Origin: an uncultured Lentisphaerota bacterium | GTDB lineage: Bacteria; Verrucomicrobiota; Kiritimatiellia; CAIQIC01 | Assembly: GCA_903912445.1 (NCBI GenBank) | Contig: CAIWHP010000191.1 | Location: forward strand, 262 to 64,261 | DNA: 64,000 nucleotides | Reading direction: 5' to 3' | In this document: positions 1 through 64,000 of the stretch, piece after piece | How the letters are laid out: each line of letters begins with the position of its first letter | Position numbering within the stretch: the first letter of the stretch is position 1 | Program-made: the position numbers and the translations under genes | The notes under the pieces: model-generated | Told to the model about the DNA's origin: nothing | Database searches by the model: none | Seen by the model: only the letters and a program-made list of their open reading frames with translations

Positions 1-654
1 CTCCCGATCCTGCGCGTCCAGTCTGCGGCCATCGCGGACAGCGCAAGGCGCTGGATCTGCGGCGTGCGGGACACTGGGCGGTTTGCCGTCTCGTTCTGCG
101 CTACACACGCCTGCGCCGCCAAAGCGTCCGACACCCGCTTACTCTGCGCGTGGCCTTGCACGCTGTCGTGTAGCGAAGAACTACACCACAGCGCGCACCG
201 CGCAGACGACTCGGGGCTAAACGCTTTCGCGGCGAACGCGACCGCCCCTCGCGCTGCGCGGACGGCCACGCTGGTGCCGCTGCTACGCCGTGGGGCTGGC
301 TGTTTTCCCGTCGAAAACAGAAACGCCCCACGGCTGGGCGCGGCAACGTGCGGGAGTCGGCCGTTTGGCGTCTTGGCTCGCTCCGCGCAGCCCGTTCCGG
401 CGCACCGCCCAGAGACCCTTCCGCCGCATCCGGCCGCCGCCGCAGACCGTGCATCGCGCAACGCTCCAGCACGGACTGCTTTCCCGGCGGCCAAATAGGG
501 GACAACCCCACACCCGTTTTCCCCTCTGCTGCGCATTCACACCTTTCCCCATAGCTGCTTCGCCACGGCTCAGTTCTGCCCGGCAGAACGTCGCCGGGTC
601 ATGGCGGCTGCTGTCGCACCCGCCCCGCCAGCCCCTATTTCAGAGCGCGACTCG

Positions 655-940
655 GTACGTTTGGGACGGGTAAAAGTCACTCGATCCAAAACCGCTCTCG
701 GCCTACCGTTTTCTTGGCTGAGTCAGTTTTAGGCGTCCCAACCGTCCCAAGATTTACGGCGGAGTAAAAGTTGGGACGCTTGGGACGGGTGTTTTCTTCC
801 CTTACGTATGGTCATGAAATCATCACTAATATAAAAGAGTTTGTTTCCCCCGTCCCAAGCGTCCCACGGAGGAAACTGACCACCACTTTCCAACCGACTT
901 GGTTTTAGGCGTCCCAAGCGTCCCGCGGAATTTTCCGAAC
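655..940. repeat. Cluster of iteron-like direct and inverted repeats (core CGTCCCAAGCGTCCCA / TTGGGACGCTTGGGACG, plus TTTTAGGCGTCCCAA and TTGGGACGGGT copies) in a locally AT-rich non-coding segment
   Basis: Read directly: the forward copy 'gcgtcccaaccgtcccaag' (~750) faces the inverted copy 'ttgggacgcttgggacgg' (~772). Further forward copies lie at ~850 ('cgtcccaagcgtcccac') and ~905 ('ttttaggcgtcccaagcgtcccg'). 'ttgggacgggt' occurs at ~660 and ~779, and 'ttttaggcgtcccaa' at ~757 and ~905. A run 'ttacgtatggtcatgaaatcatcactaatataaaagag' is locally AT-rich. No ORF with coding character covers the segment. Confidence 0.6.
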
Positions 941-1247
941 GATCTGGAATGTCGCCACGACCTTGCCGTAGGGCTGTCAGCATTCCTTAAAAAATCAGCC
1001 CCGATTTTCCTAAGGAACTGAGCACCTTTTCGACCCCTGACGCAAAATCCATATCATGGTAGCCATCCGCATGGCTCTTTTGCTGGCGAGCCGGCCAGAG
1101 GCCTTGCCGGGGCTTTTAGCGATGAACTTCTGTCTGGATCATCCGGTTGCCAACCACGGCGAGAAGGCCGAACATTTGAATGGCATCGTCGCCCATTCCG
1201 AGCCCACGGGGAGACGTTCACGCCCCCCTGTGAGAGTCACACCGGGA

Positions 1248-1349
1248 GAGACACACACTCACACGCCTATCTATATATAGGCGGTGTGAGGGTGTCTCGT
1301 GTCGGGACTTTCATGACATTCACGGCAGACTTTCACGGCCGTGAAAGTC
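1248..1349. promoter_or_regulatory. Two long palindromes: a ~51-bp imperfect palindrome centred on CTATATATAG (1248-1298) and a perfect 22-bp palindrome GACTTTCACGGCCGTGAAAGTC (1328-1349), about 120 bp upstream of the DUF5681-like gene. Candidate operator or origin-like site.
   Basis: Read directly: 'gagacacacactcacacgcctatctatatataggcggtgtgagggtgtctc' and 'gactttcacggccgtgaaagtc'. 'gactttca' and 'ttcacgg' also recur as direct repeats at 1306-1338. Confidence 0.55.
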
Positions 1350-1465
1350 TCGGACCGTTCTCGTGCTTGCCGTCTAAATCAGTGAAGGCGCTCCGTGATC
1401 GATGCGAACACAGCATTCAAGCAGCCTGCAGGTTGCTTTCTCCTGAGCTGTGTCATAATCAGGGC

Positions 1466-1870
1466 ATGAATGATTCTGCTAACAACTGCACACCGCAGAC
1501 GCGACCGTGGTTGTTCAAGCCTGGCGAGTCGGGCAATCCGGCCGGTGGCCGTAAGGGTCCGCTCGGCCGTGGCCGCGCCTTGATGGTTCTGGATACGATG
1601 CTGGCCGACGAAACAAATCTCGCCAAACTGCGCGAGGCACTCCAGGTCTATTTCGACAAGAGCCCCGTTCGCTTTTTCCGCCAGATCATCATGCCTCTGA
1701 TGCCGCGCGATTTGACGCTCAAATTCGGCGAAGAGGGTGTTGTCCAATGGACTTCGATCCTGCAAGCCTTCCCTGTGGCGCCCCAAGGCGACGCGAGTCG
1801 GCCGTCGACCGCGCTGACGAAGCCGGCGGAGAAAACGCTACATTTGGACGGAGGATCAAAAGTCCTTTGA
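1466..1870 (+). CDS. Small phage/plasmid-associated protein with a DUF5681-like motif (WLFKPGESGNPAGGRKG)
   Basis: ORF-track frame 1286..1870; the internal Met at 1466 (MNDSANN...) sits just before the conserved 'F-K-P-G-x-S-G-N-P-x-G-R-x-K-G' motif that I recall from phage-related DUF5681 proteins. It lies next to palindromes and a tRNA fragment. The true start is uncertain. Confidence 0.45.
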   Translation: MNDSANNCTPQTRPWLFKPGESGNPAGGRKGPLGRGRALMVLDTMLADETNLAKLREALQVYFDKSPVRFFRQIIMPLMPRDLTLKFGEEGVVQWTSILQAFPVAPQGDASRPSTALTKPAEKTLHLDGGSKVL

Positions 1871-2020
1871 GGCGTCCTTTTGGGCGGCTTTGGAGCAACT
1901 ATTTTAGACCCGAAATTGGTGGTCAAAAACATGCTACATGCTTTGCTACCATCCTGAGCGTTTCTTGCGGTTTACACGTGTTGCAACCCCTTGAAAATAC
2001 AGTGTTTTTGCATATCTTGA

Positions 2021-2064
2021 GCGATTATGAGTCCTCCGCTCTGACCAACTGAGCTACAGGCCCC
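2021..2064 (-). tRNA. Truncated tRNA: 5' half only (acceptor stem, D-arm, anticodon stem-loop with CAU), lacking T-arm and 3' acceptor. Likely an attachment-site remnant.
   Basis: The reverse complement reads GGGGCCTGTAGCTCAGTTGGTCAGAGCGGAGGACTCATAATC, a canonical tRNA 5' end with a 'TAGCTCAGTTGGTCAGAGC' D-arm and a CTCATAA anticodon loop. The downstream sequence has no pairing 3' anticodon-stem strand and no T-Psi-C arm. The surrounding ~200 bp is AT-rich. Confidence 0.55.
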
Positions 2065-2167
2065 TTGTTGTGGGCGGTCCACCGCGCAACGCGCCGAATT
2101 ATGGCAGCACGGGCGAGGCGTGGCAAGGGCGGGCGTGGCTGCGGCTGCGCGGGGTGCGTTGGGGAGC

Positions 2168-3946
2168 TCACTCGGCGACGGCCGGCGCGGCCTCGGGCGT
2201 GTCGCGGAACTGGAGGTCGTAGAGGCGCTTGTAGGTGCCGCCGAGGGCGAGCAGCTCGGCGTGCGTGCCGGTCTCGACGATGCGGCCGGCGTCGAGCACG
2301 ATGATCCGGTCGGCGTGCATGATCGTCGAGAGGCGGTGCGCGATGGCAAGGACGGTGCGGTGCGCCATGAGCTCGTCGAGCGCGGCCTGCACGGCGCGCT
2401 CGCTCTCGGTGTCGAGCGCGCTGGTGGCCTCGTCGAGCACGAGGATCGGCGGGTTGCGCAGGATCGCGCGGGCGATGGCGAGGCGCTGGCGCTGGCCGCC
2501 GGAGAGGCGCACGCCGCGCTCGCCGATGACCGTGTCGTAGCCCTCGGGCATCTCGCCGATGAAGTCGTGGGCGTGCGCGCGCCGGGCGGCCGCGATGATC
2601 GCGGCGCGGTCGGTGTCCGCGGTGCCGTAGGCGATGTTGTTGGCCACGGTGTCGTTGAAGAGGATCGTCTCCTGCGTCACCATGCCGATCTGCTGGCGGA
2701 GCGAGGACTGCGAGAGGTCGCGCAGGTCCAGGTCGTTGAGCAGGATCCGGCCGGCGGTCACGTCGTAGAAGCGCGGGACGAGGCTGACGAGCGTGGACTT
2801 GCCCGCGCCGCTGCTGCCGACGAAGGCGTAGCACTGGCCGGCCTTGACCTCGAAGCTGACGTCCTGCAGCACCGGCTCGTTGGGGTCGTAGGCGAAGCCG
2901 ACCTGCTCGAACGCGATGCGCTGCACCGGCCCGCTGAAGGCGATCGCGTTGGCGCGGTCGGTGACGCCGATGGGCGTATCGAGGAGCTCGAAGATGCGGT
3001 CGGCCGCGGCGGAGCTTTGCTGGATGGCGAGGTGCAACTTGCTGAGCTTCTTGACCGGCTGGTACATGATCAGCATCGCCAGCACGAACGTCAGAAAGTC
3101 GGCGCCGGGCATGTGCGTCCACTGCTTATAGAAGAGGACGAACGCGATGCCGATGGTCGAGAGGAAGACGATGATCGGCTCGATGGAGGCGTTGGCGCGC
3201 GTGACCTTCATGGCGCGCGAGAAGGTGGCTTTGGCCTCTTCGTTGAAGCGCTGGCGCTCATAGTTCTCCATGCCGAACGCCTTGACGATGCGCATGCCGG
3301 ACAGCGCCTCCTGCAGGACGGCGGCGAGATTGGCGAGGCGCGCCTGGCCGTCGCGGGCGGCGCGGCGGACCTTGCGGCCGAAATAGGCCACCGGCAGGAT
3401 GCAGATGGGGAACACCACGAGGGAAAACAGCGCCAGCTGCCAGTTCAGCCAGAGGATGTAGCCGACGCCGCCGATCAGCACGAACGGCTCGCGGATCAGG
3501 TCGCCGATGAACGTGCTGACCGCGTTCTCGATCATCATCGTGTCGTTGGTGATGCGGCTCATCAACTCGCCGCTGCGGCTGCGGCTGAAGTAGCCCATCG
3601 AGAGCTTGAGCGTGTGGTCGAAAAGCTTCTCGCGCATGTCGCGGACGACGCGCTTGCCGACCCACTCGATCATGTAGCGGCTGGCGAAGTCGCCGAGGCC
3701 GCGCAGCGCCGCGAGCACGGGCAGCAGCAGCGCGATCCAGAGGAGGTATTTCCACGGCAGGTCGGCCTGCTCGAAGAAGTTGCTGAAATTCTTCTGGATC
3801 GCCGGCAGCAGGCCGGTGGTCGAGCCGCCGAAGAGGATGCCGAAAAACGTGCCGAGCGCCAGCCGCGACTTGTAAGGCTTCGCATAGCTGAACAGCCGCA
3901 GCCAGACGGCGCGCTTGACGGGAGCGGGTGGAAGGGTGGGCTTCAT
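2168..3946 (-). CDS. msbA: ABC transporter, fused permease/ATP-binding protein (MsbA-like lipid exporter family)
   Basis: 592-aa ORF with six N-terminal TM segments followed by Walker A (GSSGAGKST), ABC signature (LSGGQRQRLAIARA), Walker B (ILVLDEATSALD) and an H-loop (AHRLST). This architecture is typical of MsbA-type exporters. Confidence 0.88.
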   Translation of the reverse strand: MKPTLPPAPVKRAVWLRLFSYAKPYKSRLALGTFFGILFGGSTTGLLPAIQKNFSNFFEQADLPWKYLLWIALLLPVLAALRGLGDFASRYMIEWVGKRVVRDMREKLFDHTLKLSMGYFSRSRSGELMSRITNDTMMIENAVSTFIGDLIREPFVLIGGVGYILWLNWQLALFSLVVFPICILPVAYFGRKVRRAARDGQARLANLAAVLQEALSGMRIVKAFGMENYERQRFNEEAKATFSRAMKVTRANASIEPIIVFLSTIGIAFVLFYKQWTHMPGADFLTFVLAMLIMYQPVKKLSKLHLAIQQSSAAADRIFELLDTPIGVTDRANAIAFSGPVQRIAFEQVGFAYDPNEPVLQDVSFEVKAGQCYAFVGSSGAGKSTLVSLVPRFYDVTAGRILLNDLDLRDLSQSSLRQQIGMVTQETILFNDTVANNIAYGTADTDRAAIIAAARRAHAHDFIGEMPEGYDTVIGERGVRLSGGQRQRLAIARAILRNPPILVLDEATSALDTESERAVQAALDELMAHRTVLAIAHRLSTIMHADRIIVLDAGRIVETGTHAELLALGGTYKRLYDLQFRDTPEAAPAVAE

Positions 3947-4413
3947 GCCGGGTCCGGCTTTCCGCCCTGTGCAGCCTGCGGGGGGAGGCGCTTCAGGTAT
4001 GCCACATCCTGTAAATCTTGCGGCCGGCCGGCGCGTTGCTTGGACGCGATCAGGTCGTCCAGGCCCAAGCAGCGCGTCGGAGTACCGTTTTCCGTGGCGT
4101 ACTCTTGCGCATGTTGCTCCGCGAGGTCAAAAGGCGGCAGCCCCGGGCCACCCAGATGAAATTGGATGACGCCCCATTGGGTCTGATAAGTTTGGATGGA
4201 GTTCTCGCCGCGCGGCCCTAACGGATCAAGCGGGCAGTCGAGTTCGTCGCCCAGCGCGGCTTCGATACGGCGTAGATTATCCACATCGCGGGGCGGAATA
4301 TAAAAATCCCAATCCATGGAAAAACGCGGCAACCCCGCGAGCCGGACAGCCTGTCCGCCAATCAAGAGGTAGCGCACGTGCCGGGTGGCAAAGCGCTGGA
4401 TCACTTCGTCCAT
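3943..4413 (-). CDS. Minimal nucleotidyltransferase (Pol-beta superfamily)-like protein. Its stop overlaps the msbA start.
   Basis: Internal Met (MDEVIQRF...) of ORF 3943..4461. It carries 'YLLIGGQAVRLAGLPRFSMDWDFYI', which matches the hG[GS]-x(9-13)-DhD nucleotidyltransferase pattern. The C-terminal 'LGLDDLIASKQRAGRPQDLQDVAYL' recurs in small NTase proteins. There is a 4-nt overlap with msbA and a 13-nt overlap with the upstream small ORF. Confidence 0.45.
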   Translation of the reverse strand: MDEVIQRFATRHVRYLLIGGQAVRLAGLPRFSMDWDFYIPPRDVDNLRRIEAALGDELDCPLDPLGPRGENSIQTYQTQWGVIQFHLGGPGLPPFDLAEQHAQEYATENGTPTRCLGLDDLIASKQRAGRPQDLQDVAYLKRLPPQAAQGGKPDPA

Positions 4414-4595
4414 TGCGCGCCTCCCCTGGCCACCAGTTCGGCCAGCAAGGCTTGCTTCCACGTGTTCAGTTCCTCGTAGGAGCTGAATTTACGGTGTCCG
4501 AAACGCGGCAGATTGGCCAGCCGGGGCAAAGCCGTGGCCCGGGGCTTGGCCGCCCAAAAATCCAGCTTGGCGTTTATGTCATCCGTGCGTTTCAT
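4401..4595 (-). CDS. Small hypothetical protein (64 aa), translationally coupled to the downstream nucleotidyltransferase-like gene
   Basis: ORF 4401..4595 (MKRTDDINAKLDFWAAKP...) overlaps the NTase start by 13 nt and lies in the same orientation. I recognise no domain, so support is weak. Confidence 0.3.
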   Translation of the reverse strand: MKRTDDINAKLDFWAAKPRATALPRLANLPRFGHRKFSSYEELNTWKQALLAELVARGGAQWTK

Positions 4596-4722
4596 GGGAC
4601 GAAATTCCGTGGCCGGAGATTAGCACACTGGCTTCTCACGTAAAGCGCGACATTCGCGTCGCGCAGCCGTGCATTTTGCTGCGCCCGCCCTCTTGCCCTT
4701 CAGGGGAGCGGGGCGGGGTGCG

Positions 4723-6133
<1,411 letters not shown>

Positions 6134-6192
6134 GGCGCCCGGGGTGGGCCCGGCAGCGGGGTGCGGTCCCCGCCACGCTCAAGGGAACAGCC

Positions 6193-7176
6193 ATGAAGCC
6201 TCTCTGTATCGCGTTGGCCATGGCTCTGTCGGCCGGCGTCATGCTGCGTGCTGCCGAAACGGGCGCCGAGCTGATGACCGTCACCAACGAGAAGGGCGCC
6301 GTGCAGATTCTGGCGCCCACCTTCAAAGACGTCGCGTATGGCAAGCATCCGAAACAGGTGCTCCATCTCTGGCAGGCCCGCTCCGACAAGCCGGCGCCGC
6401 TGTTGGTCTTCATCCACGGCGGCAGCTGGACCGGCGGCAGCCGCACCGACCAGCGCTTCTGCGCCCTGTTGCCGGACCTGCTGAAGGCCGGGATCGCGGT
6501 GGCGTCGGTCGAATACCGCTTCCTTCAGGAGGCGGCCGCCGAGCAGGTGGCGCCGCCGGTGAAGGGATGCCTTCACGATGCCGCCCGCGCGGTGCAGTTC
6601 CTCCGCAGCCAGGCGGGCACCTGGAAGATCGACAAGACGCGCGTCGCGCTGGCGGGCGGCTCGGCGGGGGCGTGTTCGAGCCTCTGGCTGGCCTTCCACG
6701 ACGATCTGGCCGACCCGCAGAGCGCCGAGCCGGTCGCCCGCGAATCAACGCGCGTGTTGGGCGCGGCGGTTGCGATTGCGCAGACCACGCTCGACCCGCG
6801 GCAGATGCGGGAGTGGACGCCGAACAGCATCTATGGGGCGCACGCCTTCGGGCTCACCGGGAAGCGGAACCGGGAGGGCTTCGATGCGTTTCTGGCGCAG
6901 CGCGAACGGCTCCTGCCGTGGATCGCCGAGTTCTCGCCCTATGCGCTGGTGACGAAAGACGATCCCCCGGTCTATCTCTGGTATGGCTCGCCACCCGCGC
7001 TGGGCCAGGACGCGAAGGATCCGACGCACACGGCGAATTTCGGCGTGAAGCTGCAGGAGCATTGCAAGGCAATCGGTGTCGCCTGCGAGTTGAATTATCC
7101 GGGGGCGCCGGGGGTGAAGCATGCGGATGTGCCGGCGTATCTCATCGACCTGCTGAAGGCGGGACCCCGGCCCTGA
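6193..7176 (+). CDS. Secreted alpha/beta-hydrolase (esterase/lipase, carbohydrate-esterase-like)
   Basis: Signal peptide MKPLCIALAMALSAGVMLRAA; HGGSWTGGS oxyanion-hole-like motif; GGSAGA nucleophile elbow (GxSxG). This is the real 3' part of the composite ORF-track entry 4669..7176. Confidence 0.8.
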   Translation: MKPLCIALAMALSAGVMLRAAETGAELMTVTNEKGAVQILAPTFKDVAYGKHPKQVLHLWQARSDKPAPLLVFIHGGSWTGGSRTDQRFCALLPDLLKAGIAVASVEYRFLQEAAAEQVAPPVKGCLHDAARAVQFLRSQAGTWKIDKTRVALAGGSAGACSSLWLAFHDDLADPQSAEPVARESTRVLGAAVAIAQTTLDPRQMREWTPNSIYGAHAFGLTGKRNREGFDAFLAQRERLLPWIAEFSPYALVTKDDPPVYLWYGSPPALGQDAKDPTHTANFGVKLQEHCKAIGVACELNYPGAPGVKHADVPAYLIDLLKAGPRP

Positions 7177-7227
7177 GGGCGTGGGCCGCGTCGTGCTGTT
7201 TCCCGGCCCAGAAATTCTGCGTTACAC

Positions 7228-7275
7228 TTTCCAACCCTTGGAAAAAGCTTGTCGCGCGTTTCCAAGCCTTGGAAA
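7228..7275. promoter_or_regulatory. Two copies of the palindrome TTTCCAA-N3-TTGGAAA (7228-7244 TTTCCAACCCTTGGAAA; 7259-7275 TTTCCAAGCCTTGGAAA), with centres 31 bp apart, ending 10 nt before the ATG at 7285
   Basis: Read directly. Both copies are perfect 7-3-7 palindromes. Confidence 0.7.
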
Positions 7276-7284
7276 CTGTCCCCA

Positions 7285-8922
7285 ATGAACACGCACCTGA
7301 ATCGTCGTCAATTTCTCAGCACCGCGGCGGGCGCGCTCGGCGCGGCCGGCTGCGCGCGGCTGGACCTGGCGCGGCCGGCGCAGCCGCCGTTCCGCGTCCT
7401 CTATTCCAACGACACGACGAACATCCTCACCTGCAACAGCCCGTGGCACAAGAAGGGCGAATCCTTCCGGCCGGAGATGCTCGAGGCGAGCGTGGACGAG
7501 GTGGCCGGCCGGGGCGTGGAGGCGCAGCTGCTGCAGCCGGGCGTCGGCTGGGTGCCGTGGTGGCAGAGCAAGGTCTATCCGCCCGCGGAGCATTATCGCT
7601 GGCTGAAGCAGACCTATGGGGTGGAGCCGGACAGCTTCGGCCGCTATGTCCTCGGCGGCGGCGACCTCGTGCAGCTGTTCATCGCCCGCTGCCGCCGGCG
7701 CGGGCAGGCCGCGTTCATATCGCTCCGCCTCAACGACGGGCACCACAAGGAGTGGGCGCCAGCCAAGCTGGGCGACAAGATCTCGAGCGGCGCCGGGCAG
7801 GGCCTATGCAAATTTTACTGCGCGCATCTGGATTATCGGATCGGGCCGGACTGGAACGACTGGGCGCAGCGCGTGCAGAACTGGGCGATCCCCGAGGTCC
7901 GCGCCTACAAATTCGCCCTGATCCAGGAACTGTGCGAGAACTACGACCTCGACGGCTTCGAGCTGGATTTCATGCGTTTCTACAGCCTCTTCCAGCTCGA
8001 CAAGACCACGCGCGAGCAGCGGTGTGCGATCGTCACCGGCTTCGTGCGGCAGGTGCGCGCGCTGCTCGACCGCACGGCGCGCGGCGGCCGGCGGCGCTGG
8101 CTGTGCGCCCGCGTGCCCTGCTACCTCAGCGCGCTCGATCCGCTGGGCCTCGACCTGCCGGCGCTCGTCGCGGTGGGGCTCGACATGGTCAACGTGTCGG
8201 CCAGCTACTTCACCATCCAGCAGTGCGATTTCGCGGCGATCCGCCGCCAGGTGCCCCAGGCGGCGGTCTATCTGGAGCTGTGCCACTCCATCTGGAACGG
8301 GCAGCGGGTCCGCGCCGGCTACGATGGTTTCCTCTTCCGGCGCGCGACGCCCGCGCAGATGTATACCGCGGCGCACCTGGCCTATGCGCGCGGGGCCGCT
8401 GGCGTGAGCGCCTTCAACTTCGTCTATTACCGCGAGTACGGCGGCCCCGAGCGCGGCCCGTTCGGCGAGCCGCCGTTCGAGGTCTTCGAGCACCTCGGCG
8501 ACCGCGCGTGGCTGGCCCGGCAGCCGCAGCACTATTTTCTGGCGTCGGGGTGGGGTAATCCGTTTGCGAAGCCCAATGTACTGCCGCGCAAATTGAAGGC
8601 GGACCAGCAGACCCTCTTCCCGCTCGACCTCGCGCCGCCGGCGGGCGGCTGGCAACGGGACGGGCGGCTGCGTATCCAGTGCAAGGCCGACCTCGATACG
8701 CAGCGTTTCACGGCGCGGCTCAATGGCATGGAACTCGTGGCGACTGCCGACCTGGCCGAGCATGGCCTGGTGTTTAACCCTGTCCTGCTCGGTACGCCCG
8801 CGACCCTGCGCGGCTGGACCGTGCCGGCGCACCTGCTGCGCGACGGCGTTAACCAGCTCGAAGTGAAGCTGAACGCCGGCACGCCCATCGAAATCGCCTA
8901 CCTCGACGTCGAGTTGGCCTGA
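7285..8922 (+). CDS. Tat-secreted glycoside-hydrolase-like TIM-barrel protein (family unassigned)
   Basis: MNTHLNRRQFLSTAAGALGAAGCA is a twin-arginine signal. The 545-aa body carries 'LDGFELDFMR' and other hydrolase-barrel-like segments. The ORF-track start at 7249 is a TTG inside the palindrome, so the ATG at 7285 is preferred. Confidence 0.55.
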   Translation: MNTHLNRRQFLSTAAGALGAAGCARLDLARPAQPPFRVLYSNDTTNILTCNSPWHKKGESFRPEMLEASVDEVAGRGVEAQLLQPGVGWVPWWQSKVYPPAEHYRWLKQTYGVEPDSFGRYVLGGGDLVQLFIARCRRRGQAAFISLRLNDGHHKEWAPAKLGDKISSGAGQGLCKFYCAHLDYRIGPDWNDWAQRVQNWAIPEVRAYKFALIQELCENYDLDGFELDFMRFYSLFQLDKTTREQRCAIVTGFVRQVRALLDRTARGGRRRWLCARVPCYLSALDPLGLDLPALVAVGLDMVNVSASYFTIQQCDFAAIRRQVPQAAVYLELCHSIWNGQRVRAGYDGFLFRRATPAQMYTAAHLAYARGAAGVSAFNFVYYREYGGPERGPFGEPPFEVFEHLGDRAWLARQPQHYFLASGWGNPFAKPNVLPRKLKADQQTLFPLDLAPPAGGWQRDGRLRIQCKADLDTQRFTARLNGMELVATADLAEHGLVFNPVLLGTPATLRGWTVPAHLLRDGVNQLEVKLNAGTPIEIAYLDVELA

Positions 8923-8963
8923 ACCCCACGCCGACGGGATGCGCTATCCCACCGGCGCCAAGG

Positions 8964-9647
8964 TCATCGACCTAGCAGGCGGTGCAGCACCTTACGCCAT
9001 AACGTGGGCCGCTCGCTCTTAACATAGGGCACCAGATCAGCCCTAAGTGATTTCTGCTTCACCGGCACACAGGTATAGGTTTTTAGATCGGGATGCTGCG
9101 GGGGTCCAGCATAAGGTTTTTTCGCAATCAACATGGAGTCCGCGCAGGTTTCGCTATACCAGCCGGCAGGGTTGCCGCCCGGCGCGCAATTCGTATGTGC
9201 GTGCAAGGTTTCGAAGCTGACGTATCGGGCCAACGCCACCATCCCATCGGAAAAAAACCGATAACAATCCACCGGATAGCGGTGCTCCCCAAACCCCTGG
9301 GGCGCGATCAAGCATAACAGCCCGTCCTTTTTCAGGACCCGCGCCATGTGCGTCATGGTAATCCAAAAAAACTCGATATGCTCAAAGGCTTGTCCTGATA
9401 TTACGATGTCAAATTGATCGGTCGCAATGTTGTCCCAGTCGTAAGGCTTCTCCAAAACTAGGTCAACATTGGGGCCTTTCTCCATGTCCAACCCTGTGTA
9501 TATGTATTTATTCCCAACAAACAGATGTTTGTATGAACCGTTCACGTCGTAACTGCCCACATCGAGCACCGTTACCGCGTCCTTGGCGATTTTGGAGGCG
9601 TATTGATCTATAAACCATTTCATTCTCAGGATGGAACTCTCATGCAT
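8964..9647 (-). CDS. Class I SAM-dependent methyltransferase. Its composition is atypical (AT-richer than the flanks).
   Basis: 'VLDVGSYDVNG' (motif I, GxGxG-like), 'FDIVISGQAFEHI' and 'LKKDGLLCLIAP' are typical Methyltransf_11/23 blocks. The gene is visibly lower in GC than its neighbours. Confidence 0.7.
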   Translation of the reverse strand: MHESSILRMKWFIDQYASKIAKDAVTVLDVGSYDVNGSYKHLFVGNKYIYTGLDMEKGPNVDLVLEKPYDWDNIATDQFDIVISGQAFEHIEFFWITMTHMARVLKKDGLLCLIAPQGFGEHRYPVDCYRFFSDGMVALARYVSFETLHAHTNCAPGGNPAGWYSETCADSMLIAKKPYAGPPQHPDLKTYTCVPVKQKSLRADLVPYVKSERPTLWRKVLHRLLGR

Positions 9648-9929
9648 GGTGATGTTTCCTTTTCAAAGCAGTGAGCTTGGTGCGCATTCAAGTATCCTCG
9701 AATGAGCGTCAGACCCAAATTATGCAGTTCCTGTTTTCTCGTAACACCGGGAGAGTAGAATTTGGGCTCCCGCTTGGGCAAGTGAAAAGCGCCTTGGCCT
9801 GTGTTCGCAGAAGAACCGCCGTCGCGCCCACTGCGGGCTGCTCCCCTCCGGGCCTGGCGTACTTGCGTCCCGCAAGACCCTTGCACGCGTGCTTGATTGC
9901 GGCGGGAGCGGCGGGCTATCATCCGGCGC

Positions 9930-12410
9930 ATGGCAGTCAAGGTCACACGTTCGTCGGGCTGGCGCTGGAGCTGGGGCATCATGGTGCTCGCGCTCGCGGC
10001 TCTGGTGTTGCTCAGCCTCGTCTCGTTCCGCCCCGACGATATCGCGGCGAACAAGGAGCCGCCGAACTCGCCGGCGCTCAATTTCATCGGGCCGGTGGGC
10101 GCGTGGACGGCCTACCTGCTGCTGATGGGCCTCGGCGTGGGTGCCTACGTTTTCGCGGTCGCGCTGTTCGTGCTCGGGCTGTTCATGGTCTTCCAGCACG
10201 AGGGCCGGGTCTGGCCGAAGGCGATCTGGCTGCTGGTGATGACGCTGGGCATTGCCGCGCTGATCGAGATCGGGTCGGACCCGTGGATCGGGGTGAAACT
10301 GCGGCTGAACATCGGCACGGCGGGCGGCGCGCTCGGCCGGCTGCTGACCTATGACTGGCTGGTGCTGTGGATGGGCACGGTGGGCACGGTCATCCTGATG
10401 CTCGCGCTGCTGCTCGTCGGTCTGTTCCTGGTGTTCGAGTGGCATCCGCTGCTTCTCGCGCGGGCCGGCAAGGATATCGGCGGGAAACTGCTGGAAAAAT
10501 GGCAGACGTCGCGCAAGGCGCACGCCGAGGACCAGACCCGCGTCGAGGGCGAGCAGCGCGATGTGGCCAAGCGCCGCCGCCGGCTCGAAGAGGCCATGAA
10601 GGACAACGAGAAGGCCGCCACCCAGCCGGCGCTGCCGCTCACGTCCGAGCTTGCTCCGCCGCCCGCCGCTGCCAAAGAAAAAGAAGAAGTGGCGGCCAAG
10701 GCTGTCGCGGAACCGCTCGCGGAAGCCGCCGTGGACCTGGCCCCCGCCGACGAGGACGAGCTCGACGTGCCGGTGCCCGCGCCGAAGCGCAAGCCCGCGC
10801 CGCGCAAGAAGCCGGAGCCGCCGCCGCCGCCCGCACCGCTGGCGCATCCCGGCAACTATGTGCTGCCGCCCGTCGAGATGCTCGATCCCGTGCCGCCGGA
10901 AAAAGACCGTACGCTCGACAGCGACTTCACGGGCGGGGCGCAGCTGCTCAAGGAGACGCTCGCGGAATTCGGCATCGACGTGGATGTGACCAATGTCGAG
11001 CAGGGGCCGGTGGTCACGCGCTACGAGCTGCTGCCGGCGCCGGGCGTCAAGGTGGAGAAGATCACCGCGCTCAGCAACAACCTGGCGCTGAACATGAAGG
11101 CGGAGAGCATCCGCGTGCAGGCGCCGATCCCCGGCAAGGGCGTCGTGGGCATCGAGGTGCCGAACGGTTTGCGGGTCGCCGTCTATTTGCGCGAGGTGCT
11201 GGAGAGCGACGCGTGGAAGAACACCACCGCCGCGCTGCCGCTGGCGCTGGGCAAGGATGTCGGCGGGCGGGTGATCGTGGCCGACCTGGCCGATATGCCG
11301 CATCTGCTGATCGCCGGCGCGACGGGCTCGGGCAAAACGGTCTGCATGAATTCCGTCCTCGCGGGGCTGCTGATGAGCCGCACGCCGGACCAGATGAAGC
11401 TGATCCTCGTGGACCCGAAGATCGTCGAGTTCGCCGCCTACAAGGATCTGCCGCACCTCGCCTGCCCGGTGATCACCGAGGCCAAGAAGGTCGCCTTCGG
11501 CCTGCGCTGGGCGATCCAAGAGATGGAAAACCGCTACAAGCTGTTTGCCAAGGTCCGCGTCCGCAACATCAAGGACTTCAACAAGCGCGTGATCGTCAAG
11601 CAGCAGGAGCTCTTCACCGATCTCGCCCCGGCCGTCCCGCCGGCCACCCCGCCGGTCGAGGGCGCCGAGGTCGAACCGGTGGCCCCGCCGCCGCCCCCGC
11701 CGAAGCCGGAGGAGGTCATCCCCGACCGGCTGCCCTACATCGTCATCGTCGTGGACGAGCTGGCCGACCTGATGCTGGTGGCGCAGGCGGAGATCGAGAA
11801 CCAGATCGCGCGCCTCGCGCAGATGAGCCGCGCGACGGGCATCCACCTCGTGCTCGCCACGCAGCGGCCCTCGGTCAACGTCATCACCGGCACGATCAAG
11901 GCCAACTTCCCCTCGCGCATCGCCTTCCAGGTGGCGCAGAAGGTGGACAGCCGCACGATCATCGACGCGATGGGCGCGGACAAGCTGCTGGGCAAGGGCG
12001 ACATGCTTTTCCTGCCGCCGGGCGTCGGCCGCTTGATGCGCGCGCAGGGTACGTTGACGACCGATGCCGAAATCCACAGCATCGTCGATTTCCTCAAGCA
12101 ACAGGGCCAGCCGCAGTACGTCTCGGCGCTCAAGGAGAAGGTCGAGGAGCGTCCCGGCGGCGACCTGCCGGACATGGACGAGGACGACGAATTGATCGAG
12201 CAGGCGATCGAAGTCATCCGCCAGACGAAGCGCGCCTCGACCAGCGGCGTGCAGCGCCGGCTGAAGATCGGCTACACGCGCGCGGCCCGGATCATGGACA
12301 TCCTGGAGGAGCGCGGGCTCGTCGGCCCGGCCCAGGGCTCCGACCCGCGGGAGATTCTGATAGATTTGGACGGCGATATTCCGCATACTCGCGACGGCGA
12401 AGTGGCCTGA
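9930..12410 (+). CDS. ftsK: DNA translocase FtsK
   Basis: N-terminal TM segments and a Pro/Ala/Glu-rich linker. The motor domain carries Walker A (GATGSGKT), Walker B (IVIVVDELADLM), 'ATQRPSV' and a C-terminal gamma/winged-helix domain (RRLKIGYTRAARIMDILEERGLV). The start is chosen at MAVKVTRSS; 9897 is possible. Confidence 0.9.
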   Translation: MAVKVTRSSGWRWSWGIMVLALAALVLLSLVSFRPDDIAANKEPPNSPALNFIGPVGAWTAYLLLMGLGVGAYVFAVALFVLGLFMVFQHEGRVWPKAIWLLVMTLGIAALIEIGSDPWIGVKLRLNIGTAGGALGRLLTYDWLVLWMGTVGTVILMLALLLVGLFLVFEWHPLLLARAGKDIGGKLLEKWQTSRKAHAEDQTRVEGEQRDVAKRRRRLEEAMKDNEKAATQPALPLTSELAPPPAAAKEKEEVAAKAVAEPLAEAAVDLAPADEDELDVPVPAPKRKPAPRKKPEPPPPPAPLAHPGNYVLPPVEMLDPVPPEKDRTLDSDFTGGAQLLKETLAEFGIDVDVTNVEQGPVVTRYELLPAPGVKVEKITALSNNLALNMKAESIRVQAPIPGKGVVGIEVPNGLRVAVYLREVLESDAWKNTTAALPLALGKDVGGRVIVADLADMPHLLIAGATGSGKTVCMNSVLAGLLMSRTPDQMKLILVDPKIVEFAAYKDLPHLACPVITEAKKVAFGLRWAIQEMENRYKLFAKVRVRNIKDFNKRVIVKQQELFTDLAPAVPPATPPVEGAEVEPVAPPPPPPKPEEVIPDRLPYIVIVVDELADLMLVAQAEIENQIARLAQMSRATGIHLVLATQRPSVNVITGTIKANFPSRIAFQVAQKVDSRTIIDAMGADKLLGKGDMLFLPPGVGRLMRAQGTLTTDAEIHSIVDFLKQQGQPQYVSALKEKVEERPGGDLPDMDEDDELIEQAIEVIRQTKRASTSGVQRRLKIGYTRAARIMDILEERGLVGPAQGSDPREILIDLDGDIPHTRDGEVA

Positions 12411-12414
12411 ACTT

Positions 12415-13020
12415 ATGGACACCATCGGTCAACAACTCAAGGCGGCGCGTGAGCTCAAGGGCGTGACGGCGTCGCAGGCCGCCGCGGCAACGCACCTGAA
12501 GGTGCAGCACGTCGAGGCGCTCGAGCGCGACGACTACAGCCGTCTGGCCGTGCCGACCTATGCCAAGGGCTTCCTCAGGATTTACGCGGAATACCTCGGC
12601 CTGGATCCCGCGCCGCTGCTGCGCGAATACACCGCGCGTTTCGTCGGGCAGCCGGTCGCCGCGCCCGCGGCCACGCCCGCGGCGCCGGCGGACGGCTCGG
12701 TCTTCAAGTCGCCGCGCCGCCCGCTGGCGCTGGCGCCGCCGCGCCTCGCGTTGCCGCCGGAACTGGTGACGCGCCTGCTGCAGGGCCTCGCGGCCGTCGT
12801 GGTGGTGGTGCTGCTGGTCTGGGTGGTGCGCTCCGGCTGCCAGCGTGCGCCGCGCCCGCCGGCCGAGGCGCCGCCGCCGTCCGTCGTCACCAATCAGATC
12901 CACGCCGAGGTGCCGCCGCCGCTCGTCGCGCCGGCGAAGCGCGAGCCGGCGGCGCCGTGGGTCCTCGTCAACGAACCGCCGCCGCCCTACCTCAAGCGGA
13001 GCGCCGCGAGTACGCCATGA
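12415..13020 (+). CDS. RodZ-like helix-turn-helix cytoskeletal protein (XRE HTH plus TM segment)
   Basis: The N-terminus 'LKAARELKGVTASQAAAATHLKVQHVEALERDDYSRLAVPTYAKGFLRIYAEYLGLD' matches the RodZ N-terminal HTH region. It is followed by a Pro/Ala linker and a TM helix (AAVVVVVLLVWVV). Confidence 0.6.
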   Translation: MDTIGQQLKAARELKGVTASQAAAATHLKVQHVEALERDDYSRLAVPTYAKGFLRIYAEYLGLDPAPLLREYTARFVGQPVAAPAATPAAPADGSVFKSPRRPLALAPPRLALPPELVTRLLQGLAAVVVVVLLVWVVRSGCQRAPRPPAEAPPPSVVTNQIHAEVPPPLVAPAKREPAAPWVLVNEPPPPYLKRSAASTP

Positions 13021-13610
13021 AGGTGCCCGACATACTGACCCTGAGCCGCCTGGGGCTGGCTGCGATCCTGATCACCCTGCTGACGCTGGAATTCCCTTAT
13101 TCCAAAACGCTGGCCCTGCTCACCTTCCTGATCGCCAGCCTGACGGACTATCTCGATGGCGAGCTGGCGCGGCGCGTGTATGGGGTCAGCTCGTTCGGCA
13201 AGCTGATGGATCCGCTGACCGACAAGGTGCTCGTCTGCGCGGCCTTCGTGGCCTTCGTCGAGCTCAAGCTGGTGCCCGCGTGGCTCGTCGTGCTGATCAT
13301 CTCGCGCGAGTTTCTCGTCACCGGGCTGCGGCTGCTCGCGGCCAGCCGCGGGGAGATTGTCGGGGCGGGCTTCTGGGGCAAGCACAAGACCGTCACGCAG
13401 CTGCTGACGATCATCGTCCTGCTGGGCGGCCTGAGCTTCCGGGAGGACTTCAGCCCGCGCTTCACCGTCGAGCAGCTGGCCGCCTACAACAAGGTCCTGT
13501 CCATCACGTCCCTGTCGCTGATTTCCATCGTCGCCTTTATCACCGTGCTGTCCGGCGCGATCTATTTCTATCAGCATCGCAAGCTGCTGCTTTCCGAGGA
13601 CAAGGCGTGA
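13017..13610 (+). CDS. pgsA: CDP-diacylglycerol--glycerol-3-phosphate 3-phosphatidyltransferase
   Basis: CDP-alcohol phosphatidyltransferase motif 'DYLDGELARRV...GKLMDPLTDKV' (D-G-x2-A-R-x8-G-x3-D-x3-D). It has multiple TM helices and overlaps the upstream stop (ATGA). Confidence 0.85.
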   Translation: MKVPDILTLSRLGLAAILITLLTLEFPYSKTLALLTFLIASLTDYLDGELARRVYGVSSFGKLMDPLTDKVLVCAAFVAFVELKLVPAWLVVLIISREFLVTGLRLLAASRGEIVGAGFWGKHKTVTQLLTIIVLLGGLSFREDFSPRFTVEQLAAYNKVLSITSLSLISIVAFITVLSGAIYFYQHRKLLLSEDKA

Positions 13611-13662
13611 GGCCCGCCGTCCGCCGCTGCACCATGCACCATCTCCCCTCAACCATTTTTCT

Positions 13663-14232
13663 ATGAGCATCGAATGGAACATCCAAGCGCCCGCCTGCAC
13701 CTGCACGGCGTGCCAGAAAACGTTCAACGACGGCGATCAGCTGTGCTCGCTCCTGCAGTTCGGCGCCGAGGGCTACGCGCGCCACGACTATTGCACCGCC
13801 TGCTGGGCCGAGAAAGAGCGCGCCGGCGCCACCGGCGTCTGGCAGGGCGTCTTCCGTGCGCCGGCCCCGCCGCCGGATGAACCGCTGAAGAAGGAGACGG
13901 CCGAGTCGCTCCTGCGCCACATGATGGAGACCGAGGACGAAAAGCATGGCAACGCCATCTTCATCCTCGCCGTCATGCTCGAGCGCCGCCGCATCCTCGT
14001 CGAGCGCGACGTGCAGACGCGCGAGGACGGCGTAAAAATCCGTATCTACGAGCACAAGAAGACCAACGAAACCTTCATCATCCCGGACCCGGAGCTCAAG
14101 CTTGCCGAGTTGACGCACGTGCAGGAGGAGGTCGTCCTGCTCCTCGGCGGCACACCGCCGAAGAAAGCGGAAGCAAAAACAGAAGAGAAAACAGCCACGG
14201 ATGAACACGGATCAAACACGGATGGTGCTTGA
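13663..14232 (+). CDS. Hypothetical protein with an N-terminal Cys4 zinc-ribbon-like motif
   Basis: CTCTAC...CSLL...CTAC pattern near the N-terminus. The C-terminal end overlaps the left inverted repeat of the downstream GxxExxY element. Confidence 0.45.
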   Translation: MSIEWNIQAPACTCTACQKTFNDGDQLCSLLQFGAEGYARHDYCTACWAEKERAGATGVWQGVFRAPAPPPDEPLKKETAESLLRHMMETEDEKHGNAIFILAVMLERRRILVERDVQTREDGVKIRIYEHKKTNETFIIPDPELKLAELTHVQEEVVLLLGGTPPKKAEAKTEEKTATDEHGSNTDGA

Positions 14233-14622
14233 ACACTCCGCGATCACGGAGCAGATCATTGGCGCAGCGTTCGAGGTGTACCGTGTCCTCGGTTATGGAT
14301 TTCTTGAAAAGGTATATCAGCGTGCCATGCAGGTTGAGCTGCAACTGCGAGGGATGAAGGCCGAATTGGAACCGAAGCTGAAGGTGCAGTTCAAGGGCGT
14401 TGTTGTCGGCGATTATGCCGCCGACTTATTGGTGGAAGATGTCGTGATCGTCGAATTGAAAACAGTCCCTTCCTACAATCCTGCCGACGAAGCCCAATTG
14501 ATCAACGAGCTCAAAGGGACGGGTATTCGGGTCGGATTGCTTATCAATTTCGGCCGGCAAAAAGTTGAATTTGAACGGCGGGTTTTCTGATTCATCTTCT
14601 CCGTGTTTAATCCGTGTTCATC
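14201..14622. mobile_element. Small insertion: a GxxExxY-family gene bounded by 22-bp inverted repeats (GATGAACACGGATCAAACACGG ... CCGTGTTTAATCCGTGTTCATC), locally AT-rich
   Basis: Read directly: 14202-14223 and 14601-14622 are reverse complements of each other with one mismatch. The enclosed segment is AT-richer than the flanks. Confidence 0.55.
14222..14590 (+). CDS. GxxExxY family protein (PD-(D/E)xK-like)
   Basis: 'EHSAITEQIIGAAFEVYRVLGYGFLEKVYQRAMQVELQLRG' carries the eponymous G-x2-E-x2-Y signature, and the ~120-aa length is typical of the family. Confidence 0.7.
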   Translation: MVLEHSAITEQIIGAAFEVYRVLGYGFLEKVYQRAMQVELQLRGMKAELEPKLKVQFKGVVVGDYAADLLVEDVVIVELKTVPSYNPADEAQLINELKGTGIRVGLLINFGRQKVEFERRVF

Positions 14623-14632
14623 CGTGGCTAAA

Positions 14633-16186
14633 ATGTTCGATCTGATAATTACAAATGGTGAGGTTCATGACGGCAACGGCGGGCCGGCGCGGCGCGTCGA
14701 TGTGGCCGTGAACGGGGACCGCATCGCCGCGGTCGGCGAGCTCGCCGGCGCCGAGGCGCGCACGAGCATAGATGCCACCGGACGCATCGTCTGCCCCGGC
14801 TTCATCGATGTCCATTCGCACTCCGACACCTTCATCCTGATCGAGCCGACCGCGCCGAGCAAAATTTTCCAGGGCGTGACCACCGAGGTCGTCGGCAACT
14901 GCGGCGCCTCGACCGCGCCGCGGCAGGGCGCCTACAAGATGCCCACCGACTGGCGCGAGAAAAAGTATCCCGGCACGTGGAGCAGCGTGGCCGAGTACCG
15001 TGCGCTGCTGGCGCAGGTGCAGCCGGCGCTGAACATCGCCCTGCTGATCGGCCACAACAGCCTGCGCGCCGGCATCATCGGCTACGACGCCCGCGCGGCG
15101 ACCGCCGACGAAATCCGGGCGATGGCGGCGCTGCTCGCGCGCGCGCTCGACGAGGGCGGGGCGGGACTGAGCACCGGCCTGATCTATACGCCGGGCCTCT
15201 ACTCGACGCCGGAGGAAGTCCAGGCGCTGGCGGCCGTGGCGGCCCGGCACGGAAAAATTTATACGAGCCACATGCGCAGCGAGGGCGACCAGCTGCTCGA
15301 GGCGCTTGACGAGACGCTCGCCATCGGCCGCGCCACGGGCATCCGCGTGCAGGTGTCGCACCTGAAGACCGCCGGCCGCCGCAACTGGAAGAAAATTGAC
15401 GCCGCGCTGGAGAAGCTCCGTGCCGCGCAGGCCGCCGGCGTCCGCGTCGCCGCCGACCGCTATCCCTACACCGCGAGCTGCACCGACCTCGACGTCATCC
15501 TGCCCGACTGGGCCGCCGGCGGCGGGCGCGAGGCGGTGCTCGCGCGGCTGCGCGATCCCGCGACGCGGAAAAAGCTGCGCGACGAGCTGGTCAACGACAC
15601 CGACTGGGCCACGATCATGGTCGGCTCGATCTCGCGGCCGGAGCTGGCGCAGTTCCGCGGGCAGCGGCTGCCGGAGCTCGCCGCCGCGCTCGGCCTGGAG
15701 CCGGTGGACGCCGCGCTGCACCTGCTCGACGTGGATGAGCTCCGGCCGAGCGCGATCTTCTTCGGCATGTGCGAGGAAAACCTGTGGCGCATCTTCGCCG
15801 AGCCGTGGGTGATGGTCGGCTCCGACGCCTCGATCCGCGCGCTGACCGGCCCGCTCGCCGTCGATTTCCCGCATCCGCGCGCCTTCGGCACGTTCCCCCG
15901 GCTGCTGCGCGCCGCGCTCGACGGCCGGACCGTGCCGCTGCCGGAGATGATCCGCAAGATGACCAGCCTGGCGGCCGACCAGTTCCAGCTCAAGGACCGC
16001 GGCCGGCTCGCGCCCGGCGCCTTCGCCGATGTCGTCGTCTTCGACCCGCAGGCCATCCGCGACCTGGCGACCTTCGCCGAGCCGCGCCAGTATGCCGAGG
16101 GCATCGCGCACGTCATCGTCAACGGCCGCCCGGTCCTGCGCGACGGCGCCTTCACCGACATCCGCAGCGGCTGCTTCCTCGGCTGA
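14633..16186 (+). CDS. N-acyl-D-amino-acid deacylase (D-aminoacylase) family amidohydrolase
   Basis: Starts at MFDLIITNGEVHDG. 'PGFIDVHSHSD' metal-binding motif and 'TEVVGNCG' are typical of D-aminoacylase/amidohydrolase-3 proteins. Length 517 aa. Confidence 0.8.
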   Translation: MFDLIITNGEVHDGNGGPARRVDVAVNGDRIAAVGELAGAEARTSIDATGRIVCPGFIDVHSHSDTFILIEPTAPSKIFQGVTTEVVGNCGASTAPRQGAYKMPTDWREKKYPGTWSSVAEYRALLAQVQPALNIALLIGHNSLRAGIIGYDARAATADEIRAMAALLARALDEGGAGLSTGLIYTPGLYSTPEEVQALAAVAARHGKIYTSHMRSEGDQLLEALDETLAIGRATGIRVQVSHLKTAGRRNWKKIDAALEKLRAAQAAGVRVAADRYPYTASCTDLDVILPDWAAGGGREAVLARLRDPATRKKLRDELVNDTDWATIMVGSISRPELAQFRGQRLPELAAALGLEPVDAALHLLDVDELRPSAIFFGMCEENLWRIFAEPWVMVGSDASIRALTGPLAVDFPHPRAFGTFPRLLRAALDGRTVPLPEMIRKMTSLAADQFQLKDRGRLAPGAFADVVVFDPQAIRDLATFAEPRQYAEGIAHVIVNGRPVLRDGAFTDIRSGCFLG

Positions 16187-16266
16187 TTTCGAGACCTTGG
16201 AAAGTCCCGCCGCCGTTTTTCCAAGGCTTGGACGGAAGCAGCTCCCTGGTTTCCAAGCCTTGGAAA
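16187..16266. promoter_or_regulatory. Array of three TTTCCAA-N3-TTGGAAA-type palindromes (16187-16203 TTTCGAGACCTTGGAAA; 16218-16234 TTTCCAAGGCTTGGACG; 16250-16266 TTTCCAAGCCTTGGAAA), with centres ~31-32 bp apart, filling the 87-bp gap between two convergent genes
   Basis: Read directly. Positions were checked against ORF-track frames, which read the motifs as FFQGLD and SKPWKN in a spurious frame. Confidence 0.7.
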
Positions 16267-16273
16267 AATCCGC

Positions 16274-17689
16274 TCACTTGCCTTCGTCGCGCGCGTACCA
16301 GTCGAACTTCCGCGTGACGAACATCACGATGCCCAGCGCGAGGAACAGGCCGGCGGTCCCGAAGAGCAGGGCGTAGTCCTGCAGCTGCAGGATGACGTAC
16401 AGGCAGCCGTAGATCGCGGCCAGCTCGCCGCCGATCAGCAGCGCGCGGGCGCGGCTGCCGAGCGCATACGCGCTGTAGCCGACGATGAGCCCCGTGGCGG
16501 CCGTGGCGCCGGCGAGATAGGCCAGCGAAAAGCTGGTGACCTCGGACAGCGCGAGCACAGCGAGGTAGAAGAGGCAGAGCGCCGCGCCGACCAGGGTGTA
16601 CTGGAACGGATGCACCCGCACCCGCGCCAGCATCTCGAACAGGAAGAACGCGGTGAACACCAGCGCGATGAAGAGCACGCCATACTTGATGGCGCGCTCC
16701 ACGTGGCGGTAGCCATCCACCGGGGTCAGCAGCTCGACGCCGAACAGCGAGGCCTCGACCACCGCGGCCTTGAAGGGCTGCGCGGCTTCCTGCGAGGACC
16801 ACTGCTGGGGGTAGGGCCGGCCGTAATAGGAAACCTCCCAGTCCGCCGTGAACCCGGCCGGGCCGACGGTGCGCTGCGAGGGCAGGAACGCGCCGGCGAA
16901 TTTGGGGTCGGGCCAGGGCGAGGTCAGCTGCACGCGGGTCTGCCGCCCCACCGGCGCGAAGCGGAGCGCGCCGCTGCCGTTGAGGGGCAGCTGCAATTCG
17001 AAGACCAACTCCTTGTCCCGCGCCAGCCCGGGGATGCGCACGTGCACGCCGGACGGGAAATCCGCCAGTTTGGAGCCGGGCTCCAGCGGACAGGCCTGGC
17101 CGTCCAGCGTCAGGTTCAGCGCGCCCTTGGCGCCGCGCAGGTCGGTGATCGCCAGGGTGACGAGCGCCTCGTCCCACAGGATGTCCTCCGGCGCCACCTT
17201 CCATTCGTCGAAGCTGGGTTTGGCGAACGCGCCGGCCAGCTGGAGGTCGCCGCGATAGACCACGGCCTGATAGATGCCGCGGTGCAGCGCCTCTGCCGCC
17301 AGGGCGCCGGTCACCTGCAGGCGCTCCGGCAGGAAGCAGGCCTGCGCCGTGCGCGTTTCGGTGGCCTCCGCGCGCTCCACCCGCCCGTTGACCACCTGCT
17401 CCTTCCAGGCCTTGGTGCGGTACTTGTAGGGGATGATCAGCACGGGGCCGCTGACGAGCTGGGCGCCGCCCCACGTGGCGGTGATGTTGGCCAGCGCCTC
17501 CTGGCGCCGTTCCAGCCGCTCGCTCAGCACCGACCGGATCATGGTCAGCGGCACCAGCAGCAGCAGGGTCAGGGCGGCGATCATCCCCAGCTTGAGCATC
17601 GTGCCCAGGCCCCGGCCCCGGCGGGGCGGCGGGGGTGCGGGCGGCAGCGGCGGGACGGGTTCCCGGCGGTCGGCTTGGACTTCGTTCAT
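16274..17689 (-). CDS. creD: Cell-envelope integrity inner-membrane protein CreD
   Basis: Start at MNEVQ. One N-terminal TM helix, a large periplasmic domain and a C-terminal cluster of TM helices (KYGVLFIALVFTAFFLFE...), ~470 aa. This matches the CreD family by architecture and by the conserved 'ITATWGGAQ' region. Confidence 0.75.
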   Translation of the reverse strand: MNEVQADRREPVPPLPPAPPPPRRGRGLGTMLKLGMIAALTLLLLVPLTMIRSVLSERLERRQEALANITATWGGAQLVSGPVLIIPYKYRTKAWKEQVVNGRVERAEATETRTAQACFLPERLQVTGALAAEALHRGIYQAVVYRGDLQLAGAFAKPSFDEWKVAPEDILWDEALVTLAITDLRGAKGALNLTLDGQACPLEPGSKLADFPSGVHVRIPGLARDKELVFELQLPLNGSGALRFAPVGRQTRVQLTSPWPDPKFAGAFLPSQRTVGPAGFTADWEVSYYGRPYPQQWSSQEAAQPFKAAVVEASLFGVELLTPVDGYRHVERAIKYGVLFIALVFTAFFLFEMLARVRVHPFQYTLVGAALCLFYLAVLALSEVTSFSLAYLAGATAATGLIVGYSAYALGSRARALLIGGELAAIYGCLYVILQLQDYALLFGTAGLFLALGIVMFVTRKFDWYARDEGK

Positions 17690-17866
17690 GGTTTTTCTCC
17701 TATAACGGCAAAGCACTTTGCAATGCCAAGTATAACATGAGACCACGCGCGCCGCCAGAGCGTTCAAAATAAGGTGGGCCGCGGCCGGCCCTGCGCCGCC
17801 GTTGACCAAGGGGGCTTGTTTTTGCTATGCGGCGTGCTGCTTTTTTCAAAACCAAGGTTTCCGCTG

Positions 17867-19087
17867 ATGAAAATGAACTGGCACCGCATCCGGGTGGGCG
17901 TGCTCGCGCTGGGCGCGGCTGTCGGGCTGGCGCCCGGGGCGGAGGCGCAGGCAGCGCCGGTGGAAACCAGGGATTGTTCGCGCGCGGAGTTGCGCGACCG
18001 CCTGTACGGCGGCTGGGTCGGCATGTTGATCGGCGGACTCGAAGGCCTGCCGCACGAGTTCAAATACAAGGAGCAGCCGCGCGCCACGCTGCCGGACTTC
18101 ACGTTCCTGAAGGACGGCGCGCGGTCCGATGACGACAACGACTTCGAATGGCCGCACCTGTTCTTCATGGACCAGGAAGGCGCGCTCAAGCTGCCGTATC
18201 CGCGCCTTGTCGAAATCTGGAAGGCCAACATGAACAGCGGCATCTGGGTTGCGAACAAAAAAGCGCGCGAGCTGATGGACCAAGGCGTGGTGCCGCCCGC
18301 GATCGGCAGCGTAGCCCGCAACCCGCACGCTTGGTACAACCTCTCCGGCCAGTTTTGCGTCGAGGCCTACGGCTTGATCGCGCCCGGCATGCCCCAGACG
18401 GCGGCCGGCATCGGCCTGCACTATGCGCGCATCGCCGTGTCCGAGGAACCGCTGCAGGCCACGCAGTTCTGGACCAGCCTGATCGCCCTGCGCGCGTTTC
18501 ACGACGGCGCCCTTGAGGACGCGCTGCAGCAGGCCCGCGCCGCCGTGGACCCGAAGAGCGCGATGGCCGAGGTCGTGACGGACGCGTGTCAGGCGTTTCA
18601 CGCCCATCCCGGCGACTGGAAAGCGGCGCGGCAGGTCATGGACGACAAATGGCGCGTGCAGCGCAAGTGGAACGGCAACTCCACGCCGGTCAACGGGGCC
18701 CTCGTCTGCCTGGCGCTGCTTTATGGTCATGACGATTTCTATCGCACCTTGCAACTGGCGCTGGCGCTGGGGCACGATGCCGACTGCAACGCCGCCACGG
18801 CGGGCGCGATCGCCGGTGTGCGCCTCGGCTTCCAGCGCTTGGCCGCGCTGCCGCAGTTCAAGATGCCCGACCGCTACGTGAATAAAACGCGCCCGCAGCT
18901 GCCGGTCGAAGGCAAGGTGAGCGAACAGGCGGCGACGCTGCTGCGCCTCGCCGAGCGCGTCATCCTCGCCAACGGCGGCACGCCACTCGCCGTGGCCGGC
19001 CAGCCCGGCTACCGCATCAGGCTGCAAGCGCCGCAGGTGCTGGAACGGTTGCCCGCCAATCCCCACGGACCGGAAAACAAACCATGA
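17867..19087 (+). CDS. ADP-ribosylglycohydrolase-family protein with an N-terminal signal peptide
   Basis: [27 protein letters not shown] signal. '[14 protein letters not shown]' and '[20 protein letters not shown]' are typical ADP-ribosylglycohydrolase-fold motifs. Confidence 0.7.
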
Positions 19088-20427
19088 ACATTAATCATGC
19101 CCGCCTCCTGGCGAGCGCGCTCGCGCTGCTGGCGACCGCCGCGCCGGGCGCGCCGGCGCCGCTGCCGCCGGCGGCGGCGCCCTATGCCCGGGTACGCTAT
19201 GCGCCATCGACCACAGCCGGTGAACTCGTCTATGGCGTCAGCTACACGGCTTGGCTGCCGCCGGGCGTGACGACGCTGCGCGGCGTGATCGTGCACCAGC
19301 ACGGCTGCGGCGAGGGCGCGTGCAAGGCGGGGCAGACGGCGGCCTTTGACCTGCACTGGCAGGCGCTGGCGCGCAAGCACGCCTGTGCGCTGCTGGGCCC
19401 CTCCTATGAGCAGCCGGAGAAGGCCGACTGCGGGCTATGGTGCGATCCGCGCAACGGCTCGGAGCAGAAATTCCTGCAGGCGCTCGACGAGCTGGCGGCC
19501 AAGAGCGGCCACCCGGAACTGGCGCGCGTGCCGTGGGCGCTGTGGGGCCACTCCGGCGGCGCGTGCTGGGTGGGCACCATGCTGATGCTGCAGCCCGACC
19601 GCGTGGTGGCCGCCTGGCTGCGCTCGGGCCTGCCGCGGTTCGTGCCGCGCGACGGTTCCAACCAGCCGCCGCTCGCGATCCCCGCCGCGGCCTACGCCGT
19701 GCCGGTGATGTGCAACCTCGGCGCCTTGGAAGGGGTGACGGTGACGACCGGTCGCTTTGCGCGCCTGTGGCAAGCCATTGAGCCGTTCTGCAAGGAGTTT
19801 CGCGCCACGGGCGGGCTCATCGGCGTGGCCATCGATCCCAACAGCAGCCACGACTGCGGCAACTCCCGCTACCTCGCCATCCCATGGCTCGATGCCTGCC
19901 TGGCCGCGCGCCTGCCGGACAAGGCCGGCGACGCGGCGCTGAAGCCGATGCCCACGGCCGGCGCGTGGCTCGCGCCTTTCCCCGGCGGCGTCGTGCAGCC
20001 TGCGGCGCAGTTCGCCGGCGATGCCAAGACGGCCGTGTGGCTGCCGAACGAGCGCGTGGCCAAAGCCTGGTACGAGTATATGAAGAACGGCAACGTGAGC
20101 GACCCCACCCCGCCGCCCGCGCCGACGCGGGTGCAGCTGGCCGGCAACGAGCTGACGTGGGACGCCGAGGCCGATCTCGAAAGCGGCCTCGCCGGCTTCA
20201 TCATCGCGCGTGACGGTGCGGAGCTCGCCCGCGTCCCGGCGAAGCCCGCCGGTTCCATCGGGCGGCGGATTTTCCAGCACAACGGCTACAGCGACACGCC
20301 CACGCCGCCGTTGGCCGCCATGCGCTTCACCGACGCTACCGCAACGCACAGTGCGAAACACCGCTACGAGGTGTTCGCGGTCAACAGCGCGGGCCTGAAA
20401 TCCAAGCCGGCCCAGGCGGCGCCATGA
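19084..20427 (+). CDS. Secreted alpha/beta-hydrolase (PHB-depolymerase/esterase-like) with a C-terminal Fn3-like domain
   Basis: Signal peptide. Nucleophile elbow 'WGHSGGA', after '[12 protein letters not shown]', resembles LpqC/PHB-depolymerase-type esterases. The C-terminal ~100 aa look like a beta-sandwich (Fn3-like). Confidence 0.55.
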
Positions 20428-20519
20428 ACCCGGTCCGTCGCCGCGTCCGCATGGTCAAAAAACTGGGCAGGCGGCCAGGGACAGAATATGATGCCGCGGT
20501 TCAAGCATAGGAGCCACAT

Positions 20520-21875
20520 ATGTACACGAGGCGGATGGGTCGGGTGCTGATCTTGGCGGCGGCGGTGTGGGCGGCGACGGAGGCCGGGGCCTCGCAGAAG
20601 CGCGTGGCGACCGGCGAGGTCTTCCAGCTCGACACCGTCCTGGCGCGCGCGGATCTCTGGGCGGCGCCGCTGGAGGTGATCGGCCGTGACTTGAACGAGG
20701 GCGGCTTCTACTGGCTGGATGCCCAGAAGAACGCGCTGCGCGGCGGTGAGCGGGTCAAGCTCAGCTTCCTGAAGCAGGAGGTCTGGGAGGCGCAGCTCCA
20801 GCTGGCAAGCAACCGCGCCGCCCGCATGGACCTCTCGCTTTATAATCGCGGCGACGCGGGCGATCTGACCCCGGCCGCCTTCAACAGCCTGCTGGGCAGG
20901 ACGCAGGCCGCGCTCTCGAACTGGACCGGCGTCGCCGGCGCCATGCTGCCGGACCAGCCGGGCGCGATGCGCTCCAAGGTCCAGCGCATGGCGTGGCAGA
21001 AACCGCCGTCGCGCCTGGAACTGGAGTGGAGCTTCACCAAGCAGCAGATCGTCAAAGGCAAGCAGGTGGATTATCGCGCGGAGTTCATCCGGCTCAAGCT
21101 GCTGCCGGCCGCCGGCAGCAACGCGGCGCCGCCACGCGTTGGCGCGCCCGCCGCCGCCAAGGCCGGCCGCACCGCCGCCGAGCTCAAGACGCACGTGCGC
21201 ACCGAGGAGGGCGGCGATGTCTTCGTCGCCAACGTGCCGATGGTGGACCAGGGCGACAAGGGCTATTGCGCGGCCGCCGTCACGGCGCGCGTCATGCGCT
21301 ACTACGGCCTCGACTTCGACGAGCACCAGGCCGCGCAGGCCGCCGGCACCAAGAGCAAGGGCGGCACCAATTCCGGCAGCCTGATTGACGGGCTCAAGCA
21401 GATCGCCATCAAAAATTCCCTGCGCGTCGTCGTGCTGGACCAGGTGGAGATTCCGCGGCTGGTCACGGACTACAACCGCGTCGCTGCCACGGCCAAGAAG
21501 GGCAAGGTCAGCATGGGCACCGGGCATGTGATCGATGTGGACAAAATCTACGGCGATATGGAGGGCGAGCTGCTGCGCACCGTCCGCACCAAGCGCAAGG
21601 ACGAGGTCAACCGCTTCCGGACCGACATTCTCAAGAACATCGAGACCGGTATCCCGGTGATCTGGGGCGTCTATCTCGGCCTCGTACCGGAGAAGTTCCT
21701 GACGCCGCAGACCAAGGGCGGCCATATGCGGATGATCATCGGCCTCAACAAGAAGACCGACGAGGTACTTTTCTCCGACACGTGGGGCGCGGGCCATGAG
21801 CTCAAACGCATGAGTCTTTCGGACGCGGTGACGATCACGCGCGGCCTCTACGTCGTCAAGCCCAACAGCCTGTGA
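20520..21875 (+). CDS. Secreted papain-like (C39-like) cysteine peptidase domain protein
   Basis: Signal peptide MYTRRMGRVLILAAAVWAATEA. A candidate catalytic Cys in 'DKGYCAAAVTARVMRYYG' and His in 'GGHMRMIIGLN' fit a C39/papain-like arrangement. The amino-acid composition is realistic, unlike the overlapping antisense ORF 20364..21797. Confidence 0.5.
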   Translation: MYTRRMGRVLILAAAVWAATEAGASQKRVATGEVFQLDTVLARADLWAAPLEVIGRDLNEGGFYWLDAQKNALRGGERVKLSFLKQEVWEAQLQLASNRAARMDLSLYNRGDAGDLTPAAFNSLLGRTQAALSNWTGVAGAMLPDQPGAMRSKVQRMAWQKPPSRLELEWSFTKQQIVKGKQVDYRAEFIRLKLLPAAGSNAAPPRVGAPAAAKAGRTAAELKTHVRTEEGGDVFVANVPMVDQGDKGYCAAAVTARVMRYYGLDFDEHQAAQAAGTKSKGGTNSGSLIDGLKQIAIKNSLRVVVLDQVEIPRLVTDYNRVAATAKKGKVSMGTGHVIDVDKIYGDMEGELLRTVRTKRKDEVNRFRTDILKNIETGIPVIWGVYLGLVPEKFLTPQTKGGHMRMIIGLNKKTDEVLFSDTWGAGHELKRMSLSDAVTITRGLYVVKPNSL

Positions 21876-21904
21876 GGTCGTGCACGCAAGGAAAGGAACA
21901 CGCG

Positions 21905-22372
21905 ATGAAAACGATGAGCAAAATCAGTATCGGCTTGCTGGCTGTGATGCTGGCCGCGGTCGGCCTGCAGGCCGCAGAAAAAGTCGCCCCCGCGTCCAAG
22001 GAAAAAGCCGCGCCGATGCCGGGTGAATGGAAAATCACCTGCGTCGGTAAACAGGGCAACATGGGCCAGAAGGCCGAGGCCATGAACCAGAGCTTCATGC
22101 TGACCTTCCTCGCAAAGCCGGTCAAGGGCAAGGGGATCGAAGGCAAGCCGTTCGGCTTCGCCATCCTCAACTCGCACTATTCCGAAACCAAGCCCGGCGG
22201 CAACATCAGCTTCACGACCACCTATAAAATGATGAGCAACGTGCCCATCAGCTGGCGCGGCAAGCTCAGCGAGGACGGCACGCAGATCACCGACGGAAAA
22301 TATTCCTTCATGCTCGGCTCTGGCACCTTCACCGCCGAGAAAGTGGTCGCCGCCGCCAAGAAGGCCGAGTGA
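21905..22372 (+). CDS. Small secreted hypothetical protein
   Basis: Start at MKTMSKISIGLLAVMLAAVGLQA (signal peptide). The body is Lys-rich with coding-like composition, 155 aa. Confidence 0.5.
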   Translation: MKTMSKISIGLLAVMLAAVGLQAAEKVAPASKEKAAPMPGEWKITCVGKQGNMGQKAEAMNQSFMLTFLAKPVKGKGIEGKPFGFAILNSHYSETKPGGNISFTTTYKMMSNVPISWRGKLSEDGTQITDGKYSFMLGSGTFTAEKVVAAAKKAE

Positions 22373-22383
22373 CCGGAGTGGAC

Positions 22384-22400
22384 TTTCCAGGCATTGAAAA
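22384..22400. promoter_or_regulatory. Degenerate copy of the palindrome (TTTCCAGGCATTGAAAA) between convergent genes, next to the 3' end of the LacI-family gene
   Basis: Read directly. It has 2 mismatches to the 7-3-7 consensus. Confidence 0.4.
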
Positions 22401-22433
22401 AAACGGCGTGTATCCGCTCCACTCCTTTGAAAT

Positions 22434-23462
22434 CTAGCGCGTGGTTTCGCCCTGGTGCCAGATGCCGGGGATCAAAATCTGGCGGGGAATGGCGGGCAGG
22501 CCGAAGCGGCCGAGCTCGAGGGAGTTGATCACGGTTTCGATCGCCAGCGCCGCTAGCTGATTCTCGCGTTGAAAGATGCCTGAAAACTTGCTCGTTGGGC
22601 CCACGCCGTGAAACGCTAGGCTGATGTCTTGCGGCACGCGATAACCGAGCGACTCGACCAATTCCTTGACGACTGCCACCTGCGAGACGATGCAGTCCAC
22701 GCGGTACTTCTTGATCCAGCGCGCGAGTCGTCCTTTATCGGCCGGGCTTCCGCCTTCCAGCCAACACACAGGGAAAGCAGGATATTCGGGGTATAGGCTC
22801 GCGAACCGTTGCCGTGCTGTGGTCAGCGAATAGCCCACCTCGCTGTCTATCTTCCGCAGTGTCGCCACGCCGATATGACGATGACCACGCGTCATCAACG
22901 TTTCGAGCAACTTGACATTGTTGAGGTTGTCATCGGCATCCACGATATCCAGTTTCGAATCCGCGGGCAGCGAGCCGCTGTGTACGACCGCATAATGGTT
23001 CCAGTTCCAAGGCCAGTCGGCGACGTTGAACGGTCCGAAAATCTGCAGGATCACACCCTGGATGCCACGCGCGCGGAGCGTGCGGGCCAGTCGGGGCGCG
23101 TCCGCGGCCTTGACGCTTGTGAAGATATCCAGCTTGAACCCCAGTGCTGCGGCGCTTGCCGTAGCGTGCCGCCTATAATAGTCATGCACCATCTTGTCTT
23201 CGGGGTTGGCGAGGTTGTGGTCGGTAAGCCACGCCAGCGTGCCCCGATGCGTGCGGTGTTGCACGCCGCGCAGGTGCGTCATCAGTGCGGAGAGTTTCGC
23301 GTCGCGGCGATAACCTAGTTTTTGCGCCGTCCGGCGCACGCACTGGCGGACGGCGGCGCTGATGCGTACGTCGTTGCGCAAGGCGCGCGACACCGTGGCG
23401 TGGGAAACGCCCGCCTGCCGGGCGAGCTCCCGCATCGTGCATCTGGGGGGTGGTTTTTTCAT
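22434..23462 (-). CDS. LacI-family transcriptional regulator
   Basis: N-terminal HTH 'MRELARQAGVSHATVSRALRN' followed by a periplasmic-binding-protein-like sugar-binding fold. The start is either 23462 (MKKPPP...) or 23435 (MRELARQ). Confidence 0.85.
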   Translation of the reverse strand: MKKPPPRCTMRELARQAGVSHATVSRALRNDVRISAAVRQCVRRTAQKLGYRRDAKLSALMTHLRGVQHRTHRGTLAWLTDHNLANPEDKMVHDYYRRHATASAAALGFKLDIFTSVKAADAPRLARTLRARGIQGVILQIFGPFNVADWPWNWNHYAVVHSGSLPADSKLDIVDADDNLNNVKLLETLMTRGHRHIGVATLRKIDSEVGYSLTTARQRFASLYPEYPAFPVCWLEGGSPADKGRLARWIKKYRVDCIVSQVAVVKELVESLGYRVPQDISLAFHGVGPTSKFSGIFQRENQLAALAIETVINSLELGRFGLPAIPRQILIPGIWHQGETTR

Positions 23463-23553
23463 GCAACGGGTGCACAGCATAGCTCTTGACGGTGGCCGGG
23501 CAAGCCCATTTAATCGCGGGCGCGGAAGCTTTGCCACCCGCTGAAAGGACCAC

Positions 23554-24417
23554 ATGCACACGAACCTGTGGGTGATGGGCGCGATCAGCCTCTGGCTGAC
23601 GGGCTGCGTGCCCTCGTTGCAGCCGCTCTACACGGACAAGGACGTGGTCTTCGACCGCACGTTGCTTGGCACGTGGAGCCAGACCAACCGGGAGGACCGC
23701 TGGGTGTTCGTCGCCGAGGGAAAGAACGCCTACAAGCTGGTTCACACCGACAAGCAGGGCACGGCCGAGTTCACCGCGCATCTGGTGAACGTGCAGGGCC
23801 AGCGCTATCTCGACCTTTTCCCCAAGGATGTGGGTGCAAAATTGAATGAGCTGGCGATCTGTACCTTGATCCCTGGCCACCTGTTCCTGTGGGTCAAGGA
23901 TGTTGGCGCCGAGCTGCAACTGGCGCTGATCAGCGGCCAGAAGCTGGACAAGTTGCTCAACGCACAGCCGAAGCTGGTGCTGCACAACCGGCTTAACGAT
24001 GGACTGGTCCTGACCGCCCCGACGGCCGACCTGCAGCAGCTCTTCGCCCGCCTTGGGCCCGACGCCCTGTTCAACCCGCCCACCCGGCTGCTAAAGGAGC
24101 AATACGTAGTTCTCCAGCAATGGCTGGCTGCCTTGGACAAGGAAGATTATGCGAACTATACGAACTGCTTGCACTCGAACGCTCGAAAAATTCCTGAACA
24201 CGGCACCCGGGAGGCCATGCACTTCTGGGCGCGACAAATCAGCAGGCTGAAAAAGGATGGTTTTGAAGGTGTCTTCAAACTGGTGCCGTTCACTGGTCAA
24301 TCCCGTTTTCCGCCAGGCTCTATGCTGGCTTATCCGGTTGTCAAAGGCGCGGCCCTGAAAGAGCATCTGGTGCTGATGCAGGAGCAGGACGAATGGAAGA
24401 TCGTCCAGATATTCTAA
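23554..24417 (+). CDS. Hypothetical lipoprotein
   Basis: 'LWLTGC' lipobox after a hydrophobic N-terminus; 287 aa; no recognisable domain. Confidence 0.5.
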   Translation: MHTNLWVMGAISLWLTGCVPSLQPLYTDKDVVFDRTLLGTWSQTNREDRWVFVAEGKNAYKLVHTDKQGTAEFTAHLVNVQGQRYLDLFPKDVGAKLNELAICTLIPGHLFLWVKDVGAELQLALISGQKLDKLLNAQPKLVLHNRLNDGLVLTAPTADLQQLFARLGPDALFNPPTRLLKEQYVVLQQWLAALDKEDYANYTNCLHSNARKIPEHGTREAMHFWARQISRLKKDGFEGVFKLVPFTGQSRFPPGSMLAYPVVKGAALKEHLVLMQEQDEWKIVQIF

Positions 24418-24425
24418 AATCAACC

Positions 24426-25748
24426 ATGAACATGTTTGGTGAACGGGTTGTGGTCTGGTCGATGGTGCTGCTGATGACTAGCGGCAGCGTGGGCGCGGAC
24501 GTGCTGGAGTTTCGCGATGGCGAGGTCTGGCGCGGTACCCTGCTGGGCATGGAGGCTGGCGGCGTGCGCTGGCAGCACAAGGCCAGCCGCGAGCCGATCG
24601 CGGTGATCCCGCAGCAGGTCGGCGTCATCCGCCTGCAACGCGCCGCCGCCGCGACGTTGCCGAGGAGCAACTGCCGGCTCATTCTCGCGAACGGCGACGA
24701 AATCGCGGGTACGTTCGCCGGTCTCGATGAGCGGGAAGCGAAGGTGCTTTCCAATTTCGCCGGCAGCTTGACCGTTCCACGTACGGCCCTGCGCGCGCTG
24801 GTGTTGAGCGGGGAGCGCAAAATGCTGTTCGAAAATCCGCCGGGGCTGGAGGGTTGGACTATCACCGATCAGCAGGGCAAGCCTTCGCGCACGGTGTGGG
24901 TCTTTCGGGACGGCGCCTTCGTTGCGCGGAGCTGCGGTTTTCTTGGGCGCGAGGTGCAACTGCCGCCGGTGGCGTGCATCGAGTTCGACCTGGAGCTGAC
25001 CGAGCGTTCGGTGTTAATCGTGCAGTTCTACGCGGACGATCTGCACCGTTTTTATGGTAGCCACAGCCTGGGTTTGGAATTCAACATGCCGGCCAAGATC
25101 GTCTTGTTGCGACAGACCGATGGCCCCAACAGCGCCATGGCGGATTTGATGCAGGAATTGACGCCGTGGCTGTTCGCGGCCTCCAAGGGAAACCCCGTCC
25201 ATGTCGCCATCCGCACGGACCGGGTCAACAAAACCGTGGCCCTCCATGGCAACGGTCGGTTGATCAAGAAATGGAAAGTGACCCGCGGCAGTTTTGCTGG
25301 AGGCTCCGGGCTGGTTTTTGGGCAGCAGCAGGATTACATCGGCATCAGCCGGCTCCAGCTTTTCGAGCAGGCGGGACCGGAGGAGCCGACGGTAGCCGAG
25401 CTGAACGCCACTGCCACCAGCGATGGCGCCGTCTTGCAGAATGGCGATCGCCTCTCCGGGCGTGTGGGAGCTGTGCGCGCTGGCGTGTTGAACTTCCAGA
25501 TGGCGGAGCGCGAGCTACAGCTCCCCGTGGAACGCCTCCACTGGCTGCACTATGCCGCGCCCCCGCCGCCGGCCGCGCCGACCAACGCCGTGCAGCTCGT
25601 CTCGCACCGCTACGGCCGGCTCACGCTGGAGGTGGAGCGCTGGAGCGCGCAGCAGATTCGCGGACGCCATCCCTTGCTCGGCGCGCTGCAGCTCGACGCG
25701 TCCGCTTTCGATGCTGTGGAGTTTCCCCATGCCACAACCCGCCCATGA
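24426..25748 (+). CDS. Hypothetical secreted protein
   Basis: Start at MNMFGERVVVWSMVLLMTSGSVGA (signal peptide); 440 aa; no recognisable domain. Confidence 0.5.
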   Translation: MNMFGERVVVWSMVLLMTSGSVGADVLEFRDGEVWRGTLLGMEAGGVRWQHKASREPIAVIPQQVGVIRLQRAAAATLPRSNCRLILANGDEIAGTFAGLDEREAKVLSNFAGSLTVPRTALRALVLSGERKMLFENPPGLEGWTITDQQGKPSRTVWVFRDGAFVARSCGFLGREVQLPPVACIEFDLELTERSVLIVQFYADDLHRFYGSHSLGLEFNMPAKIVLLRQTDGPNSAMADLMQELTPWLFAASKGNPVHVAIRTDRVNKTVALHGNGRLIKKWKVTRGSFAGGSGLVFGQQQDYIGISRLQLFEQAGPEEPTVAELNATATSDGAVLQNGDRLSGRVGAVRAGVLNFQMAERELQLPVERLHWLHYAAPPPPAAPTNAVQLVSHRYGRLTLEVERWSAQQIRGRHPLLGALQLDASAFDAVEFPHATTRP

Positions 25749-25765
25749 TGTCCAAGCCTTGGAAA
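25749..25765. promoter_or_regulatory. Single near-consensus palindrome TGTCCAAGCCTTGGAAA, ending ~15 nt before the start codon at 25780 and directly 5' of an AAGGA Shine-Dalgarno-like sequence
   Basis: Read directly. It has one mismatch in the left half-site. Confidence 0.55.
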
Positions 25766-25779
25766 AGGATGAGAGCGCT

Positions 25780-26571
25780 ATGAAAAAATTCATCGTCAGC
25801 ATCGCCGGTTGCCTCGTGTTGGCCGTCGGCAGCGCCGCGGGCGCGGGGTCGCTCGCGGTGGATATGGTCATCCGGCTGGAAGGCGCGCCGGCTGATGGCC
25901 TCTGGGAGCAGCGCGACGCGCGGCTCGCGATCAAGGTGCGGCAGGTGACGCCGGGCGTCTTTGACGCGCAGGTGGAGAGCGTCGGCGGCGAGGCGCGGCA
26001 GTCGCTGCATACGCGGGTGAAAGTGGCGCCCGGGGGCAAGGCGTTGCTGGGCGGGCTGCTGAACCGGAAAATATTTTTGGAGACGCCACCCGTTGCGGGC
26101 GCGGCGCAAGCTGCGACCGGGGCGGATATGGAACGGATGCTCCAGGCCTTTGGCATGGCCAAACCCGGCAACGCGAAGCAGGCGGAACTGCAAGCCGCCA
26201 TCCAAGCGCGCGACGCCGCGAAGGTCACGGACCTGGTCATCACGCAAGGCGTCAATCCCAACATCGCGCTGCCCGACGGCAGCCGGCTGGCGCATCGGCT
26301 GGTCACGGAGAACTCCGCCGATCTGCGCATGCTGGAAATCGTCCTGCGCGAGGCCAACCCGAATCTCGGCGACCAACACGAGCGTACGATCACCGAACTC
26401 GCCATCGTGCAGGGCAATTTGCCCGCGCTGAAAATCATCCTCGCGCGCCGGCCGAATCTGCGCCTGAAAAGCAGCGCCGGCCTCCCGCTGGAAATGCTCG
26501 GCGTAAACTCCACCAACGCCGCCATCGCCGCGCTGTTCAAGACCATCATGACCGGGGGCAAGGCGCCGTGA
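25780..26571 (+). CDS. Lipoprotein with ankyrin-like repeats, ending in the conserved tail ...AIAALFKTIMTGGKAP
   Basis: Signal/lipobox 'SIAGC'. Repeated helical units (LVTENSADLRMLEIVLREANPNLGD..ELAIVQGNLPALKIILARRPNL) are ankyrin-like. The last 51 nt form conserved element copy 1. Confidence 0.55.
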   Translation: MKKFIVSIAGCLVLAVGSAAGAGSLAVDMVIRLEGAPADGLWEQRDARLAIKVRQVTPGVFDAQVESVGGEARQSLHTRVKVAPGGKALLGGLLNRKIFLETPPVAGAAQAATGADMERMLQAFGMAKPGNAKQAELQAAIQARDAAKVTDLVITQGVNPNIALPDGSRLAHRLVTENSADLRMLEIVLREANPNLGDQHERTITELAIVQGNLPALKIILARRPNLRLKSSAGLPLEMLGVNSTNAAIAALFKTIMTGGKAP

Positions 26572-26601
26572 CGATTCAATCAAGAAAGGAAGGATAGCAA
26601 C

Positions 26602-27015
26602 ATGCAGTCGATGCTTATGATAATGCTGGTGGTGGTCCTGAATCTGATCCCCAAGGAGGTCTCGATGTTTACCATGGAGATGAACAAGGGAGATGTTATG
26701 CGGTATGCAAAACAAGAGGATGGTGGTTGGAGCCTCGTGCAGCCGCAGTCCAAATCGAATCCAACTTTCCATGTGGCCGGAACAAAGCTGACCGTCAAAG
26801 CCGATGACAGAGCGCAAACATTGGATCTGGCCAAGATACTTGGGGTTGGCGAAAATGCGGACTGGCACAAATTGAAACAGACCCAAACGGGAACACTCCC
26901 GCTGCAGATTGAAGGAAAGACGAACGGGGTTGACTTCATTCTGCAAGCGAAGAAGGGGGCAGAAAGCGTTTCCCAAGTCATCAATGTACGTTGGCAGGGG
27001 AAAGAGACTAAATGA
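26602..27015 (+). CDS. Small AT-rich hypothetical protein (137 aa). The conserved 3' tail follows in the -1 frame (27012..27089, MSLPHAFKVAIAALFKDIMPGGKVP).
   Basis: ORF 26602..27015 with a hydrophobic N-terminus and clearly lower GC than the flanks. The conserved ~50-nt element lies immediately after its stop and is out of frame. Confidence 0.4.
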   Translation: MQSMLMIMLVVVLNLIPKEVSMFTMEMNKGDVMRYAKQEDGGWSLVQPQSKSNPTFHVAGTKLTVKADDRAQTLDLAKILGVGENADWHKLKQTQTGTLPLQIEGKTNGVDFILQAKKGAESVSQVINVRWQGKETK

Positions 27016-27090
27016 GTTTGCCGCACGCATTCAAAGTCGCCATAGCCGCGTTGTTCAAGGACATCATGCCCGGAGGCAAGGTGCCGTGAA

Positions 27091-27549
27091 ATGCCGGAGA
27101 AGATGGGGAGGCGGCCTGTGGTGCTGATGAGAGTGGAAGGCATCCTGCGTATCTGCCTGGGTGTGTTGCTTGGCATGGTGGGCGGAGGTATCTGGGCCTA
27201 TCAAGGCGGCACGGGTCCCGCGCTCTGCGCCAGCGGCGGCGCGCTCTGTTTCGCAACCGGCGTGACGGTGTTGCTGGTGCAAACACGCAGCGCCGGCCTG
27301 CTCTGCGCCGGGGTGGCGGCCGTCGGCTACGGACTGCTGTGGGCTGCCGCAGTCCTGCTTTGGAGGGAGCTGGCCTATGACAAAGCCGGCCACTACCTCG
27401 CCTATATCACCATGACCATCGCCAGAATGGTTTCGCTGGTCATGATGGTTGTGCTGATGTGCGCCTCGGCGCTCTGGCTGGCCACCACGTTGCGCCTCTC
27501 CGCTCAACGGAGGCCGCAGGCCCTGACGGACTTTTCAAGGCGCTCATGA
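27091..27549 (+). CDS. Small integral membrane protein (4 predicted TM helices). The conserved 3' tail (..LFKALMTGGQAP*) is encoded in the -1 frame, ending at 27569.
   Basis: ORF 27091..27549. The hydrophobic segments LRICLGVLLGMVGGGIWAY, ALCFATGVTVLLV, GLLCAGVAAVGYGLLWAAAVLLW and MVSLVMMVVLMCASALWLA are read as TM helices. The ATG comes one nt after the stop of the preceding tail ORF. Confidence 0.45.
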   Translation: MPEKMGRRPVVLMRVEGILRICLGVLLGMVGGGIWAYQGGTGPALCASGGALCFATGVTVLLVQTRSAGLLCAGVAAVGYGLLWAAAVLLWRELAYDKAGHYLAYITMTIARMVSLVMMVVLMCASALWLATTLRLSAQRRPQALTDFSRRS

Positions 27550-27624
27550 CCGGAGGGCAAGCGCCGTGACGAACGATGCGGAGATCACTATCATGTGCCG
27601 GGAAAACTGATCAGAAAGGATCCT

Positions 27625-28959
27625 ATGAACAAGCAGCATTCAGCGCAGAGGGAAGTTTCGCGGCGGATATTTCTCAAGCACACCGCGGCGGCGGCCGCCT
27701 CGCTCGGCTCGCTGACGGCCGGTATCCAGCCGGTCATGGCTGCCGGGAGCGATCGCATCCGCGTCGGGTTGATCGGCTGCGGCAATCGTGGCACCGGCGC
27801 GGCGATGAATTGCGTGCTCTCCTCGCCCGGCGTGGAACTCGTCGCGCTCGGCGATATGTTCCAGGACAAAATCGACAAGGCCCTCGTGGCGCTCAAGGAC
27901 ACCAGCGGCAAAAAGGAATGGAGCTGTTCGACGCCGTGGACCCGCGCCGACGCCATCAAGGTGACGCCGGACACGTGCTTCACCGGCTTCGATGCCTACC
28001 AGAAGGTCATCGCCAGCGGCGTGGACCTGGTCATTCTGGCGACGCCGCCGGCGTTCCGTCCGCTCCACCTCAAGGCGGCGGTGGCGGCTGGCAAACACGC
28101 GTTCATCGAAAAGCCCGTGGCGGTGGACCCGGCAGGCGCACGCTCCATCATGGCCTCCGCGGATGTGGCCAAGGAAAAAGGGCTGGCCATCGTGGCCGGC
28201 ACACAGCGCCGCCATCAGGCGCGCTACATCGAGATGATGAAGCGCGTGCAGCAGGGCGACATCGGCACGCTGCAGGGCGGCGAGTGTTATTGGGTCGGTT
28301 GCTGCGTGCGCCGGTGGGGCTTCTTCGCGCCGCGCCAGCCGCAGTGGAGCGACCTCGAATGGCAACTGCGCAACTGGTACTTCTTCACCTGGCTCTCCGG
28401 CGATCATGTCGTGGAGCAGCACGTGCACAACATCGATGTCCTCAACTGGGCCTTGGGGGCGCACCCGACCGATGCGTTGGGCATGGGTGGCCGGCAGTGG
28501 CGGACGCAACCGGAGTTCGGAAACATCTGGGACCACTTCGCGGTGCGCTATCGCTATCCGAACGGCGCGACGGTTTTGAGCATGTGCCGCCAGAACGACA
28601 ATTGCTACGAGACCGTCACCGAGACCATCACCGGCACCAAGGGCAAGGCGTTTGCCGGGCGGATTGAGGGCGCGCAGCCGTGGAAGTTCGCCGGCGACGA
28701 GCGCAGCGCTTACGAGCAGGAGCACGCGGATCTCATCGCCAGCATCCGCGCAGGCCGGCCGCTCAACGAGGGCCGGCAGGTGGCGGAGAGTACGCTCGCG
28801 GCGATCATGGGCCGCATGAGCGCCTACACCGGTCAGATCGTCCAGTGGGATTGGGTCCTGAACAAATCGCAGCTCGACCTCTGGCCGAAGGAAGACCTCA
28901 AGCTCGGCCCCTATCCCGTGCCGCCCGTGGCCGTGCCCGGCGTGACGCAACTTCTCTGA
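27625..28959 (+). CDS. Gfo/Idh/MocA-family NAD(P)-dependent oxidoreductase with a Tat signal
   Basis: 'RRIFLKHTAAAAASLG' twin-arginine signal; 'RVGLIGCGNRGTGA' Rossmann GxGxxG; 'EKP' motif (AFIEKPVAV) typical of the family. Confidence 0.85.
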   Translation: MNKQHSAQREVSRRIFLKHTAAAAASLGSLTAGIQPVMAAGSDRIRVGLIGCGNRGTGAAMNCVLSSPGVELVALGDMFQDKIDKALVALKDTSGKKEWSCSTPWTRADAIKVTPDTCFTGFDAYQKVIASGVDLVILATPPAFRPLHLKAAVAAGKHAFIEKPVAVDPAGARSIMASADVAKEKGLAIVAGTQRRHQARYIEMMKRVQQGDIGTLQGGECYWVGCCVRRWGFFAPRQPQWSDLEWQLRNWYFFTWLSGDHVVEQHVHNIDVLNWALGAHPTDALGMGGRQWRTQPEFGNIWDHFAVRYRYPNGATVLSMCRQNDNCYETVTETITGTKGKAFAGRIEGAQPWKFAGDERSAYEQEHADLIASIRAGRPLNEGRQVAESTLAAIMGRMSAYTGQIVQWDWVLNKSQLDLWPKEDLKLGPYPVPPVAVPGVTQLL

Positions 28960-28977
28960 CAAACCCGGAGCGCCAAC

Positions 28978-31134
28978 ATGCCACCAGCCATGCTCAATCG
29001 TCGCGGTTTTTTGAAATGCTCCGCCGCACTGGCCGTGGCGGCGGAATGTGCGGTCGCCAAAACGCCAACGTCACCGGGGTTGGTTGCGAAGGTGGTGCGG
29101 GTGGGCGGTGTGTTGAAGATCGCGATCAACGGCCAGGTCTTCGATCCGCTGGCGTACCGCTCCTATCGGCCCACGCCCGAACTGGTGCGGGGCTTTCACG
29201 GCACCGGGCTGAAGCTGGCCAATGTCACCCATACCGGCATGCTCTGCACGCTCGATGTGCCGTACTCGCTCTTCGGCGAGGTCTGGACCGGCCCGGAGCT
29301 GTTCGACTGGAAAGCGTTCGACGCACAGATGGAGATGTTCGAAGCGAACGCGCCGGGCGCCTACTACAACATCGCGCTGCAGCTCGACACGCGCGACTGG
29401 GCGCTGCAGGCGCATCCGGATTGGTCGAACTGCTATTGGAACCTCGTCGAAATGGCGGGGCATGAGCCGTGGCGAACCGAAACTGCGAAGTCGCTACAGG
29501 AGTTCCTGCGACAGGTCGAGGCGCGCTATGGCGACCGCGTCTTCGCCTACAGCCTGCTGTGCGGCAGCTCGACCGAGTGGTACACCAACTCGCAAGGCCG
29601 TGGCCGGCCGGAGGCGGCGATCCGGGAACATCCGATCAAGACGGCGTGTTTCCGCCAGTTCACCGGCGACCCGACGGCGACGATGCCGCCGCTGGAGGAA
29701 CTGCAGCGCACATCGCACGGCGTGTTGCGCGATCCCGTTGCCGACGCGGCGGCGCTGCGCTACTGGCGCTTCCACCACGAGGTCATCGGCGACGCGATCG
29801 TGTACTTCTGCCGCAAGGCGCAGGAGGTCCTGGAGCACCGCAAACTGCTCGGCCTCTTCTACGGATATCTGACGCAGCTCAACAGCTCGCGGCTGCTGCA
29901 GGAGGGGCATCTGGGCTACGAGCGGGTCTGGCGCTGCCCCGACCTGGACATGATCTACGCACCGGCCAAATACGGCGCGCCGCGCAGTTTCGCGGGCGCC
30001 AGCGGCTACCTGCTGACGGTTGACTCACTCGATCTGCGCGACAAGCTGGTCTTCCATGAGGTGGACCACACCACCCACATCGCGCGCGGCACGGTGGAAA
30101 ACGGGCGGGAGATTCCGGGCTCGGGCACGAAGCTCCGGAACGCCTTCGAGACCCGGCAGGTGCTGCGCCGTGAATTCGCCCTGACGCGCACCAAGCGCAC
30201 CGCGCTGTGGTGGTTCGACTTCCTCGGCGGCAATTACGCCAGCGCGGAGACGATGGCCATGGTCGCCGAGTCGGCCCGCGCGCAGCGGCGCCTGGCCGAT
30301 GTCGAGATGCGCTCGGTGGCGCAGATCGCCGTGTTCGGCGACGTCCAGTCCATGTACCATGTGAACGCGCGCTCCAGTCTCGCCGACGATCTGCTGGTGC
30401 AACCGCCCGACGCGCTCGCCCGCATCGGCGCCCCGCACGACATCTACAACTTCTCCGACCTCGACCATCCCCAGCTTCCGTTCGCGCAATACAAACTGCT
30501 CATCTTCCTCAACGCCTTTTGCATCCCGCACCACAAACGCGAGTTCATCCGCGCGGAACTGCAAACCGGCAACCGGACCCTGCTCTGGCTGTACGCACCG
30601 GACTACATCCGGAAGGACGGCTTCTCGGTCGAAGGTATCTCCGGGATCACCGGCATCACCGTGGTCGCTCGCAAGGGCGACGACAGCCTGGTGCAATCCG
30701 GCAACGAGCGTTTCGGTTTCAGCAAAAAGGTTATGCCGCTGTTCGAGGTTCGCGACAAAGACGCACAAATCCTCGGCACCTACGTTTCCAACGCCGCCCC
30801 CGCGCTCGCCCGCAAGAAATTCGCCCAGCACACCGCCGTGTACAGCGCCGTCGGCAACCTGCCCTCCGCGATCTACCGCGAGATCGCGCGCGCCGCCGGG
30901 GTTCACATCTACTACGAGGGGCCCGATCCGACCTACATCAACAGCCGCCTGTTCGGCATCCACATGCAGGGCGACACAGCGCCGACGCTCACGCTTCCGC
31001 ACAACACCGCCGCGCGACTGGAAGAACTCTTCGACGGCGGCGAAGTCCGCGCCGAGCAAGGCCGCGTGCAACTCCCGAGTGCCCCCGGCGCGACCAAGCT
31101 CTATCTCCTCACCAAGGGAGACATGGAACCATGA
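28978..31134 (+). CDS. Tat-secreted putative glycoside hydrolase (GH42-like/beta-galactosidase-like; assignment tentative)
   Basis: 'MLNRRGFLKCSAALAVAA' Tat signal; 718 aa with TIM-barrel-like and trimerisation-like regions. The family call is weak. Confidence 0.45.
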   Translation: MPPAMLNRRGFLKCSAALAVAAECAVAKTPTSPGLVAKVVRVGGVLKIAINGQVFDPLAYRSYRPTPELVRGFHGTGLKLANVTHTGMLCTLDVPYSLFGEVWTGPELFDWKAFDAQMEMFEANAPGAYYNIALQLDTRDWALQAHPDWSNCYWNLVEMAGHEPWRTETAKSLQEFLRQVEARYGDRVFAYSLLCGSSTEWYTNSQGRGRPEAAIREHPIKTACFRQFTGDPTATMPPLEELQRTSHGVLRDPVADAAALRYWRFHHEVIGDAIVYFCRKAQEVLEHRKLLGLFYGYLTQLNSSRLLQEGHLGYERVWRCPDLDMIYAPAKYGAPRSFAGASGYLLTVDSLDLRDKLVFHEVDHTTHIARGTVENGREIPGSGTKLRNAFETRQVLRREFALTRTKRTALWWFDFLGGNYASAETMAMVAESARAQRRLADVEMRSVAQIAVFGDVQSMYHVNARSSLADDLLVQPPDALARIGAPHDIYNFSDLDHPQLPFAQYKLLIFLNAFCIPHHKREFIRAELQTGNRTLLWLYAPDYIRKDGFSVEGISGITGITVVARKGDDSLVQSGNERFGFSKKVMPLFEVRDKDAQILGTYVSNAAPALARKKFAQHTAVYSAVGNLPSAIYREIARAAGVHIYYEGPDPTYINSRLFGIHMQGDTAPTLTLPHNTAARLEELFDGGEVRAEQGRVQLPSAPGATKLYLLTKGDMEP

Positions 31135-32591
31135 ACACCACCATTGCCCGCAGCCTCGTGAGTGCGCTGGCGCTCGGCGCTTTGGGGACTGTTTCCAGCG
31201 AGGCGGCGCTGGCGATTCCTGCGGCGCCCGAGGGGGCGCCGGTTTCGAGTGCGCGGTATGGCGTGCGCTTGCGTGAACCCGGCGGAGCGTGGAAAGCGGC
31301 TCCTGTCTACGCGTTCTTCCAACAACATGAGTACAACAGGGCGCTGACGACGGAGTCCCAGTTCGTCACCTTTGAAGCGAGCGGCACGGTCGAGGTCGAG
31401 GTGCAGGTGACCGGCGCGGCCAAGACGCCCGTGTTGCGTCCGCTCCGCCACGGTCTCGCTCTCAAGCAGGACGGGGCGACGCTGCACTTCACGATGAGCG
31501 ACGCGACGCGCCAGCTTTGTCTCGAACTCAACGACGATCCGCGTCATCCGCTGCTGCTCTTCTCCAATCCACCCGAGACCGATGTGCCGAAGGCGGGCGA
31601 CAAACGCGTTACCTATTTCGGTCCCGGCTATCACAAGGTCAAACCGATCGAGCGGCCCGGTTATTTCGCGTGGGCCAAAGGCATGACGATCTATCTCGCG
31701 CCGGGTGCGGTGGTGGAAAGTTCGCTGTCGGTGATGCAAAACGAAGGTGTGACGATTCGCGGGCGCGGCATTTTATTCACGCCGCACGGCGAGGGTAAGA
31801 AGGCCGGCAACGTTCCGCTGACGATCAAGGAATCGAAAAATGTCCGCGTCGAGGGCATCGTGGTGGTCAGTCGCGCCGACCAATGGAGCGTTCACACCGT
31901 CACCAGCCGGGGCGTCACGTTTGAGAACTTTCATCTCCTCTCCGAGATTCGCGACGGCCTCGACATCATCAACTCGCAGGACGTGATTGTGCGCGACAGC
32001 TTCATCATGGCGCATGACGACGCGCTCTGCCTTAAAGGCATGTGGTTTGGCAAGAACCAGCCGGTGGAGCACGTGCTCGCCGAGCGTTGCATCGTGGCGA
32101 ACATGGGCGGCGGCAACGGCATCGAACTCGGTTTCGAGGCCAACGCACCGGTTTTCCAGCACAGCGTGTTTCGCGACATCGATCTGCTCTACAGCCTGCC
32201 GAATGGCGAGAAGCCCGATCCCGCGTGGCCCGAAGGCGCGTTGACCTGCCACATCCACCACACCCAAGGCGGCGTCGCGGCCAGCGTGCGCGATGTGCTC
32301 TTTGATGACATCCGGGTTGAGGAATTGCAGGACGATTTTCTGATCGATCTCCAGCCCCTCGGCGGCGCCACGAACGCGGTTGTTGACGGTGTGACGTTTC
32401 GCAACATCCGCCAACTCGGCGGCGCGCGCCGCCCCTCGCGGGTCGCAGGCCGCAAGGATTTCCCCGTGAAGAATGTCACCATCGAGAACTTGCACATCCT
32501 CGGGCAGACGGTGAGCAACGCAGCCGCCGGTAACGTTTCCACCAACGAGTTTGTCGCCGGCGTTGAATTCAAAAGCACGCGCGAAAAATAA
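31131..32591 (+). CDS. Secreted right-handed beta-helix glycoside hydrolase (GH28/pectin-lyase-fold-like)
   Basis: Signal 'MNTTIARSLVSALALGALG'. 'IVRDSFIMAHDDALCLKG' is a beta-helix motif (DD..C..K) like the GH28 catalytic region, with repetitive beta-strand periodicity. It overlaps the upstream stop (ATGA). Confidence 0.55.
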   Translation: MNTTIARSLVSALALGALGTVSSEAALAIPAAPEGAPVSSARYGVRLREPGGAWKAAPVYAFFQQHEYNRALTTESQFVTFEASGTVEVEVQVTGAAKTPVLRPLRHGLALKQDGATLHFTMSDATRQLCLELNDDPRHPLLLFSNPPETDVPKAGDKRVTYFGPGYHKVKPIERPGYFAWAKGMTIYLAPGAVVESSLSVMQNEGVTIRGRGILFTPHGEGKKAGNVPLTIKESKNVRVEGIVVVSRADQWSVHTVTSRGVTFENFHLLSEIRDGLDIINSQDVIVRDSFIMAHDDALCLKGMWFGKNQPVEHVLAERCIVANMGGGNGIELGFEANAPVFQHSVFRDIDLLYSLPNGEKPDPAWPEGALTCHIHHTQGGVAASVRDVLFDDIRVEELQDDFLIDLQPLGGATNAVVDGVTFRNIRQLGGARRPSRVAGRKDFPVKNVTIENLHILGQTVSNAAAGNVSTNEFVAGVEFKSTREK

Positions 32592-32592
32592 T

Positions 32593-34167
32593 ATGAGCAA
32601 CGGCAACCACACTCTGAACGCCAGTATCACCCGTAGCATCGTGAGCGCGCTGGCGCTCGGTGCTTTCACGACGCTGGCGCAACAGACTAATTCGTCGCCC
32701 GGCGCGATCCACATCACCGAGCGCGTGCTCACCGAGTTCAAAGGCTGGGGTATTGTGCCTGCGTGGTATGACCGCGCGCCAGCATTGTATGGCACCGGCA
32801 AACCGGCCGCGGGCGAAGGTTCATGGCTGCCGAAGGCTGGCGCGGAACCTCTGCTGGTGCATCGCATGCTCGGTGGCATCGGGTTCGACTATTTCCGCCT
32901 GCCGGTCTCGCCGCTGACCAGTGTGCGCGAGGGCGCGCTCGATGAGGCGCGCCTCCAGGATTTGCGCGACAACCTCACCATCCTGCAAAAAGTTTCACTG
33001 CAAGCGCGCTATATCCTGACGGTGTGGTCGCCGCCGGCCTACATGAAACTGCCTGACCATGTCCGCTGGGGCAAACAGGAAGACCGTCTGCAGTATCTCG
33101 ATCCGACCTTCGCCGACGGGCACGGTTGGGACTTCGCTGACTTCTTCGTGGACATTGCAAAACATCTCCGCGCACACGGCTTTCCCGCGCCGGCGGCGAT
33201 CGTTCCGCAAAACGAGCCCGGCACCGCGCGCACCTACGATTCCTGCTTGTGGACCAAGACCGCAGAACAGCAGCAGGCCTGGCGCAACACCGCAAAGTTG
33301 CTGCGCACCAAACTCGATGCCGCTGGTTTCAAGGACACGCTCGTGCTCGGACCCGATACCGAAGGCTCGCACACACAGGCCATCACGACGCTGCTCGGCG
33401 ACTTCTCCAACGGCAAGTTCTCGGTGCTCGAACAGGATTCCGCGCTACGCGAGGCACTCGGCGGTTTCAGCTTCCATCAATACAGCACCAGCGAACGCAT
33501 CGACTCGTTCCGCACGGCGCTGCACGCCTATCCGGGCAAGGACGTGTGGATGACCGAATACTCCAAGTGGCTCGGCATCCGTGGCGAACTGCGCGAGAAA
33601 AGCAGCAACTTCGAACTCGATAGCGCGCTCGACACCGTGCGACGCATGGGCAGCGACTTCGTCGATTTCCGCGTCACTCGCTGGTTCTTCTGGCGCGGCT
33701 GGCACGTCAGCAGCGCCGCCGACGATGAGCACCTGCTCTACGGCCCGAAGGAGCGCCCGCAAATGACCAAACTCGGCCGGTTCTTCGGACAACTCTGCCA
33801 CGCTGTGCGCCCCGGCTGGCGCGTCAAGGCGACGACCAGCACCGTGCCGGACCTGCGTGCCGATAACGAGCCAATCATCGCCAAACACAAATCGAGCGGC
33901 AACATGATGAGCGTGCCGGTGGATGTGATTGCCTTTGAAAACGCCGACGGCACAGCAAGCTGCGTTGTGCTCGCAAACTGGAAATCCATGCCGCGCACGG
34001 TCTCCTTGCTGACGGGACTCAAAGGCGCGCGCGCCACACCCTTCGTTACCGACAAAACTCGCGACATGACCGCAGGGTCTGCATGCACCATCACCAACGG
34101 CAAACTCGATGGTGACGACCTGATGTTGCCACCGCACAGTATCACCCTGCTCGTCGCTTCGCCGTAA
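32593..34167 (+). CDS. Glycoside hydrolase family 30-like protein
   Basis: Signal 'SITRSIVSALALGAF'. 'TVWSPPAYMK' matches the GH30 hallmark (SPWSPPAWMK). The TIM barrel is followed by a beta-sandwich C-terminal region. Confidence 0.65.
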   Translation: MSNGNHTLNASITRSIVSALALGAFTTLAQQTNSSPGAIHITERVLTEFKGWGIVPAWYDRAPALYGTGKPAAGEGSWLPKAGAEPLLVHRMLGGIGFDYFRLPVSPLTSVREGALDEARLQDLRDNLTILQKVSLQARYILTVWSPPAYMKLPDHVRWGKQEDRLQYLDPTFADGHGWDFADFFVDIAKHLRAHGFPAPAAIVPQNEPGTARTYDSCLWTKTAEQQQAWRNTAKLLRTKLDAAGFKDTLVLGPDTEGSHTQAITTLLGDFSNGKFSVLEQDSALREALGGFSFHQYSTSERIDSFRTALHAYPGKDVWMTEYSKWLGIRGELREKSSNFELDSALDTVRRMGSDFVDFRVTRWFFWRGWHVSSAADDEHLLYGPKERPQMTKLGRFFGQLCHAVRPGWRVKATTSTVPDLRADNEPIIAKHKSSGNMMSVPVDVIAFENADGTASCVVLANWKSMPRTVSLLTGLKGARATPFVTDKTRDMTAGSACTITNGKLDGDDLMLPPHSITLLVASP

Positions 34168-34247
34168 ACGCACCAATAAGCGCAATACCAATTCTAGTGA
34201 TTGAAAATAGCGACACCATGAAGATGACCCAAAAAGAAAATTAAAAG

Positions 34248-36770
34248 ATGCACTCAACCATCACCCGCAGCCTCCTAAGCGCGTTGGCGCTCGGCTATGC
34301 CACCAAGTTGCCGGTGCGGGCGCAGGATACAACTCAACCCATCCAAGTCTCCGGCATCTACCCGCACCTCACGGTCTTCAACTCCGATCCGAAGCGCGAA
34401 AAGCCGGAGCCGGAGTGCGGGCTCGGCGCGGTGGTGCCATGGGCGGGGAAGCTGTGGAGCACGACGTACACGTCTCATGCGCTCGGTCGCGGCAACGACA
34501 AGCTCTTCGCCATCCTGCCGGACCTGTCGCTGGAGATTCGCCCGGAGAGTGTGGGCGGGACGAGCGCCTGCCGGATGCTTCATCGCGAGTCGAAGCAGTT
34601 GTTCATCGCTTCGTATGCGATTGATGAGGCGGGCAAGGTGCGCGTCATCCCGCGCGACAAGTTGCCCGGACGTCTCACCGCTTTGGCGCGGCATCTCACC
34701 GATCCGGCGAACAAGGTGCTCTACCTGACGCAGGAGGGCGCGGTGTATGAGGTGGACGTGCATTCGCTCGCGGTGACGGAGCTTTTCAAGAAGCCGCTGC
34801 CCGGCTGGCACTACAAAGGCGCGTGGACCGCACAGGGCCGTTTTATTGTCGCGGCGAATGGCGAGGAACCGGCCCCCTCGCCGTTTTGGAAAGTGGACTA
34901 CACCAGCGCGGCAACGAGGTTCGAGACGGAGAAGCTGACTTGGCAGTATCTGCAAACGCCGTATCAGCCGCTCGCGAAGCCGCGCAGCACCGGGCAGACG
35001 ATGTGGAAGGGCATCAGCGAAGACATCGGCAATCTCGGCGAATGGGACGGCACAACATGGCGCATTCTCTCGCGGCGACAACATCTCGACATCACCGGTC
35101 CCGGTGGACTCACCGGCGCGACCAGCGCTGACGAACCGGTCTGGGCGCTCGGTTGGGACTTGCGCTCTGCCTTCGTCAAAGTGCGCGAGAAGTCCGGTAC
35201 GTGGACGACCTATCGCCTGCCCAAAGCGAGTTACAGCGCCGATGGCGTGCATGGCTCGAATACCGAATGGCCGCGCATTTGCGAGGTCGGCGACGGTCCG
35301 CGACTCATGTTCTTACACAACGGTCTCTACGAATTCCCAGCCGACTTTCGCAATGGTCACAGCGCCGGGTTGCGACACCTTGCTTCCACACTCGTCACCG
35401 TCACTGACATGACAAAATGGAAGGGCAAACTCGTCTTTAGCCAGCAGGCAACTTCGGTTCACGGCATTCCCGCGCTGGTTCCCGGTCAGCCGCATTCGAA
35501 TATCCAGTTTTTGCAACGCGAAGAGCTTCCGACCTGGGGGCCTGCCGAAGCTCGCGGCGGCGTGTGGGTGGAAGATGTGGTGCAAGCCAACACGCCCAGC
35601 GATGCCATCCTCATCGGTGGCTATGAGCAGCGCTGCCTGCATCTCGCGAACAGCAGCGACAGCGCCGTGACCTTCGCCCTCGAAGTTGACGCGGACGGCA
35701 GCGGCCTGTGGAAGGCGATAATGACCCGCAAGTTATCGGCGAAGGGCTACGCACCGGTCATCGTGCCCGCGGATCTCAAGGCCCAGTGGCTGCGCGTGAA
35801 GACCGATGCCGGCTGCATCGCCACCGCTTTTCTGCACGTCTCATCGCCACGCCAATCATCGCCCGACGAAGCCTGCATCTTCAACGGCCTCGCCACCACC
35901 TCGGAATCCGCGACGAGCATCAGCGGCATCGTGCGCGCCGGTTTCCCCACCACGAACCTGCAATTTCTGACCCGCGATGGCCGCTACTTCGAGGTCGACG
36001 AAAAGCTCAACTTCCACGCCACCGCCGCACCGGACGCAGTCGCTAAGCTGCAAGACACGCACGCGCTGAAGAACGGGTTCACCGAAGACGCCGCATCGAT
36101 CATCGTTACGCGCTACGATGGGCAGCGTTTCCGTTTGCCGAAAGGCGATGCCGCATTGAGTAGCGCCCCTGCCTCGCGCGGCGTGCGCGAATGCATCCAA
36201 GAGCGTTACCTCGCCAACTTCCACGGCACCTTCTACGAAGTCCCACGAGGTGGCACCTCTCCGAGCGGCCAGCGGAACATGCCCGACTACCAGCGCATGA
36301 AGCCCGTCGCCACGCACAACAAACCTATCGCCGACTTTTGCACCTGGCGCGGAATGCTCGTGTTGAGTGGTGTGAAACCTAACGCCAGCACCGACGGCCA
36401 CATCTTCGGCAGCGCCGACGCCAAGCTCTGGTTCGGCGCCATTGATGACCTCTGGAAACTCGGCAAGCCCCGCGGCCACGGCGGTCCGTGGAAGGACACC
36501 GCCGTGAAAGCCGGCACGCCCAGCGACGCCTACCTCATGACCGGCTACGACAAGAAGACGCTCACCCTTTCGCATGATGCCAAACAACCCGTCGAGTTCA
36601 CCGTCATGGTGGACTTCTACGCCGACGGCCAGTGGCACGACTACCAGCGCCTCACCATCGAACCCGGCAAGCCGCTCACGCACGAGTTCCCCGCCGGCTT
36701 CACCGCGCACTGGGTGCGCGTGAAACTGAGCGCTGCTTGTCGGGCTAGCGCGCAACTGGATTACCGATAA
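34248..36770 (+). CDS. Large secreted hypothetical protein (840 aa), same signal-peptide family as the two preceding genes
   Basis: Signal 'MHSTITRSLLSALALGYA'. The long ORF has coding-like composition; no recognisable catalytic motif. Confidence 0.5.
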   Translation: MHSTITRSLLSALALGYATKLPVRAQDTTQPIQVSGIYPHLTVFNSDPKREKPEPECGLGAVVPWAGKLWSTTYTSHALGRGNDKLFAILPDLSLEIRPESVGGTSACRMLHRESKQLFIASYAIDEAGKVRVIPRDKLPGRLTALARHLTDPANKVLYLTQEGAVYEVDVHSLAVTELFKKPLPGWHYKGAWTAQGRFIVAANGEEPAPSPFWKVDYTSAATRFETEKLTWQYLQTPYQPLAKPRSTGQTMWKGISEDIGNLGEWDGTTWRILSRRQHLDITGPGGLTGATSADEPVWALGWDLRSAFVKVREKSGTWTTYRLPKASYSADGVHGSNTEWPRICEVGDGPRLMFLHNGLYEFPADFRNGHSAGLRHLASTLVTVTDMTKWKGKLVFSQQATSVHGIPALVPGQPHSNIQFLQREELPTWGPAEARGGVWVEDVVQANTPSDAILIGGYEQRCLHLANSSDSAVTFALEVDADGSGLWKAIMTRKLSAKGYAPVIVPADLKAQWLRVKTDAGCIATAFLHVSSPRQSSPDEACIFNGLATTSESATSISGIVRAGFPTTNLQFLTRDGRYFEVDEKLNFHATAAPDAVAKLQDTHALKNGFTEDAASIIVTRYDGQRFRLPKGDAALSSAPASRGVRECIQERYLANFHGTFYEVPRGGTSPSGQRNMPDYQRMKPVATHNKPIADFCTWRGMLVLSGVKPNASTDGHIFGSADAKLWFGAIDDLWKLGKPRGHGGPWKDTAVKAGTPSDAYLMTGYDKKTLTLSHDAKQPVEFTVMVDFYADGQWHDYQRLTIEPGKPLTHEFPAGFTAHWVRVKLSAACRASAQLDYR

Positions 36771-36803
36771 AAATGCCCAGCGCAAAACAACCGGAGAAAC
36801 AAC

Positions 36804-36930
36804 ATGCTGAGAATTGAAAGCCTGACCAAGGTGTTTCTCACCGACGCGGTGGAAACGACGGCGTTGGACCGCGTGGATTTCGCGGTGAAGCAGGGCGGGT
36901 TCATCGCCAGCATAGAGCCGTCAGGTTGCA
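36804..36930 (+). pseudogene. 5' fragment of an ABC-transporter ATP-binding gene (LolD/MacB-like N-terminus), truncated within the Walker A motif
   Basis: 'MLRIESLTKVFLTDAVETTALDRVDFAVKQGGFIASIEPSGC' matches the first ~42 residues of ABC ATPases up to 'PSGCGKST'. Similarity then stops abruptly (..PSGCRTWLRRM) and the sequence turns AT-rich. Confidence 0.55.
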
Positions 36931-36968
36931 GGACATGGCTTCGCCGGATGGTGCGGAAAATATTACAT

Positions 36969-37418
36969 ATGAATATTCAACGTCAACCGCTGGTGGAACA
37001 ACAGCGCCCCCTTGGCGGCTCCGCCCGAGCGGTTTCTCCTGCCGTAGGCTGTCTCGTGGCCGTCATCGTGGCGATGAGCGCTAACACGTTCGCCGGTCAA
37101 GGCGCTCCCGTGTTGGCAAAGGCTGAAAAATCTGCCGACGAGGGCAAGGTCGGCGGTCCACGCAACTCGACGATCACTGGCGAGATAATCGCTGTGGACA
37201 CGAAAGGGAAGACCCTGACAGTCAAGCGAGGAAATAAGGACACCAAGATCTTCAAGGCGGCAGCCGCCCGGATCAAAACCCATGACAAACTGGAGGCAAC
37301 CCTCGCTGCCGTGCAAGCGGGTGATAAGGTGCTCGTCGCATGCGACGAGAAGAGCGGCGCGACGTTGATCAAATGTATTGGCCCGGCTGGGACCCGGGCA
37401 CCGGAGAAGAACAAATAG
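36969..37418 (+). CDS. Small secreted hypothetical protein
   Basis: MNIQRQ... with hydrophobic segment AVGCLVAVIVAMSANTFA; Lys-rich body; 149 aa; lower GC than the window average. Confidence 0.4.
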   Translation: MNIQRQPLVEQQRPLGGSARAVSPAVGCLVAVIVAMSANTFAGQGAPVLAKAEKSADEGKVGGPRNSTITGEIIAVDTKGKTLTVKRGNKDTKIFKAAAARIKTHDKLEATLAAVQAGDKVLVACDEKSGATLIKCIGPAGTRAPEKNK

Positions 37419-37707
37419 GCGGAGATGATGCTCCGCTGCACCGAAGCAACAACAATGAAAATTCACGACAGCATTGCCGTTCAACCCCGGTGATTCACAC
37501 CAATGTACCCAGCCCTCATCCCCATCATTTTGAGCGCACTGGCGCTCGCCGCCGCGGGCGCACGGCCTCGCTTTTTCATGGCGCAATGAGCCGGAGCGCG
37601 TCCTTCCGTTCGTTGCCTGCCGGGCGACCGCCGTATCCGCGCGCGCGCTGGAAGCCTTGTCTCGAAACAGGGTTTGCCTTGGCGAGGTGGCGCGTTAAAA
37701 TGCGCGC

Positions 37708-38742
37708 GTGAAATTTCTGTGTCACGGCGCTGCTGAAAGGCGGCGCTTCCCCGGCAGGCGCGCCCAAGTCACGGCCTGTCTGGGAGCTGTTTCCGTCATC
37801 TTGAGCGTGTGGTGCTGGGGGGCAACCCCGCCGGGCCGTCCGCAGGCGGACGGGCTCCTGTATCACACGGACTTCGAGCCCGGCACACGGATCGCGCCCG
37901 TCAATCCCTCGAACAAAGCCAGCAACGACGAGCTGCTTGACCCTAAGAAGCCTCCTCAAAATGCCACCGTGACGGGGCTCAGGTTCAATTACGAGGGCGG
38001 GGATGCGACCATGCGCTATGCGCGCATCGAGGAGGAGAGCGGCAACCGCAAGAACAGGGTCCTGCATTTCTGGGCGAACACCGTCAACGCGCACAATTAT
38101 TCCAAGACACGCATCCAGGCGGACGTCCGGGGCGTGAAGGCGGGGCTCAAGGAGTTCTATCAGTCGGTCCGTTTCTATTTGCCCAAAGACATGGCGCTGC
38201 TGAACGAATACCCGCCCGCCATAACCTGGCTCACCATCATGGAAGTCTGGAACAACTCGCCGAACCATCCGTTTCCCTTTCGCGTCACCGTGGGCTTGCG
38301 CAAGCCGGCCGGCAAAGGCCAGCTCCGGTTTCACGCCGAAGCTCAGAATATCGACCAGACCAATCCGGACAAGGCCAAGTTTATCGTCATTTGGTCGCAG
38401 CTCAACGAACAGCTGGAAGTGCCCTTCGGGAAATGGATGACGCTCGAGTATTACCTCGCCGAAGGGGATGCCAAGACAGGGCGGTTTTTCATGGCGGTAA
38501 CGCCGCAGGGTGGCGAACGGAAGGTGCTGTTCGACATCACCCATTACACACACCATACGAAGGATCCGGCCCCCGACGGGTTCACCGCCTGGAACCCGAT
38601 GAAACTCTACACCTCGCGGCCGCTGACGGACTATATGCGGGGGCAGGGCAAGGCCTTGGAGCTCCTGTGGGACGATCTGTATATCTGGAAAGACCGCAAA
38701 CCCTCCACCGCTGGCGCCGGCGCCGTGCCGGCGAAAAAATAG
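37708..38742 (+). CDS. Secreted hypothetical protein (possibly a beta-jelly-roll polysaccharide-lyase-like fold; unassigned)
   Basis: 344 aa; hydrophobic N-region; Trp/Tyr-rich beta-strand-like body; reduced GC. No firm family call. Confidence 0.45.
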   Translation: MKFLCHGAAERRRFPGRRAQVTACLGAVSVILSVWCWGATPPGRPQADGLLYHTDFEPGTRIAPVNPSNKASNDELLDPKKPPQNATVTGLRFNYEGGDATMRYARIEEESGNRKNRVLHFWANTVNAHNYSKTRIQADVRGVKAGLKEFYQSVRFYLPKDMALLNEYPPAITWLTIMEVWNNSPNHPFPFRVTVGLRKPAGKGQLRFHAEAQNIDQTNPDKAKFIVIWSQLNEQLEVPFGKWMTLEYYLAEGDAKTGRFFMAVTPQGGERKVLFDITHYTHHTKDPAPDGFTAWNPMKLYTSRPLTDYMRGQGKALELLWDDLYIWKDRKPSTAGAGAVPAKK

Positions 38743-38802
38743 ACTTTCCCCCTCTCTTTGGGCAACGATGCGGCCGACCTCGGCCAGCGCATCGGCGGAG
38801 CC

Positions 38803-39942
38803 TCAGACGATGCGACTATCGGCCCGGTGTTCGGAGGGCCAGCGGCCGGAGTGCTGGCGGAAGGCGCGGCTGAAGGAGGCCGCGGTGCCGTAGCCGCAGC
38901 CGCGCGCAACCTCGGCGATGGCGTGCGCGTTATCGGCCAACAAGGAACGTGCCAGATGCATGCGCACGCGCATCAACTCCTCACGGGCGGTGCGGCCGAG
39001 GGCGTCCGCAAACCGCCGGTCCAGCGTGCGGCGCGAAACGTTCAACGCTTGCGCCACCTGCTTCACTCCGATCAAATTGCCGGCCTGTTTACGAATGAAT
39101 TGGACAGCATCCTTCACCAACGCATCCTCGACTGCGACGAGATCCGTCGAGCCGCGCGCCACGACGCCGGTCGGCTGGATCTTGCGGTGCGGGTCCTTGA
39201 GCTTCGTTCCCGCCAGCGCCTGCGCGAGCAGGTGCGCCGCCTCGTAGCCGAGGCGCGGGGTGGGGAAGCCGACGCTGGAGAGGGTCGGCCAGCTCACGTC
39301 GCACATGAGCTCGTCGTTGCCGATGCCGAGTACCGCGATCTGGTGTGGAATCGCGAGCTGGGCGGCGTGGCAGGCGGCGAGTACGCGCTCGCCCAGCTTG
39401 TCGTCGAAGACCAGCACGCCCGCCGGCTTGGGCAGTTGCTGCAGCCAGCGCATCAGGGGTTCGAGGTTCGATTCGCCTTCGCTGACCGGCTCGGCGAAGC
39501 TGGCCAGTTTTCTTCCGCCGAGAATGTCGGCAAAGCTCGTGCGGCGCTGCTCCGAGGCGATCCGCCCCTTCACCCCGCAATAGGCGAAGTGCTTGAGCCC
39601 GGCCTGCTCAAAGTGTTCCGCCGCCAACCGCGCGACGGCGTCGTTGTCCAGGCTGACGGTCATGGGGACTTCCAGTTCTCCGAAGGCGGTGTCCACCAAC
39701 GGGATCTTCAGCGTGCGGGCGGCGGCCAGCAGCCAGCGGTCGGCGATATAGGCGATGATGCCGTCGGGCGCGAGGCGGGTGACTTCGGCTGCGGCCGCCC
39801 GACCGGCGTGGCGCACCAGCAGCATCCGCCAGCCGAGGCGGCGCAGATATTGCGCGACGCCGTGCAGGCGGCTGCGGCCGGCGCCGTCGCGCGTATCGAT
39901 GCAGACGGCGACGGCGGGTGGTTGGGCGGACGGTTTCGTCAT
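38803..39942 (-). CDS. XylR-like AraC-family transcriptional regulator (periplasmic-binding-like sensor domain plus C-terminal AraC HTH)
   Basis: The N-terminal sugar-binding-like domain starts MTKPSAQPPAVAVCIDTRDGAGR. The C-terminal 'VKQVAQALNVSRRTLDRRFADALGRT...IAEVARGCGYGTAASFSRAFRQHSG' is an AraC-type HTH. It is divergent from the SDR/MFS/lactonase/dehydratase operon. Confidence 0.8.
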   Translation of the reverse strand: MTKPSAQPPAVAVCIDTRDGAGRSRLHGVAQYLRRLGWRMLLVRHAGRAAAAEVTRLAPDGIIAYIADRWLLAAARTLKIPLVDTAFGELEVPMTVSLDNDAVARLAAEHFEQAGLKHFAYCGVKGRIASEQRRTSFADILGGRKLASFAEPVSEGESNLEPLMRWLQQLPKPAGVLVFDDKLGERVLAACHAAQLAIPHQIAVLGIGNDELMCDVSWPTLSSVGFPTPRLGYEAAHLLAQALAGTKLKDPHRKIQPTGVVARGSTDLVAVEDALVKDAVQFIRKQAGNLIGVKQVAQALNVSRRTLDRRFADALGRTAREELMRVRMHLARSLLADNAHAIAEVARGCGYGTAASFSRAFRQHSGRWPSEHRADSRIV

Positions 39943-40060
39943 GCCGCCAGCGTAATCACCGGTGTCCAAAATTGCAATGCCCATGACGCAATAAGGCAAT
40001 TGACGCGCTGGCGCCTTGCCCGTAGCCTCGCGGGCGTTGCGGAAAACCAACGGGTGAGCC

Positions 40061-40834
40061 ATGCGCTTCAAAAACAAAGCGGTCTTGGTGACGGGAGCGG
40101 GACAGAATACGGGGTTGGGCATCGCGGCGGCCTTCGCCGCGGAAGGCGCCACGCTCTTCCTCAACGACAAATCCGCCCCGGCGGTCGCCGCCGCGGTGGC
40201 GCAGCTGCAGCGCCGCGGCTGGAAGAAGGTCTTCGGCGTGCCCGGCGATATCGGCGTCGCGGCCGAAGTTGAGGCGATGTTTCGTGTGATTGCGGCCAAG
40301 GCGAAGCGGCTGGATGTGCTGGTGAACAACGCGGCGCACCTCGGGGTCGGCCCCGATTTCCTCGATACCAAGCTGGAATTCTTCGAAGCCGTGGTGCGGG
40401 TGAACCTGATCGGCACCTTCCACGTCTCGCAGCAGGCCGCGCGCCTGATGCAGCGCAGCGGCGGCGGCGCGATCGTCAACCTCGGCTCGAACGTCTCCAC
40501 GCGCGCCATCCACAAGCGGACGGCCTACGAGGCGAGCAAGGGCGGCATCGATGCGCTGACGCTCTCGATGGCGGTGGACCTCGCGCCGCACGGCATCCGC
40601 GTGAACACCGTCGCCCCCGGCTACATCCACACCGACCGCTGGGCGCAACTGGCGCCGGCGCACGCGCAGCGGCGACGGGCCAATATCCCGCTGGGCCGCG
40701 AGGCCACGGCGGAAGACATCGCCAAGGCCGTGCTGTTCCTGGCCTCCGGCGAGTCGGCGAACATCACGGGCGTGCGGCTGGTCGTGGATGGCGGCTGCTC
40801 CGCCCAGCACATGCCCCCGGACATTGACGTGTGA
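40061..40834 (+). CDS. SDR-family oxidoreductase (short-chain dehydrogenase; candidate sugar 1-dehydrogenase)
   Basis: 'VTGAGQNTGLG' Rossmann motif, 'NNAA' motif and catalytic 'YEASKGG' (YxxxK). Confidence 0.85.
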   Translation: MRFKNKAVLVTGAGQNTGLGIAAAFAAEGATLFLNDKSAPAVAAAVAQLQRRGWKKVFGVPGDIGVAAEVEAMFRVIAAKAKRLDVLVNNAAHLGVGPDFLDTKLEFFEAVVRVNLIGTFHVSQQAARLMQRSGGGAIVNLGSNVSTRAIHKRTAYEASKGGIDALTLSMAVDLAPHGIRVNTVAPGYIHTDRWAQLAPAHAQRRRANIPLGREATAEDIAKAVLFLASGESANITGVRLVVDGGCSAQHMPPDIDV

Positions 40835-42129
40835 GCGCATCTTCCAGCCAGCTGCCGGCCGCCGCACCGCGCCCGCGCTACAAGTGGGAGCTGCTCGCGC
40901 TGCTCTTCTGCGCGTTCTTCTTCCATCAGGGCGACCGCGCGATCTACGGCGTCGTGCTCTCGGCGATCAAGGGCGAGCTCGGCCTCTCCGACAGCCAGCT
41001 CGGTCTGGTCGCCACGGTGCTGTTCGCGACGCTCGCGGTGATGATGCCGGTTGCCGGCTACCTCGGCGACCTGTGGAACCGCAAGCGCATCATCATCGGC
41101 AGTCTTATGTTCTGGAGCGCGGCGACGATGTGCACGGGCTTCGCCGGCGGGCTGGCGGCGCTGATCGCGTTTCGCAGCGTGGCGACGGCGGGCGGCGAAG
41201 CGTTCTACGCGCCGGCCGCCTATCCGCTGCTCGCGGCGCACCACATCCGGACGCGCGCCCGCGCACTCGCCATTCATCAATCATCGCTCTATATCGGCGT
41301 GATGGTCAGCGGCTTCCTCGGCGGCTATATCGCGGACCAGTGGGGCTGGCGCTCGGCGTTCTACGTCTTCGGCATCGGCGGCATCGGGCTGGGCTTCGTT
41401 TTGATGTGGCGCATGCTCGACGCGCCCCCGCCCGCCGCGCAGCTCGCGGCCGGGGTGCGCATTCCGATCCGGGAGGCGCTGGGCGCGGTGTTCCGCTCGC
41501 CCACCGCGCTGCTGCTGACCGCGGGCTTCACCGCGATCGTGTTCGTCAACAACGCCTACGTGGTCTGGGCGCCGGTGTTTTTGCAGGAGCGTTTCCAGCT
41601 CACGCTGGCGCAGGCCGGCGGCTACGCGATGTTCTACCACCATCTCGCTGCGCTGGCGGGCATCCTCTGCGGCGGCTGGCTTTCCGACCGCCTCGCGCTG
41701 CTGCGGCCCGTGTTCCGCCTGCAGCTGATGGCGACGGCGATGCTGCTCGGCGCGCCGGTGATCTTCCTGCTCGGCCGCGCCGGTGGGCTCGTGCTGGCGT
41801 GCAGCCTCATGGCCGGGTTCGGCTTGTTCCGCGGTCTCTACGAAGCCAACACCCACGCGGCGCTGTTTCAGGTCATCACGCCGCGCTACCGCGCCTCGGC
41901 GGTCGGCATCATGACGATGCTCGCCTTCCTGGTCGGTTCGCTCTCGCCGCTGCTGTTCGGCCATCTGCGCGAGACCTGTCCCGCCGGTCAGGGTCTGGGT
42001 CTGGGCTTCAACGCGCTCGCCGGCGCGTACCTGCTAGGCGGCCTCGCACTCGTTGTGGCCATCCTGTTCACCTTCCGGCGCGACTACTGCCCTGAAGAAG
42101 CGGCGCCGGCCGAAGCGGGAGGCCATTGA
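40831..42129 (+). CDS. MFS transporter
   Basis: 12 predicted TM helices; MFS signature-like 'GYLGDLWNRKRII' between TM2 and TM3. It overlaps the SDR stop. Confidence 0.85.
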   Translation: MSASSSQLPAAAPRPRYKWELLALLFCAFFFHQGDRAIYGVVLSAIKGELGLSDSQLGLVATVLFATLAVMMPVAGYLGDLWNRKRIIIGSLMFWSAATMCTGFAGGLAALIAFRSVATAGGEAFYAPAAYPLLAAHHIRTRARALAIHQSSLYIGVMVSGFLGGYIADQWGWRSAFYVFGIGGIGLGFVLMWRMLDAPPPAAQLAAGVRIPIREALGAVFRSPTALLLTAGFTAIVFVNNAYVVWAPVFLQERFQLTLAQAGGYAMFYHHLAALAGILCGGWLSDRLALLRPVFRLQLMATAMLLGAPVIFLLGRAGGLVLACSLMAGFGLFRGLYEANTHAALFQVITPRYRASAVGIMTMLAFLVGSLSPLLFGHLRETCPAGQGLGLGFNALAGAYLLGGLALVVAILFTFRRDYCPEEAAPAEAGGH

Positions 42130-42130
42130 G

Positions 42131-42898
42131 GTGAGCCTGCACATCACCTGGCTGGGCCAATCGGGCTACCTGCTGGAAGGCGCGGGCCAGCGCCTTGTGC
42201 TCGATCCCTATTTCAGCGACGCCGTCGAGCGCCTGCAGGGCCTGCGCCGGCTGCTGCCGCCGCCGTGCCCGGTCGCAGAGCTGCAGCCGGACGCGCTGCT
42301 CATCACCCACGATCATCTCGACCACTTCGACGCAGAAACCGTCGCCGCCATCATGCAGAGCGCGCCGTCGTGCAAGCTGATCGGCCCGTCGAGTGTGATG
42401 AAGCACGCCGGCCAGCTGGGGCTGGCCGCCGCGCGCCTGACGCCACTCGCCAGTGGCGAGCCGGTCCGGCTCGGCAGCATCACGATCACCGCGACGCCCG
42501 CGCGCCACAGCGACCCTTCGTCCGTGGGGCTGCTGGTTCAGGTCGAAAATATTTGGCTCTGGTTCAGCGGCGACACGTTGTACTTCCCGGAACTGGCGCC
42601 GCAGGTGCTCCACCTCGCCGGCCGGCCGCCGGACATCGCCTGCGTGTGCATCAACGGCAAGCTCAACAATATGAGCGCCGCCGAGGCCGTGCAGCTCATG
42701 GCCAGGCTGCAGCCGCGGCTCGCGGTGCCCGCCCACTACGGCATGTTCGCGGAGAACACCGCCGATCCCGGCGAGTTCGTCGCCGCCTGTGCCCGGCTCG
42801 GCCTGCCGGCCGTCGCGTTGCCCTGCGGCCGCGCCGTGAACTGCGCCACGCTTTTGGAAAAGTCCGTCCGCTCCCAACCCCACGAGGTTGCCCCATGA
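42131..42898 (+). CDS. MBL-fold metallo-hydrolase (candidate sugar-acid lactonase)
   Basis: GTG start just after the MFS stop. 'HDHLDH' metallo-beta-lactamase zinc motif. Its operon context with a dehydrogenase and a dehydratase suggests a lactonase. Confidence 0.6.
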   Translation: MSLHITWLGQSGYLLEGAGQRLVLDPYFSDAVERLQGLRRLLPPPCPVAELQPDALLITHDHLDHFDAETVAAIMQSAPSCKLIGPSSVMKHAGQLGLAAARLTPLASGEPVRLGSITITATPARHSDPSSVGLLVQVENIWLWFSGDTLYFPELAPQVLHLAGRPPDIACVCINGKLNNMSAAEAVQLMARLQPRLAVPAHYGMFAENTADPGEFVAACARLGLPAVALPCGRAVNCATLLEKSVRSQPHEVAP

Positions 42899-44082
42899 AA
42901 ATAACCAGCATCCGCCCCTTGATCTGCCACGCCTACCGGACGAACTGGGTGTTTGTCAAAGTCCAGACCGACTCCGGCCTGCACGGCGTCGGCGAGGCCA
43001 CGCTCGAGCACCGCGAGCTGACCGTCGCGCAGGCGGTGCGCGAGCTCGAGCGCTCGCTCGTCGGGAAGGACCCGCACAACATCGAGGCGCTCTGGCACCA
43101 GGTCTATCGCGACGCCTACTGGCGCGGCGGCGCGGTGCTGATGAGCGCGCTCTCCGGCGTCGAGATGGCGCTGTGGGACATCAAGGGCAAGGCGCTCGGC
43201 GTGCCGGTCTACCAGCTGCTTGGCGGCAAGGTGCGCGACTCCGTCCCCTGCTACGCCAACGGCTGGTTCGCGCCGGCGAAGACGCCTGACGAGTTTGCGG
43301 CGAAGGCGCGGCGCGCGGTGCAGGCCGGCTTCCGCGGGCTCAAATGGGACCCGTTCGGCGCGTCCTACCTGGAGATTGACAAGCGCGGGCTGCGCGAGGC
43401 GCTCACGTGCATCGCAGCCGTCGTCAGCGCGGTGGGGCCGGAGGTAGACATCCTGATCGAGGGCCACGGCCGGTTCAATGTGCCCACGGCGATCCGCATC
43501 GCGCACGCCCTCGAAGATTTCGACATCCACTGGTTCGAGGAGCCGATCCCGCCGGACAACCTCGAGGCGCTCGCCGAGGTCAAGCTGCGCACGCGCGTGC
43601 CCATCGCCGCCGGCGAACGGCTCTACAGCCGCTGGGATTACCAGCGTTTCTTCACGCTCCGCTGCGCCGACTACGCCCAGCCGGATGTCAGCCACACCGG
43701 CGGCATCATGGAGGTGAAAAAAATCGCGGCGCAGGCCGAGGCCAACCACATCGCCATCTGCCCGCACAACCCGAGCGGCCCGGTCGCCAACGCCGCCAGC
43801 CTGCAGCTCGCCGCCTGCGTGCCGAACTTCAGCGTGCTGGAAACCATGAGCGCCGATGTGCCGCACCGCCGCGAGATCAGCACCGAAAGCGTCGGGTTCG
43901 AAAACGGCGCGATGAAAATTCCCGACGCCCCCGGCCTCGGCATCGACCTCAACGAGGAAGCCATCGCCGCGCATCCCTACGAAGCGCGCGATCTGCGCCA
44001 CTACAACGGCCAACTCACCAACATCCGGCCCCCGGACGCGGTCGATTATTTTCAACGCGAGGCAACAGCAGGCTCAAAATAA
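42895..44082 (+). CDS. Enolase-superfamily sugar-acid dehydratase (ManD/RspA-like D-mannonate/D-gluconate dehydratase family)
   Basis: 'VKVQTDSGLHGVGEATLEHRELTVAQAV...AYWRGGAVLMSALSGVEMALWDIKGKALGVPVYQLLGG' closely follows the RspA/ManD N-terminal capping and barrel start. The metal ligands lie in 'ILIEGHGRF', 'WFEEP' and 'AGERLY'. Confidence 0.75.
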   Translation: MKITSIRPLICHAYRTNWVFVKVQTDSGLHGVGEATLEHRELTVAQAVRELERSLVGKDPHNIEALWHQVYRDAYWRGGAVLMSALSGVEMALWDIKGKALGVPVYQLLGGKVRDSVPCYANGWFAPAKTPDEFAAKARRAVQAGFRGLKWDPFGASYLEIDKRGLREALTCIAAVVSAVGPEVDILIEGHGRFNVPTAIRIAHALEDFDIHWFEEPIPPDNLEALAEVKLRTRVPIAAGERLYSRWDYQRFFTLRCADYAQPDVSHTGGIMEVKKIAAQAEANHIAICPHNPSGPVANAASLQLAACVPNFSVLETMSADVPHRREISTESVGFENGAMKIPDAPGLGIDLNEEAIAAHPYEARDLRHYNGQLTNIRPPDAVDYFQREATAGSK

Positions 44083-44101
44083 ATAAGGGCGAAAACAGTT
44101 G

Positions 44102-44149
44102 TTTCCAAGGCTTGGGACTTTTCCGCTCACTGTTTCCAAGGCTTGGAAG
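44102..44149. promoter_or_regulatory. Two palindrome copies (44102-44118 TTTCCAAGGCTTGGGAC; 44133-44149 TTTCCAAGGCTTGGAAG), with centres 31 bp apart. The second ends 12 nt before the ATG at 44162 and directly 5' of AGGAG.
   Basis: Read directly and checked against the ORF-track frame 44099. Confidence 0.7.
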
Positions 44150-44161
44150 GCAGGAGATAAC

Positions 44162-45625
44162 ATGAACATGAAGACGATGCTGGTGGCGGTGCTGGCGCTG
44201 GCGGGGCTGGCCGCGGCGCAGGTGATCGATACCTCGGAGACGCGGGTGCAGACGACGCTCGATCCGCAGCTGAAGCGGATCGGGACGATCACGCCGCGCA
44301 GCGTCGGCCAGATCGCGGGCCAGAACTGGTCCATCGGCTGCGAGACGCTCGACCGCGACTTCACGAAGTACGACTCCTACAAGGACTACCTCGTGCCGCT
44401 CGGCATCAAGCTCATCCGGCTGCAGGGTGGCTGGGCGACGACGGAGCGCGAGCCGGGCAAGTACGACTGGCGCTGGCTCGACCGCGTGATTGACGACGCG
44501 CGCAGCCGCGGGCTGGAAATATTTCTGCAAACCAATTACGGCAACCCGGTCTATCAGGGCGGCGGCAACCGCGGACTGGGCGGCGGCTTCCCGACTTCGC
44601 CGGAGGCGTGGGCTGCGTGGGACAAGTGGGTCGAGGCGATGGCCACGCGCTACAAGGACAAGGTGCGCGACTGGGAAATGTGGAACGAGCCGGACGGCAA
44701 CAAGAACCACACGCCGGAGATGGTCGCCGACCTCAACATCCGCACGGCGGAGATCATCAAGCGCGTGATCCCCAACGCGCGGATAGCCGGCGGTATTTTG
44801 AGCAGTGCCAAGGTGAAATTCGCCGAAGGCTGGCTCAAGCGCGTCACCGAGCAGAAGAAGGAAGGACTGTTCACGTGGTTCATCTACCACGGCTACACGC
44901 GCAATCCCGACGAGAAGCACTATGAGGAGGTCGCGAAGCTCAAGGCGCTGTTCAAGCAGTACGCGCCGGAGATCAAGCTGTGGCAGGGCGAGGCCGGCAC
45001 GCAGTCGGAATTCTGCCTCGGCGGCGCGCTGTGCAAATATCCGTGGACGGAACTGACGCAGGCCAAGTGGATGACGCGCCGCATGCTCGGCGATCTTGGC
45101 CACGATGTGCCGTCGCTCGTTTTCTCCATCGCCGATCTCGATTACAACCGCTGGGACGGCTACCAGCTCGGCGACATGGATCGCTACGGACTCGTGAAGA
45201 CCGACAAGCAGTATCGCCTGCTCAAGGTGAAGACGTCCTACTACGCCGTGCAGAACGTCGTCGCGGTGTTCGACAACACGCTCGAGCGGCTCGCGGATGA
45301 TGCGTGTGCCGTCGAGTGCGCCAAGGCGACGGCGTGCTACGCCTTCAAGCACACGCCCAGCGGCGGATCGCTGCTCGTGTTCTGGGACAAGAGCGCCGTG
45401 CCCTCGAACGGCAACGACACGGTGAGCGCGACGTTGACGCTGGCGAAGGGCAGCTTCAAGGAGCCGGTCTGGGTGGACACGATCACCGGCGGCATCTTCG
45501 AGCTGCCGAAAGAAAAGATGAGCTGCGAGGGCGAAAAGGTGACGTTCAAGGACATTCCCGTCTACGATGCACCGGCGTTCATTGCCGAGAAGAGCCTGGT
45601 ATTGCCGTCGAACAGCCCGCGCTAA
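44162..45625 (+). CDS. Secreted clan GH-A glycoside hydrolase (GH39/GH5-like; family not assigned)
   Basis: Signal MNMKTMLVAVLALAGLAAAQ. 'WEMWNEPD' is a clan GH-A acid/base NEP motif; 'LWQGEAG' is a candidate nucleophile region. A paralogous domain sits in the 55300 gene. Confidence 0.6.
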   Translation: MNMKTMLVAVLALAGLAAAQVIDTSETRVQTTLDPQLKRIGTITPRSVGQIAGQNWSIGCETLDRDFTKYDSYKDYLVPLGIKLIRLQGGWATTEREPGKYDWRWLDRVIDDARSRGLEIFLQTNYGNPVYQGGGNRGLGGGFPTSPEAWAAWDKWVEAMATRYKDKVRDWEMWNEPDGNKNHTPEMVADLNIRTAEIIKRVIPNARIAGGILSSAKVKFAEGWLKRVTEQKKEGLFTWFIYHGYTRNPDEKHYEEVAKLKALFKQYAPEIKLWQGEAGTQSEFCLGGALCKYPWTELTQAKWMTRRMLGDLGHDVPSLVFSIADLDYNRWDGYQLGDMDRYGLVKTDKQYRLLKVKTSYYAVQNVVAVFDNTLERLADDACAVECAKATACYAFKHTPSGGSLLVFWDKSAVPSNGNDTVSATLTLAKGSFKEPVWVDTITGGIFELPKEKMSCEGEKVTFKDIPVYDAPAFIAEKSLVLPSNSPR

Positions 45626-45637
45626 AGGATACGGAAG

Positions 45638-47560
45638 ATGAAAGCCGCACTGCTCGGTTGGGTTGCGCTGCTGCTGCTGTCCGGCAGCGGGCCGCAACCG
45701 GTCCACGCGGAACCGGCGCTGGAGGCCGATCTCTGTATCTATGGGGGCACGGCCGGCGGCGTGGCCGCCGGGCTGGCCGCGGCGCGGCGCGGCGCGAGCG
45801 TGATCATCGTCGAACCCATGCGGCACCTGGGCGGGATGCATGGCGGCGGGATTCGGATCCAGCAGGACTGCATGTACCGCAAGGATATCGGCGGCATCGC
45901 GAAGGAATTGCATGAGGCCGACTACGCGCTCCCGGGCGGCGGCAGCGCGAACCAGTGGCAGGCCCGCCTCATGCTCCGGAAGAAAGTCGAAGAGGCCGGT
46001 ATCCGGTGCTTCACCGAGCACCGTCTCGACAGCCGCGAGGATGTCGTGAAGGACGGCGCGCTGATCAAAATGATCCGGCTCAACCATGCGCCGATCATGG
46101 ACGAGGGCGTGCCGCCGCCCCAGCCGGCCAAGCGCCAGGCCCTGACGGTCAAAGCCCGAATGTTCATCGATGCCAGCTATGAAGGCGACCTGCTGGCCTT
46201 TGCCGGCTGTGCTTTCGTGACCGGGCGGGAAGCGCGGGACCAGTATGGCGAGTCGCTGGCCGGGCAAGGCCCTCTCCGGCATTTCGATGTCGATCCCTAT
46301 GTGATCCCCGGCCAGCCGGCGAGCGGCCTGCTGCCCATGATCAGCCCCGAGCCTTACGAGCCCGGCAAGGCGTCCCGCTATATGCTCGCCTATAACTTCC
46401 GCATGAACGGCCTGCGGGATGCGGAAAGCCAGGACGGCCAAGGGACGCCGCTCAGGCCGCTGGGGAAAGAGATCGACCGGCAGCGCTTCGAGCTGGTGCT
46501 GCGCGGGCTGGAAAAAAATGTCGGTCGGAAAATAATCGGCTGGCCCTCCTCGAACTATGCGCGCACTGCCATGGTGTCTTCGGGTCCGCCGGGCCGGCAG
46601 GCCGATTATCCCGACGGCACGTGGGCGGTGCGCAGTGCCATCTGGCGCGAATGGATCGACTTCGTCAAAACGATGAACATGCTTTGCGGGTTGAAACACC
46701 CGGTGCTGCTCAAGGGGGATTATCCGGACAACAACGATTTCCCCGACCAGCTGTATGTGCGCATGGGGCGCCGCCTGGTCGGCGCGTATGTCGTCACGCA
46801 GCACGACCTGATGCACCAGACGGTCATCAACGACTCCATCGGCCTGGCCTACTACAAGGTCGATATCTATCCGACGCGTCTGGTCGCGGATGATGGCAAG
46901 GTGGCGTCGGAGGGCGAGATGTTCATCCGCGTGTGCCCGGGACCTTATCAGCTTCCCTACCGGTCTTTGGTCCCGCAAAAGGGCCAGTGCGATAACCTCC
47001 TCGTACCGGTCTGCATGTCGGCGTCACACGTGGCCATGGCGTCCATCCGCATGGAGTCGTCCTACGTGGTCATGGGCGAAGCCGCCGGCATTGCGGCCAA
47101 CCATGCGCTCAAGGCTGGCCGGACGGTGCACGCCGTTGATTTCGAGGCGGTGCGCGCCGACCTGCAGCGCGCCGGCGTCGTGACGGCATGGGATGGGACG
47201 GGCTACGGGCCGCAGGGCAGGGGACCGCATGACGCCTATTGGACGACCCACCCGGAAGAGTACAAGAAGATCCCGCTCCGCCTGGATCCCAGTTGGGCGG
47301 GGTATGTCGCCAGCACCAATGCGCCGGGCTTCCGGGTCGAGGGCTTTGCCTCCCTTGAGGAGTGGAAACAGGAAAAGCCCAGCTTCGCGTGGCTCTTCCC
47401 CTTCATCGACGCCAACTCCGATGGAAAGATCTCGCGGGAGGAGCATCAGGCGTTTCAAGACTACAAGCGCCAGCATCCGGACTGGGCGGCGGCGCTCAAG
47501 AAAAAGCTTTCCGACAAGCAGGCGGACGGCGGGGGAATGAAAACCGGGGGCAGCCCTTGA
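45638..47560 (+). CDS. Secreted FAD-dependent oxidoreductase with a C-terminal EF-hand
   Basis: Signal peptide; 'DLCIYGGTAGGVAAGLAAARRGASVIIVE' FAD-binding GxGxxG; C-terminal 'DANSDGKISREE' is a canonical 12-residue EF-hand loop. Confidence 0.65.
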   Translation: MKAALLGWVALLLLSGSGPQPVHAEPALEADLCIYGGTAGGVAAGLAAARRGASVIIVEPMRHLGGMHGGGIRIQQDCMYRKDIGGIAKELHEADYALPGGGSANQWQARLMLRKKVEEAGIRCFTEHRLDSREDVVKDGALIKMIRLNHAPIMDEGVPPPQPAKRQALTVKARMFIDASYEGDLLAFAGCAFVTGREARDQYGESLAGQGPLRHFDVDPYVIPGQPASGLLPMISPEPYEPGKASRYMLAYNFRMNGLRDAESQDGQGTPLRPLGKEIDRQRFELVLRGLEKNVGRKIIGWPSSNYARTAMVSSGPPGRQADYPDGTWAVRSAIWREWIDFVKTMNMLCGLKHPVLLKGDYPDNNDFPDQLYVRMGRRLVGAYVVTQHDLMHQTVINDSIGLAYYKVDIYPTRLVADDGKVASEGEMFIRVCPGPYQLPYRSLVPQKGQCDNLLVPVCMSASHVAMASIRMESSYVVMGEAAGIAANHALKAGRTVHAVDFEAVRADLQRAGVVTAWDGTGYGPQGRGPHDAYWTTHPEEYKKIPLRLDPSWAGYVASTNAPGFRVEGFASLEEWKQEKPSFAWLFPFIDANSDGKISREEHQAFQDYKRQHPDWAAALKKKLSDKQADGGGMKTGGSP

Positions 47561-47684
47561 GGCTGGGCATGCGATGCCCGCGCACATGGGTTCGAACAGA
47601 AGGCGAAGGCCAAGGTTCTTCGATCGGCTCCCGCTGGCCGGGCGCTGGTTTCGGTTTGAATGCAGAAAAGCGAAAAGGGAAACC

Positions 47685-49550
47685 ATGAAAATGAAATGGC
47701 TGGTGGCGGCGCTGGTGTTGCTGGGCTGCGTGCGCACGCAGGCCGCGGATTTTTACCAGGTGCGCGGCGGCATCCCGAACAGCCAGTACTTCTTCAAGAA
47801 CGACAAGGTGGGAAACCAGTACCTGTTCTTCATCGGCGACTCCGTGCTCGCCGGCACGGGGCTGAAGGATGCGAACCTGCGCTACTCGGCCCAGACGGTG
47901 CAGGGCTTCAAAAAGTATTTCCCGCAGGCGGGGATGCGCGAGACGCGGCACATGCAGCCGGGCGGTAGCTGGTTCGGCCTCTATCGGGTCAGCCGCGGGC
48001 AACCGGTCTTCGGCGAGGTGATCGCGAGCGGCCACCTGGCGATCCTCGACTTCGCGGCGGATGATCGGAACATGCCGCTGGAGCAGGCGCAGCTGGCGCT
48101 CGAAGGGCTGGTGCGGCAGGTCACGCACTACCGCCCGACGCACAGCCGCCTCCTCGTCTACACGCTGACGCCGGAGATGCTGCAGGACTACAAGGCGGGC
48201 CGGACGCCGGAGTACATCAAGGTGAGCGAGCAGATCGCGGAGCACTACGGCATCCCGAGCGTGAACCTGGCGCAGTACGCGGCGCAGAAGATCAATGCCG
48301 GCGAAATTTCGTTTGAGAAGTTCTCCGCCGACGGCATCAACCCGACCGACGCGGGCGCGAAGATCTACGCCGTAGCCATCGCGCAGTTCGTGGACGCGCT
48401 GCTGACCGCCTTTCCCGTGCCGGACAAGCCCAGGCAGTACACGCTCCCCGCGCCGCTGTTCCCGGGAACGGACGACAACGGCCGCATCGTCGCCTACGAG
48501 GATCAGCAGGTGCAGCGTTCCGCGCAGTGGAAGCCGGGCCAGCGCAGCCCGATCGGCCCGTTCCGCCACATCCTGGTCACCGACCAGGCCGGCGCGGAGC
48601 TGAAGCTGAAATTCAAGGGTTCGGAGATCGGCCTCGTCGACGTGGTGGACAAGGACAGCGCGGATTATGAGTATGCCGTGGATGGCGCCGCCTTCCGCAA
48701 GCTCGCCGCCCCGAAGGATGTGACCGCCCCGGCGATGCGTCCGGTCTCGCTGGCGAAAAATCTGGACCGGAAGGCCGAGCACGAACTGGTGCTGAAGGTC
48801 GCGTCGTCCGGCACGGCGCGGATGGGCGGTTTCCTGCTCAACGGCAGCGTCGCCGACGCGTTCGCCAAGCTGAGCACGCTGGAGAAAATTGACGCGATTT
48901 ATGCGGGGATGGACCCGCTCAAATACCAGCCGCCGGCGGGCCGCTTCGCAAACATCCCGAAGACGATGAGCAAGCTGCGCGACGGCGGCGAGCTGCGCAT
49001 GGTGCTGCTGGGCGACAGCATCATGGGGAACACCTCGGGCTCCTCCTTCGAACTGCTGCTGATGCGCGACTATCCCAAGTGCAAGCTCATCAAGATCGCC
49101 TCGCTGCGCAGCTCCACCGGCTGCAAATACTACCAGGCCGAGAACCGTGTCCAGGACTATGTGCTCAAGCACAACCCGGATCTGCTCGTCATCGGCGGCA
49201 TCTCCAACGGCGGCGACGCCGAGGCCGTGCGCTCGGTCATCAAACAGGTGCGCGCGCAGCAGCCGGGCGTCGAGGTGTTGTTGCTCACGCCCGTCTTCGG
49301 CTCGATCAACGACGCACACATCAAAACCTTCACGCGCGAGATCGATACGACGACGAGCAACTTCCGCTTCAATATGCAGAAGGTGGCGGCGGAAGAGAAA
49401 TGCGCCTTCTTCGACATGACCGGCCCCTGGTGGGCGTACGTCCAGGCCAGCGGCAAGACCTACGGCTGGTTCATGGGCGACGCCGTCCACGCCAACGCCC
49501 GCGGCTGCCAGATCATCGGCCGCCTGTTGGAAATCTGGTTCAAGGATTAA
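47685..49550 (+). CDS. Secreted tandem SGNH/GDSL hydrolase (two esterase domains; candidate carbohydrate acetyl-esterase)
   Basis: Signal MKMKWLVAALVLLGCVRTQA. Two GDS blocks ('FFIGDSVLAG', 'VLLGDSIMGN') and a C-terminal 'DAVHANARG' (DxxH) block. Confidence 0.7.
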   Translation: MKMKWLVAALVLLGCVRTQAADFYQVRGGIPNSQYFFKNDKVGNQYLFFIGDSVLAGTGLKDANLRYSAQTVQGFKKYFPQAGMRETRHMQPGGSWFGLYRVSRGQPVFGEVIASGHLAILDFAADDRNMPLEQAQLALEGLVRQVTHYRPTHSRLLVYTLTPEMLQDYKAGRTPEYIKVSEQIAEHYGIPSVNLAQYAAQKINAGEISFEKFSADGINPTDAGAKIYAVAIAQFVDALLTAFPVPDKPRQYTLPAPLFPGTDDNGRIVAYEDQQVQRSAQWKPGQRSPIGPFRHILVTDQAGAELKLKFKGSEIGLVDVVDKDSADYEYAVDGAAFRKLAAPKDVTAPAMRPVSLAKNLDRKAEHELVLKVASSGTARMGGFLLNGSVADAFAKLSTLEKIDAIYAGMDPLKYQPPAGRFANIPKTMSKLRDGGELRMVLLGDSIMGNTSGSSFELLLMRDYPKCKLIKIASLRSSTGCKYYQAENRVQDYVLKHNPDLLVIGGISNGGDAEAVRSVIKQVRAQQPGVEVLLLTPVFGSINDAHIKTFTREIDTTTSNFRFNMQKVAAEEKCAFFDMTGPWWAYVQASGKTYGWFMGDAVHANARGCQIIGRLLEIWFKD

Positions 49551-49557
49551 GGATGAG

Positions 49558-51360
49558 ATGAAATACACGCATCGCGTTTTTCCAATCATGGGAAGCCTGG
49601 GCCTGTTGTTTTTCCAAACATTGGAATCTGCAGCGCGGGCAGGCGCGGATGTGGAGGTGACCTGCATCTATACCAACGGGCGCGTCGAGAAGGCGCTGCT
49701 GCCGCTGGTGCAGGCCGGGACCGTGCAGCGGTTCCGCTGGGCGGCGGACAAGATCCCGGCCGGCGTCAGCCAAGTGGAAGTGCGGGCGGAGTTCGCGACC
49801 GCGAAAACCGGCGAAGACGGCTATTTCGTCATGCCGAACGGGTTCCTCGGCAGCTTCCGCGAGCGCGACGGCGAGCAGAAGCTGACGGCGAGTTATATGC
49901 CGATCTTCGGCATGAAGACGCCGCGGGCCGCCTTTGTCGCCATCGTCACCGGCCTGCCGCACGAATACACGCTGATCGCGCGCGCCAAGGCCGGCGCCTA
50001 CGCGTTCTATCCGCGTTTCGAACTGGGCGGGCGCAAGGCGAACGGCGACATTGCCATCGAGTATCATTTCCTGACGGGTGACGAGGCCGACTACTCGGGC
50101 ATGGCCAGGGCCTACCGCAAATTCCAGCTGGACCGCCAAGCCTGTGTACCCCTGAAGGAACGGATCAAGAGCCGTCCCGAGCTGGCCTATGCGCTGCAGT
50201 GCCCGGAGGTCCGCATCCGCATGGGCTGGAAGCCCGCGCCCAGCCCCGTGGAGGAGCAGACGCCCGCGACGGAGCCGCCAATGAAGGTGGCGGTCACGTT
50301 CGAGCGTGCCGGCGAGATTCTCGATGAGTGCAAGCGGCAGGGCATCGCGCGCGCGGAGTTCTGCCTCGTGGGCTGGAACCAGAAGGGACACGACGGCCGC
50401 TATCCACAACTGTTCCCGGTCGAGGAAGCGCTCGGCGGCGAAGCGCAGCTGCGCGCGTTGACTGCCAAGGCGCAGCAACTGGGCTACCAGCTCGTCTGCC
50501 ACAACAACCATTCCGACGCCTACCGTGTCGCCGACAGCTGGAACGAGGAGTTCGTCATCAAGAATCCGGCCGGCTCGCTCTCGACGAATGCGAGCTGGAG
50601 CGGCGGGCGGATGTATAACCTCTGTCCGCAGCGCGCCTACGAATGTTTCGCCCCGCAGGATCTGCGCGCCATCGCCGCGCTGGGCTTCCGCGGCGTGCAC
50701 TACATTGACGTGCTCTCCATCGTGCGGCCGCGCGCCTGCTACGATCCGCGCCATCCGCTTTCGCCCGACCAGTCGGCGGTGTGGATCAACAAAATCCTGC
50801 ACGAGGCCCGCGAGGTGTTCGGCGGCGTCTCCTCCGAGGGTGGGTTCGATTTCTGCTGCGGCAACCTGGACTACGCGCTCTACGTCTCCTTCGGGCACAT
50901 GACGAGCGTGCCCAAGCTGGTGGACCGCGTCGTGCCGCTCTGGCAGCTCGTCTATCACGGCATCATCATGAGCAACCCGTTCACCGACACGGCGAACTAC
51001 ACGCTCAAGGGCCCTGTCGCCCGGCTCAAGCTCGTCGAGTTCGGCGGCCGCCCGATGTTCTACTTCTATTCAAAATTCAAAGAGGACAACAAGCATTGGA
51101 TGGGCGCCGAGGACCTGACGTGCGCCGACCAGCCCGCGCTCGCCGCGAGCGTCGCGCAGATCAAGGCGGGTTACGACGAGTATGCCGCGCTGTGCCGCCT
51201 GCAGACCGAGTTCATGGACCGGCACGAGCTGCTCGCGCCCGAGGTCTCCCGCACCGCTTATTCCAGCGGGACGGCCATCATCTGCAACTACCGCGACAGC
51301 GACTTTGCTTATCGCGGCCAGCGGGTGCAGCCCCATGGGTACATCGTGGTGGAGCACTAG
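49558..51360 (+). CDS. Hypothetical secreted protein (600 aa) with the LFFQ-type leader. The palindrome pair (49579-49595, 49611-49627) lies inside codons 8-24.
   Basis: ATG with an upstream AAGGA. N-terminus MKYTHRVFPIMGSLGLLFFQTLESAARAGA. No recognisable catalytic motif. Confidence 0.5.
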   Translation: MKYTHRVFPIMGSLGLLFFQTLESAARAGADVEVTCIYTNGRVEKALLPLVQAGTVQRFRWAADKIPAGVSQVEVRAEFATAKTGEDGYFVMPNGFLGSFRERDGEQKLTASYMPIFGMKTPRAAFVAIVTGLPHEYTLIARAKAGAYAFYPRFELGGRKANGDIAIEYHFLTGDEADYSGMARAYRKFQLDRQACVPLKERIKSRPELAYALQCPEVRIRMGWKPAPSPVEEQTPATEPPMKVAVTFERAGEILDECKRQGIARAEFCLVGWNQKGHDGRYPQLFPVEEALGGEAQLRALTAKAQQLGYQLVCHNNHSDAYRVADSWNEEFVIKNPAGSLSTNASWSGGRMYNLCPQRAYECFAPQDLRAIAALGFRGVHYIDVLSIVRPRACYDPRHPLSPDQSAVWINKILHEAREVFGGVSSEGGFDFCCGNLDYALYVSFGHMTSVPKLVDRVVPLWQLVYHGIIMSNPFTDTANYTLKGPVARLKLVEFGGRPMFYFYSKFKEDNKHWMGAEDLTCADQPALAASVAQIKAGYDEYAALCRLQTEFMDRHELLAPEVSRTAYSSGTAIICNYRDSDFAYRGQRVQPHGYIVVEH

Positions 51361-51369
51361 GACCAGCTT

Positions 51370-53847
51370 GTGATGAAACGCAAACAGATGTTGAGCTGCC
51401 TCTGCGTGATGCTCGGAACGGGCCTGCTCGCGCTTTGTGCGGGAGAGAAACCCGGCCCGGGCTGCCCGCTGATCCCGATGGGGGCGATCACAGGGAAGCC
51501 GACTGAACAGACGGTGCAGGAAACGCTGGAGGCCTACAAGGCCGTCGGCATCGACCAGTATCTGATTTATGCGCGGAGCGGATTGGAGCTGGAGTACATG
51601 GGCGAAGCGTGGCTCCAGATGTGCGAGTGGTTCTGCAAACACGCCCAGCGGCTGGATATGAAGATCTGGTTGTACGACGAATACAACTGGCCGAGCGGCT
51701 CGTGCAAAGGCCGGGTGCCGGCGGAGAATCCGGATTTCGAGTCGCGCCAGTACGCGGTCTACAAGAAGGCCGACGGCACGTTCGACTGGAAAGTCTTGCA
51801 CTCGCCCGGCTGGGTGGACAACTACAGCTTCAAGGCCATGGAGCGCTTCATCGAACTGACCCACAAGCAATATGAGCAGCGGCTCGGCCCGTATTTGGGC
51901 ACGACCGTCCGGGGCATCTTCACGGACGAGCCGGCGCACCCCGTGCCGGTGCGGCCGGAGGGCAAGCCGGCGCTGCTCTTCCGCTATTTCGATGGCGCCG
52001 AAACGGAATACCTGGCCGCGACCGGACGGGAATTGCGCGCGGATGTGCAAGCGTACCTAGCCGACAAAAAGCAGGACGAGGTTTGGGCCGTCTATTACGG
52101 GTTGCTCGGCGAACGGTTTCGCAAAGCCTACTTCGATCCGCTCCGCGCCTGGTGCGACCGCGTGGGCGTGCTATCGGCCGGGCACCTGATCGCCGAGAAC
52201 AACACCTGCGATTCCGCGCTCTACAACGGCAGGCCGTTGCATGCCTTGAAAGGGCTGACGTTGCCGGGCATGGACGAGATCGGAACGCGCTGCGATCCCG
52301 GGAACATCGAATGGCTCACGCTGGCCGTGGCGCAGCACGCGATTGGCCGCCGGGGCAACGGCGGGCTGGTCGAGCTGTTCGCGCTTGGCCCCAGCGACAT
52401 GCTGCACGCGACGCAGCGCCAGATGCTCTGGCTTTGCGCCCTGCACAAGATGGATCGCTACGTGCTGGCGATTGCGCCGCTCGACGCGCGCGGGAATGTG
52501 GAGAAATCCGGCTATTTCAATCCCCTGACCCGCATGCAGCCGTGGTTCCCCGCCTTCCGTCTGCTGGGTGACGAAGCGCGCGTGGCTGCCCGCTATGCGG
52601 CCAAACCCGTGTGCTGCGACATCGCCATCCGCTATCCGCAGCGCGAGACCGCGCGGCTGGCGGCCCAGCGCAAGCAACATCCCGCCTTGCTTGCCACGCT
52701 GCGCCGCTTCGCTGCGCACCAACTCACCTACGACCTCTACGAAGAAGACGAGCCTTGCGACAAGCCGCTCGTGTTCGCCTGCGACGGCACGGCGCTGAAG
52801 GAGGAGCATTCGGGGCGCTCGTTTGCTTCGGCCGACGAGGCCGCCGCCTTTGCCAAGACGGTCTGTCCACCGCCGGTCTGGGTCGAGACGGCGGAAGGCC
52901 GGCCGGCCGAGAACCTGCTGCTGCGACACTATCAGGACGGCAGCGTCGTGGTACTGGGTCTCACGGCCAAAGAACACGGACTACTGCGGCTAATGCGTCG
53001 CGACCACCAACCGGTGCCGTTCGAGCTGCCGGCCCGCGGGGTGTATCGATTCGAAGGAAACGCTTCCCTGGCGCAGGCACCAGCCTCTGTACAAGGGCTT
53101 CCGATAGGGACTTCCTTTGGCTTGGCGCTCAGCACAGGCAACACGCTGCGCCTGGCCTTCGACGCAAACGGCAGGGCGCGCGTTCAGGTCAAGGATCCGG
53201 TTGCGGCTGCGCGCATGGTGCTGCGCCGGCACCCTGCGTCGAGCGCGGTGACCATGGATGGCAAGCCCGTGAACGCGGAGCAGCCTTGCCGCATCTTGCG
53301 GCCGGGACTCGACGAATTGTACCGGCAGACAGAGCCGTTTCGGTTGGAAGCAGGTGAACACGTCTTCGTCATCACGGCAGGCGGGAGTGACACGAATTAC
53401 TTCCTGCCGGTCGCGTGGGTGGCGGGCGACTTCACCGTTATGGACGGGGTCATCAAGGCCTTGCCGCAGACCGTTGGCGTGGGGGCGCTGTGGCAACAAG
53501 GCCTGGCCGGTTTTGCGGGCAGTATCACCTACACCGCGACGGTCGCGGTGCCGCAGCATGCCGGTCCGATGCGCCTGCGGCTCAACACGGGCGGGCTCTA
53601 CTCCGCGGCGTCGCTAAATGGACAGGCATTGGGCGAACGTGCGTGGGCACCCTTCGAGTGGGTCGTGCCCGCGGAGGCAAAAGGCAGGACGGCAGAGCTG
53701 AAGGTCACCGTTTGGACCTCGGTAGCTCCGCTGTTCGGTGATTGGAAGAATGGCGCGGGTGCTTGGAGCAAGCGGTTCTGGGTGCCGCCGCCGAATCCGC
53801 ATGCCGAGGTCGGTCTTCTTTCCAATCCAGAATGGATGCTGTTCTAA
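51370..53847 (+). CDS. Large secreted hypothetical protein (825 aa; possibly glycoside-hydrolase-like)
   Basis: Signal MMKRKQMLSCLCVMLGTGLLALCAG. Long ORF with coding-like composition. No firm family call. Confidence 0.5.
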   Translation: MMKRKQMLSCLCVMLGTGLLALCAGEKPGPGCPLIPMGAITGKPTEQTVQETLEAYKAVGIDQYLIYARSGLELEYMGEAWLQMCEWFCKHAQRLDMKIWLYDEYNWPSGSCKGRVPAENPDFESRQYAVYKKADGTFDWKVLHSPGWVDNYSFKAMERFIELTHKQYEQRLGPYLGTTVRGIFTDEPAHPVPVRPEGKPALLFRYFDGAETEYLAATGRELRADVQAYLADKKQDEVWAVYYGLLGERFRKAYFDPLRAWCDRVGVLSAGHLIAENNTCDSALYNGRPLHALKGLTLPGMDEIGTRCDPGNIEWLTLAVAQHAIGRRGNGGLVELFALGPSDMLHATQRQMLWLCALHKMDRYVLAIAPLDARGNVEKSGYFNPLTRMQPWFPAFRLLGDEARVAARYAAKPVCCDIAIRYPQRETARLAAQRKQHPALLATLRRFAAHQLTYDLYEEDEPCDKPLVFACDGTALKEEHSGRSFASADEAAAFAKTVCPPPVWVETAEGRPAENLLLRHYQDGSVVVLGLTAKEHGLLRLMRRDHQPVPFELPARGVYRFEGNASLAQAPASVQGLPIGTSFGLALSTGNTLRLAFDANGRARVQVKDPVAAARMVLRRHPASSAVTMDGKPVNAEQPCRILRPGLDELYRQTEPFRLEAGEHVFVITAGGSDTNYFLPVAWVAGDFTVMDGVIKALPQTVGVGALWQQGLAGFAGSITYTATVAVPQHAGPMRLRLNTGGLYSAASLNGQALGERAWAPFEWVVPAEAKGRTAELKVTVWTSVAPLFGDWKNGAGAWSKRFWVPPPNPHAEVGLLSNPEWMLF

Positions 53848-53944
53848 ACCCATGAACCCGATTGGAAATCGCCGTGCTCGCGTGCGCCATCCAGCAGAGG
53901 GTGGTCATGAAGACAGATGCTGGGAAAAGCGTGGGAGTGTAATA

Positions 53945-55288
53945 ATGAGAAATATCTGGTTGGTCGCCTGGTGTGTGGCCGCCGTGCAGCTGGCGGGTGC
54001 GGTTGTCGATGACGGTTTCCAAAGCACCGCGCGCAGTGACTCGGGGAAGCTGCCGCACGGATACGTGCCGCCGCTGGTCAGCGTTCCCGGCGAGCACCTC
54101 TTGCGCGCGAAGGCGGAGGACGCCTGGCGGGCCGCGTGGGAGCGTTTCTACGACGACCGCACGCATCTGTTCTACGACTATGTTTGCAGCTATGACCCGG
54201 CGAAGCGTCTGGCCAATCTGCCGACGCCGGCGGAGACCGCACAGCAGAAGCCCAATCCCAACGGGTGGGGGACCGGGATGGAAGATTGCGCGATCAGCGG
54301 CGGGCTGATGCTCGCGATGGTCTGCGACCGGTTCACCGCGACGGGCGATGCCGCGCTGCGTCCGTACGCGCAAAAAGTTTTTGCCGGGTTGAAGACGCTG
54401 GTCGAGAGCAGCGCGACAGAAGGTTTCGTCTGCCGCGGCCTCTGTCCCGCCGACGGGAAGGCGCACTACCCGGAAAGTTCCCGCGACCAATACACGTGGT
54501 ATGTCTACGGTCTCTGGCGTTACTACCATTCCCCGCTCGCGCAAGCGGAAGAGAAGGCCGCTGTTCGAAAACTCGTCACCGCCGTCTGTGCACGAATGGA
54601 GCGCAACATTATCCCTGAACGAAATTATTCCATCGGGAAGGACACCGGCGCCTTCGATGGCATCGTGGACAAGATGTGGGAGAACATGGCGCACGAGGTC
54701 GCGCGGTTGCCGATGATCTACGCCATCGGTGCGGATGTGACCGGCGACCAACATTGGAAAGAGCTCGCGCGTCGCTACAGCCCCGAGGCTGCGGCGAAAT
54801 CGAAAGAAGCGTCCACGAAGATTCCCTACGCGCTGCTGCAGCAGCAGACCTCCCTGGAAGTGCTCTATCAGCTGGAGGATGCTCCCGTCCTGAAAAAGCA
54901 GTGGCTGGAGGCGATGGTGCTGGTGGCCGACCGCGCCAAGGGGTTCTTCGGCAAATGCCTCAAATATCAGGCCCCGACCGCCGATCAGGTGCATTTCGAT
55001 TGGCGGGACTGGCCGCTGAAGAAATCGGGGCCCTACAGTGTGCCCACGCGGCCCGAGGCCTTCCTCTCCGAAGACCGCACGATCCGCGAGCCGGCCGAGG
55101 CTGCGCTGGTGCAGCTGCTGATGCCCCAGCCAACGCTGACCGCGGAACAACTCGCGTTGATGAAGCAGGCCATCGCGCAGGTGGATTACGCCAAGGTGGT
55201 TTACTACGGGCACTACTACACGCAGGCTGTTTATTGGCGGGCTGTGCGCTGCGGTCTGCTCAAGCTGCCGGCCGCACCACGAAACTGA
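53945..55288 (+). CDS. Secreted hypothetical protein, possibly an (alpha/alpha)6-toroid glycoside-hydrolase-like fold
   Basis: Signal MRNIWLVAWCVAAVQLAGA. A helix-rich body with 'GWGTGMEDCAISGG' is reminiscent of alpha-toroid hydrolases. The assignment is weak. Confidence 0.45.
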   Translation: MRNIWLVAWCVAAVQLAGAVVDDGFQSTARSDSGKLPHGYVPPLVSVPGEHLLRAKAEDAWRAAWERFYDDRTHLFYDYVCSYDPAKRLANLPTPAETAQQKPNPNGWGTGMEDCAISGGLMLAMVCDRFTATGDAALRPYAQKVFAGLKTLVESSATEGFVCRGLCPADGKAHYPESSRDQYTWYVYGLWRYYHSPLAQAEEKAAVRKLVTAVCARMERNIIPERNYSIGKDTGAFDGIVDKMWENMAHEVARLPMIYAIGADVTGDQHWKELARRYSPEAAAKSKEASTKIPYALLQQQTSLEVLYQLEDAPVLKKQWLEAMVLVADRAKGFFGKCLKYQAPTADQVHFDWRDWPLKKSGPYSVPTRPEAFLSEDRTIREPAEAALVQLLMPQPTLTAEQLALMKQAIAQVDYAKVVYYGHYYTQAVYWRAVRCGLLKLPAAPRN

Positions 55289-55299
55289 AGGAGAAACCT

Positions 55300-57975
55300 A
55301 TGAAGCAGAACATGATGATCCTGGCGGGGCTGACCCTGGCGGCAGGTCTGGCTCACGGCGCACCGATGGCCTGCTGGCATTTCGACGGCGACCTCTCCGG
55401 CGGTGCGGCTCCTGCACTCGCGGGCAAGGCCGGGGTGTTCGAAAAAGGCACGCCGCCGGTGTTCGCTGGGGATGTGCCGGCCACGAACATTTGGGATGGC
55501 GCGACGTTCTCATCGGCCAACCCGGCGAACAAGAGTGGGCTACGCTTTGCCAATGACGGCGTGACCGGGGTGGGCAGTCCCCTGGGTGGCGAGGTGGTGG
55601 TTTCCGGGGCGGAGGCACAGACGCAGCCGGCGGAGTTCACGGTCGAGGCGTTCGTCAAGATGGGCAAGCAGATGGCGCGGCACGCGCTGCTCGCGAGCAA
55701 GCGGCGCAACGGGCAGACGGGCGCGAGCTGGTCGCTCTCGATTGACCCGCAGGGCTGCATCCGCGCGCGGTTCGATACGCAGCCCGGCGCGGATTCGAAG
55801 AGCGGCGAGGGCTTCAATCAAACCATGGGCTCCAGCGGGAGTGTGACCGATGGCGCGTGGCACCATGTGGCGCTGACGTTCGACCGCGCGACGCTGGCAG
55901 CGGCCATCTATGTGGACCACGTCCGGTGTGGCGGCGGCACGACCAAGGGGCCGCTGGTCTATGACGGCGGCCCGCTGGTGCTCGGGCGCGGGCTGGATGG
56001 CTGGCTGGATGAGGTGCGCTTGACCGGCGCTGTCTTGCACCCGGAGCAATTCCTCCGCACCACCCGCTTCTTCTCCGAACTGAAGCCGCGCGCGCCGGTG
56101 GTGACGATGCTGGACCAAACGCCGACGCGTGTGCAGTCCGCGCTGAAACTCGACTGGAAAAAGCTGGGCACCTTGACGCCGAAGAGCGTGGAAGAAATCG
56201 GCACCTCGATGTGGTCGCTGGGCTGCGAGACGCTCGACCGCGACCTCGCGGATTGGGACGTCTACAAAACCTATCTCCAGCCGCTGGGCATCAAGCGGAT
56301 CCGCCTGCAGGGCGGCTGGAACCGGACCGAAAAGCAGAAGGGCGTCTATGACTTCGCCTGGCTGGACCACATCGTGGACGATGCGCACGCGCGCGGGCTG
56401 CAGGTCTGCCTGGAGACCTCCTACAACAACCACCTGTACGAGCCGAAGGGCGCGACGGGGCCGGGCGGGCAATTGCCGGCGGGCGAGGAGACGCTGGCGG
56501 CTTGGGACAAGTGGGTCGAGGCGATGGCGCGCCACTATGCACCCATGGGCGTGCAGGAATGGATGATGTATAACGAGCCCAACCTGAACAAGAGCAACAC
56601 GCTGGAGAAGATCGTCGCGAACAACATCCGCACGGCGGAGATCATCAAGCGCGTGGACCCGCAGGCGAAGATCGGCGCGTTCGTGCTGGCGGGCTTGTCT
56701 GTCGACAGGATCGAGAAGATGCTGGAAATGATCAAGGCGCAGGGCAAACTCGACCTTTTCCACTGGGCCATCTATCACGGCTACAGCGGCAATCCCGACC
56801 GGCTGAACGAGGCGATGAAGGAATTCACGGCGATGCTGGCGAAAGTCGCGCCGCAAATCAAACCGTGGCAGGGCGAGGCCGGCTGCGCCTCCGAGGAGGT
56901 GCAGTACGCGCTCTCCGGGATCGACTGGACCGAGTATTCCCACGCCAAGTGGAACGCGCGGCGGATGCTGTGCGACCTCGGCCACGGCATCGAGTCTTCC
57001 GTGTTCACCATCACGGATTTGAGCTATCACCGCGACTTCATCTCGCGGTACGGGCTGCTGAAGACCAGTCCGGACAATGCGATCATCAGGGTGAAGACCG
57101 CCTACTACGTCGTGCAAAATGTCGTGGCGGTGTTCAACGACGCGCTGGAACGCGTGCCGGACTATGCGCTGACGGTCACCGGGACGGAGAAGGCGCTGAC
57201 CTGGTTCGCGTTCCGCGACAAGAAGAGCAAGCTGGAGGTGGTGACGCTGTGGGACGGCACGGAGATTCCGTCCAACACGTCGGATGTCGAGACGGTGGAG
57301 GTCACGATCAAGCACGGGCAGTTCCGCCAGCCGGTGTGGGTGGACCTGGTCACCGGCAACGTGTACGAAATCCCGGCGGAGCAGGTGAAGATTGCCGGCG
57401 ACACGGTGACGTTCAAGGACCTGCCGGTCTACGACGGACCGGCGGCCATCACCGACCGGAGCCTGCTGTCGTTTGTGCCGGCGCGGGAGAGCAAGAAAGC
57501 GAAAGCGGCGTCGGCCGCCAAAACGAAGCGCACGGCCAAAGCCGACACGCTCCTGATGACCAAGCATCTGTTGCCCGGGACCCAGCAACCTGCGCCCGCC
57601 GTGGTGCTGTGCGCTGCCAAGGGCGAAGAGGTCGGCGGTCTCGTGAAATGGCTGAACGCGCAGGACGTCCATGTGTTCGTCGTGGAAAGCGCTGCCGTCA
57701 TGAAGCGCGCCTTGCAGACGATCCGCAGCCACGCCGCAGAGTGGCAGGTGAAACCGGGTTCCATCGGTGTGTTGGGCAGCGGCAAGCATGGCGTGGAAAG
57801 CGTGAAGGGCGTGATCGGTGATGCCGATTTCGCGGTTGTGCTGGACGCCGATGGCGCGGACATCGCCAAGGCTCTTCCTGAGGCGAAGCGCAAGGCTGTG
57901 TTCACCGGCAAGCAGGGCGAGTTTGAGAAGCCGCTCGCGACCTGGCTGGAGAAATACAAAGGAAAAGTGTTTTGA
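55300..57975 (+). CDS. Secreted multidomain protein: LamG/concanavalin-like domain, then clan GH-A glycoside hydrolase domain (paralog of the 44162 gene), then a C-terminal domain of unknown function
   Basis: Signal MKQNMMILAGLTLAAGLAHGA. LamG-like 'DGAWHHVALTFD...LDEVRL'. The GH domain 'MWSLGCETLDRDLADWDVYKTYLQPLGIKRIRLQGGW...WMMYNEPN...PWQGEAG' is collinear with the 44162 protein. Confidence 0.65.
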   Translation: MKQNMMILAGLTLAAGLAHGAPMACWHFDGDLSGGAAPALAGKAGVFEKGTPPVFAGDVPATNIWDGATFSSANPANKSGLRFANDGVTGVGSPLGGEVVVSGAEAQTQPAEFTVEAFVKMGKQMARHALLASKRRNGQTGASWSLSIDPQGCIRARFDTQPGADSKSGEGFNQTMGSSGSVTDGAWHHVALTFDRATLAAAIYVDHVRCGGGTTKGPLVYDGGPLVLGRGLDGWLDEVRLTGAVLHPEQFLRTTRFFSELKPRAPVVTMLDQTPTRVQSALKLDWKKLGTLTPKSVEEIGTSMWSLGCETLDRDLADWDVYKTYLQPLGIKRIRLQGGWNRTEKQKGVYDFAWLDHIVDDAHARGLQVCLETSYNNHLYEPKGATGPGGQLPAGEETLAAWDKWVEAMARHYAPMGVQEWMMYNEPNLNKSNTLEKIVANNIRTAEIIKRVDPQAKIGAFVLAGLSVDRIEKMLEMIKAQGKLDLFHWAIYHGYSGNPDRLNEAMKEFTAMLAKVAPQIKPWQGEAGCASEEVQYALSGIDWTEYSHAKWNARRMLCDLGHGIESSVFTITDLSYHRDFISRYGLLKTSPDNAIIRVKTAYYVVQNVVAVFNDALERVPDYALTVTGTEKALTWFAFRDKKSKLEVVTLWDGTEIPSNTSDVETVEVTIKHGQFRQPVWVDLVTGNVYEIPAEQVKIAGDTVTFKDLPVYDGPAAITDRSLLSFVPARESKKAKAASAAKTKRTAKADTLLMTKHLLPGTQQPAPAVVLCAAKGEEVGGLVKWLNAQDVHVFVVESAAVMKRALQTIRSHAAEWQVKPGSIGVLGSGKHGVESVKGVIGDADFAVVLDADGADIAKALPEAKRKAVFTGKQGEFEKPLATWLEKYKGKVF

Positions 57976-58032
57976 GTCTGCCGGTGGCCGCGCGAAGAAA
58001 TGAACCGAGCTAATGGAGCTGGAGAAGAAACT

Positions 58033-59313
58033 ATGAGACACATGATGCGTTGGAATTTTCCAGTGATGGGAACCTTGGCATTGCTGTTTTTCCAAGCATG
58101 GGGGATCAATGCTGCTGATGCCGTGCCGGCAAAAGCACCGATTCCGGTTTGGGATCTGGCGAAGGATGCCTTCGCCGCCACCACCGGGAAGATCGAGCGC
58201 GTGAACGGGCAGGTTCACATGGATGGCAGAAGCGCGTTCGCGATTCCCAACAGCGCGCTGCCCGATCCCAACTGTTTCACGATCACCATGGACATCCGCT
58301 TCCACAAGATCGAGCAGCGCGGCCATCTGCATCTGCTGGACCAGCGGGTGTCGGACACCGGCTTCAGCGTCGATGCGCTCAACCTTAGCGCGGTCGGCAG
58401 CCCGCTGACGACGACGATCAACGGCATCGCCTATGCCCGCAACAGCTTCCGGGCCACGACGAACCAGGTGTGGCAGTTCGTTTTCGCCGTGCGCGATGGC
58501 GCGGTTGCGGTCTATCAAAACAAGTCGGCCGGGCCGCAGTATCTGCTGCGCATCACGCCGAACCTCGCGCCGATCTGGGTCGGGCGCACGAAGAGCGAGC
58601 CGATCGCCGACTACGATATTCTTAGCCTGAAGGTGTTCGGACCGGACTACAAATATTACCTGCCGGGCGAGTCGGCGGACGCGATGAAGAACGGGTTCAC
58701 CGGCGGGCAGGGCTGGCTGGTCCGGCTGCCGGGCAAGATCGAAAAGCCGCTGCCGCGCATCCTCTATTACGGCGATTCCATTTCCGGGGGCTACGGCGAA
58801 CGCTTCACCGCGCTCATGAAGGACAAGGCCTATTGTTATCACTGGGTCCATTTCGTCGGCAGTGTCGGCGGGTTCCAGACCAATGCGTTTGTGGCGGCGG
58901 CGGGTGTCGCGCCATTCGACGTGATCATCTTCAACAACGGGCTGCACTCGTTGAGCTGGACGCCCGACAAGGCCACCGACGCGCAGATCGAAGCCGTGCT
59001 GCGCAACATGGTCCGCGCCTTCCGCCAGGGCGCGCCAAAGGCGAAACTGATCTGGGCCGCCACGACGCCGCACACCGCCAAGGGCAAACCCGTTACCGGC
59101 CTCGGCGAGAAGAATCCCGTCGTCATCCGGATCAACACCCTCGCGGAAAAAGTCATGAAGGAAGAGGGCGTGGACATGGTTGATCTCTACGCGCTGCTGA
59201 AAGATCATCTCAACCTCGCTGCCGGCGACCAGTATCATTGGTCGGGCGAGGCCTATCAACTGATCGCAGCCGCGCTGCAGAAAAAGTGTGACGCCATCTT
59301 GTCTCATCCTTAA
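58033..59313 (+). CDS. Secreted SGNH/GDSL hydrolase with an N-terminal beta-sandwich domain and the LFFQ-type leader. The palindrome pair (58057-58073, 58089-58105) lies inside codons 9-25.
   Basis: ATG at 58033 with an upstream GGAGAAG. N-terminus MRHMMRWNFPVMGTLALLFFQAWGINAADA. 'ILYYGDSISGGYG' (GDS block) and 'GDQYHWSGEAY' (DxxH block). Confidence 0.65.
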   Translation: MRHMMRWNFPVMGTLALLFFQAWGINAADAVPAKAPIPVWDLAKDAFAATTGKIERVNGQVHMDGRSAFAIPNSALPDPNCFTITMDIRFHKIEQRGHLHLLDQRVSDTGFSVDALNLSAVGSPLTTTINGIAYARNSFRATTNQVWQFVFAVRDGAVAVYQNKSAGPQYLLRITPNLAPIWVGRTKSEPIADYDILSLKVFGPDYKYYLPGESADAMKNGFTGGQGWLVRLPGKIEKPLPRILYYGDSISGGYGERFTALMKDKAYCYHWVHFVGSVGGFQTNAFVAAAGVAPFDVIIFNNGLHSLSWTPDKATDAQIEAVLRNMVRAFRQGAPKAKLIWAATTPHTAKGKPVTGLGEKNPVVIRINTLAEKVMKEEGVDMVDLYALLKDHLNLAAGDQYHWSGEAYQLIAAALQKKCDAILSHP

Positions 59314-59331
59314 AAGGAACAGGAGCTGCTC

Positions 59332-62300
59332 ATGAAAATGCGCGCAAGAAGTGGGATCGCTTTGCTGTTTCTCTGTAGCACAGCCTGGTGCTCGGCGGGC
59401 GTGAAGGTCGAGGAGACCAAGGTCACGGTGCCGACCTATCCGCCGGGGCCGTGCGACAAGACCCCCGTTTTCTATACGGGCCGCGTCTATCAGGGCGCGC
59501 AGGGCCGGGTGTATCCCTATCCGCTGCAGGATGTGCTGCACGACGAGAAGGTGGACAAGACTTACACCGCGCTCCGGCTGGAAAACGAGTACCTGGAGAT
59601 GTCGGTCCTGCCGGAAATCGGCGGCAGGCTATTCAGTTTCACCGACAAGGCTACCGGCTTTGATATCTTTTACCGGCAATCGGTGATCAAGCCGGCCCTG
59701 ATCGGGATGCTGGGCGCGTGGACCTCCGGCGGCGTGGAGTGGAACTTCCCGCATCACCATCGCGCGACGACGTTCATGCCGGTGAATTACACGACGACCG
59801 CCAACGCGGACGGCAGCAAGACGATCTGGGTTGGCGAGACGGAGTTGCGGCACCGGATGAAATGGTCCATTGGGCTGAGCATGAAGCCGGGCCGCTCCTA
59901 CCTGGAGGCCGACTGCCGCTTCATGAACCGGCAACCATATCTCGAATCCATGCTGTACTGGGCGAATGTGTCGGTGCATTGCGGGACGAACTATCAGGTG
60001 CTATTTCCGCCTGCCTGCCGGGTGGGGATGGACCATCACAAGAACTATTTCACGCACTTCCCCCTGGGGCGTCCGAATGTCGCGATCGACGAGCTGGCCG
60101 ACCTGAGCTGGTGGAAGAACTTCACCTCCGACCACCGCTCCATTTTCGCGGTCGACCCGGACAACGACTTTCTTGCGGGCTACGACCACGGGCGCGGGCT
60201 GGGCACGGCGCATGTGGCCAACCACCAGATTGTCTGCGGCAAGAAATTCTTCCTCTGGGGCAACAATCCCGGCGGCTTCGTCTGGGACAAGGTGCTCACC
60301 GATCACGACGGGCCGTATCTGGAGCTGATGGTCGGCGCTTATTCCGACAACCAGCCGGACTACAGCTGGCTTTCGCCGTACGAGACCCGCTCCTGCAAGC
60401 AATACTGGTATCCGATCAAGCAGATCGGCGGCGTGAAGTGCGCGACGCTCGACGCGGCCATCAATCTCGAACGGCGCGCGCCGGACAAGGTCTTCCTCGG
60501 CTTCAACGCGACCGCCAAGCTCAAGCACGCCAAGGTGGTGTTGCACCACGGCGCGGCGACGTTCTCCGAGGTCATCGATATCGATCCGAACACGCCTTAT
60601 GTGAAGGAGGTCCCCGTCGCGCCGGCCGTCAAGGATACCGAGCTCACCGGCATCCTGTTCGATCCCGACGGCCGCGAGCTGGTCCGCTATACGCCGGTGG
60701 TCGTCGAGGACAAGCCGCTGCCGGAGACCGTCGAGAATCCGCAGCCGCCCGCGACCTACAAAACGGTGGAGGAGCTCTATCTCGTCGGCCAGCGGCTGGA
60801 GCAGTTCCACAACGGCATCGTGGACCCCACGCCGTACTACGAGGAAGCCTTGCGGCGCGACCCGCTGGACCTGCGCGTGCATACCGTCGTCGGCATCCGG
60901 CTGGCCCGGCAGGCGAAATTCGCCGACGCCGAGACGCACCTGCGCCGCGCGGTGGAACGCACGACGCGCAACCACACCCGCGCCAAGGACGCCGAGCCGC
61001 ATTACTACCTCGGGATCGTGCTGAAGGAGCAGGGCCGGCTGAAGGAAGCCGAGGATCAATTGTGGAAGGCGGTCTGGCGCGACAGCTTCCAGCGCGCGGC
61101 TTATATCGAGCTGGCGAAGCTCGCCACGTTGAAGCACGACTACCCGCGCGCGCTGGAGCTGATCAACAGCGCCTTGGATGTGGCGGCGCGCTCCAGCAAG
61201 GCGCACACGGTGAAGGCCTATATTCTGCGCCAGCTGGGCCAGAAAAAAGAAGCGGATGCTGCGCTCAATAAAGCCGTCGAACTCGATCCGCTCGATGTCT
61301 GGTCGGTCGCGGAGCGCTGCTTTCTCAAGGGCAAGGGCCAGTCGGCGTTTGCGACAGCGGCGCGGCCGTGCGGCGACAAGTTGCAGGAACTGCTGGAGGT
61401 GGTCACCGACTACGGCAACATCGGCGCGCTGGACGAGGCGCTCGCGCTCCTGTCACAGGCCGAAGCGTTCACCAACCCGCTGGTGAAATATTATGCCGGC
61501 TACTACAACCTCCAGGCCGGCAGGACCAACGAGGCGCGTACGCTGTTCAGTGGGGCCGCGGCGCTGCCGACCGACTACTGTTTCCCGTTCCGGCATGAAG
61601 AGCTGAAGATGCTCGCGGCCGCGACGGAGCTGTGCCCGGCCGACGCCAACACGTGGTATTACCTCGGCAACCTCTGTTACTACCTGGAGCAGCGCGAGCG
61701 CGGCATCGCGGCGTGGGAGCAAGCCGTCGTGCTCAACCCGTCGCACGGCTTGGCCCTGCGCAACCTCGGGTTTGCCTACGGCCGGATGCCGGAGAAGCGC
61801 GCGACCGCCGTGGCCCGTTACAAGGCCGGGCTCAAGGCCGACCCGCAGAACGTCGCGTGCGTGCTGGAACTGGACAAGCTGTTCGAGAAGCTGAACCGCC
61901 CTGCTGCGGCGCGCCTCGCGTTTCTGGAGAGCCATATGGCGACAGCGCAGAAGAGCGACCCGACCATGTTGCGGCTGGCGTATCTGTATAACGAGACCGG
62001 CCAACATGACAAGGCGTTGGCCATTCTGGGCGCCCGTCGCTTCCATGTGTGGGAGGGTGCCGCGGCGTTGCACCAGCCGTTTGTGGATGCGTGCCTGCTG
62101 CGGGGGTTGGCCAAACTGGCTGCCGGAAAGAACCAGTCGGCGCTTCAGGATTTCCAACAGGCCGATACCTATCCCGAAAATCTTCAGGCGGGCCGCCCCG
62201 GCGATGCAGGGCAGGGTCCGAAGATTCATTACTACACGGCGCAGGCGCAACGCGCGCTCGGCGCTGCGGACAAGGCCCAGGCGGAGTTGCGCAAGGCAGT

Positions 62301-62631
62301 TGAAGGGCGTGTCGCCAACGGCGAGATGAACTACTATCGCCTGCTCGCCTGCCGGGAACTGGGCGCGGCCAAGGACGAAGCGGATCAGAAACAAAAGCTC
62401 CAGTCCGCGCTGGCCGCGCTGGAGCAGCCCGAGACCGTGGATGCCTATGCCAAGTTCGGCGGCGAAAACACGCCCAACGAACGGCTGGGTCACCGCTCGG
62501 CCGAGGCCGCCTATCTCAAGGGCTTGCTGGCGCTGGCGGAAAAGAATTCCGGTGAAGCCAAAAACTGTTTCGAGCGCGCGGTCAAAGAGCGTCCGGCCCT
62601 GATCTGGGCGCAGTTCTTTTTGCAAAGGTGA
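59332..62631 (+). CDS. Large secreted DUF5107-like domain protein with C-terminal TPR repeats
   Basis: Signal MKMRARSGIALLFLCSTAWCSA. The N-terminal ~450 aa resemble the DUF5107 family seen in polysaccharide-utilisation loci, as I recall it. The C-terminal half holds many TPR-like helical repeats (YYLGIVLKEQGRLKEAEDQLWKAV, AYILRQLGQKKEADAALNKAVELDP, and so on). Confidence 0.55.
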   Translation: MKMRARSGIALLFLCSTAWCSAGVKVEETKVTVPTYPPGPCDKTPVFYTGRVYQGAQGRVYPYPLQDVLHDEKVDKTYTALRLENEYLEMSVLPEIGGRLFSFTDKATGFDIFYRQSVIKPALIGMLGAWTSGGVEWNFPHHHRATTFMPVNYTTTANADGSKTIWVGETELRHRMKWSIGLSMKPGRSYLEADCRFMNRQPYLESMLYWANVSVHCGTNYQVLFPPACRVGMDHHKNYFTHFPLGRPNVAIDELADLSWWKNFTSDHRSIFAVDPDNDFLAGYDHGRGLGTAHVANHQIVCGKKFFLWGNNPGGFVWDKVLTDHDGPYLELMVGAYSDNQPDYSWLSPYETRSCKQYWYPIKQIGGVKCATLDAAINLERRAPDKVFLGFNATAKLKHAKVVLHHGAATFSEVIDIDPNTPYVKEVPVAPAVKDTELTGILFDPDGRELVRYTPVVVEDKPLPETVENPQPPATYKTVEELYLVGQRLEQFHNGIVDPTPYYEEALRRDPLDLRVHTVVGIRLARQAKFADAETHLRRAVERTTRNHTRAKDAEPHYYLGIVLKEQGRLKEAEDQLWKAVWRDSFQRAAYIELAKLATLKHDYPRALELINSALDVAARSSKAHTVKAYILRQLGQKKEADAALNKAVELDPLDVWSVAERCFLKGKGQSAFATAARPCGDKLQELLEVVTDYGNIGALDEALALLSQAEAFTNPLVKYYAGYYNLQAGRTNEARTLFSGAAALPTDYCFPFRHEELKMLAAATELCPADANTWYYLGNLCYYLEQRERGIAAWEQAVVLNPSHGLALRNLGFAYGRMPEKRATAVARYKAGLKADPQNVACVLELDKLFEKLNRPAAARLAFLESHMATAQKSDPTMLRLAYLYNETGQHDKALAILGARRFHVWEGAAALHQPFVDACLLRGLAKLAAGKNQSALQDFQQADTYPENLQAGRPGDAGQGPKIHYYTAQAQRALGAADKAQAELRKAVEGRVANGEMNYYRLLACRELGAAKDEADQKQKLQSALAALEQPETVDAYAKFGGENTPNERLGHRSAEAAYLKGLLALAEKNSGEAKNCFERAVKERPALIWAQFFLQR

Positions 62632-62634
62632 ACT

Positions 62635-64000
62635 ATGAAACACATTTCGCTTTGGAATATTCCAAGGCTTGGAACTCTCTGCCTGCTGTTTTTCCAAGGG
62701 TTGGAAACGCAGGCGGCAGGCGGGTTGCAAGGTGCACGCGGTGTGCTCACCGTGGACGCGCAGGGCATCAGCCTCGCACCGGCCTCCGCGACTTGCCCGA
62801 CGATCACGGCGCGGGGCGAGCCGATGTGGGCGGTGCTGATGCAGTCGGATACGCCGCCGCCGGTCGCCGGCGCGCCCGTCGTGCTCGGCGACAAGGGCCA
62901 GCAGCCCCAGCGCGAGGTCACCGCCGACGGCATCCGGCTGACCTACGCAAGTCTCACGGACGGCAAGCGCACGTGGCGTGTCGGGGTGACGCTCGATTTC
63001 CACCGCAAGGGCGACGCGTTCGAGGTGACCGGCGAGGTCCGCAACGACGAGCCGGGCTGGCTCATGTGCGGCTTCACCGGCCCGGTATTGCACGGCATCC
63101 GCGCCGATCTCGCGACGCATCCGGCGCTGTTGCCCGATGGTCTGGGCCGCATCATCCACCGGATGCCCGATGACAAGAAAGGCAGCAACGAGGTCGGCGT
63201 TGTATATCCGAGCCGCAAAGGGACGATGCAGTGGTGCACTCTTTCCGGCGCGCAGGGCGGGCTCTACTTCGGTTGCCACGACGCCACGCATGGCGCGAAA
63301 ACGATTTGCGTGCGGCGCGATGCCGCCAGCCAGACCTATGGACTCGCGGTGAAGCATCAGGCGTTTTGCGCGGTGGGTCAGCGCTGGGCGTTGCCGCCGA
63401 CGGTCATCATGCCCTACGCGGGCTCGTGGCACACCGCCGCCCGCTATTACCGGGCGTGGAGCGAAAGCATCGAGCCGCCGCTCGCCGTGCCGGAGTGGGC
63501 GCGCAACGCCTCCGGCTGGCTGCTCTGTATCCTGAAACAGCAGAATGGCGAGGTGCATTGGGATTATTCCTCGCTCGGCAAATTGTGCGACGTGGCCGAT
63601 GCGCGCGGGCTCGACATCCTCGGCCTGTTTGGCTGGGCGCACGGCGGGCACGATCATCTCTATCCTGAATATTTCTCCGACCCTAAGATGGGTGGCGAGG
63701 AGGCGCTGCGCAAGGCGCTGCGTGACATCCGGCAGCGCGGCAAACGCTCCATCCTCTATGCCAACGGCCAGCTCATCGAACAGGGCACGGAATTTTGGAG
63801 CAAGGAAGGCCAGGCGCTGGCGGTGCTGAAAAAGGACGGCACGCCCGTACAGCAGACCTATCACAAGTACCGCACGACCGCGCCGTTTCGCTTCGGCCTC
63901 GGCTGCCTGGTCGCGCCGGCGTGGTTCGACCGCATGCTCGCGCTCGCGGTGCAGGCCCACGCGCTCGGCGCGGACGGCATCCTCTATGACCAGCTTGGCG
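62635..64000 (+). CDS. Secreted hypothetical protein (partial; runs off the window end) with the LFFQ-type leader. The palindrome pair (62659-62675, 62691-62707) lies inside codons 9-25.
   Basis: ATG at 62635, preceded by AAAGG. Translating it by hand gives no stop up to position 64000. The ORF track omits it, presumably because no stop falls inside the window. N-terminus MKHISLWNIPRLGTLCLLFFQGLETQAAGG. The body is TIM-barrel-like (GWAHGGHDHLYPEYF). Confidence 0.55.
   Translation, partial: MKHISLWNIPRLGTLCLLFFQGLETQAAGGLQGARGVLTVDAQGISLAPASATCPTITARGEPMWAVLMQSDTPPPVAGAPVVLGDKGQQPQREVTADGIRLTYASLTDGKRTWRVGVTLDFHRKGDAFEVTGEVRNDEPGWLMCGFTGPVLHGIRADLATHPALLPDGLGRIIHRMPDDKKGSNEVGVVYPSRKGTMQWCTLSGAQGGLYFGCHDATHGAKTICVRRDAASQTYGLAVKHQAFCAVGQRWALPPTVIMPYAGSWHTAARYYRAWSESIEPPLAVPEWARNASGWLLCILKQQNGEVHWDYSSLGKLCDVADARGLDILGLFGWAHGGHDHLYPEYFSDPKMGGEEALRKALRDIRQRGKRSILYANGQLIEQGTEFWSKEGQALAVLKKDGTPVQQTYHKYRTTAPFRFGLGCLVAPAWFDRMLALAVQAHALGADGILYDQLG

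Follow-up and report, generated by a model that had tools for sequence, protein, structure and literature searches.

The locus described here raises the question of what lies beyond a tRNA gene that stops abruptly in its anticodon arm, and how it came to be there. The broken gene is found 2 kb into the 64-kb stretch of DNA that we analysed (hereafter the window), which a preliminary description had read as opening inside a phage-like or integrative element that meets the chromosome at the tRNA. Every feature listed in that description was present, within 1–3 bases of where it had been placed and well above chance. We conclude that positions 1–2022 probably belong to a phage-derived element that entered a Verrucomicrobia-like (PVC group) chromosome by horizontal transfer, and form its right-hand end. 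Insertion of this kind is fairly ordinary, though with a few unusual details. To our knowledge, mobile elements of this uncultivated Verrucomicrobia-like lineage have rarely been described, and a junction resolved to the nucleotide, together with an empty site in a relative, makes the locus a clear case of such an element lodged in the anticodon arm of a tRNA gene.

A tRNA gene broken in its anticodon arm

The tRNA piece occupies positions 2023–2063 on the minus strand and corresponds to nucleotides 1–41 of a tRNA-Met/Ile2(CAU), comprising the acceptor strand, the D arm, the 5′ anticodon stem and loop, and 2 further nucleotides. It is identical at 41 of 41 positions to intact tRNA-Met(CAT) genes of L001–L003 and L154, and the Rfam tRNA model, a check which the preliminary description had proposed, aligned it as a 3′-truncated match (16.9 bits). 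A tRNA 5′ half on the minus strand had thus been correctly recognised, with its ends at 2063 and 2023 instead of 2064 and 2021. As regards a Met or Ile2 identity, the C4–G69 and C5–G68 pairs of this tRNA are similar to TilS determinants. A scan of genome contigs found the same tRNA in only three unrelated MAGs.

The junction was compared with the corresponding locus of a close relative (L154, ~90% nucleotide identity). In L154, msbA and the same promoter are followed by an intact tRNA-Met(CAU) and then by ordinary genes, and the blastn match between L154 and the window spans 3916 to 2023, ending at tRNA nucleotide 41. Because homology ends exactly there, positions 1–2022 are, by this comparison, inserted or replaced DNA, as had been claimed for the sequence left of the tRNA; the element is absent from the L154 locus. 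On the chromosomal side, the msbA-type ABC exporter (2168–3946, minus strand) has 92–94% identity to MsbA from related contigs of the PVC group. The first 41 nt of the tRNA are still attached to msbA, together with the tRNA gene's host promoter (2098–2126, minus strand; TTGCCA-17-CATAAT with TG, 10/12 matches), which also precedes the intact tRNA of L154. Across 650–2020 the GC content is 0.49–0.61, down from ~0.70. A BLAST search of 1–2064 against phages and plasmids matched nothing except the tRNA piece.

When judged as in the Islander collection, the locus has an unoccupied target site in a close relative, a tRNA end fragment rather than an internal piece at the island boundary, and a break 2 nt beyond the 7-nt anticodon loop, a canonical crossover sublocation; a break in the anticodon region had indeed been proposed. 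The anticodon arm is the commonest crossover sublocation of tRNA-targeting integrases (2083/3919 Islander islands), and both anticodon-centred crossover and islands with displaced 5′ fragments are documented (PMC4383910). The preliminary description went too far in calling the fragment the expected scar of integration, as a displaced 5′ fragment is a minority outcome: of the 3919 Islander islands, 159 have one, while a 3′ fragment is found in 3760 (PMC4383910).

ARAGORN found zero tRNAs across the whole 64-kb window, the tRNA 3′ half is absent everywhere within it, and neither a second att copy nor a regenerated tRNA was found there, so that within the window the tRNA is simply broken. There is also no integrase gene in the visible 2 kb of the element. 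The window opens inside the element, which is why no integrase, second att copy or regenerated tRNA is in view. An intron-split tRNA was ruled out, both by the missing 3′ half and because 1–3000 contains no group I intron or other Rfam match (E ≤ 10).

That the junction at the tRNA is an assembly artefact, a phage contig wrongly fused to chromosomal sequence, is in our view extremely unlikely. The window comes from a metagenome contig, and related contigs all break inside the repeat array described below, which marks the region as hard to assemble. Nevertheless, the element side of the junction (TGTTTTTGCATATCTTGAGC) has no sequence of k-mer length in common with the tRNA through which a false join could arise, and the junctions of related copies with chromosomal DNA are clean in five other contigs.

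The element terminus and its target sites

The attachment side of the element is a non-coding tail (1871–2022) homologous to the tails of L113, L004, L147, L148 and L150. The homology reaches TTGAAAATAMAG (1991–2002), and the last 20 nt diverge. The five related copies have near-identical tails (...CAGATTTCCAATCCTYGGAAA) which abut five unrelated flanks, none of them tRNA-like, and for this reason strict tRNA specificity is doubtful for the element family. Their terminus is the short palindrome TTTCCAA-TCC-TTGGAAA, and the window carries GA-TTATGAG-TCCTC in the same register as their GA-TTTCCAA-TCCTT. Reading the L113-type terminus as tRNA-Ser(GGA)-like found no support, as the flanks contain neither D arm nor acceptor and ARAGORN finds nothing.

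The shared palindromic terminus and the varied flanks could mean that the element inserts at many short or weak sites, through a low-specificity recombinase (with a core such as GATTTCC-AATCCTT-GGAAATC) or through transposition, in which case the tRNA was hit incidentally and its gene truly disrupted. We regard this as unlikely, since the position of the break coincides exactly with the anticodon loop, a classic integrase target (PMC4383910), and a relative (L128) has a truncated copy of the element's small gene adjoining an intact tRNA-Ala. Moreover, the fact that the last 20 element bases in the window differ from those of the five other copies indicates that att specificity may differ. As for transposition, Mu-like portal and protease genes do occur in relatives, but the element ends are not TG...CA and the presence of an iteron origin speaks against a replicative mechanism of the Mu type, which is improbable here. 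The reading that we favour is that a tyrosine integrase crossed over at the anticodon loop and, in the less common configuration, displaced the 5′ tRNA fragment; if so, the left end of the element should have a complete, regenerated tRNA and an integrase gene.

A structured GC-rich region

Positions 1–650 form a GC-rich non-coding region. GC over 1–640 is 0.68–0.72 and shows no codon periodicity, being flat across codon positions in every frame (0.69/0.67/0.72, compared with 0.63/0.43/0.96 in msbA), which bears out the earlier statement that some 650 bp lack coding signal. The region is also strongly structured, an aspect absent from the preliminary description: it folds far above chance on both strands (z = −9.3 on the plus strand and −8.7 on the minus strand), and self-blast reveals nested inverted repeats (58–138 with 350–428; 108–240; 287–334). 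It has no Rfam match.

Homology of 420–650 to L113 57–240 indicates that at least this part belongs to the element family. It contains a conserved hairpin motif of ~60 nt (497–560, plus strand; AGGGGACAACCCC..CCCGTTTTCCCCTC..TTCAC..TTTCCCC) which is near-invariant in the window, L113, L119, L120 and L121, and which lies ~170 bp upstream of the gene in the terS position in L119–L121. The motif was sought in viral contigs and not found there. Other candidates for the region were rejected: a primase-helicase pseudogene is ruled out by the flat codon-position GC and by tblastn with 13 primase-helicases, which yielded only translations of the iterons, and a MITE or genome-wide repeat is unsupported, as there is no second copy in the window, L153 or L154.

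An origin-like module shared with phages

Five double iterons fit CGTCCCAAGCGTCCC with ≤2 mismatches, at 654–668 (−), 734–748 (+), 773–787 (−), 851–865 (+) and 910–924 (+). The rest of the 64 kb contains none, and five were never reached in 100 shuffles; the GC content of this region falls to 0.49–0.50, so that the AT-rich segment with at least five iterons reported earlier is well founded. The double iteron at 734–748 is site A of a complete origin unit with the spacing A-39-B-78-C, which is identical in L005, L113, L148 and L149. The centre of the unit is a module (772–866) with perfect 18-bp inverted arms (772–789 and 849–866), two GGGACG iterons per arm and, between the arms, a 59-bp AT-rich core (CCCTTACGTATGG...TAATATAAAAGAG; ~35% GC), with a DNA hairpin folding z of −5.4. 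The degenerate double iteron at 654–668 (GGTACGTTTGGGACG) is the remnant of a further unit, and its GGTACG variant also occurs in units of L005 and L113, while the double iteron at 910–924 closes the array and has its equivalent at L005 855. L005 itself carries five tandem units of ~166 bp each, in four iteron variants (CGTACC, CGTCCC, CGTCCT and CGTCCG), with all three sites of a unit sharing one variant.

The strongest indication of function came from synteny. The GGGACG inverted-pair module with a 59-bp AT-rich core was found in 22 IMG/VR viral contigs, and in all of them a long ORF ends 25–150 bp before the module. This ORF is a primase/SF3-helicase in all 17 contigs that were scanned or matched by blastp: ten ORFs were scanned with Pfam or PHROGs (DUF5906, D5_N, Prim-Pol, RepB_primase or a 'DNA primase' PHROG), and the seven others have a blastp match to a known primase-helicase or the same module and ORF spacing. 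The ORF of L145 had no family match. The module also stands beside primase/SF3-helicase genes in L043 and L084, and its core layout in the window is that of the phage contig L043. More broadly, GGACG-type modules were found in 82 viral contigs, and in 52 of these both arms carry the variant base symmetrically. Most fifteen-mer iteron matches in viral contigs were due to chance or to 9-bp coding tandem repeats (L024, L036, L049, L055, L080) and were discarded, and a search of viral contigs for a type-B origin core found nothing.

The segment 772–866 is therefore best called origin-like, having the anatomy and the phage synteny that the origin of a self-loading primase/SF3-helicase initiator would have. 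It shows an AT-rich centre with at least two oppositely oriented iterons on each side. The position immediately downstream of an initiator ORF, seen in 22/22 viral contigs, is not seen in the window, where no initiator gene adjoins the module within 650 bp, unlike every viral example. The earlier suggestion that the iteron block resembles an origin is thus backed by strong synteny evidence, with the phage initiator gene not adjacent here.

The missing initiator would also suit other roles, such as regulation by an operator array, centromere-like partition or the titration of a phage initiator by decoy sites, as would the presence in each unit of a third site (A) outside the inverted pair. The same can be said of the tandem multiplication of units in relatives (period ~166 bp), which recalls arrays of the centromere or incompatibility type (for example F sopC or P1 incA). 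We nevertheless consider such roles very unlikely, given the place of the module just past the 3′ end of the long ORF in every viral contig and its inconsistent position relative to promoters. Furthermore, the anatomy matches published origins, since the same architecture has been described for SaPI origins (PMC9371898) and for the stem-loop origin of pRN1, with its 21-nt stem and 58-nt loop (PMC4234260).

Palindromes and a gene in the small-terminase position

Between the array and the small gene lies a conserved non-coding spacer (925–1240), 85–89% identical to L005 and L115, with a terminator-like hairpin at 1061–1076. A local ORF (1056–1280) is not conserved, since its start codon is missing in L005. 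Both palindromes reported previously were recovered. The first, long and imperfect (GAGACACACACTCACACGCCTAT / ATAGGCGGTGTGAGGGTGTCTC; 1248–1298, DNA folding z = −5.8), is conserved in both L113 and L147 and differs in L005 by three changes, each of them mirrored on the other arm; related CACAC..CTATA..GTGTG palindromes lie downstream of the small gene in L117 and L118. The second is a perfect 22-bp palindrome (GACTTTCACGGCCGTGAAAGTC; 1328–1349, z = −3.4) which ends a cluster of GACTTT/TTCACGG repeats (1306–1349); the cluster is conserved in L113 and L147, and CCAAAGTC direct repeats are found in its place in L005 and L148. The two palindromes, conserved among relatives, are candidates for a pac site, an operator or another site.

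A promoter-like TTGCTT-N15-CATAAT (1433–1459, plus strand) ends 6 nt upstream of the ATG, which points to a small-gene transcript with little or no leader; L113 and L147 have TTGACA-N15-CATAAT at this position. Our promoter scan covered spacers of 16–18 nt only and accordingly did not list the N15 element.

The small gene itself (1466–1870, plus strand) encodes a 134-aa protein with a G/K/R-rich N-terminal motif of the DUF5681 type (LFKPGESGNPAGGRKG) and a helical core (FFRQIIMPLMPRDL). The match to Pfam DUF5681 (PF18932) covers profile positions 5–25 of 77 with 20.4 bits and E = 7.7e-4, below the 27.5-bit gathering cut-off. Six of 14 relatives match the family (best E = 2.5e-8) and only positions ~5–35 of 77 ever align; thus the protein resembles DUF5681 in its F-x-PG-x-SGNP-x-GR-x-KG motif and differs in a conserved helical core (FFRxIIMPLLP) outside the Pfam model. 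The preliminary label of a DUF5681-like gene accordingly stands as regards the ORF, its N-terminal motif and its phage family, and as a family name fits the short motif only.

An HMM search placed the family in 623 representative clusters, and in nine distant relatives (L114, L116, L119, L120, L121, L123, L124, L126 and L127) a terL homologue lies directly downstream, followed further downstream in L120 by a Mu-like portal and protease. From this synteny, the small gene is assigned to a phage family whose members, in related phage-like clusters, stand just ahead of the large terminase gene. There is no terL anywhere in the 64-kb window, nor after the small gene in the window, L113, L004, L147, L148 or L150. 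Searches against known TerS families and structures gave no match: there was no annotated PHROG and no PDB profile match, hhalign against the TerS of L043 gave a probability of 0.2%, and Foldseek found nothing at E ≤ 0.001 with a poor AlphaFold model (pLDDT 60.7). A TerS role of the 134-aa protein is inferred from gene position only.

A satellite or a remnant?

The ordered succession of GC-rich region, hairpin motif, iteron array, spacer, palindromes, small gene and tail recurs at 72–90% identity in L113, L147 and L005, which come from other metagenomes, and the same architecture is seen in L148 and L149. Such recurrence argues for selection on the whole unit. One mechanism would be that the C-terminal winged-helix domain of an initiator, encoded further left or supplied in trans, binds the iterons and melts the AT-rich core. 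The 134-aa protein would be the small terminase of a DNA packaging system, and might recognise the palindromes and GACTTT repeats next to its gene. A more far-reaching reading is a non-autonomous phage satellite of PVC-group bacteria which has no replication initiator of its own, and has instead one or several tandem origins, each responding to the primase-helicase of its own helper phage, while its own small-terminase-like protein and the nearby recognition site would divert packaging by the helper; the copy in the window, lodged in the anticodon arm of a tRNA, would have just one such origin. We put this forward as a speculative proposal that is unlikely to hold as a whole.

A decayed remnant is possible, if doubtful: the 2 kb would then be what deletions left of a prophage or satellite, with a permanently broken tRNA, an orphaned origin and no mobile function. 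A single gene in 2 kb fits this reading, as do an array reduced to one complete unit and the degenerate site at 654–668 where L005 has five units, an origin with no adjoining initiator, the absence of a regenerated tRNA within the window, and truncated copies elsewhere, such as that beside tRNA-Ala in L128 and that in L004, where the 3′ part of the small gene is fused to a pectate-lyase N-terminus. However, the intact ORF at 1466–1870, its conserved promoter and the recurrence of the ordered architecture in other metagenomes speak against decay, and loss of the tRNA would be costly if it were the cell's only tRNA-Ile2-type gene.

If initiator-less origin arrays of several specificities are real, a small element could borrow replication from several helper phages; if they are not, the locus is an ordinary prophage or satellite end. 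Apart from this, the GGGACG inverted-doublet module is apparently a widespread origin signature which can be searched for directly. It marks the 3′ side of the primase-helicase gene in dozens of uncultivated viral contigs, and could aid the annotation of replication modules.

Comparison with known systems

Like other tRNA-integrating islands and prophages (Islander; sublocations of Williams 2002; PMC4383910), the locus has a tRNA end fragment at its edge, a crossover that centres on the anticodon loop and an unoccupied counterpart in a relative. The locus differs from them in that the displaced piece is the 5′ fragment (4% of Islander islands), that sister copies of the element occupy non-tRNA sites, and that the visible 2 kb shows neither integrase, regenerated tRNA nor second repeat. 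It can also be compared with phage satellites, both those that encode a small terminase themselves (SaPI TerS-S; PICI/cfPICI) and those that rely on helper functions (P4). The order of an origin followed by a gene in the terS position near the att end is shared with these, as is the lack of large terminase or structural genes in the visible part, whereas the visible 2 kb has no integrase, regulator, primase or capsid-remodelling gene and its TerS is putative, by synteny.

With regard to replication, the module has the short iterons, the AT-rich centre and the two or more opposed iterons per side of SaPI/PICI origins, which serve self-loading Rep or Pri-Rep helicases (PMC9371898), and in phage relatives it likewise lies immediately downstream of the initiator ORF. 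It departs from them in having no initiator ORF within 650 bp in the window, in its GGGACG-type iterons, arranged as two doublets with a third site upstream, in the tandem repetition of the unit with different iteron variants in relatives of the element, and in its host, which belongs to the PVC group and not to the Firmicutes. The origin of pRN1, also proposed for phage BIP-1 (PMC4234260), belongs to an archaeal plasmid, has a stem in which doublet iterons are not recognisable, and lies adjacent to the replication gene. Nevertheless, it too is a stem-loop of ~100 nt, comparable to the 18-bp stem and 59-nt loop found here, and it is located 3′ of a gene for a prim-pol/SF3 helicase/winged-helix protein, just as the module of the viral relatives is located 3′ of a Prim-Pol/DUF5906 helicase gene.

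The chromosomal junction

The DNA to the left of the split tRNA gene had been described as foreign, and comparison with related chromosomes supports this view. MsbA homologues with 92-94% identity occur on long contigs of Verrucomicrobia-like bacteria. One of these contigs, L154 (~90% nucleotide identity to the window), carries in order msbA, a TTGCCA-N17-CATAAT promoter shared with the window, an intact tRNA-Met(CAT), a terminator and ordinary chromosomal genes, and aligns with the window from 3916 back to 2023, where the alignment breaks off precisely at tRNA nucleotide 41. In L153, a second relative, the corresponding position lacks a tRNA, and neither contig shows 1-2064 as core genome. 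Judging from these alignments, region 1-2022 is an insertion, or at least a replacement. In L153, the closest relative by MsbA (94% identical), an HNH endonuclease gene (11792-12475) takes the place of tRNA-Met downstream of msbA, so this locus is variable among close relatives. Further along the window, two small minus-strand ORFs lie at 3943-4595, between msbA and a thioredoxin-reductase-like gene, one (172 aa) weakly similar to DUF6036/AbiEii nucleotidyltransferases and the other of 64 aa; because the matching interval is only ~100 bp in L153 and L154, this segment looks like a small toxin-antitoxin-type insertion.

The tRNA 5' half lies on the minus strand, from 2063 to 2023, and is identical at 41/41 positions to intact tRNA-Met(CAT) genes in other genomes. 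Identity stops after CTCATAATC, two bases beyond the anticodon loop, in agreement with the proposed split at the anticodon region, and the Rfam tRNA model aligned the piece as a 3'-truncated match. ARAGORN found no tRNA in the whole window. The 3' half is absent anywhere in the window and there was no intron family match, which together exclude an intron-split tRNA. The host tRNA promoter is kept at 2126-2098 (minus strand) and is the top promoter match of the region. The acceptor pairs C4-G69 and C5-G68 (window 2023-2063; L154 11865-11941) resemble TilS determinants of tRNA-Ile2, and the split CAU tRNA may therefore be an AUA-decoding isoleucine tRNA instead of an elongator methionine tRNA; one similar phage tRNA is annotated as tRNA-Ile.

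As to how the element arrived, a scar of integration into the tRNA gene had been proposed. Among tyrosine integrases that target tRNA genes, crossover at the anticodon loop is the most frequent class (PMC4383910), and the break in the window fits this class, but a displaced 5' tRNA fragment is the minority configuration, found in 159 of 3919 islands as against 3760 with a 3' fragment (PMC4383910). With such a configuration, the left end of the element would be predicted to carry a regenerated tRNA and probably also an integrase. Two points count against strict tRNA specificity. Five sister copies share the terminus ...CAGATTTCCAATCCTYGGAAA, which contains the palindrome TTTCCAA-TCC-TTGGAAA, and run on into five unrelated flanks, none of which (0/5) is a tRNA. 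Moreover, GA-TTATGAG-TCCTC of the window stands in register with GA-TTTCCAA-TCCTT of the sister copies, which suggests a short recombination core differing between subtypes. Region 1-2022 may derive from site-specific integration with regeneration, from a disruptive insertion, or be a remnant. An assembly chimera at the tRNA junction is unlikely, since its two sides share no long k-mer.

The origin-type module

The iterons previously counted as at least five copies proved to be five double iterons matching CGTCCCAAGCGTCCC with ≤2 mismatches: a degenerate B site (654-668, minus strand), one complete unit with sites A (734-748, plus), B (773-787, minus) and C (851-865, plus), and a terminal site (910-924, plus). 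The pattern has no further site in the 64 kb, and five matches were reached in 0/100 shuffles. The unit contains a perfect 18-bp inverted repeat (arms 772-789 and 849-866, 59 bp between), and the core, GGGACGGG-N10-CCTTACGTATGG...TAATATAAAAGAG...CCCGTCCC, has the same layout as a module in contig L043.

In IMG/VR, inverted doublets of the form GGGACGNNTGGGACG, 40-70 nt, CGTCCCANNCGTCCC were found in 22 viral contigs, every one of which (22/22) has a long ORF ending 25-150 bp from the module and pointing towards it. Ten of these ORFs, in a Pfam or PHROGs scan, were primase/SF3 helicases, with a DUF5906 or D5_N core plus Prim-Pol or RepB_primase, or the PHROG 'DNA primase'; seven more had a blastp match to a known primase-helicase, or the same module and ORF spacing, and that of contig L145 had no family match. 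Near-matching modules are likewise placed beside primase-helicase genes in L043 and L084, and in L043 small and large terminase genes come after the module. Because it lies a short way beyond a primase-helicase gene, on the 3' side, the GGGACG-class module can serve as a searchable origin signature. A looser search found GGACG-type modules with 40-70 nt spacers in 82 viral contigs (IMG/VR; L155-L214, L017-L146). The base beside GGACG was identical on both arms in 52 of the 82, with ~5 expected by chance, which points to iterons existing as specificity variants; all four bases occur at this position among the 52 symmetric modules.

This synteny, together with a SaPI/pRN1-type anatomy, agrees with the origin-like character first ascribed to the iteron block, and we conclude that 772-866 is a putative origin-type module. 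No initiator gene lies upstream of it, as 1-650 is non-coding and holds no primase-helicase remnant. The lack of coding signal in these ~650 bp is borne out by their composition: 1-640 is GC-rich (0.68-0.72), with flat codon-position GC in every frame (0.69/0.67/0.72, vs 0.63/0.43/0.96 in msbA) and no codon periodicity in any frame. Region 1-650 is much more strongly folded than its shuffled versions, on either strand (z = -9.3 and -8.7), with nested inverted repeats (58-138 with 350-428; 108-240; 287-334). Neither an Rfam match nor a further copy, in the window or across 100 kb of related chromosome, was found for it. At least its right part belongs to the element family, as 420-650 is homologous to the related contig L113 and a near-invariant hairpin motif of ~60 nt (497-560) recurs in L119-L121, where it precedes the terS-position gene by ~170 bp.

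Four contigs with the terS-position gene (L005, L113, L148 and L149) begin inside tandem units of ~166 bp with strict spacing: A(+), 39 nt, B(-), 78-81 nt, C(+), then 46-59 nt to the next A. Five units and a terminal site make up the array of L005 (1-870; ENA ERZ27248961 k141_721583), in which four iteron variants occur (CGTACC, CGTCCC, CGTCCT and CGTCCG), and the three sites of any unit always carry one variant. Two types of AT-rich core occur in the tandem arrays (L005 1-870; also L113 240-740). Assemblies evidently break within such arrays, and for this reason no related contig shows the left part of the element.

The terS-position gene and its upstream spacer

The 300-bp spacer between origin and gene shares 85-89% identity with L005 and L115, yet the L005 protein is only ~50% identical to the terS-position protein of the window, a discrepancy that indicates mosaic exchange. 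Both palindromes noted earlier, at 1248-1298 and (perfect, 22 bp) 1328-1349, are present and have much stronger folds than shuffled sequence (z = -5.8 and -3.4). The longer one is kept in L113 and L147, and in L005 has three changes, each mirrored on both arms; it is followed in the window by GACTTT/TTCACGG repeats, and at this place L005 and L148 show repeats of CCAAAGTC. Palindromes of a similar kind (CACAC...CTATA...GTGTG) occur in L117 and L118 on the downstream side of the gene. Because palindrome position varies relative to the promoter, a packaging or protein-binding cis site would fit better than a promoter-proximal operator. Conserved TTGACA/TTGCTT-N15-CATAAT hexamers (window 1433-1466; L113 1235-1276) are separated from the ATG by only 6 nt, suggesting a leaderless mRNA.

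The ORF at 1466-1870 (plus strand), previously called DUF5681-like, does carry the DUF5681-type N-terminal motif LFKPGESGNPAGGRKG, but its Pfam match is weak and below the cut-off (20.4 bits vs 27.5), covering the N-terminal motif only and leaving the rest of the profile unmatched; in relatives the match is likewise to this motif only (6/14). A word-indexed protein search found seven relatives only; with a profile, 623 of 1.84 billion representatives matched at E ≤ 1e-3. A metagenome scan gave 18 loci, in nine of which (L114, L116, L119, L120, L121, L123, L124, L126 and L127) a large-terminase homologue (Terminase_6N) is immediately next; by this positional argument only, the gene would occupy the small-terminase position. 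The 134-aa protein showed no TerS likeness by PHROGs, PDB profile search or hhalign against one bona fide TerS, and Foldseek with its low-confidence model (pLDDT 60.7) returned nothing. No terL follows the gene in the window, L113, L004, L147, L148 or L150, where a conserved non-coding tail of 125-150 bp gives way to unrelated DNA, and none occurs anywhere in the window.

Several other loci are of note. In L120 (7957-12260) the terS-terL pair is flanked by two MgtC-family genes, with a Mu-like portal and protease further downstream; as ordinary chromosomal genes lie directly upstream and replication and lysogeny genes are lacking, this could be a defective prophage or gene-transfer-agent-like cluster. 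In L129 (313-900), ~115 bp after the terS-position gene, a further gene opens with a resolvase-type N-terminus resembling that of a serine recombinase, as judged solely from the translation. The called gene P0007 of L004 (641-1120; JGI 3300045018) is a fusion of a pectate-lyase-like signal peptide and N-terminus with the last 80 residues of the terS-position protein, followed by the normal element tail, and reflects either a deletion beside the element or an assembly chimera. In L128 (384-849), a relative truncated after ~90 residues has an intact tRNA-Ala(CGC) for a neighbour, ~150 bp away and with its 3' end towards the truncated gene; this is a second association of this gene family with a tRNA gene.

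Discussion

All features of the preliminary description are present, confirming it as observation. Its interpretation, namely foreign phage-derived DNA, a tRNA split in the anticodon arm and origin-like iterons, is right in outline and incomplete as to mechanism. Known classes are represented by the integrated phage-derived element, the SaPI/pRN1-type origin and the terS-position gene. Less usual are an origin without an adjacent initiator, relatives whose tandem origin units differ in iteron specificity, and a terS-type gene without terL; these three would fit a satellite, a reading that we consider improbable.

The window module departs in one respect, the missing upstream initiator gene, from the pattern of known origins. 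In SaPI origins, iterons lie immediately downstream of rep around an AT-rich centre, with at least two iterons per side in opposite directions (PMC9371898), which is the anatomy of the inverted-doublet module. The pRN1 origin, a stem-loop of ~100 nt (21-nt stem, 58-nt loop) located 3' of a prim-pol/SF3 helicase/winged-helix gene (PMC4234260), also resembles this module.

Follow-up and report, generated by a model that had tools for sequence, protein, structure and literature searches.

A highly repeated, helically phased 19-bp palindrome in genomes of Kiritimatiellia, Lentisphaerae and Verrucomicrobia

The locus studied here raises the question of what a short palindrome, TTTCCAA-N3-TTGGAAA, is doing at recurrent positions along 64,000 nt of DNA from an uncultured Lentisphaerota bacterium (contig CAIWHP010000191.1; the whole stretch analysed is called the window). 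The original prediction took the copies for operators of a dimeric transcription factor acting on secreted-enzyme genes of a carbohydrate cluster, and named a REP/BIME-like element and an RNA hairpin pair as alternatives. We show that the window's 16 copies belong to a family of highly iterated palindromes that extends across the lineage, and we weigh below what may have produced and maintained it.

Copies in the window and across the lineage

When up to two mismatches were allowed, TTTCCAA-N3-TTGGAAA had 13 matches in the window (shuffle mean 0.05, maximum 1), and the coordinates of all 13 were those originally predicted. A looser scan recovered the copies at 58057 and 58089, which carry two and three mismatches in the 12-base core, respectively. 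An extra degenerate copy, mismatched at 4 of 14 core positions, was found at 22416-22432, 32-33 bp after the one at 22384. The predicted number of about 16 is therefore right, with 16 copies in eight clusters vs. a chance expectation of about 0.05:

7228..7275 (7228-7244 and 7259-7275), no strand assigned: two-copy array, both copies perfect, spacing 31; 52 nt after the stop at 7176, upstream of the ATG at 7285
16187..16266 (16187, 16218, 16250), no strand assigned: three-copy array, spacing 31 and 32; fills the convergent-stop gap between an amidohydrolase gene (ends 16186) and creD (ends 16274)
22384..22432, no strand assigned: two-mismatch copy (22384-22400) plus the degenerate phased copy (22416-22432); in the gap between two convergent stops, with ORF 21872-22372 on one side and a LacI-family gene (22434-23561) on the other
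25749..25765, no strand assigned: single copy with one mismatch; its first base directly follows the stop of gene 24393-25748, and the next ATG is at 25780
44102..44149, no strand assigned: two-copy array, spacing 31; 20 nt after the stop at 44082, followed by the Shine-Dalgarno sequence AGGAG and the ATG at 44162 of a GH42-like gene
49579..49627, no strand assigned: two-copy array in a DUF5696 gene, codons 8-24, spacing 32
58057..58105, no strand assigned: two degenerate copies in a GDSL-lipase gene (start 58033), codons 9-25, spacing 32
62659..62707, no strand assigned: two-copy array in a DUF6259 gene (start 62635), codons 9-25, spacing 32

Start-to-start spacings are 31, 31, 32, 31, 32, 32 and 32 bp, and with the degenerate pair (32-33 bp) all neighbouring copies in the window lie 31-33 bp apart. 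Each of the eight clusters begins 0-82 nt past a gene's stop codon, and none occurs in the five divergent gaps of the window. The placement described in the original prediction was reproduced: the last copy ends 9, 14, and 12 nt before the ATG of the genes at 7285, 25780, and 44162; in the ORFs that start at 49558, 58033, and 62635, the copies fall within codons 8-25; and two clusters fill gaps between convergent stops. The adjoining genes had been described as exclusively secreted hydrolases/esterases or hypotheticals, a description that proved too narrow. Six of the eight clusters precede or overlap the 5' end of a gene for an exported protein (the gene at 7285 has a twin-arginine signal), but the neighbours also include the amidohydrolase, CreD, and LacI-family genes.

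A pair-pattern scan over 185,579 species genomes yielded at least 114 loci from about 46 MAGs, and every taxonomically labelled locus among the matches listed belongs to Kiritimatiellia, Lentisphaerae, or Verrucomicrobia. In these loci (818 kb), 447 sites were counted vs. 0-2 in shuffles. Near-perfect sites number roughly 0.2-0.9 per kb and are found at gene boundaries of every kind. The motif is thus far from chance frequency, and phased pairs recur in each of the roughly 46 MAGs among the matches listed. The MAGs span 49% to 73% in GC content, and housekeeping proteins that they have in common (DprA and a phosphoribosyltransferase, for example) show identities of only 43-60%. The same 12-14 core bases are found throughout. 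A search of 2.9 million viral contigs returned only 7 matches. Among relatives the motif is patchy, since three related DUF5696 loci (49 kb in total) contain no copy. Each of the four window arrays in the 44-63 kb interval is matched by copies at the corresponding junction of the syntenic relative L115 (about 80% protein identity). Copy number varies between relatives (2 vs. 5 and 2 vs. 3), the junction at 44102..44149 being occupied by five copies in L115. When the 49579/49611 pair was compared with the close relative L038, about 14% of positions differed vs. 7% over the long aligned block (our own count), and this greater divergence than in the surrounding DNA indicates weak constraint on individual copies. 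A GTAG-REPIN family, clearly distinct from the palindrome, is present in L115 and absent from the window. Taken as a whole, this highly repeated element of many Kiritimatiellia, Lentisphaerae, and Verrucomicrobia genomes is apparently undescribed.

Sequence and helical spacing of the palindrome

A logo of 485 sites gave the consensus TTTTCCAA-K-S-M-TTGGAAAA, in which the centre is G/C and the central bases form "dialects" that differ between genomes. The three middle bases had been regarded as a free spacer, but the centre is G or C in 478 of the 485 sites, with T/G favoured on its left and A/C on its right. With the "N3" constrained in this way, the element is properly a palindrome of 19 bp, built 9-1-9 instead of 7-N3-7. 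Central triplets are homogeneous within a genome (e.g., TSA in 88 of 89 sites of one MAG). Information content is about 2 bits at each of twelve core positions and about 25-29 bits over the whole logo, a total inflated by how the sites were selected. By our estimate, about 13 bits would suffice for a factor with hundreds to thousands of sites; an excess of this size is more usual in repeats that owe their similarity to copying or molecular drive. The logo is flanked by a T-run and an A-run, and no GTAG or CGTC tag was found in the 485 sites.

The same sites were examined for signs of an RNA or DNA hairpin. Watson-Crick covariation at the outer positions did not exceed that expected from the marginals, and within genomes none was found at positions ±1 (261 observed vs. 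283 expected). Mismatches compatible with G:U pairing were equally distributed between sense and antisense strands (59 vs. 68), central TGA and TCA showed no bias on the sense strand (42 vs. 46), and the centres of adjacent copies were not complementary in excess (94 vs. 98.8 expected). The palindrome family bears no sign of selection for RNA or DNA hairpins. The absence of G:U asymmetry, stem covariation, and copy-to-copy complementarity speaks for an element recognised as duplex DNA rather than as a hairpin in RNA.

Spacing between copies is quantised, with a main class at 31/32 bp and a minor one at 21/22 bp, the latter represented in about 9 genomes. When pairs that the search pattern had itself selected were set aside, spacings of 31 (34 cases) and 32 bp (27) prevailed over 30 and 33 (one each) and 21-23 bp (4); of the 80 neighbouring pairs left within 120 bp, 61 were 31 or 32 bp apart. 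In the window and L115-L117, 31 bp was seen in 12 cases and 32 bp in 10. The same-face phasing noted in the original prediction is a real constraint, which holds in 46 genomes and has been re-created inside coding sequence. Arrays consist of 1-6 units with spacers of 12-15 bp (or 4-5 bp). The spacers within an array are mostly unrelated in sequence despite the exact spacing; in some arrays, spacer types alternate, indicating 62-bp duplications. A CRISPR array, which would have repeats of 23-50 bp, unique spacers of similar length, usually many units, and nearby cas genes, was considered and rejected, as repeats here measure 17-19 bp, units number 1-6, and the window proteins that were scanned showed no cas domains.

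Gene boundaries, housekeeping genes and signal peptides

The palindrome is biased towards gene boundaries. According to crude, self-made gene calls, on which all our context statistics rest, site density falls from 3.1 per kb in convergent gaps to 2.1 in co-directional and 1.3 in divergent ones, and to about 0.06 in coding sequence. In DNA that is 88% coding, only 16% of sites are deep inside a gene, the other 84% or so being extragenic or at a gene edge. Enrichment outside genes is about 40-fold. Intragenic copies make up 0% of the total in the window lineage and 45-73% in three MAGs. The order of densities is what passive accumulation where tolerated would give, and is no demonstration of function. 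In other genomes, sites flank genes for SecA, ValRS, a MiaB-like protein, YjeF, RseP, MreC, DegT, and an MCP.

Copies also occur within housekeeping genes. In MnmE of L085, conserved domains harbour two pairs spaced by exactly 31 nt, and the first pair aligns gap-free to T. maritima TrmE. TsaB of L093 contains four copies in three reading frames, including one 31-nt pair, and gap-free copies read as FQxLE are found in RlmN of L107. Since the copies in MnmE, TsaB, and RlmN align without gaps to distant homologues, copies and phased pairs arose by substitution, not insertion, in some lineages, and these cases indicate that the spacing itself is under selection. RlmN of L107 also has an insertion, comparable to the in-frame Rickettsia palindromic elements (RPE).

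Three window arrays encode signal peptides conserved in a relative, and the palindrome has thus been reused as signal-peptide coding sequence. The 49579..49627 array forms the hydrophobic core of the DUF5696 signal peptide, where it translates as F-P-I-M-G and then F-Q-T-L-E, the repeat being read in two different frames. The signal peptides encoded by the 58057..58105 and 62659..62707 arrays are conserved in L115. Each array is part of a larger cassette:

49551..49647, plus strand: signal-peptide cassette (ribosome-binding site, ATG, basic n-region, two palindromes), with DNA homology to the cassettes at 58029 and 62631
58029..58113, plus strand: second signal-peptide cassette of the same DNA-level family
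62631..62715, plus strand: third signal-peptide cassette of the same DNA-level family

This repeated use shows how export signals can come from non-coding repeats.

Explanations for the family

The explanation we favour, at somewhat below an even chance, is that the palindromes are cooperative binding sites of a putative dyad-symmetric protein and a generic feature of the genome, not of a carbohydrate regulon. Under this hypothesis, the palindromes would be read as double-stranded DNA by a putative, probably dimeric protein. The working unit would be a pair or short array on one helix face, because dimers on neighbouring copies would touch at a distance of three helical turns (31-32 bp) or, in the rarer class, two (21-22 bp). 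The nucleoprotein complexes would sit where the genome tolerates them, mostly in short gaps after stops and around start codons, and would have a generic function as architectural elements, boundaries, or roadblocks, or as a self-DNA tag, instead of as the operator of one regulon. Both the binding and its cooperativity, and an architectural or boundary role of the complex, are what we infer from the pattern. Of the original operator proposal, the dyad-symmetric DNA-protein site looks right, but a carbohydrate or secreted-enzyme regulon does not, given the SecA, ValRS, MiaB-like, RseP, and MreC genes flanked elsewhere.

Comparable geometry exists in tandem NrdR boxes, 7-3-7 enhancer sites of the NtrC type, and Lrp/FFRP arrays, where dyad sites 13-17 bp long (in some cases with three central base pairs) lie 31-32 (or 21) bp apart and oligomers occupy one helix face. 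This geometry matches the palindrome arrays, but those sites have other sequences and number only a few in each genome, where they precede defined regulons (for Lrp, the sites are degenerate). NrdR boxes as such were rejected, for although the 31-32 bp spacing is seen, the sequence differs and no nrd gene is in the context.

A selfish interspersed palindromic repeat of the REP/BIME or Neisseria dRS3/NIME kind, spread and homogenised by a transposase, a recombinase, or gene conversion, growing by tandem duplication and affecting the host incidentally, seems unlikely. REP/BIME elements (Enterobacteria, Pseudomonas; RAYT transposases) are also short palindromes in hundreds of copies, mostly extragenic, which favour 3' ends and convergent gaps, group into arrays within operons, and differ in number from one relative to the next; they are known to be bound by host proteins (IHF, gyrase) and to receive insertions of other mobile DNA. 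As an account of genomic behaviour, this alternative in the original prediction did better than the operator. It fits the extragenic bias and the preference for convergent gaps and 3' ends, the differing copy numbers, the presence or absence among related genomes, the homogeneous central triplets, the 62-bp duplications, the excess information, and the scarcity in viral contigs. Other mobile repeats also land directly beside palindrome copies. However, defining features of REPs are lacking. GTAG and CGTC tags at one stem-loop end define REP superfamilies (PMC3733652), and the palindrome has neither. REPs are species- or genus-specific, whereas here the core is common to very divergent genomes. 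BIMEs have alternating Y and Z REPs, whereas here copies are direct and helically phased, with variable and mostly unrelated spacers. Further against a selfish repeat, copies inside genes were made by substitution, and no transposase was seen beside the largest arrays in 8-kb blocks of MAGs. Neisseria NIME also comprise arrays of a 20-bp palindrome with variable segments, beside surface-protein genes and used as integration targets, but with irregular spacers of 50-150 bp. RPE are palindromic repeats tolerated in-frame in ORFs, much like the signal-peptide copies and the L107 RlmN insertion, but they are insertions of 100-150 bp. Unlike the palindrome, neither dRS3/NIME nor RPE is conserved across a class or phylum or shows spacing quantised at 10.5 bp.

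The palindrome could also be a DNA-uptake or self-recognition sequence like the Pasteurellaceae USS or Neisseriaceae DUS, although we consider this quite improbable. By analogy, a surface or periplasmic receptor would prefer phased palindromes, and recombination of uptaken DNA would raise copy number where tolerated. HIP1 (GCGATCGC, cyanobacteria) and USS/DUS are likewise hyper-abundant, lineage-wide short motifs made in place by substitution, also in coding sequence, and DUS have lineage dialects and inverted pairs after genes. Features matched here are the housekeeping-gene copies in all three reading frames, the dialects around an invariant core, 3'-end enrichment as an inverted repeat, a lineage-restricted and patchy distribution, and rarity in viral contigs; dprA is present in two motif-positive loci, weak support since it is widespread. 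However, HIP1, USS, and DUS measure 8-12 bp, are mostly intragenic, and form no phased tandem arrays, whereas the palindrome has 19 bp, is enriched outside genes, and is strictly spaced. Known uptake sequences are asymmetric 9-12-mers, roughly even in density over the genome and mostly intragenic, whereas the window lineage has no copy deep inside a gene and three MAGs have 45-73% of theirs within genes; natural transformation is undocumented for these lineages in the searchable literature.

RNA-level hairpins in 5' UTRs, between cistrons, or at 3' ends, stabilising or processing mRNA or modulating translation like the REP hairpins of the malEFG operon, are a poor prospect. Copies do lie at cistron junctions, directly after stops, and beside ribosome-binding sites; a pair is predicted to fold as one hairpin (about -20 kcal/mol); and neither terminator-like sites nor canonical intrinsic terminators are enriched in the window. 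However, besides the lack of G:U bias, compensatory change, strand bias, and complementarity described above, a single copy is predicted barely to fold, multiples of about 10.5 bp have no rationale in RNA, and copies also occur in divergent gaps and deep in coding regions. The AT-rich stem with A residues on its 3' side is unlike a GC-rich stem with a U-tract, and Rfam gave no match at the gathering score, relaxed thresholds adding only spurious miRNA-hairpin matches.

Operators of a local LacI-family or XylR-like regulator of secreted carbohydrate-active enzymes are contradicted by the data and barely credible: dyad symmetry, same-face spacing, and six of eight clusters near exported-protein genes are operator-like, but two clusters lie between convergent stops, window copies always follow a stop, divergent gaps are empty in the window and least dense overall, orthologous DUF5696 clusters of three related genomes lack a copy, unrelated housekeeping genes are flanked elsewhere, and no link to either regulator gene was supported. 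The original reservation about the odd spacer holds, in that LacI-family operators are expected to be even-length palindromes with a central CG, and the 9-1-9 site is odd-length with a single G/C at its centre.

Returning to a protein that reads paired palindromes, we tentatively propose an undescribed lineage-wide system in which a putative protein would recognise pairs of the 19-bp palindrome three or two turns apart, and a pressure would write such pairs by substitution into MnmE, TsaB, and RlmN, fill gene boundaries with them, and recruit them as signal-peptide code. Exactly spaced pairs made in place inside essential genes are a rare and clean example of a pressure on DNA that prevails over protein sequence. 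The motif would offer an immediate handle on the protein, through pull-down or phylogenetic profiling. On the practical side, annotation pipelines misplace start codons at arrays (e.g., at an ATG or TTG inside the palindrome), and arrays could serve as a taxonomic marker in binning contigs of these lineages. If a protein does read the palindromes, it would be a major unstudied genome organiser or self/non-self marker in a group of environmentally abundant polysaccharide degraders, and the family would amount to genome-wide "punctuation", or a self-marking code, of a new kind.

Phased palindromes in the window

With at most two mismatches allowed, TTTCCAA-N3-TTGGAAA matches 13 sites of the window, compared to 0.05 expected from dinucleotide-preserving shuffles, and all 13 lie where the original prediction had placed copies. 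A looser search recovered degenerate copies at 58057 and 58089 and an additional degenerate copy 32-33 bp past 22384, giving 16 copies in eight clusters (window coordinates):

7228/7259, pair
16187/16218/16250, triplet
22384/22416, degenerate pair
25749, single copy
44102/44133, pair
49579/49611, pair
58057/58089, pair of degenerate copies
62659/62691, pair

The predicted distance of 31-32 bp was confirmed for every neighboring pair, with 32-33 bp in the degenerate pair. The AT-rich palindromes are conspicuous against a background of ~65% G+C. Genes of the window, called from GC content at the third codon position combined with a self-trained codon model and then scanned with Pfam, are rich in glycoside hydrolases, esterases, and DUFs. 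Each of the eight clusters starts 0-82 nt past a stop codon; six additionally lie upstream of, or overlap, the 5′ end of the following same-strand gene, and two occupy convergent gaps (amidohydrolase/creD, and an ORF without assigned function/LacI-family gene). Clusters are thus carried by 6/37 co-directional, 2/5 convergent, and 0/5 divergent junctions. The window contains no tRNA genes and no Rfam match at curated (gathering score) thresholds, and consensus scans of it showed neither sigma-70-like promoters nor intrinsic terminators in excess.

A logo of 485 unique sites carries ~2 bits per position in the cores TTCCAA and TTGGAA, and runs of T and A stretch the dyad to 19 bp. G or C occupies the center in 478 of the 485 sites, with T/G favored to the left of this base and A/C to its right. 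Instead of the "odd 3-nt spacer" originally described, the logo shows a 9-1-9 palindrome, TTTTCCAA-K-S-M-TTGGAAAA, whose central triplet is a per-genome dialect.

Central-triplet dialects of the palindrome
TSA: 88 of 89 sites in one MAG
GSC: the window, its syntenic relative L115, and two others
ACA/TGT/ACC/GGT: two MAGs
GGG: one other MAG

Arrays hold one to six copies, most commonly two. Spacer sequences vary between copies, and the alternating spacer types of some arrays indicate 62-bp duplications. Among neighboring pairs that could not themselves trigger the genome search, i.e., those with at least one imperfect copy, spacings were 31 bp (34 cases), 32 bp (27), 30 bp (1), 33 bp (1), and 21-23 bp (4), with other values merely scattered. 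In loci chosen independently of the pattern (the window, L115, and L116 and L117, two loci tied to DUF5696 homologues), spacings were 31 bp (12 cases) and 32 bp (10). Ten more perfect pairs, from about nine genomes, lie 21-22 bp apart. These quantized spacings indicate that the allowed distances are two or three turns of B-DNA, which is the signature of proteins touching on one face of the helix.

Distribution among genomes and gene boundaries

One genome from each of 185,579 species was scanned for exact cores paired at a distance of 30-33 bp, yielding at least 114 loci from at least about 46 MAGs. Among the matches listed, every labeled MAG belongs to Kiritimatiellia/Kiritimatiellales, Lentisphaerae, Verrucomicrobia(ota), 'Spartobacteria' or Pontiella; since NCBI labels of such MAGs are coarse, the claim covers many divergent lineages of the group rather than the whole phylum. 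At one core mismatch or fewer, the listed loci (818 kb) contain 447 sites, vs. 0-2 in shuffles, and the GC content of the motif-positive ones ranges from 49 to 73%. Proteins common to motif-positive MAGs (DprA, a phosphoribosyltransferase) are merely 43-60% identical, indicating that the carriers are deeply diverged. L038, a locus of 'uncultured Lentisphaerae bacterium LJ_bin-4696' (CAITZM01), has ~93% DNA identity to window 47.7-55.6 kb and marks the window's close kin. The distribution is nevertheless patchy, as three contigs (49 kb in total) with DUF5696 orthologues 62-71% identical contain zero copies. Viral contigs gave seven matches in 2.9 million, a near absence that is uninformative on function. 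The gene for DprA, a DNA-processing protein of natural transformation, was seen in two motif-positive MAGs (L019 5490-6623 and L099 1099-2256; proteins 55% identical), with at most a weak bearing on an uptake role.

Context statistics across loci rest on our own crude gene calls, by which arrays occupy 95 of 503 co-directional, 25 of 79 convergent, and 22 of 75 divergent gaps in the listed loci. Per kb of gap, this amounts to ~3.1 arrays in convergent, 2.1 in co-directional, and 1.3 in divergent gaps, vs. ~0.06 in coding DNA. Coding sequence makes up 88% of the DNA, yet just 16% of sites lie deep within genes. Copies are concentrated 0-12 nt past stop codons, and in six cases the central TGA is the stop codon itself. 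Density is lowest in divergent gaps, a gradient opposite to that expected for a promoter-bound regulator and similar to that of REP or DUS elements, whose copies build up at the least harmful places. Flanking genes are of all kinds (SecA, ValRS, MiaB-like enzyme, YjeF, RseP, MCP, MreC, LysA-like, DegT), which refutes the carbohydrate regulon first proposed from the window, and a search for a cognate gene beside the largest arrays found solely diverse housekeeping genes.

The stop codon of DUF5696 genes coincides with the palindrome's central TGA in L115 (11777-11791), L116 (1861-1875), and L117 (1948-1962). Gene callers take an ATG overlapping that TGA (CCAATGATTGG), which the palindrome itself supplies in L115 and L116, for the start of the next gene and so run its N-terminus through the array; the window's DUF5696 gene has a different C-terminus and lacks the copy there. 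Start-codon calls are unreliable near arrays (window 49558, 58033, and 62635; many other loci): the coding-potential caller sets starts either beyond the array or at the TTG within TTGGAA, and public calls at times begin on the ATG within CCAATGATTGG.

Copies within coding sequence and array turnover

Intragenic copies make up 45-73% of sites in some lineages, and three such cases were compared with solved structures. TsaB (L093) contains four copies, which between them use all three frames (IFQTLE, FFQTLE, SNDWK, FPTIG), one 31-nt pair included, and its alignment to YeaZ has at most one single-residue gap. In MnmE (L085), two pairs have a spacing of exactly 31 nt; at the first (GSNVWKIADEIFQTLEK), the alignment with T. 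maritima TrmE is gap-free. In RlmN (L107 2881-4008, minus strand), copies encoding FQCLE and FQTLE likewise align gap-free to RlmN structures, and the gene also has an in-frame insertion of ~45 residues relative to these structures, made of two TTCCAA palindromes and a GC-rich REP-like hairpin repeat and resembling Rickettsia in-frame palindromic elements. The intragenic copies and their spacing were made by point substitution, for which simple transposition cannot account; the directional force on DNA is either binding-site selection or molecular drive. A protein-level motif was rejected, since one and the same DNA motif is translated in each of the three frames and is present between convergent stop codons. 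NCBIfam and Pfam hold no family matching the array-encoded peptides.

The window pairs at 49579, 58057, and 62659 sit in codons 8-25 and read F-P-x-x-G followed by F-Q-x-L-E, two different frames of the repeat, and supply the hydrophobic core of plausible signal peptides. Among 120 DUF5696 homologues, nearly all have ordinary, unrelated signal peptides before a conserved (A)xVEVTC mature start; the palindrome-encoded peptide was found only in the closest relatives, P0001 (L116) and L038, and the homologue P0002 (L117), 87% identical, lacks the array and carries another signal peptide. In L115, the GDSL and DUF6259 orthologues (~80% identity) retain the array-encoded peptide LFPSLGTLALLFFQALE, and the three window cassettes are homologous in DNA from the ribosome-binding site on (family D4). 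This conservation and homology show that arrays were recruited as coding sequence and then retained. A second family of common 5′ ends (D1) comprises six window genes (17868, 19085, 31132, 32615, 34249, and 37504) whose homologous starts encode MNTTIARSLVSALALGA-type signal peptides, indicating that neighboring genes share such cassettes even without the palindrome.

L115 is syntenic with window 40-64 kb, where all four window arrays have counterparts at matching junctions. Copy number differs upstream of the GH42-like gene (five in L115 vs. two in the window) and at DUF5696 (three, non-coding, vs. two, coding), and L115 holds additional arrays missing from the window. The window pair 49579/49611 is slightly decayed relative to L038, indicating that individual copies are not strongly constrained. 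L115 also has, within 21.8 kb, six copies of a GTAG-tagged REPIN doublet (CGCCGGGTCGGAGACCCGGCCTACA ... TGTAGGCCGCGTGACCTCACGCGGCG):

L115 3700-3775, GTAG-REPIN
L115 9845-9915, GTAG-REPIN
L115 11879-11945, GTAG-REPIN
L115 15595-15665, GTAG-REPIN
L115 19640-19715, GTAG-REPIN
L115 20995-21078, GTAG-REPIN

At least four of the REPINs stop within 0-2 nt of the first TTCCAA palindrome, suggesting that they target the palindrome edge for insertion. In the genes starting at 19629 and 20989, the called ORF runs in-frame through the REPIN, which thereby contributes Arg-rich sequence to the signal-peptide n-region. The REPIN is absent from the window, and this difference shows the contrast of a recent mobile repeat with the older palindrome arrays.

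Other repeats and duplications were observed. On the reverse strand of L038, a ~125-nt hairpin-rich insertion, in-frame and without stops, lies between the ATG and the DUF5696 palindrome pair (corresponding to window 49558-49578), which makes it, after the L115 REPINs, a second and independent case of a repeat inserted at this relative position. A non-coding, AT-richer region of the window (640-940) has GTCCCAAGCGTCCCA, a direct 9-nt repeat of GTCCCA, five times or more with both strands represented; it looks like a binding-site cluster or iterons and is unrelated to the palindrome. Three small tandem ORFs (window 26533-27572), with no Pfam match, share a ~40-nt 3′ segment (family D8) encoding LFKxIMxGGKAP and then a stop. 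The GH42-like gene (44162-45625) has 72-76% DNA identity to the C-terminal half of a 1099-residue Laminin_G_3/GH gene (54676-57975; 44573-45598 vs. 56458-57465; families D2, D3, D10, and D13), indicating an internal paralogue or domain duplication.

Nature of the element

Conserved sequence, lack of covariation, and helical phasing favor a symmetric protein that would recognize double-stranded DNA. We tentatively propose, at slightly under an even chance, that the copies are cooperative sites for a putative dyad-symmetric protein whose boundary complexes would have a generic role. A selfish REP/NIME-like repeat would account for the distribution and turnover, but not for phased pairs made by substitution or for a core common across lineages, and is in our view unlikely. 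A molecular-drive model, with the sequence serving uptake or self-recognition, would explain the dialects and intragenic copies while leaving the phasing unexplained, and seems distinctly doubtful. Both models are kept alive by the excess information content and patchy distribution.

RNA hairpins, offered as an alternative in the original prediction, are improbable, as all six tests for hairpin selection were negative. G:U-compatible stem mismatches show no sense excess (59 sense vs. 68 antisense), and pairing at outer dyad positions is no commoner than base frequencies predict. Within genomes, covariation of the center-flanking bases was not elevated (261 observed vs. 283 expected), nor was complementarity between the centers of adjacent copies (94 vs. 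98.8), which argues against one long copy-to-copy hairpin. A lone copy has no predicted RNA fold, although a pair can form a single hairpin (about -20 kcal/mol). The central triplets TGA and TCA are equally common when read on the upstream gene's sense strand (42 vs. 46); stop/start coupling through the central TGA (ATGA overlap), with its six cases, therefore looks incidental. Relaxed Rfam thresholds gave solely spurious miRNA-hairpin matches, caused by copy-to-copy complementarity. A terminator reading was rejected on the AT-rich stem, the missing U-tract, and copies in divergent gaps. If TTGGAA were a sigma-70 -35 element, the next copy would put TCCAA/TTCCAA at -10, which is not a sigma-70 -10, and an ECF-like promoter leaves single copies, 21-22 bp arrays, and convergent-gap copies unexplained. 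The main reading of the original prediction, operators of a local LacI-family or XylR-like regulator over secreted carbohydrate enzymes, is contradicted by gene context and distribution and is now barely credible.

The element resembles tandem NrdR boxes, NtrC 7-3-7 sites, and Lrp arrays in geometry, and REP/BIME, Neisseria dRS3/NIME, HIP1, and USS/DUS in genomic behavior, but it departs from these systems in defining features. It differs from REPs in having no GTAG/CGTC tag, and it is not species-specific, a regulon, an RNA family, or a CRISPR array. The sole related paper (PMC3733652) concerns GTAG/CGTC REPs, a distinct family; the literature searched gave no description of the sequence itself or of a palindrome, REP or uptake-type repeat in these phyla. 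We therefore place the family among the interspersed iterated palindromes, with unusual properties and apparently undescribed in that literature. Under the proposal of cooperative protein sites, in which we infer binding, cooperativity, and role alike, the putative protein would assemble on the copies into nucleoprotein complexes at gene boundaries, and these may serve a generic architectural, boundary or self-marking role.

Follow-up and report, generated by a model that had tools for sequence, protein, structure and literature searches.

The locus analysed here raises the question of what a very small gene is doing inside a palindrome. Near position 14,200 of the window (by which we mean the whole 64-kb stretch of DNA under analysis), an open reading frame (ORF) of the GxxExxY family was originally predicted to lie on an AT-rich insertion of about 420 bp, framed by 22-bp inverted repeats with a single mismatch, and gene and repeats were proposed to form a tiny mobile unit similar to a MITE. 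Comparison of the locus with relatives of its gene, of its repeats and of its genomic site indicates that the unit looks like an apparently undescribed kind of selfish DNA module, not an ordinary insertion. The features on which the argument rests are collected in Table 1.

Table 1. Features at the GxxExxY locus, in coordinates of the window.
Feature	Position	Strand	Description
Upstream host ORF	13663..14232	+	189 aa; C-terminal 13 residues from left arm (..TATDEHGSNTDGA, then stop)
Exchanged tract	14168..14637		98.6% identical to L001 (6 mismatches)
Left arm	14193..14222	+	AGCCACGGATGAACACGGATCAAACACGGA; AGC plus three CACGGAT boxes: 14196-14202, 14206-14212, 14217-14223
GxxExxY / PDDEXK_3 gene	14222..14590	+	122 aa plus stop; profile matches
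Right arm	14600..14629	-	TCCGTGTTTAATCCGTGTTCATCCGTGGCT; reverse complement of left arm, 1 mismatch; non-coding; ATCCGTG boxes 14620-14626 and 14610-14616, imperfect CTCCGTG box 14599-14605
Downstream host gene	14633..16186	+	amidohydrolase / N-acyl-D-amino-acid deacylase-like, 517 aa

The inverted repeat proved to be real and longer than had been proposed: its arms measure 30 nt, 29 of the 30 are complementary, and 377 nt separate them. The position given for the right-hand 22-mer was exact, and the left-hand one has to be shifted by 2 nt, to 14200-14221. Among pairs up to 2.5 kb apart, this is the sole inverted repeat in the window with more than 87% complementarity, and a 17-mer taken from the arm has no match outside the two arms (0.16 matches expected from shuffled sequences). 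By our own estimate, the chance expectation for a 30-nt repeat with one mismatch is of the order of 1e-7 per window. The same unit is also found in two independent metagenome contigs; on the strength of these contigs and of the arm statistics, chance or artefact was rejected. Neither a second GxxExxY gene nor a second arm pair was found in the 64 kb.

The unit is tightly fitted between its neighbours. As had been noticed, the left repeat overlaps the end of the upstream gene and the right repeat sits just before the downstream start. The final 13 codons of the upstream ORF come from the left arm, whose innermost box overlaps the GxxExxY start codon, and the two reading frames overlap since the upstream stop is reached 8 nt after the GxxExxY start. 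The right arm begins 9 nt past the GxxExxY stop codon and ends 3 nt short of the amidohydrolase ATG. Within the left arm the boxes are spaced by 10 and 11 nt, that is, by about one helical turn. Use of an alternative ATG at 14201 would have part of the arm translated as MNTDQTR; in the JGI annotation the gene begins at 14222. The upstream ORF, which has orthologues at loci L203-L210 and L218-L219, matched nothing in Pfam or NCBIfam. No promoter-like (sigma-70-like) site was detected in 13500-15000. The low GC content of the unit was confirmed (0.48-0.53, compared with 0.65 for the whole window and 0.64-0.74 for the neighbouring genes), and the GC3 of the GxxExxY gene is 0.61, compared with 0.92 for the neighbouring gene.

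The assignment of the ORF to the GxxExxY family was upheld, with 131.1 bits for TIGR04256 (cutoff 35) and 129.7 bits for PF13366, PDDEXK_3 (cutoff 22). The residues of the E...D...ExK motif (E18, D68, E78 and K80) do not vary among 59 homologues, and the AF2 model (pLDDT 95.5) displays an alpha-alpha-beta4-alpha-beta2 order. The best Foldseek matches, which are weak (TM 0.4-0.57), are PD-(D/E)xK proteins; they include Cas4 SSO0001, 3ijm, lambda-type exonucleases and Hjc. By its signature and by its modelled fold, the 122-aa protein is a predicted PD-(D/E)xK nuclease. No solved structure was detectable by sequence, and no characterised close relative was found. A role as a defence-system or phage protein was also considered, and was rejected because neither PADLOC nor PHROG gave a match. 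The protein belongs to a very large family: at E <= 0.001, matches were obtained to 15,088 clusters of 50% identity, and many copies per genome have reportedly been seen.

Is the association of gene and arms peculiar to this site? Eighty metagenome loci were picked solely by protein similarity (60-74% identity); many of them are mutually orthologous, and most carry box-type inverted arms. When units with usable flanks were clustered, 36 independent site groups were obtained, and the conclusions drawn from 78 protein-selected loci hold, in weaker form, after this collapse. GxxExxY genes are bordered by box-type inverted arms in at least 27 of the 36 groups, whose flanks score 14 or more for inverted repeats (in a control drawn from unrelated flanks, the mean was 7.8 and the 95th percentile 9.5). 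Most of the remaining groups have weaker box-type repeats, and about three lack any. Close packing of gene and arm is also common: the first right box follows the stop codon after 0-1 nt in 34 of 77 units and after 12 nt or less in 65 of 77.

Distant homologues (37-47% identity) have analogous three-box arms made of other box sequences. In IMG/VR contigs the boxes read ACGGAAT and ACCGGAT/ACCAGAT, with a weaker CGCAGAA at one locus; CACAGAG boxes are found in a Bacteroides finegoldii plasmid record. Representatives of the 50% clusters contain the read-through peptides NTDEHG, IRVHPWL and ICVHLWL, which points to the same box-arm design in distant members of the family. As to orientation, the upstream neighbour points the same way as the unit in 29 of 34 site groups (p = 4e-5); in 20 of 34, both neighbours do. 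These two counts depend on crude ORF calling.

If the arms are so regularly kept around the gene, one may ask at which level they act. One possibility is that they operate in RNA. In the minimum-free-energy fold, the arms pair as a 29-bp stem that encloses the whole ORF (z-score -5.2) and has the start codon at its inner end. Such a stem could insulate the ORF from the operon, through RNase III-type excision like that of rRNA intervening sequences, or could occlude the start codon, and the repeats would then be conserved for the sake of pairing. The co-orientation of units with host genes agrees with a device of this kind, and so does conservation of the right arm in place. At orthologous loci, for which the downstream amidohydrolase served as anchor, 22-29 of the 30 bases of this non-coding arm are kept, compared with synonymous-site differences of 0.25-0.81, those of the neighbouring genes being 25-58%; with so much of it kept, the arms are constrained too.

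The pattern of arm variation, however, is not the one expected from pairing. Most arm positions are nearly invariant, and the main variants are a G/A alternative in the box and the spacer bases. The six boxes of a unit tend to have either G or A in common, and boxes that do not pair share the variant as strongly as boxes that do (phi 0.30-0.63 for non-partners, 0.45-0.51 for pairing partners). Six putative, equivalent recognition sites would fit this pattern better than base-pair compensation. Furthermore, most changes in the arms of orthologous loci have no compensating change (L218 has accumulated 5 mismatches), and the 30-nt arm sequence stays the same from phylum to phylum, an identity that pairing alone does not need. 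Searches of Rfam, by E-value for the surroundings of the unit and with gathering thresholds for seven hairpin loci, matched no family. Spacer positions 10 and 20, like the box G/A positions, do associate between left and right arm, and at spacer positions the two arms of one unit are somewhat more alike than random arms. Given this modest association, some selection for pairing may operate. Altogether, we consider it unlikely that an RNA-level device accounts for the unit; such a device is compatible with the module proposed above, and the two are not exclusive. The type of box shows only a modest link with the clade of the protein (20 of 25, compared with 15.9 expected, after orthologous sites were collapsed). 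The arms were also considered as an intrinsic terminator, which was rejected because the hairpins are flanked by TTTT..AAAA, with the wrong polarity on both strands; except for a trivial 5-bp one, none of the terminator-like sites coincides with the arms.

The limits of the module could be read from two places where it lies in different surroundings. The units of L153/L155 and L158 share 95-96% identity across some 455 nt, yet have unrelated flanks; their similarity begins exactly at the GCCAC.. of the left arm and stops about 11 nt beyond the ..GTGGC of the right arm, which indicates that the arms bound a transferable unit. Target-site duplications, which had been suggested as a check, are absent: direct repeats in the flanks of 297 arm pairs are as long as those of a shuffled control, and none is present at the L153/L158 junctions. 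What the flanks of the 297 pairs do show is a palindromic preference, with TTTA before the initial GCC.. and TAAA after the final ..GGC. Without target-site duplication, a cut-and-paste mechanism of the DDE/transposase type used by MITEs is not indicated.

The arms are found without the gene as well. Scanning one genome per species for exact matches to CACGGATNAACACGGATNAANCACGG yielded at least 120 stretches. Among the matches listed, records were labelled Verrucomicrobiota, Planctomycetota, Gallionellaceae/Sideroxydans, Acidobacteria, Omnitrophota, Lentisphaerae and others, and nearly all matches were one arm of an inverted pair. The arms start with (T)TTTAGCCACGG. In the same set of listed matches, inter-arm distances fell into three classes (4-66 nt, 81-108 nt and 377-452 nt): every insert of 377-452 nt was a GxxExxY gene, intact or decayed, no protein cargo other than GxxExxY was seen, and at least about 70 pairs were gene-less, with loops of 4-108 nt. 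Loops of 81-108 nt are conserved in sequence within a lineage and form lineage-specific families; one of them, of about 88 nt, occurs at at least six loci of a single Chthoniobacter MAG. The arms are dispersed as inverted hairpin doublets, in the manner of REPINs. Several other MAGs contain at least 3-6 loci each, compared with the one arm pair of our 64-kb window. Tandem hairpin arrays were observed at L029 and L108. The idea that short hairpins are plain deletion derivatives of gene-bearing units was discarded as a general explanation, since it is true only for L203, L207, L096 and L084; in most gene-less loops, no gene fragment was found.

These data bear on the view that the unit is a classical element with terminal inverted repeats, or a MITE, on whose arms a transposase encoded elsewhere acts; GxxExxY would then be a passenger and the gene-less hairpins would be ordinary MITEs. 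The terminal inverted repeats, the small size and the intergenic location are reminiscent of MITEs (for instance Correia or Stowaway-like elements), as are the many short gene-less copies with their lineage-specific families of loops. A PD-(D/E)xK protein of 122 aa is also unlikely to be a complete transposase by itself. Against this view, target-site duplications are lacking, and in about 200 loci neither a transposase gene between the arms nor a cognate transposase-bearing parent element was seen, GxxExxY being the only cargo. Moreover, a random passenger would not be expected to abut the arms base to base as this gene does, and a unit that encodes a protein falls outside the definition of a MITE. 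We regard a classical element of this type as distinctly improbable. Of the original MITE-like designation, the discrete transferable unit is retained, while the classical MITE, the target-site duplication and the recent insertion are not.

The past of the module was examined at the site where it lies in the window. The neighbourhood is conserved and consists of FtsK, HTH_25, a CDP-alcohol phosphatidyltransferase, an ORF of about 190 aa, a variable interval and the amidohydrolase. Five states of the interval were found: (i) the intact unit with the same junctions, in the window and in L001/L002, L219, L218, L064, L210 and L209; (ii) a left arm followed by about 20 codons and a right-arm remnant, in L203 and L207; (iii) neither arms nor gene, with 107 nt of another repeat, in L204/L205; (iv) an unrelated 89-aa ORF, in L206; and (v) a DUF433 + DUF5615 pair, in contig ERZ1426827. 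The deletions of L203 and L207 are taken to be independent because they belong to different sub-lineages. An empty site, for which a comparison with relatives had been suggested, is present in L204, and its lack of arms implies that the repeats are not part of the conserved neighbouring genes. GxxExxY copies elsewhere are, as a rule, not repeat-less, and neither of the two findings that could have spoken against the proposal was made.

Residence of the unit at this site is old. The closest relatives of the GxxExxY protein of the window all lie at the orthologous site, and the same unit with the same junctions is present in relatives whose amidohydrolase is 82-90% identical. Divergence of the GxxExxY gene rises with that of its neighbours (pN 0.06-0.16, pS 0.52-0.81), and a pN/pS of about 0.12-0.2, with unchanged catalytic residues, denotes purifying selection. 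Such co-divergence amounts to vertical inheritance under purifying selection, and the copy is old; for the same reason, the low GC is no evidence of recent arrival, and the recent insertion that it had suggested was rejected.

One event departs from vertical descent. The tract that is nearly identical in the window and in L001 (Table 1) reaches 25 nt beyond the left arm and 8 nt beyond the right one, whereas the flanking host genes of the two are 87-93% identical, and the background as a whole is put at 90%; the tract thus marks a recent exchange. The amidohydrolase of L001 is closest to that of L203, which belongs to the lineage with the deleted remnant, and L001 itself carries a remnant (left arm plus 17 codons) directly upstream of an intact unit of the window type. 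It follows that a degenerate site was re-occupied from another lineage; the right-hand crossover of the exchange lies at or just past the right arm. Comparison of the orthologous sites reveals a life cycle, with internal deletion, loss, replacement by other small genes, and one re-acquisition beside a degenerate remnant.

That the gene is instead a domesticated one, a conserved cellular nuclease without present selfish activity, whose repeats would be either relics or sites at which a host regulator binds as at an operator, seems very unlikely, for it agrees with the co-divergence with neighbours, the pN/pS of 0.12-0.2, the shared junctions and the single arm pair in 64 kb, but not with the independent deletions (L203, L207), the empty site (L204), the other cargo (L206), the recent horizontal re-acquisition limited to the unit (L001), an identical architecture at about 30 unrelated sites and in several phyla, or a GC3 that remains below that of the neighbour despite long residence.

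The closest analogue of the GxxExxY unit is the REPIN-RAYT system, in which REP doublets are associated with a REP-associated tyrosine transposase (Bertels & Rainey 2011, PMC3116915, PMC3337134). Both have short palindromic repeats that are dispersed in intergenic DNA as inverted, hairpin-forming doublets, an enzyme gene that is itself flanked by repeats, and long vertical persistence under purifying selection without target-site duplication. The differences are, however, substantial: the flanked gene encodes a 122-aa PD-(D/E)xK protein and not a HUH/Y1 transposase; the arms consist of three tandem 7-nt boxes without a GTAG/CGTC tag; the gene lies inside the doublet, base to base with the arms; and one arm sequence is common to several phyla. 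As the enzyme is not a HUH transposase and the repeat is built differently, the unit does not belong to the REPIN-RAYT class. RAYTs are, besides, single-copy genes, whereas many copies per genome are reported for GxxExxY.

Homing endonuclease genes, which are free-standing or intron-borne and include a PD-(D/E)xK type, I-Ssp6803I, offer a second comparison. Like them, the unit involves a small nuclease gene with presence/absence polymorphism at a fixed site, and deletion decay is followed by re-invasion of a diverged background by a near-identical copy. Presence/absence at a fixed site, degenerate alleles and re-invasion can all be recognised at the orthologous sites. Unlike homing endonuclease genes, GxxExxY has neither an intron nor an intein as host; a multi-copy palindromic repeat, not a unique gene target, surrounds it, and the unit shows long vertical co-divergence. 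The ORF-bearing intervening sequences of 23S rRNA are similar in that inverted repeats enclose a small ORF of a large and scattered paralogous family and form a long stem in the transcript; they differ in host, which is here a protein-coding operon, and in ORF family. An integron gene cassette has a single attC (GTTRRRY core) 3' of a promoterless ORF, and this identity was rejected because the unit has repeats at both ends, with junctions AGCCACGG / CCGTGGCT. A literature search that included the exact arm sequence retrieved no paper on the arms or on the genomic behaviour of GxxExxY, and curators of the family may have noted the repeats informally.

How would such a module work? The explanation that we prefer, and to which we give about an even chance, is a modular selfish element in which a small PD-(D/E)xK nuclease gene is nested in its own palindromic repeat. 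The nuclease would bind the boxes, which offer six sites, probably as an oligomer, and would cut at or near the box palindromes. Recombination or repair with the arms as homology might then yield copies of both gene-bearing and gene-less versions, a life style resembling that of REPIN/RAYT or of homing endonucleases, and not cut-and-paste transposition. Since the unit has no recognisable promoter, it would probably be read through from the host operon, and in the transcript the arms might close a 29-bp stem over the start codon and keep expression of the nuclease low.

Several observations temper the selfish reading. Vertical persistence and purifying selection would also be seen in a domesticated host gene. 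The repeat may not be proliferating in this genome, as no other arm was found in the 64 kb. Most gene-less hairpins bear no trace of the gene, and homology-dependent copying alone cannot explain how they reached new sites. The weak tie of box type to protein clade, and the likeness of a unit's two arms at spacer positions, also speak against it to some extent.

A more speculative reading extends the selfish module to the whole family. GxxExxY proteins (about 15,000 clusters at 50% identity) might be the enzymes of unrecognised palindromic mobile elements that span phyla: the nuclease would read arrays of 7-nt boxes and drive copying, free of target-site duplication, of the gene-bearing palindrome and of gene-less hairpins, as a nuclease-based counterpart of REPIN-RAYT with homing-like decay and re-invasion. 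We advance this generalisation tentatively and with more doubt than confidence.

For GxxExxY / PDDEXK_3, a very large orphan family, the present results provide a concrete, testable hypothesis, based on base-to-base nesting of the gene in helically phased box arrays, on the transferability of the package and on the existence of gene-less versions across phyla. Should the nuclease indeed recognise the boxes, which differ from lineage to lineage, it would for that reason look like a programmable as well as compact DNA recogniser, and the module would represent a second, mechanistically different case of long-lived intragenomic replicators. On a more practical side, the arms explain a class of intergenic palindromes in MAGs of the PVC group, of acidobacteria and of iron oxidisers, and they are the source of spurious peptides that recur in annotations (NTDEHG.., IRVHPWL..).

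The GxxExxY gene of the window (14222-14590), which codes for a PDDEXK_3 nuclease and lies between inverted arms, shows a GC3 of 0.61, compared with 0.92 in the neighboring amidohydrolase gene (14633-16186). Its composition has not been ameliorated, though its residence has been long enough for saturation of synonymous sites. This low GC3 could be due to a constrained nucleotide sequence, or to outside copies that have replaced the gene time and again.

Other genes are found in relatives at the intergenic site of the GxxExxY unit. An unrelated 89-aa ORF without Pfam match takes the place of the unit in L206 (2727-2997), and a toxin-antitoxin-like pair, DUF433 and DUF5615, is located at the site in the ERZ1426827 contig. 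For small cargo genes, this position serves as a hot spot. In another relative (L204), the empty orthologous site is occupied by TTCCAAGGCTTGGAA, a second palindromic repeat unrelated to the GxxExxY arms, at the same place where the window carries the unit. This repeat is scattered over several sites of the window, with 26 matches against 1.1 expected. The copies are mostly grouped by two or three with a spacing of ~31 nt, and spurious ORFs translate them as FQGLE/SKPWK.

Coordinates of repeats, hairpins and the low-GC ORF; L-numbers are DNA stretches of other genomes or metagenomes
Feature	Location	Strand	Remarks
227-aa low-GC ORF	window 8964-9647	-	GC ~0.45-0.51 vs 0.65 in the window
TTCCAAGGCTTGGAA repeat sites	window 7229-7274, 16188-16265, 25750-25764, 44103-44148, 49580-49626, 62660-62706		
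TTCCAAGGCTTGGAA repeat	L204 2900-2960		
Conserved-loop hairpins	L004, L036, L045, L051, L074, L107, L110		Chthoniobacter and relatives
Conserved-loop hairpins	L024, L043, L071, L078, L083, L121		Planctomycetaceae
Conserved-loop hairpins	L005, L033, L100		Sideroxydans
Arrays or multiplied arms	L029 1703-4004; L108 1662-2337; L039 136-234; L092 4756-5465		

Hairpins made of an arm pair without gene have conserved, lineage-specific loops of ~88, 97 and 66 nt, in which no remnant of GxxExxY coding sequence is detectable. Among the four loci with arrays or multiplied arms, whole hairpins form tandem arrays that repeat every ~190 and ~135 nt, a 10-nt box unit is repeated over a 100-nt run, and one GxxExxY gene has three arms per side. 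Altogether, these arrangements suggest that the repeat has been amplified locally.

Many proteins of 250-295 aa (P0242, P0244, P0247 and others) contain a tandem double GxxExxY domain, and presumably represent fusions of adjacent units. An exception to the inverted-arm rule is found in the Fusobacteria plasmid CP102406 (L220, 1075-1700): the repeat on either side of the GxxExxY gene, CAGATTTAATCCGTGTACCTAT, is direct, not inverted, spans ~22 nt and includes one ATCCGTG box, the 7-nt unit of the arms.

Lastly, the low-GC ORF of the window is found just upstream of FtsK and may also have been acquired; its match to SAM-methyltransferases is weak (Methyltransf_11, 27 bits).
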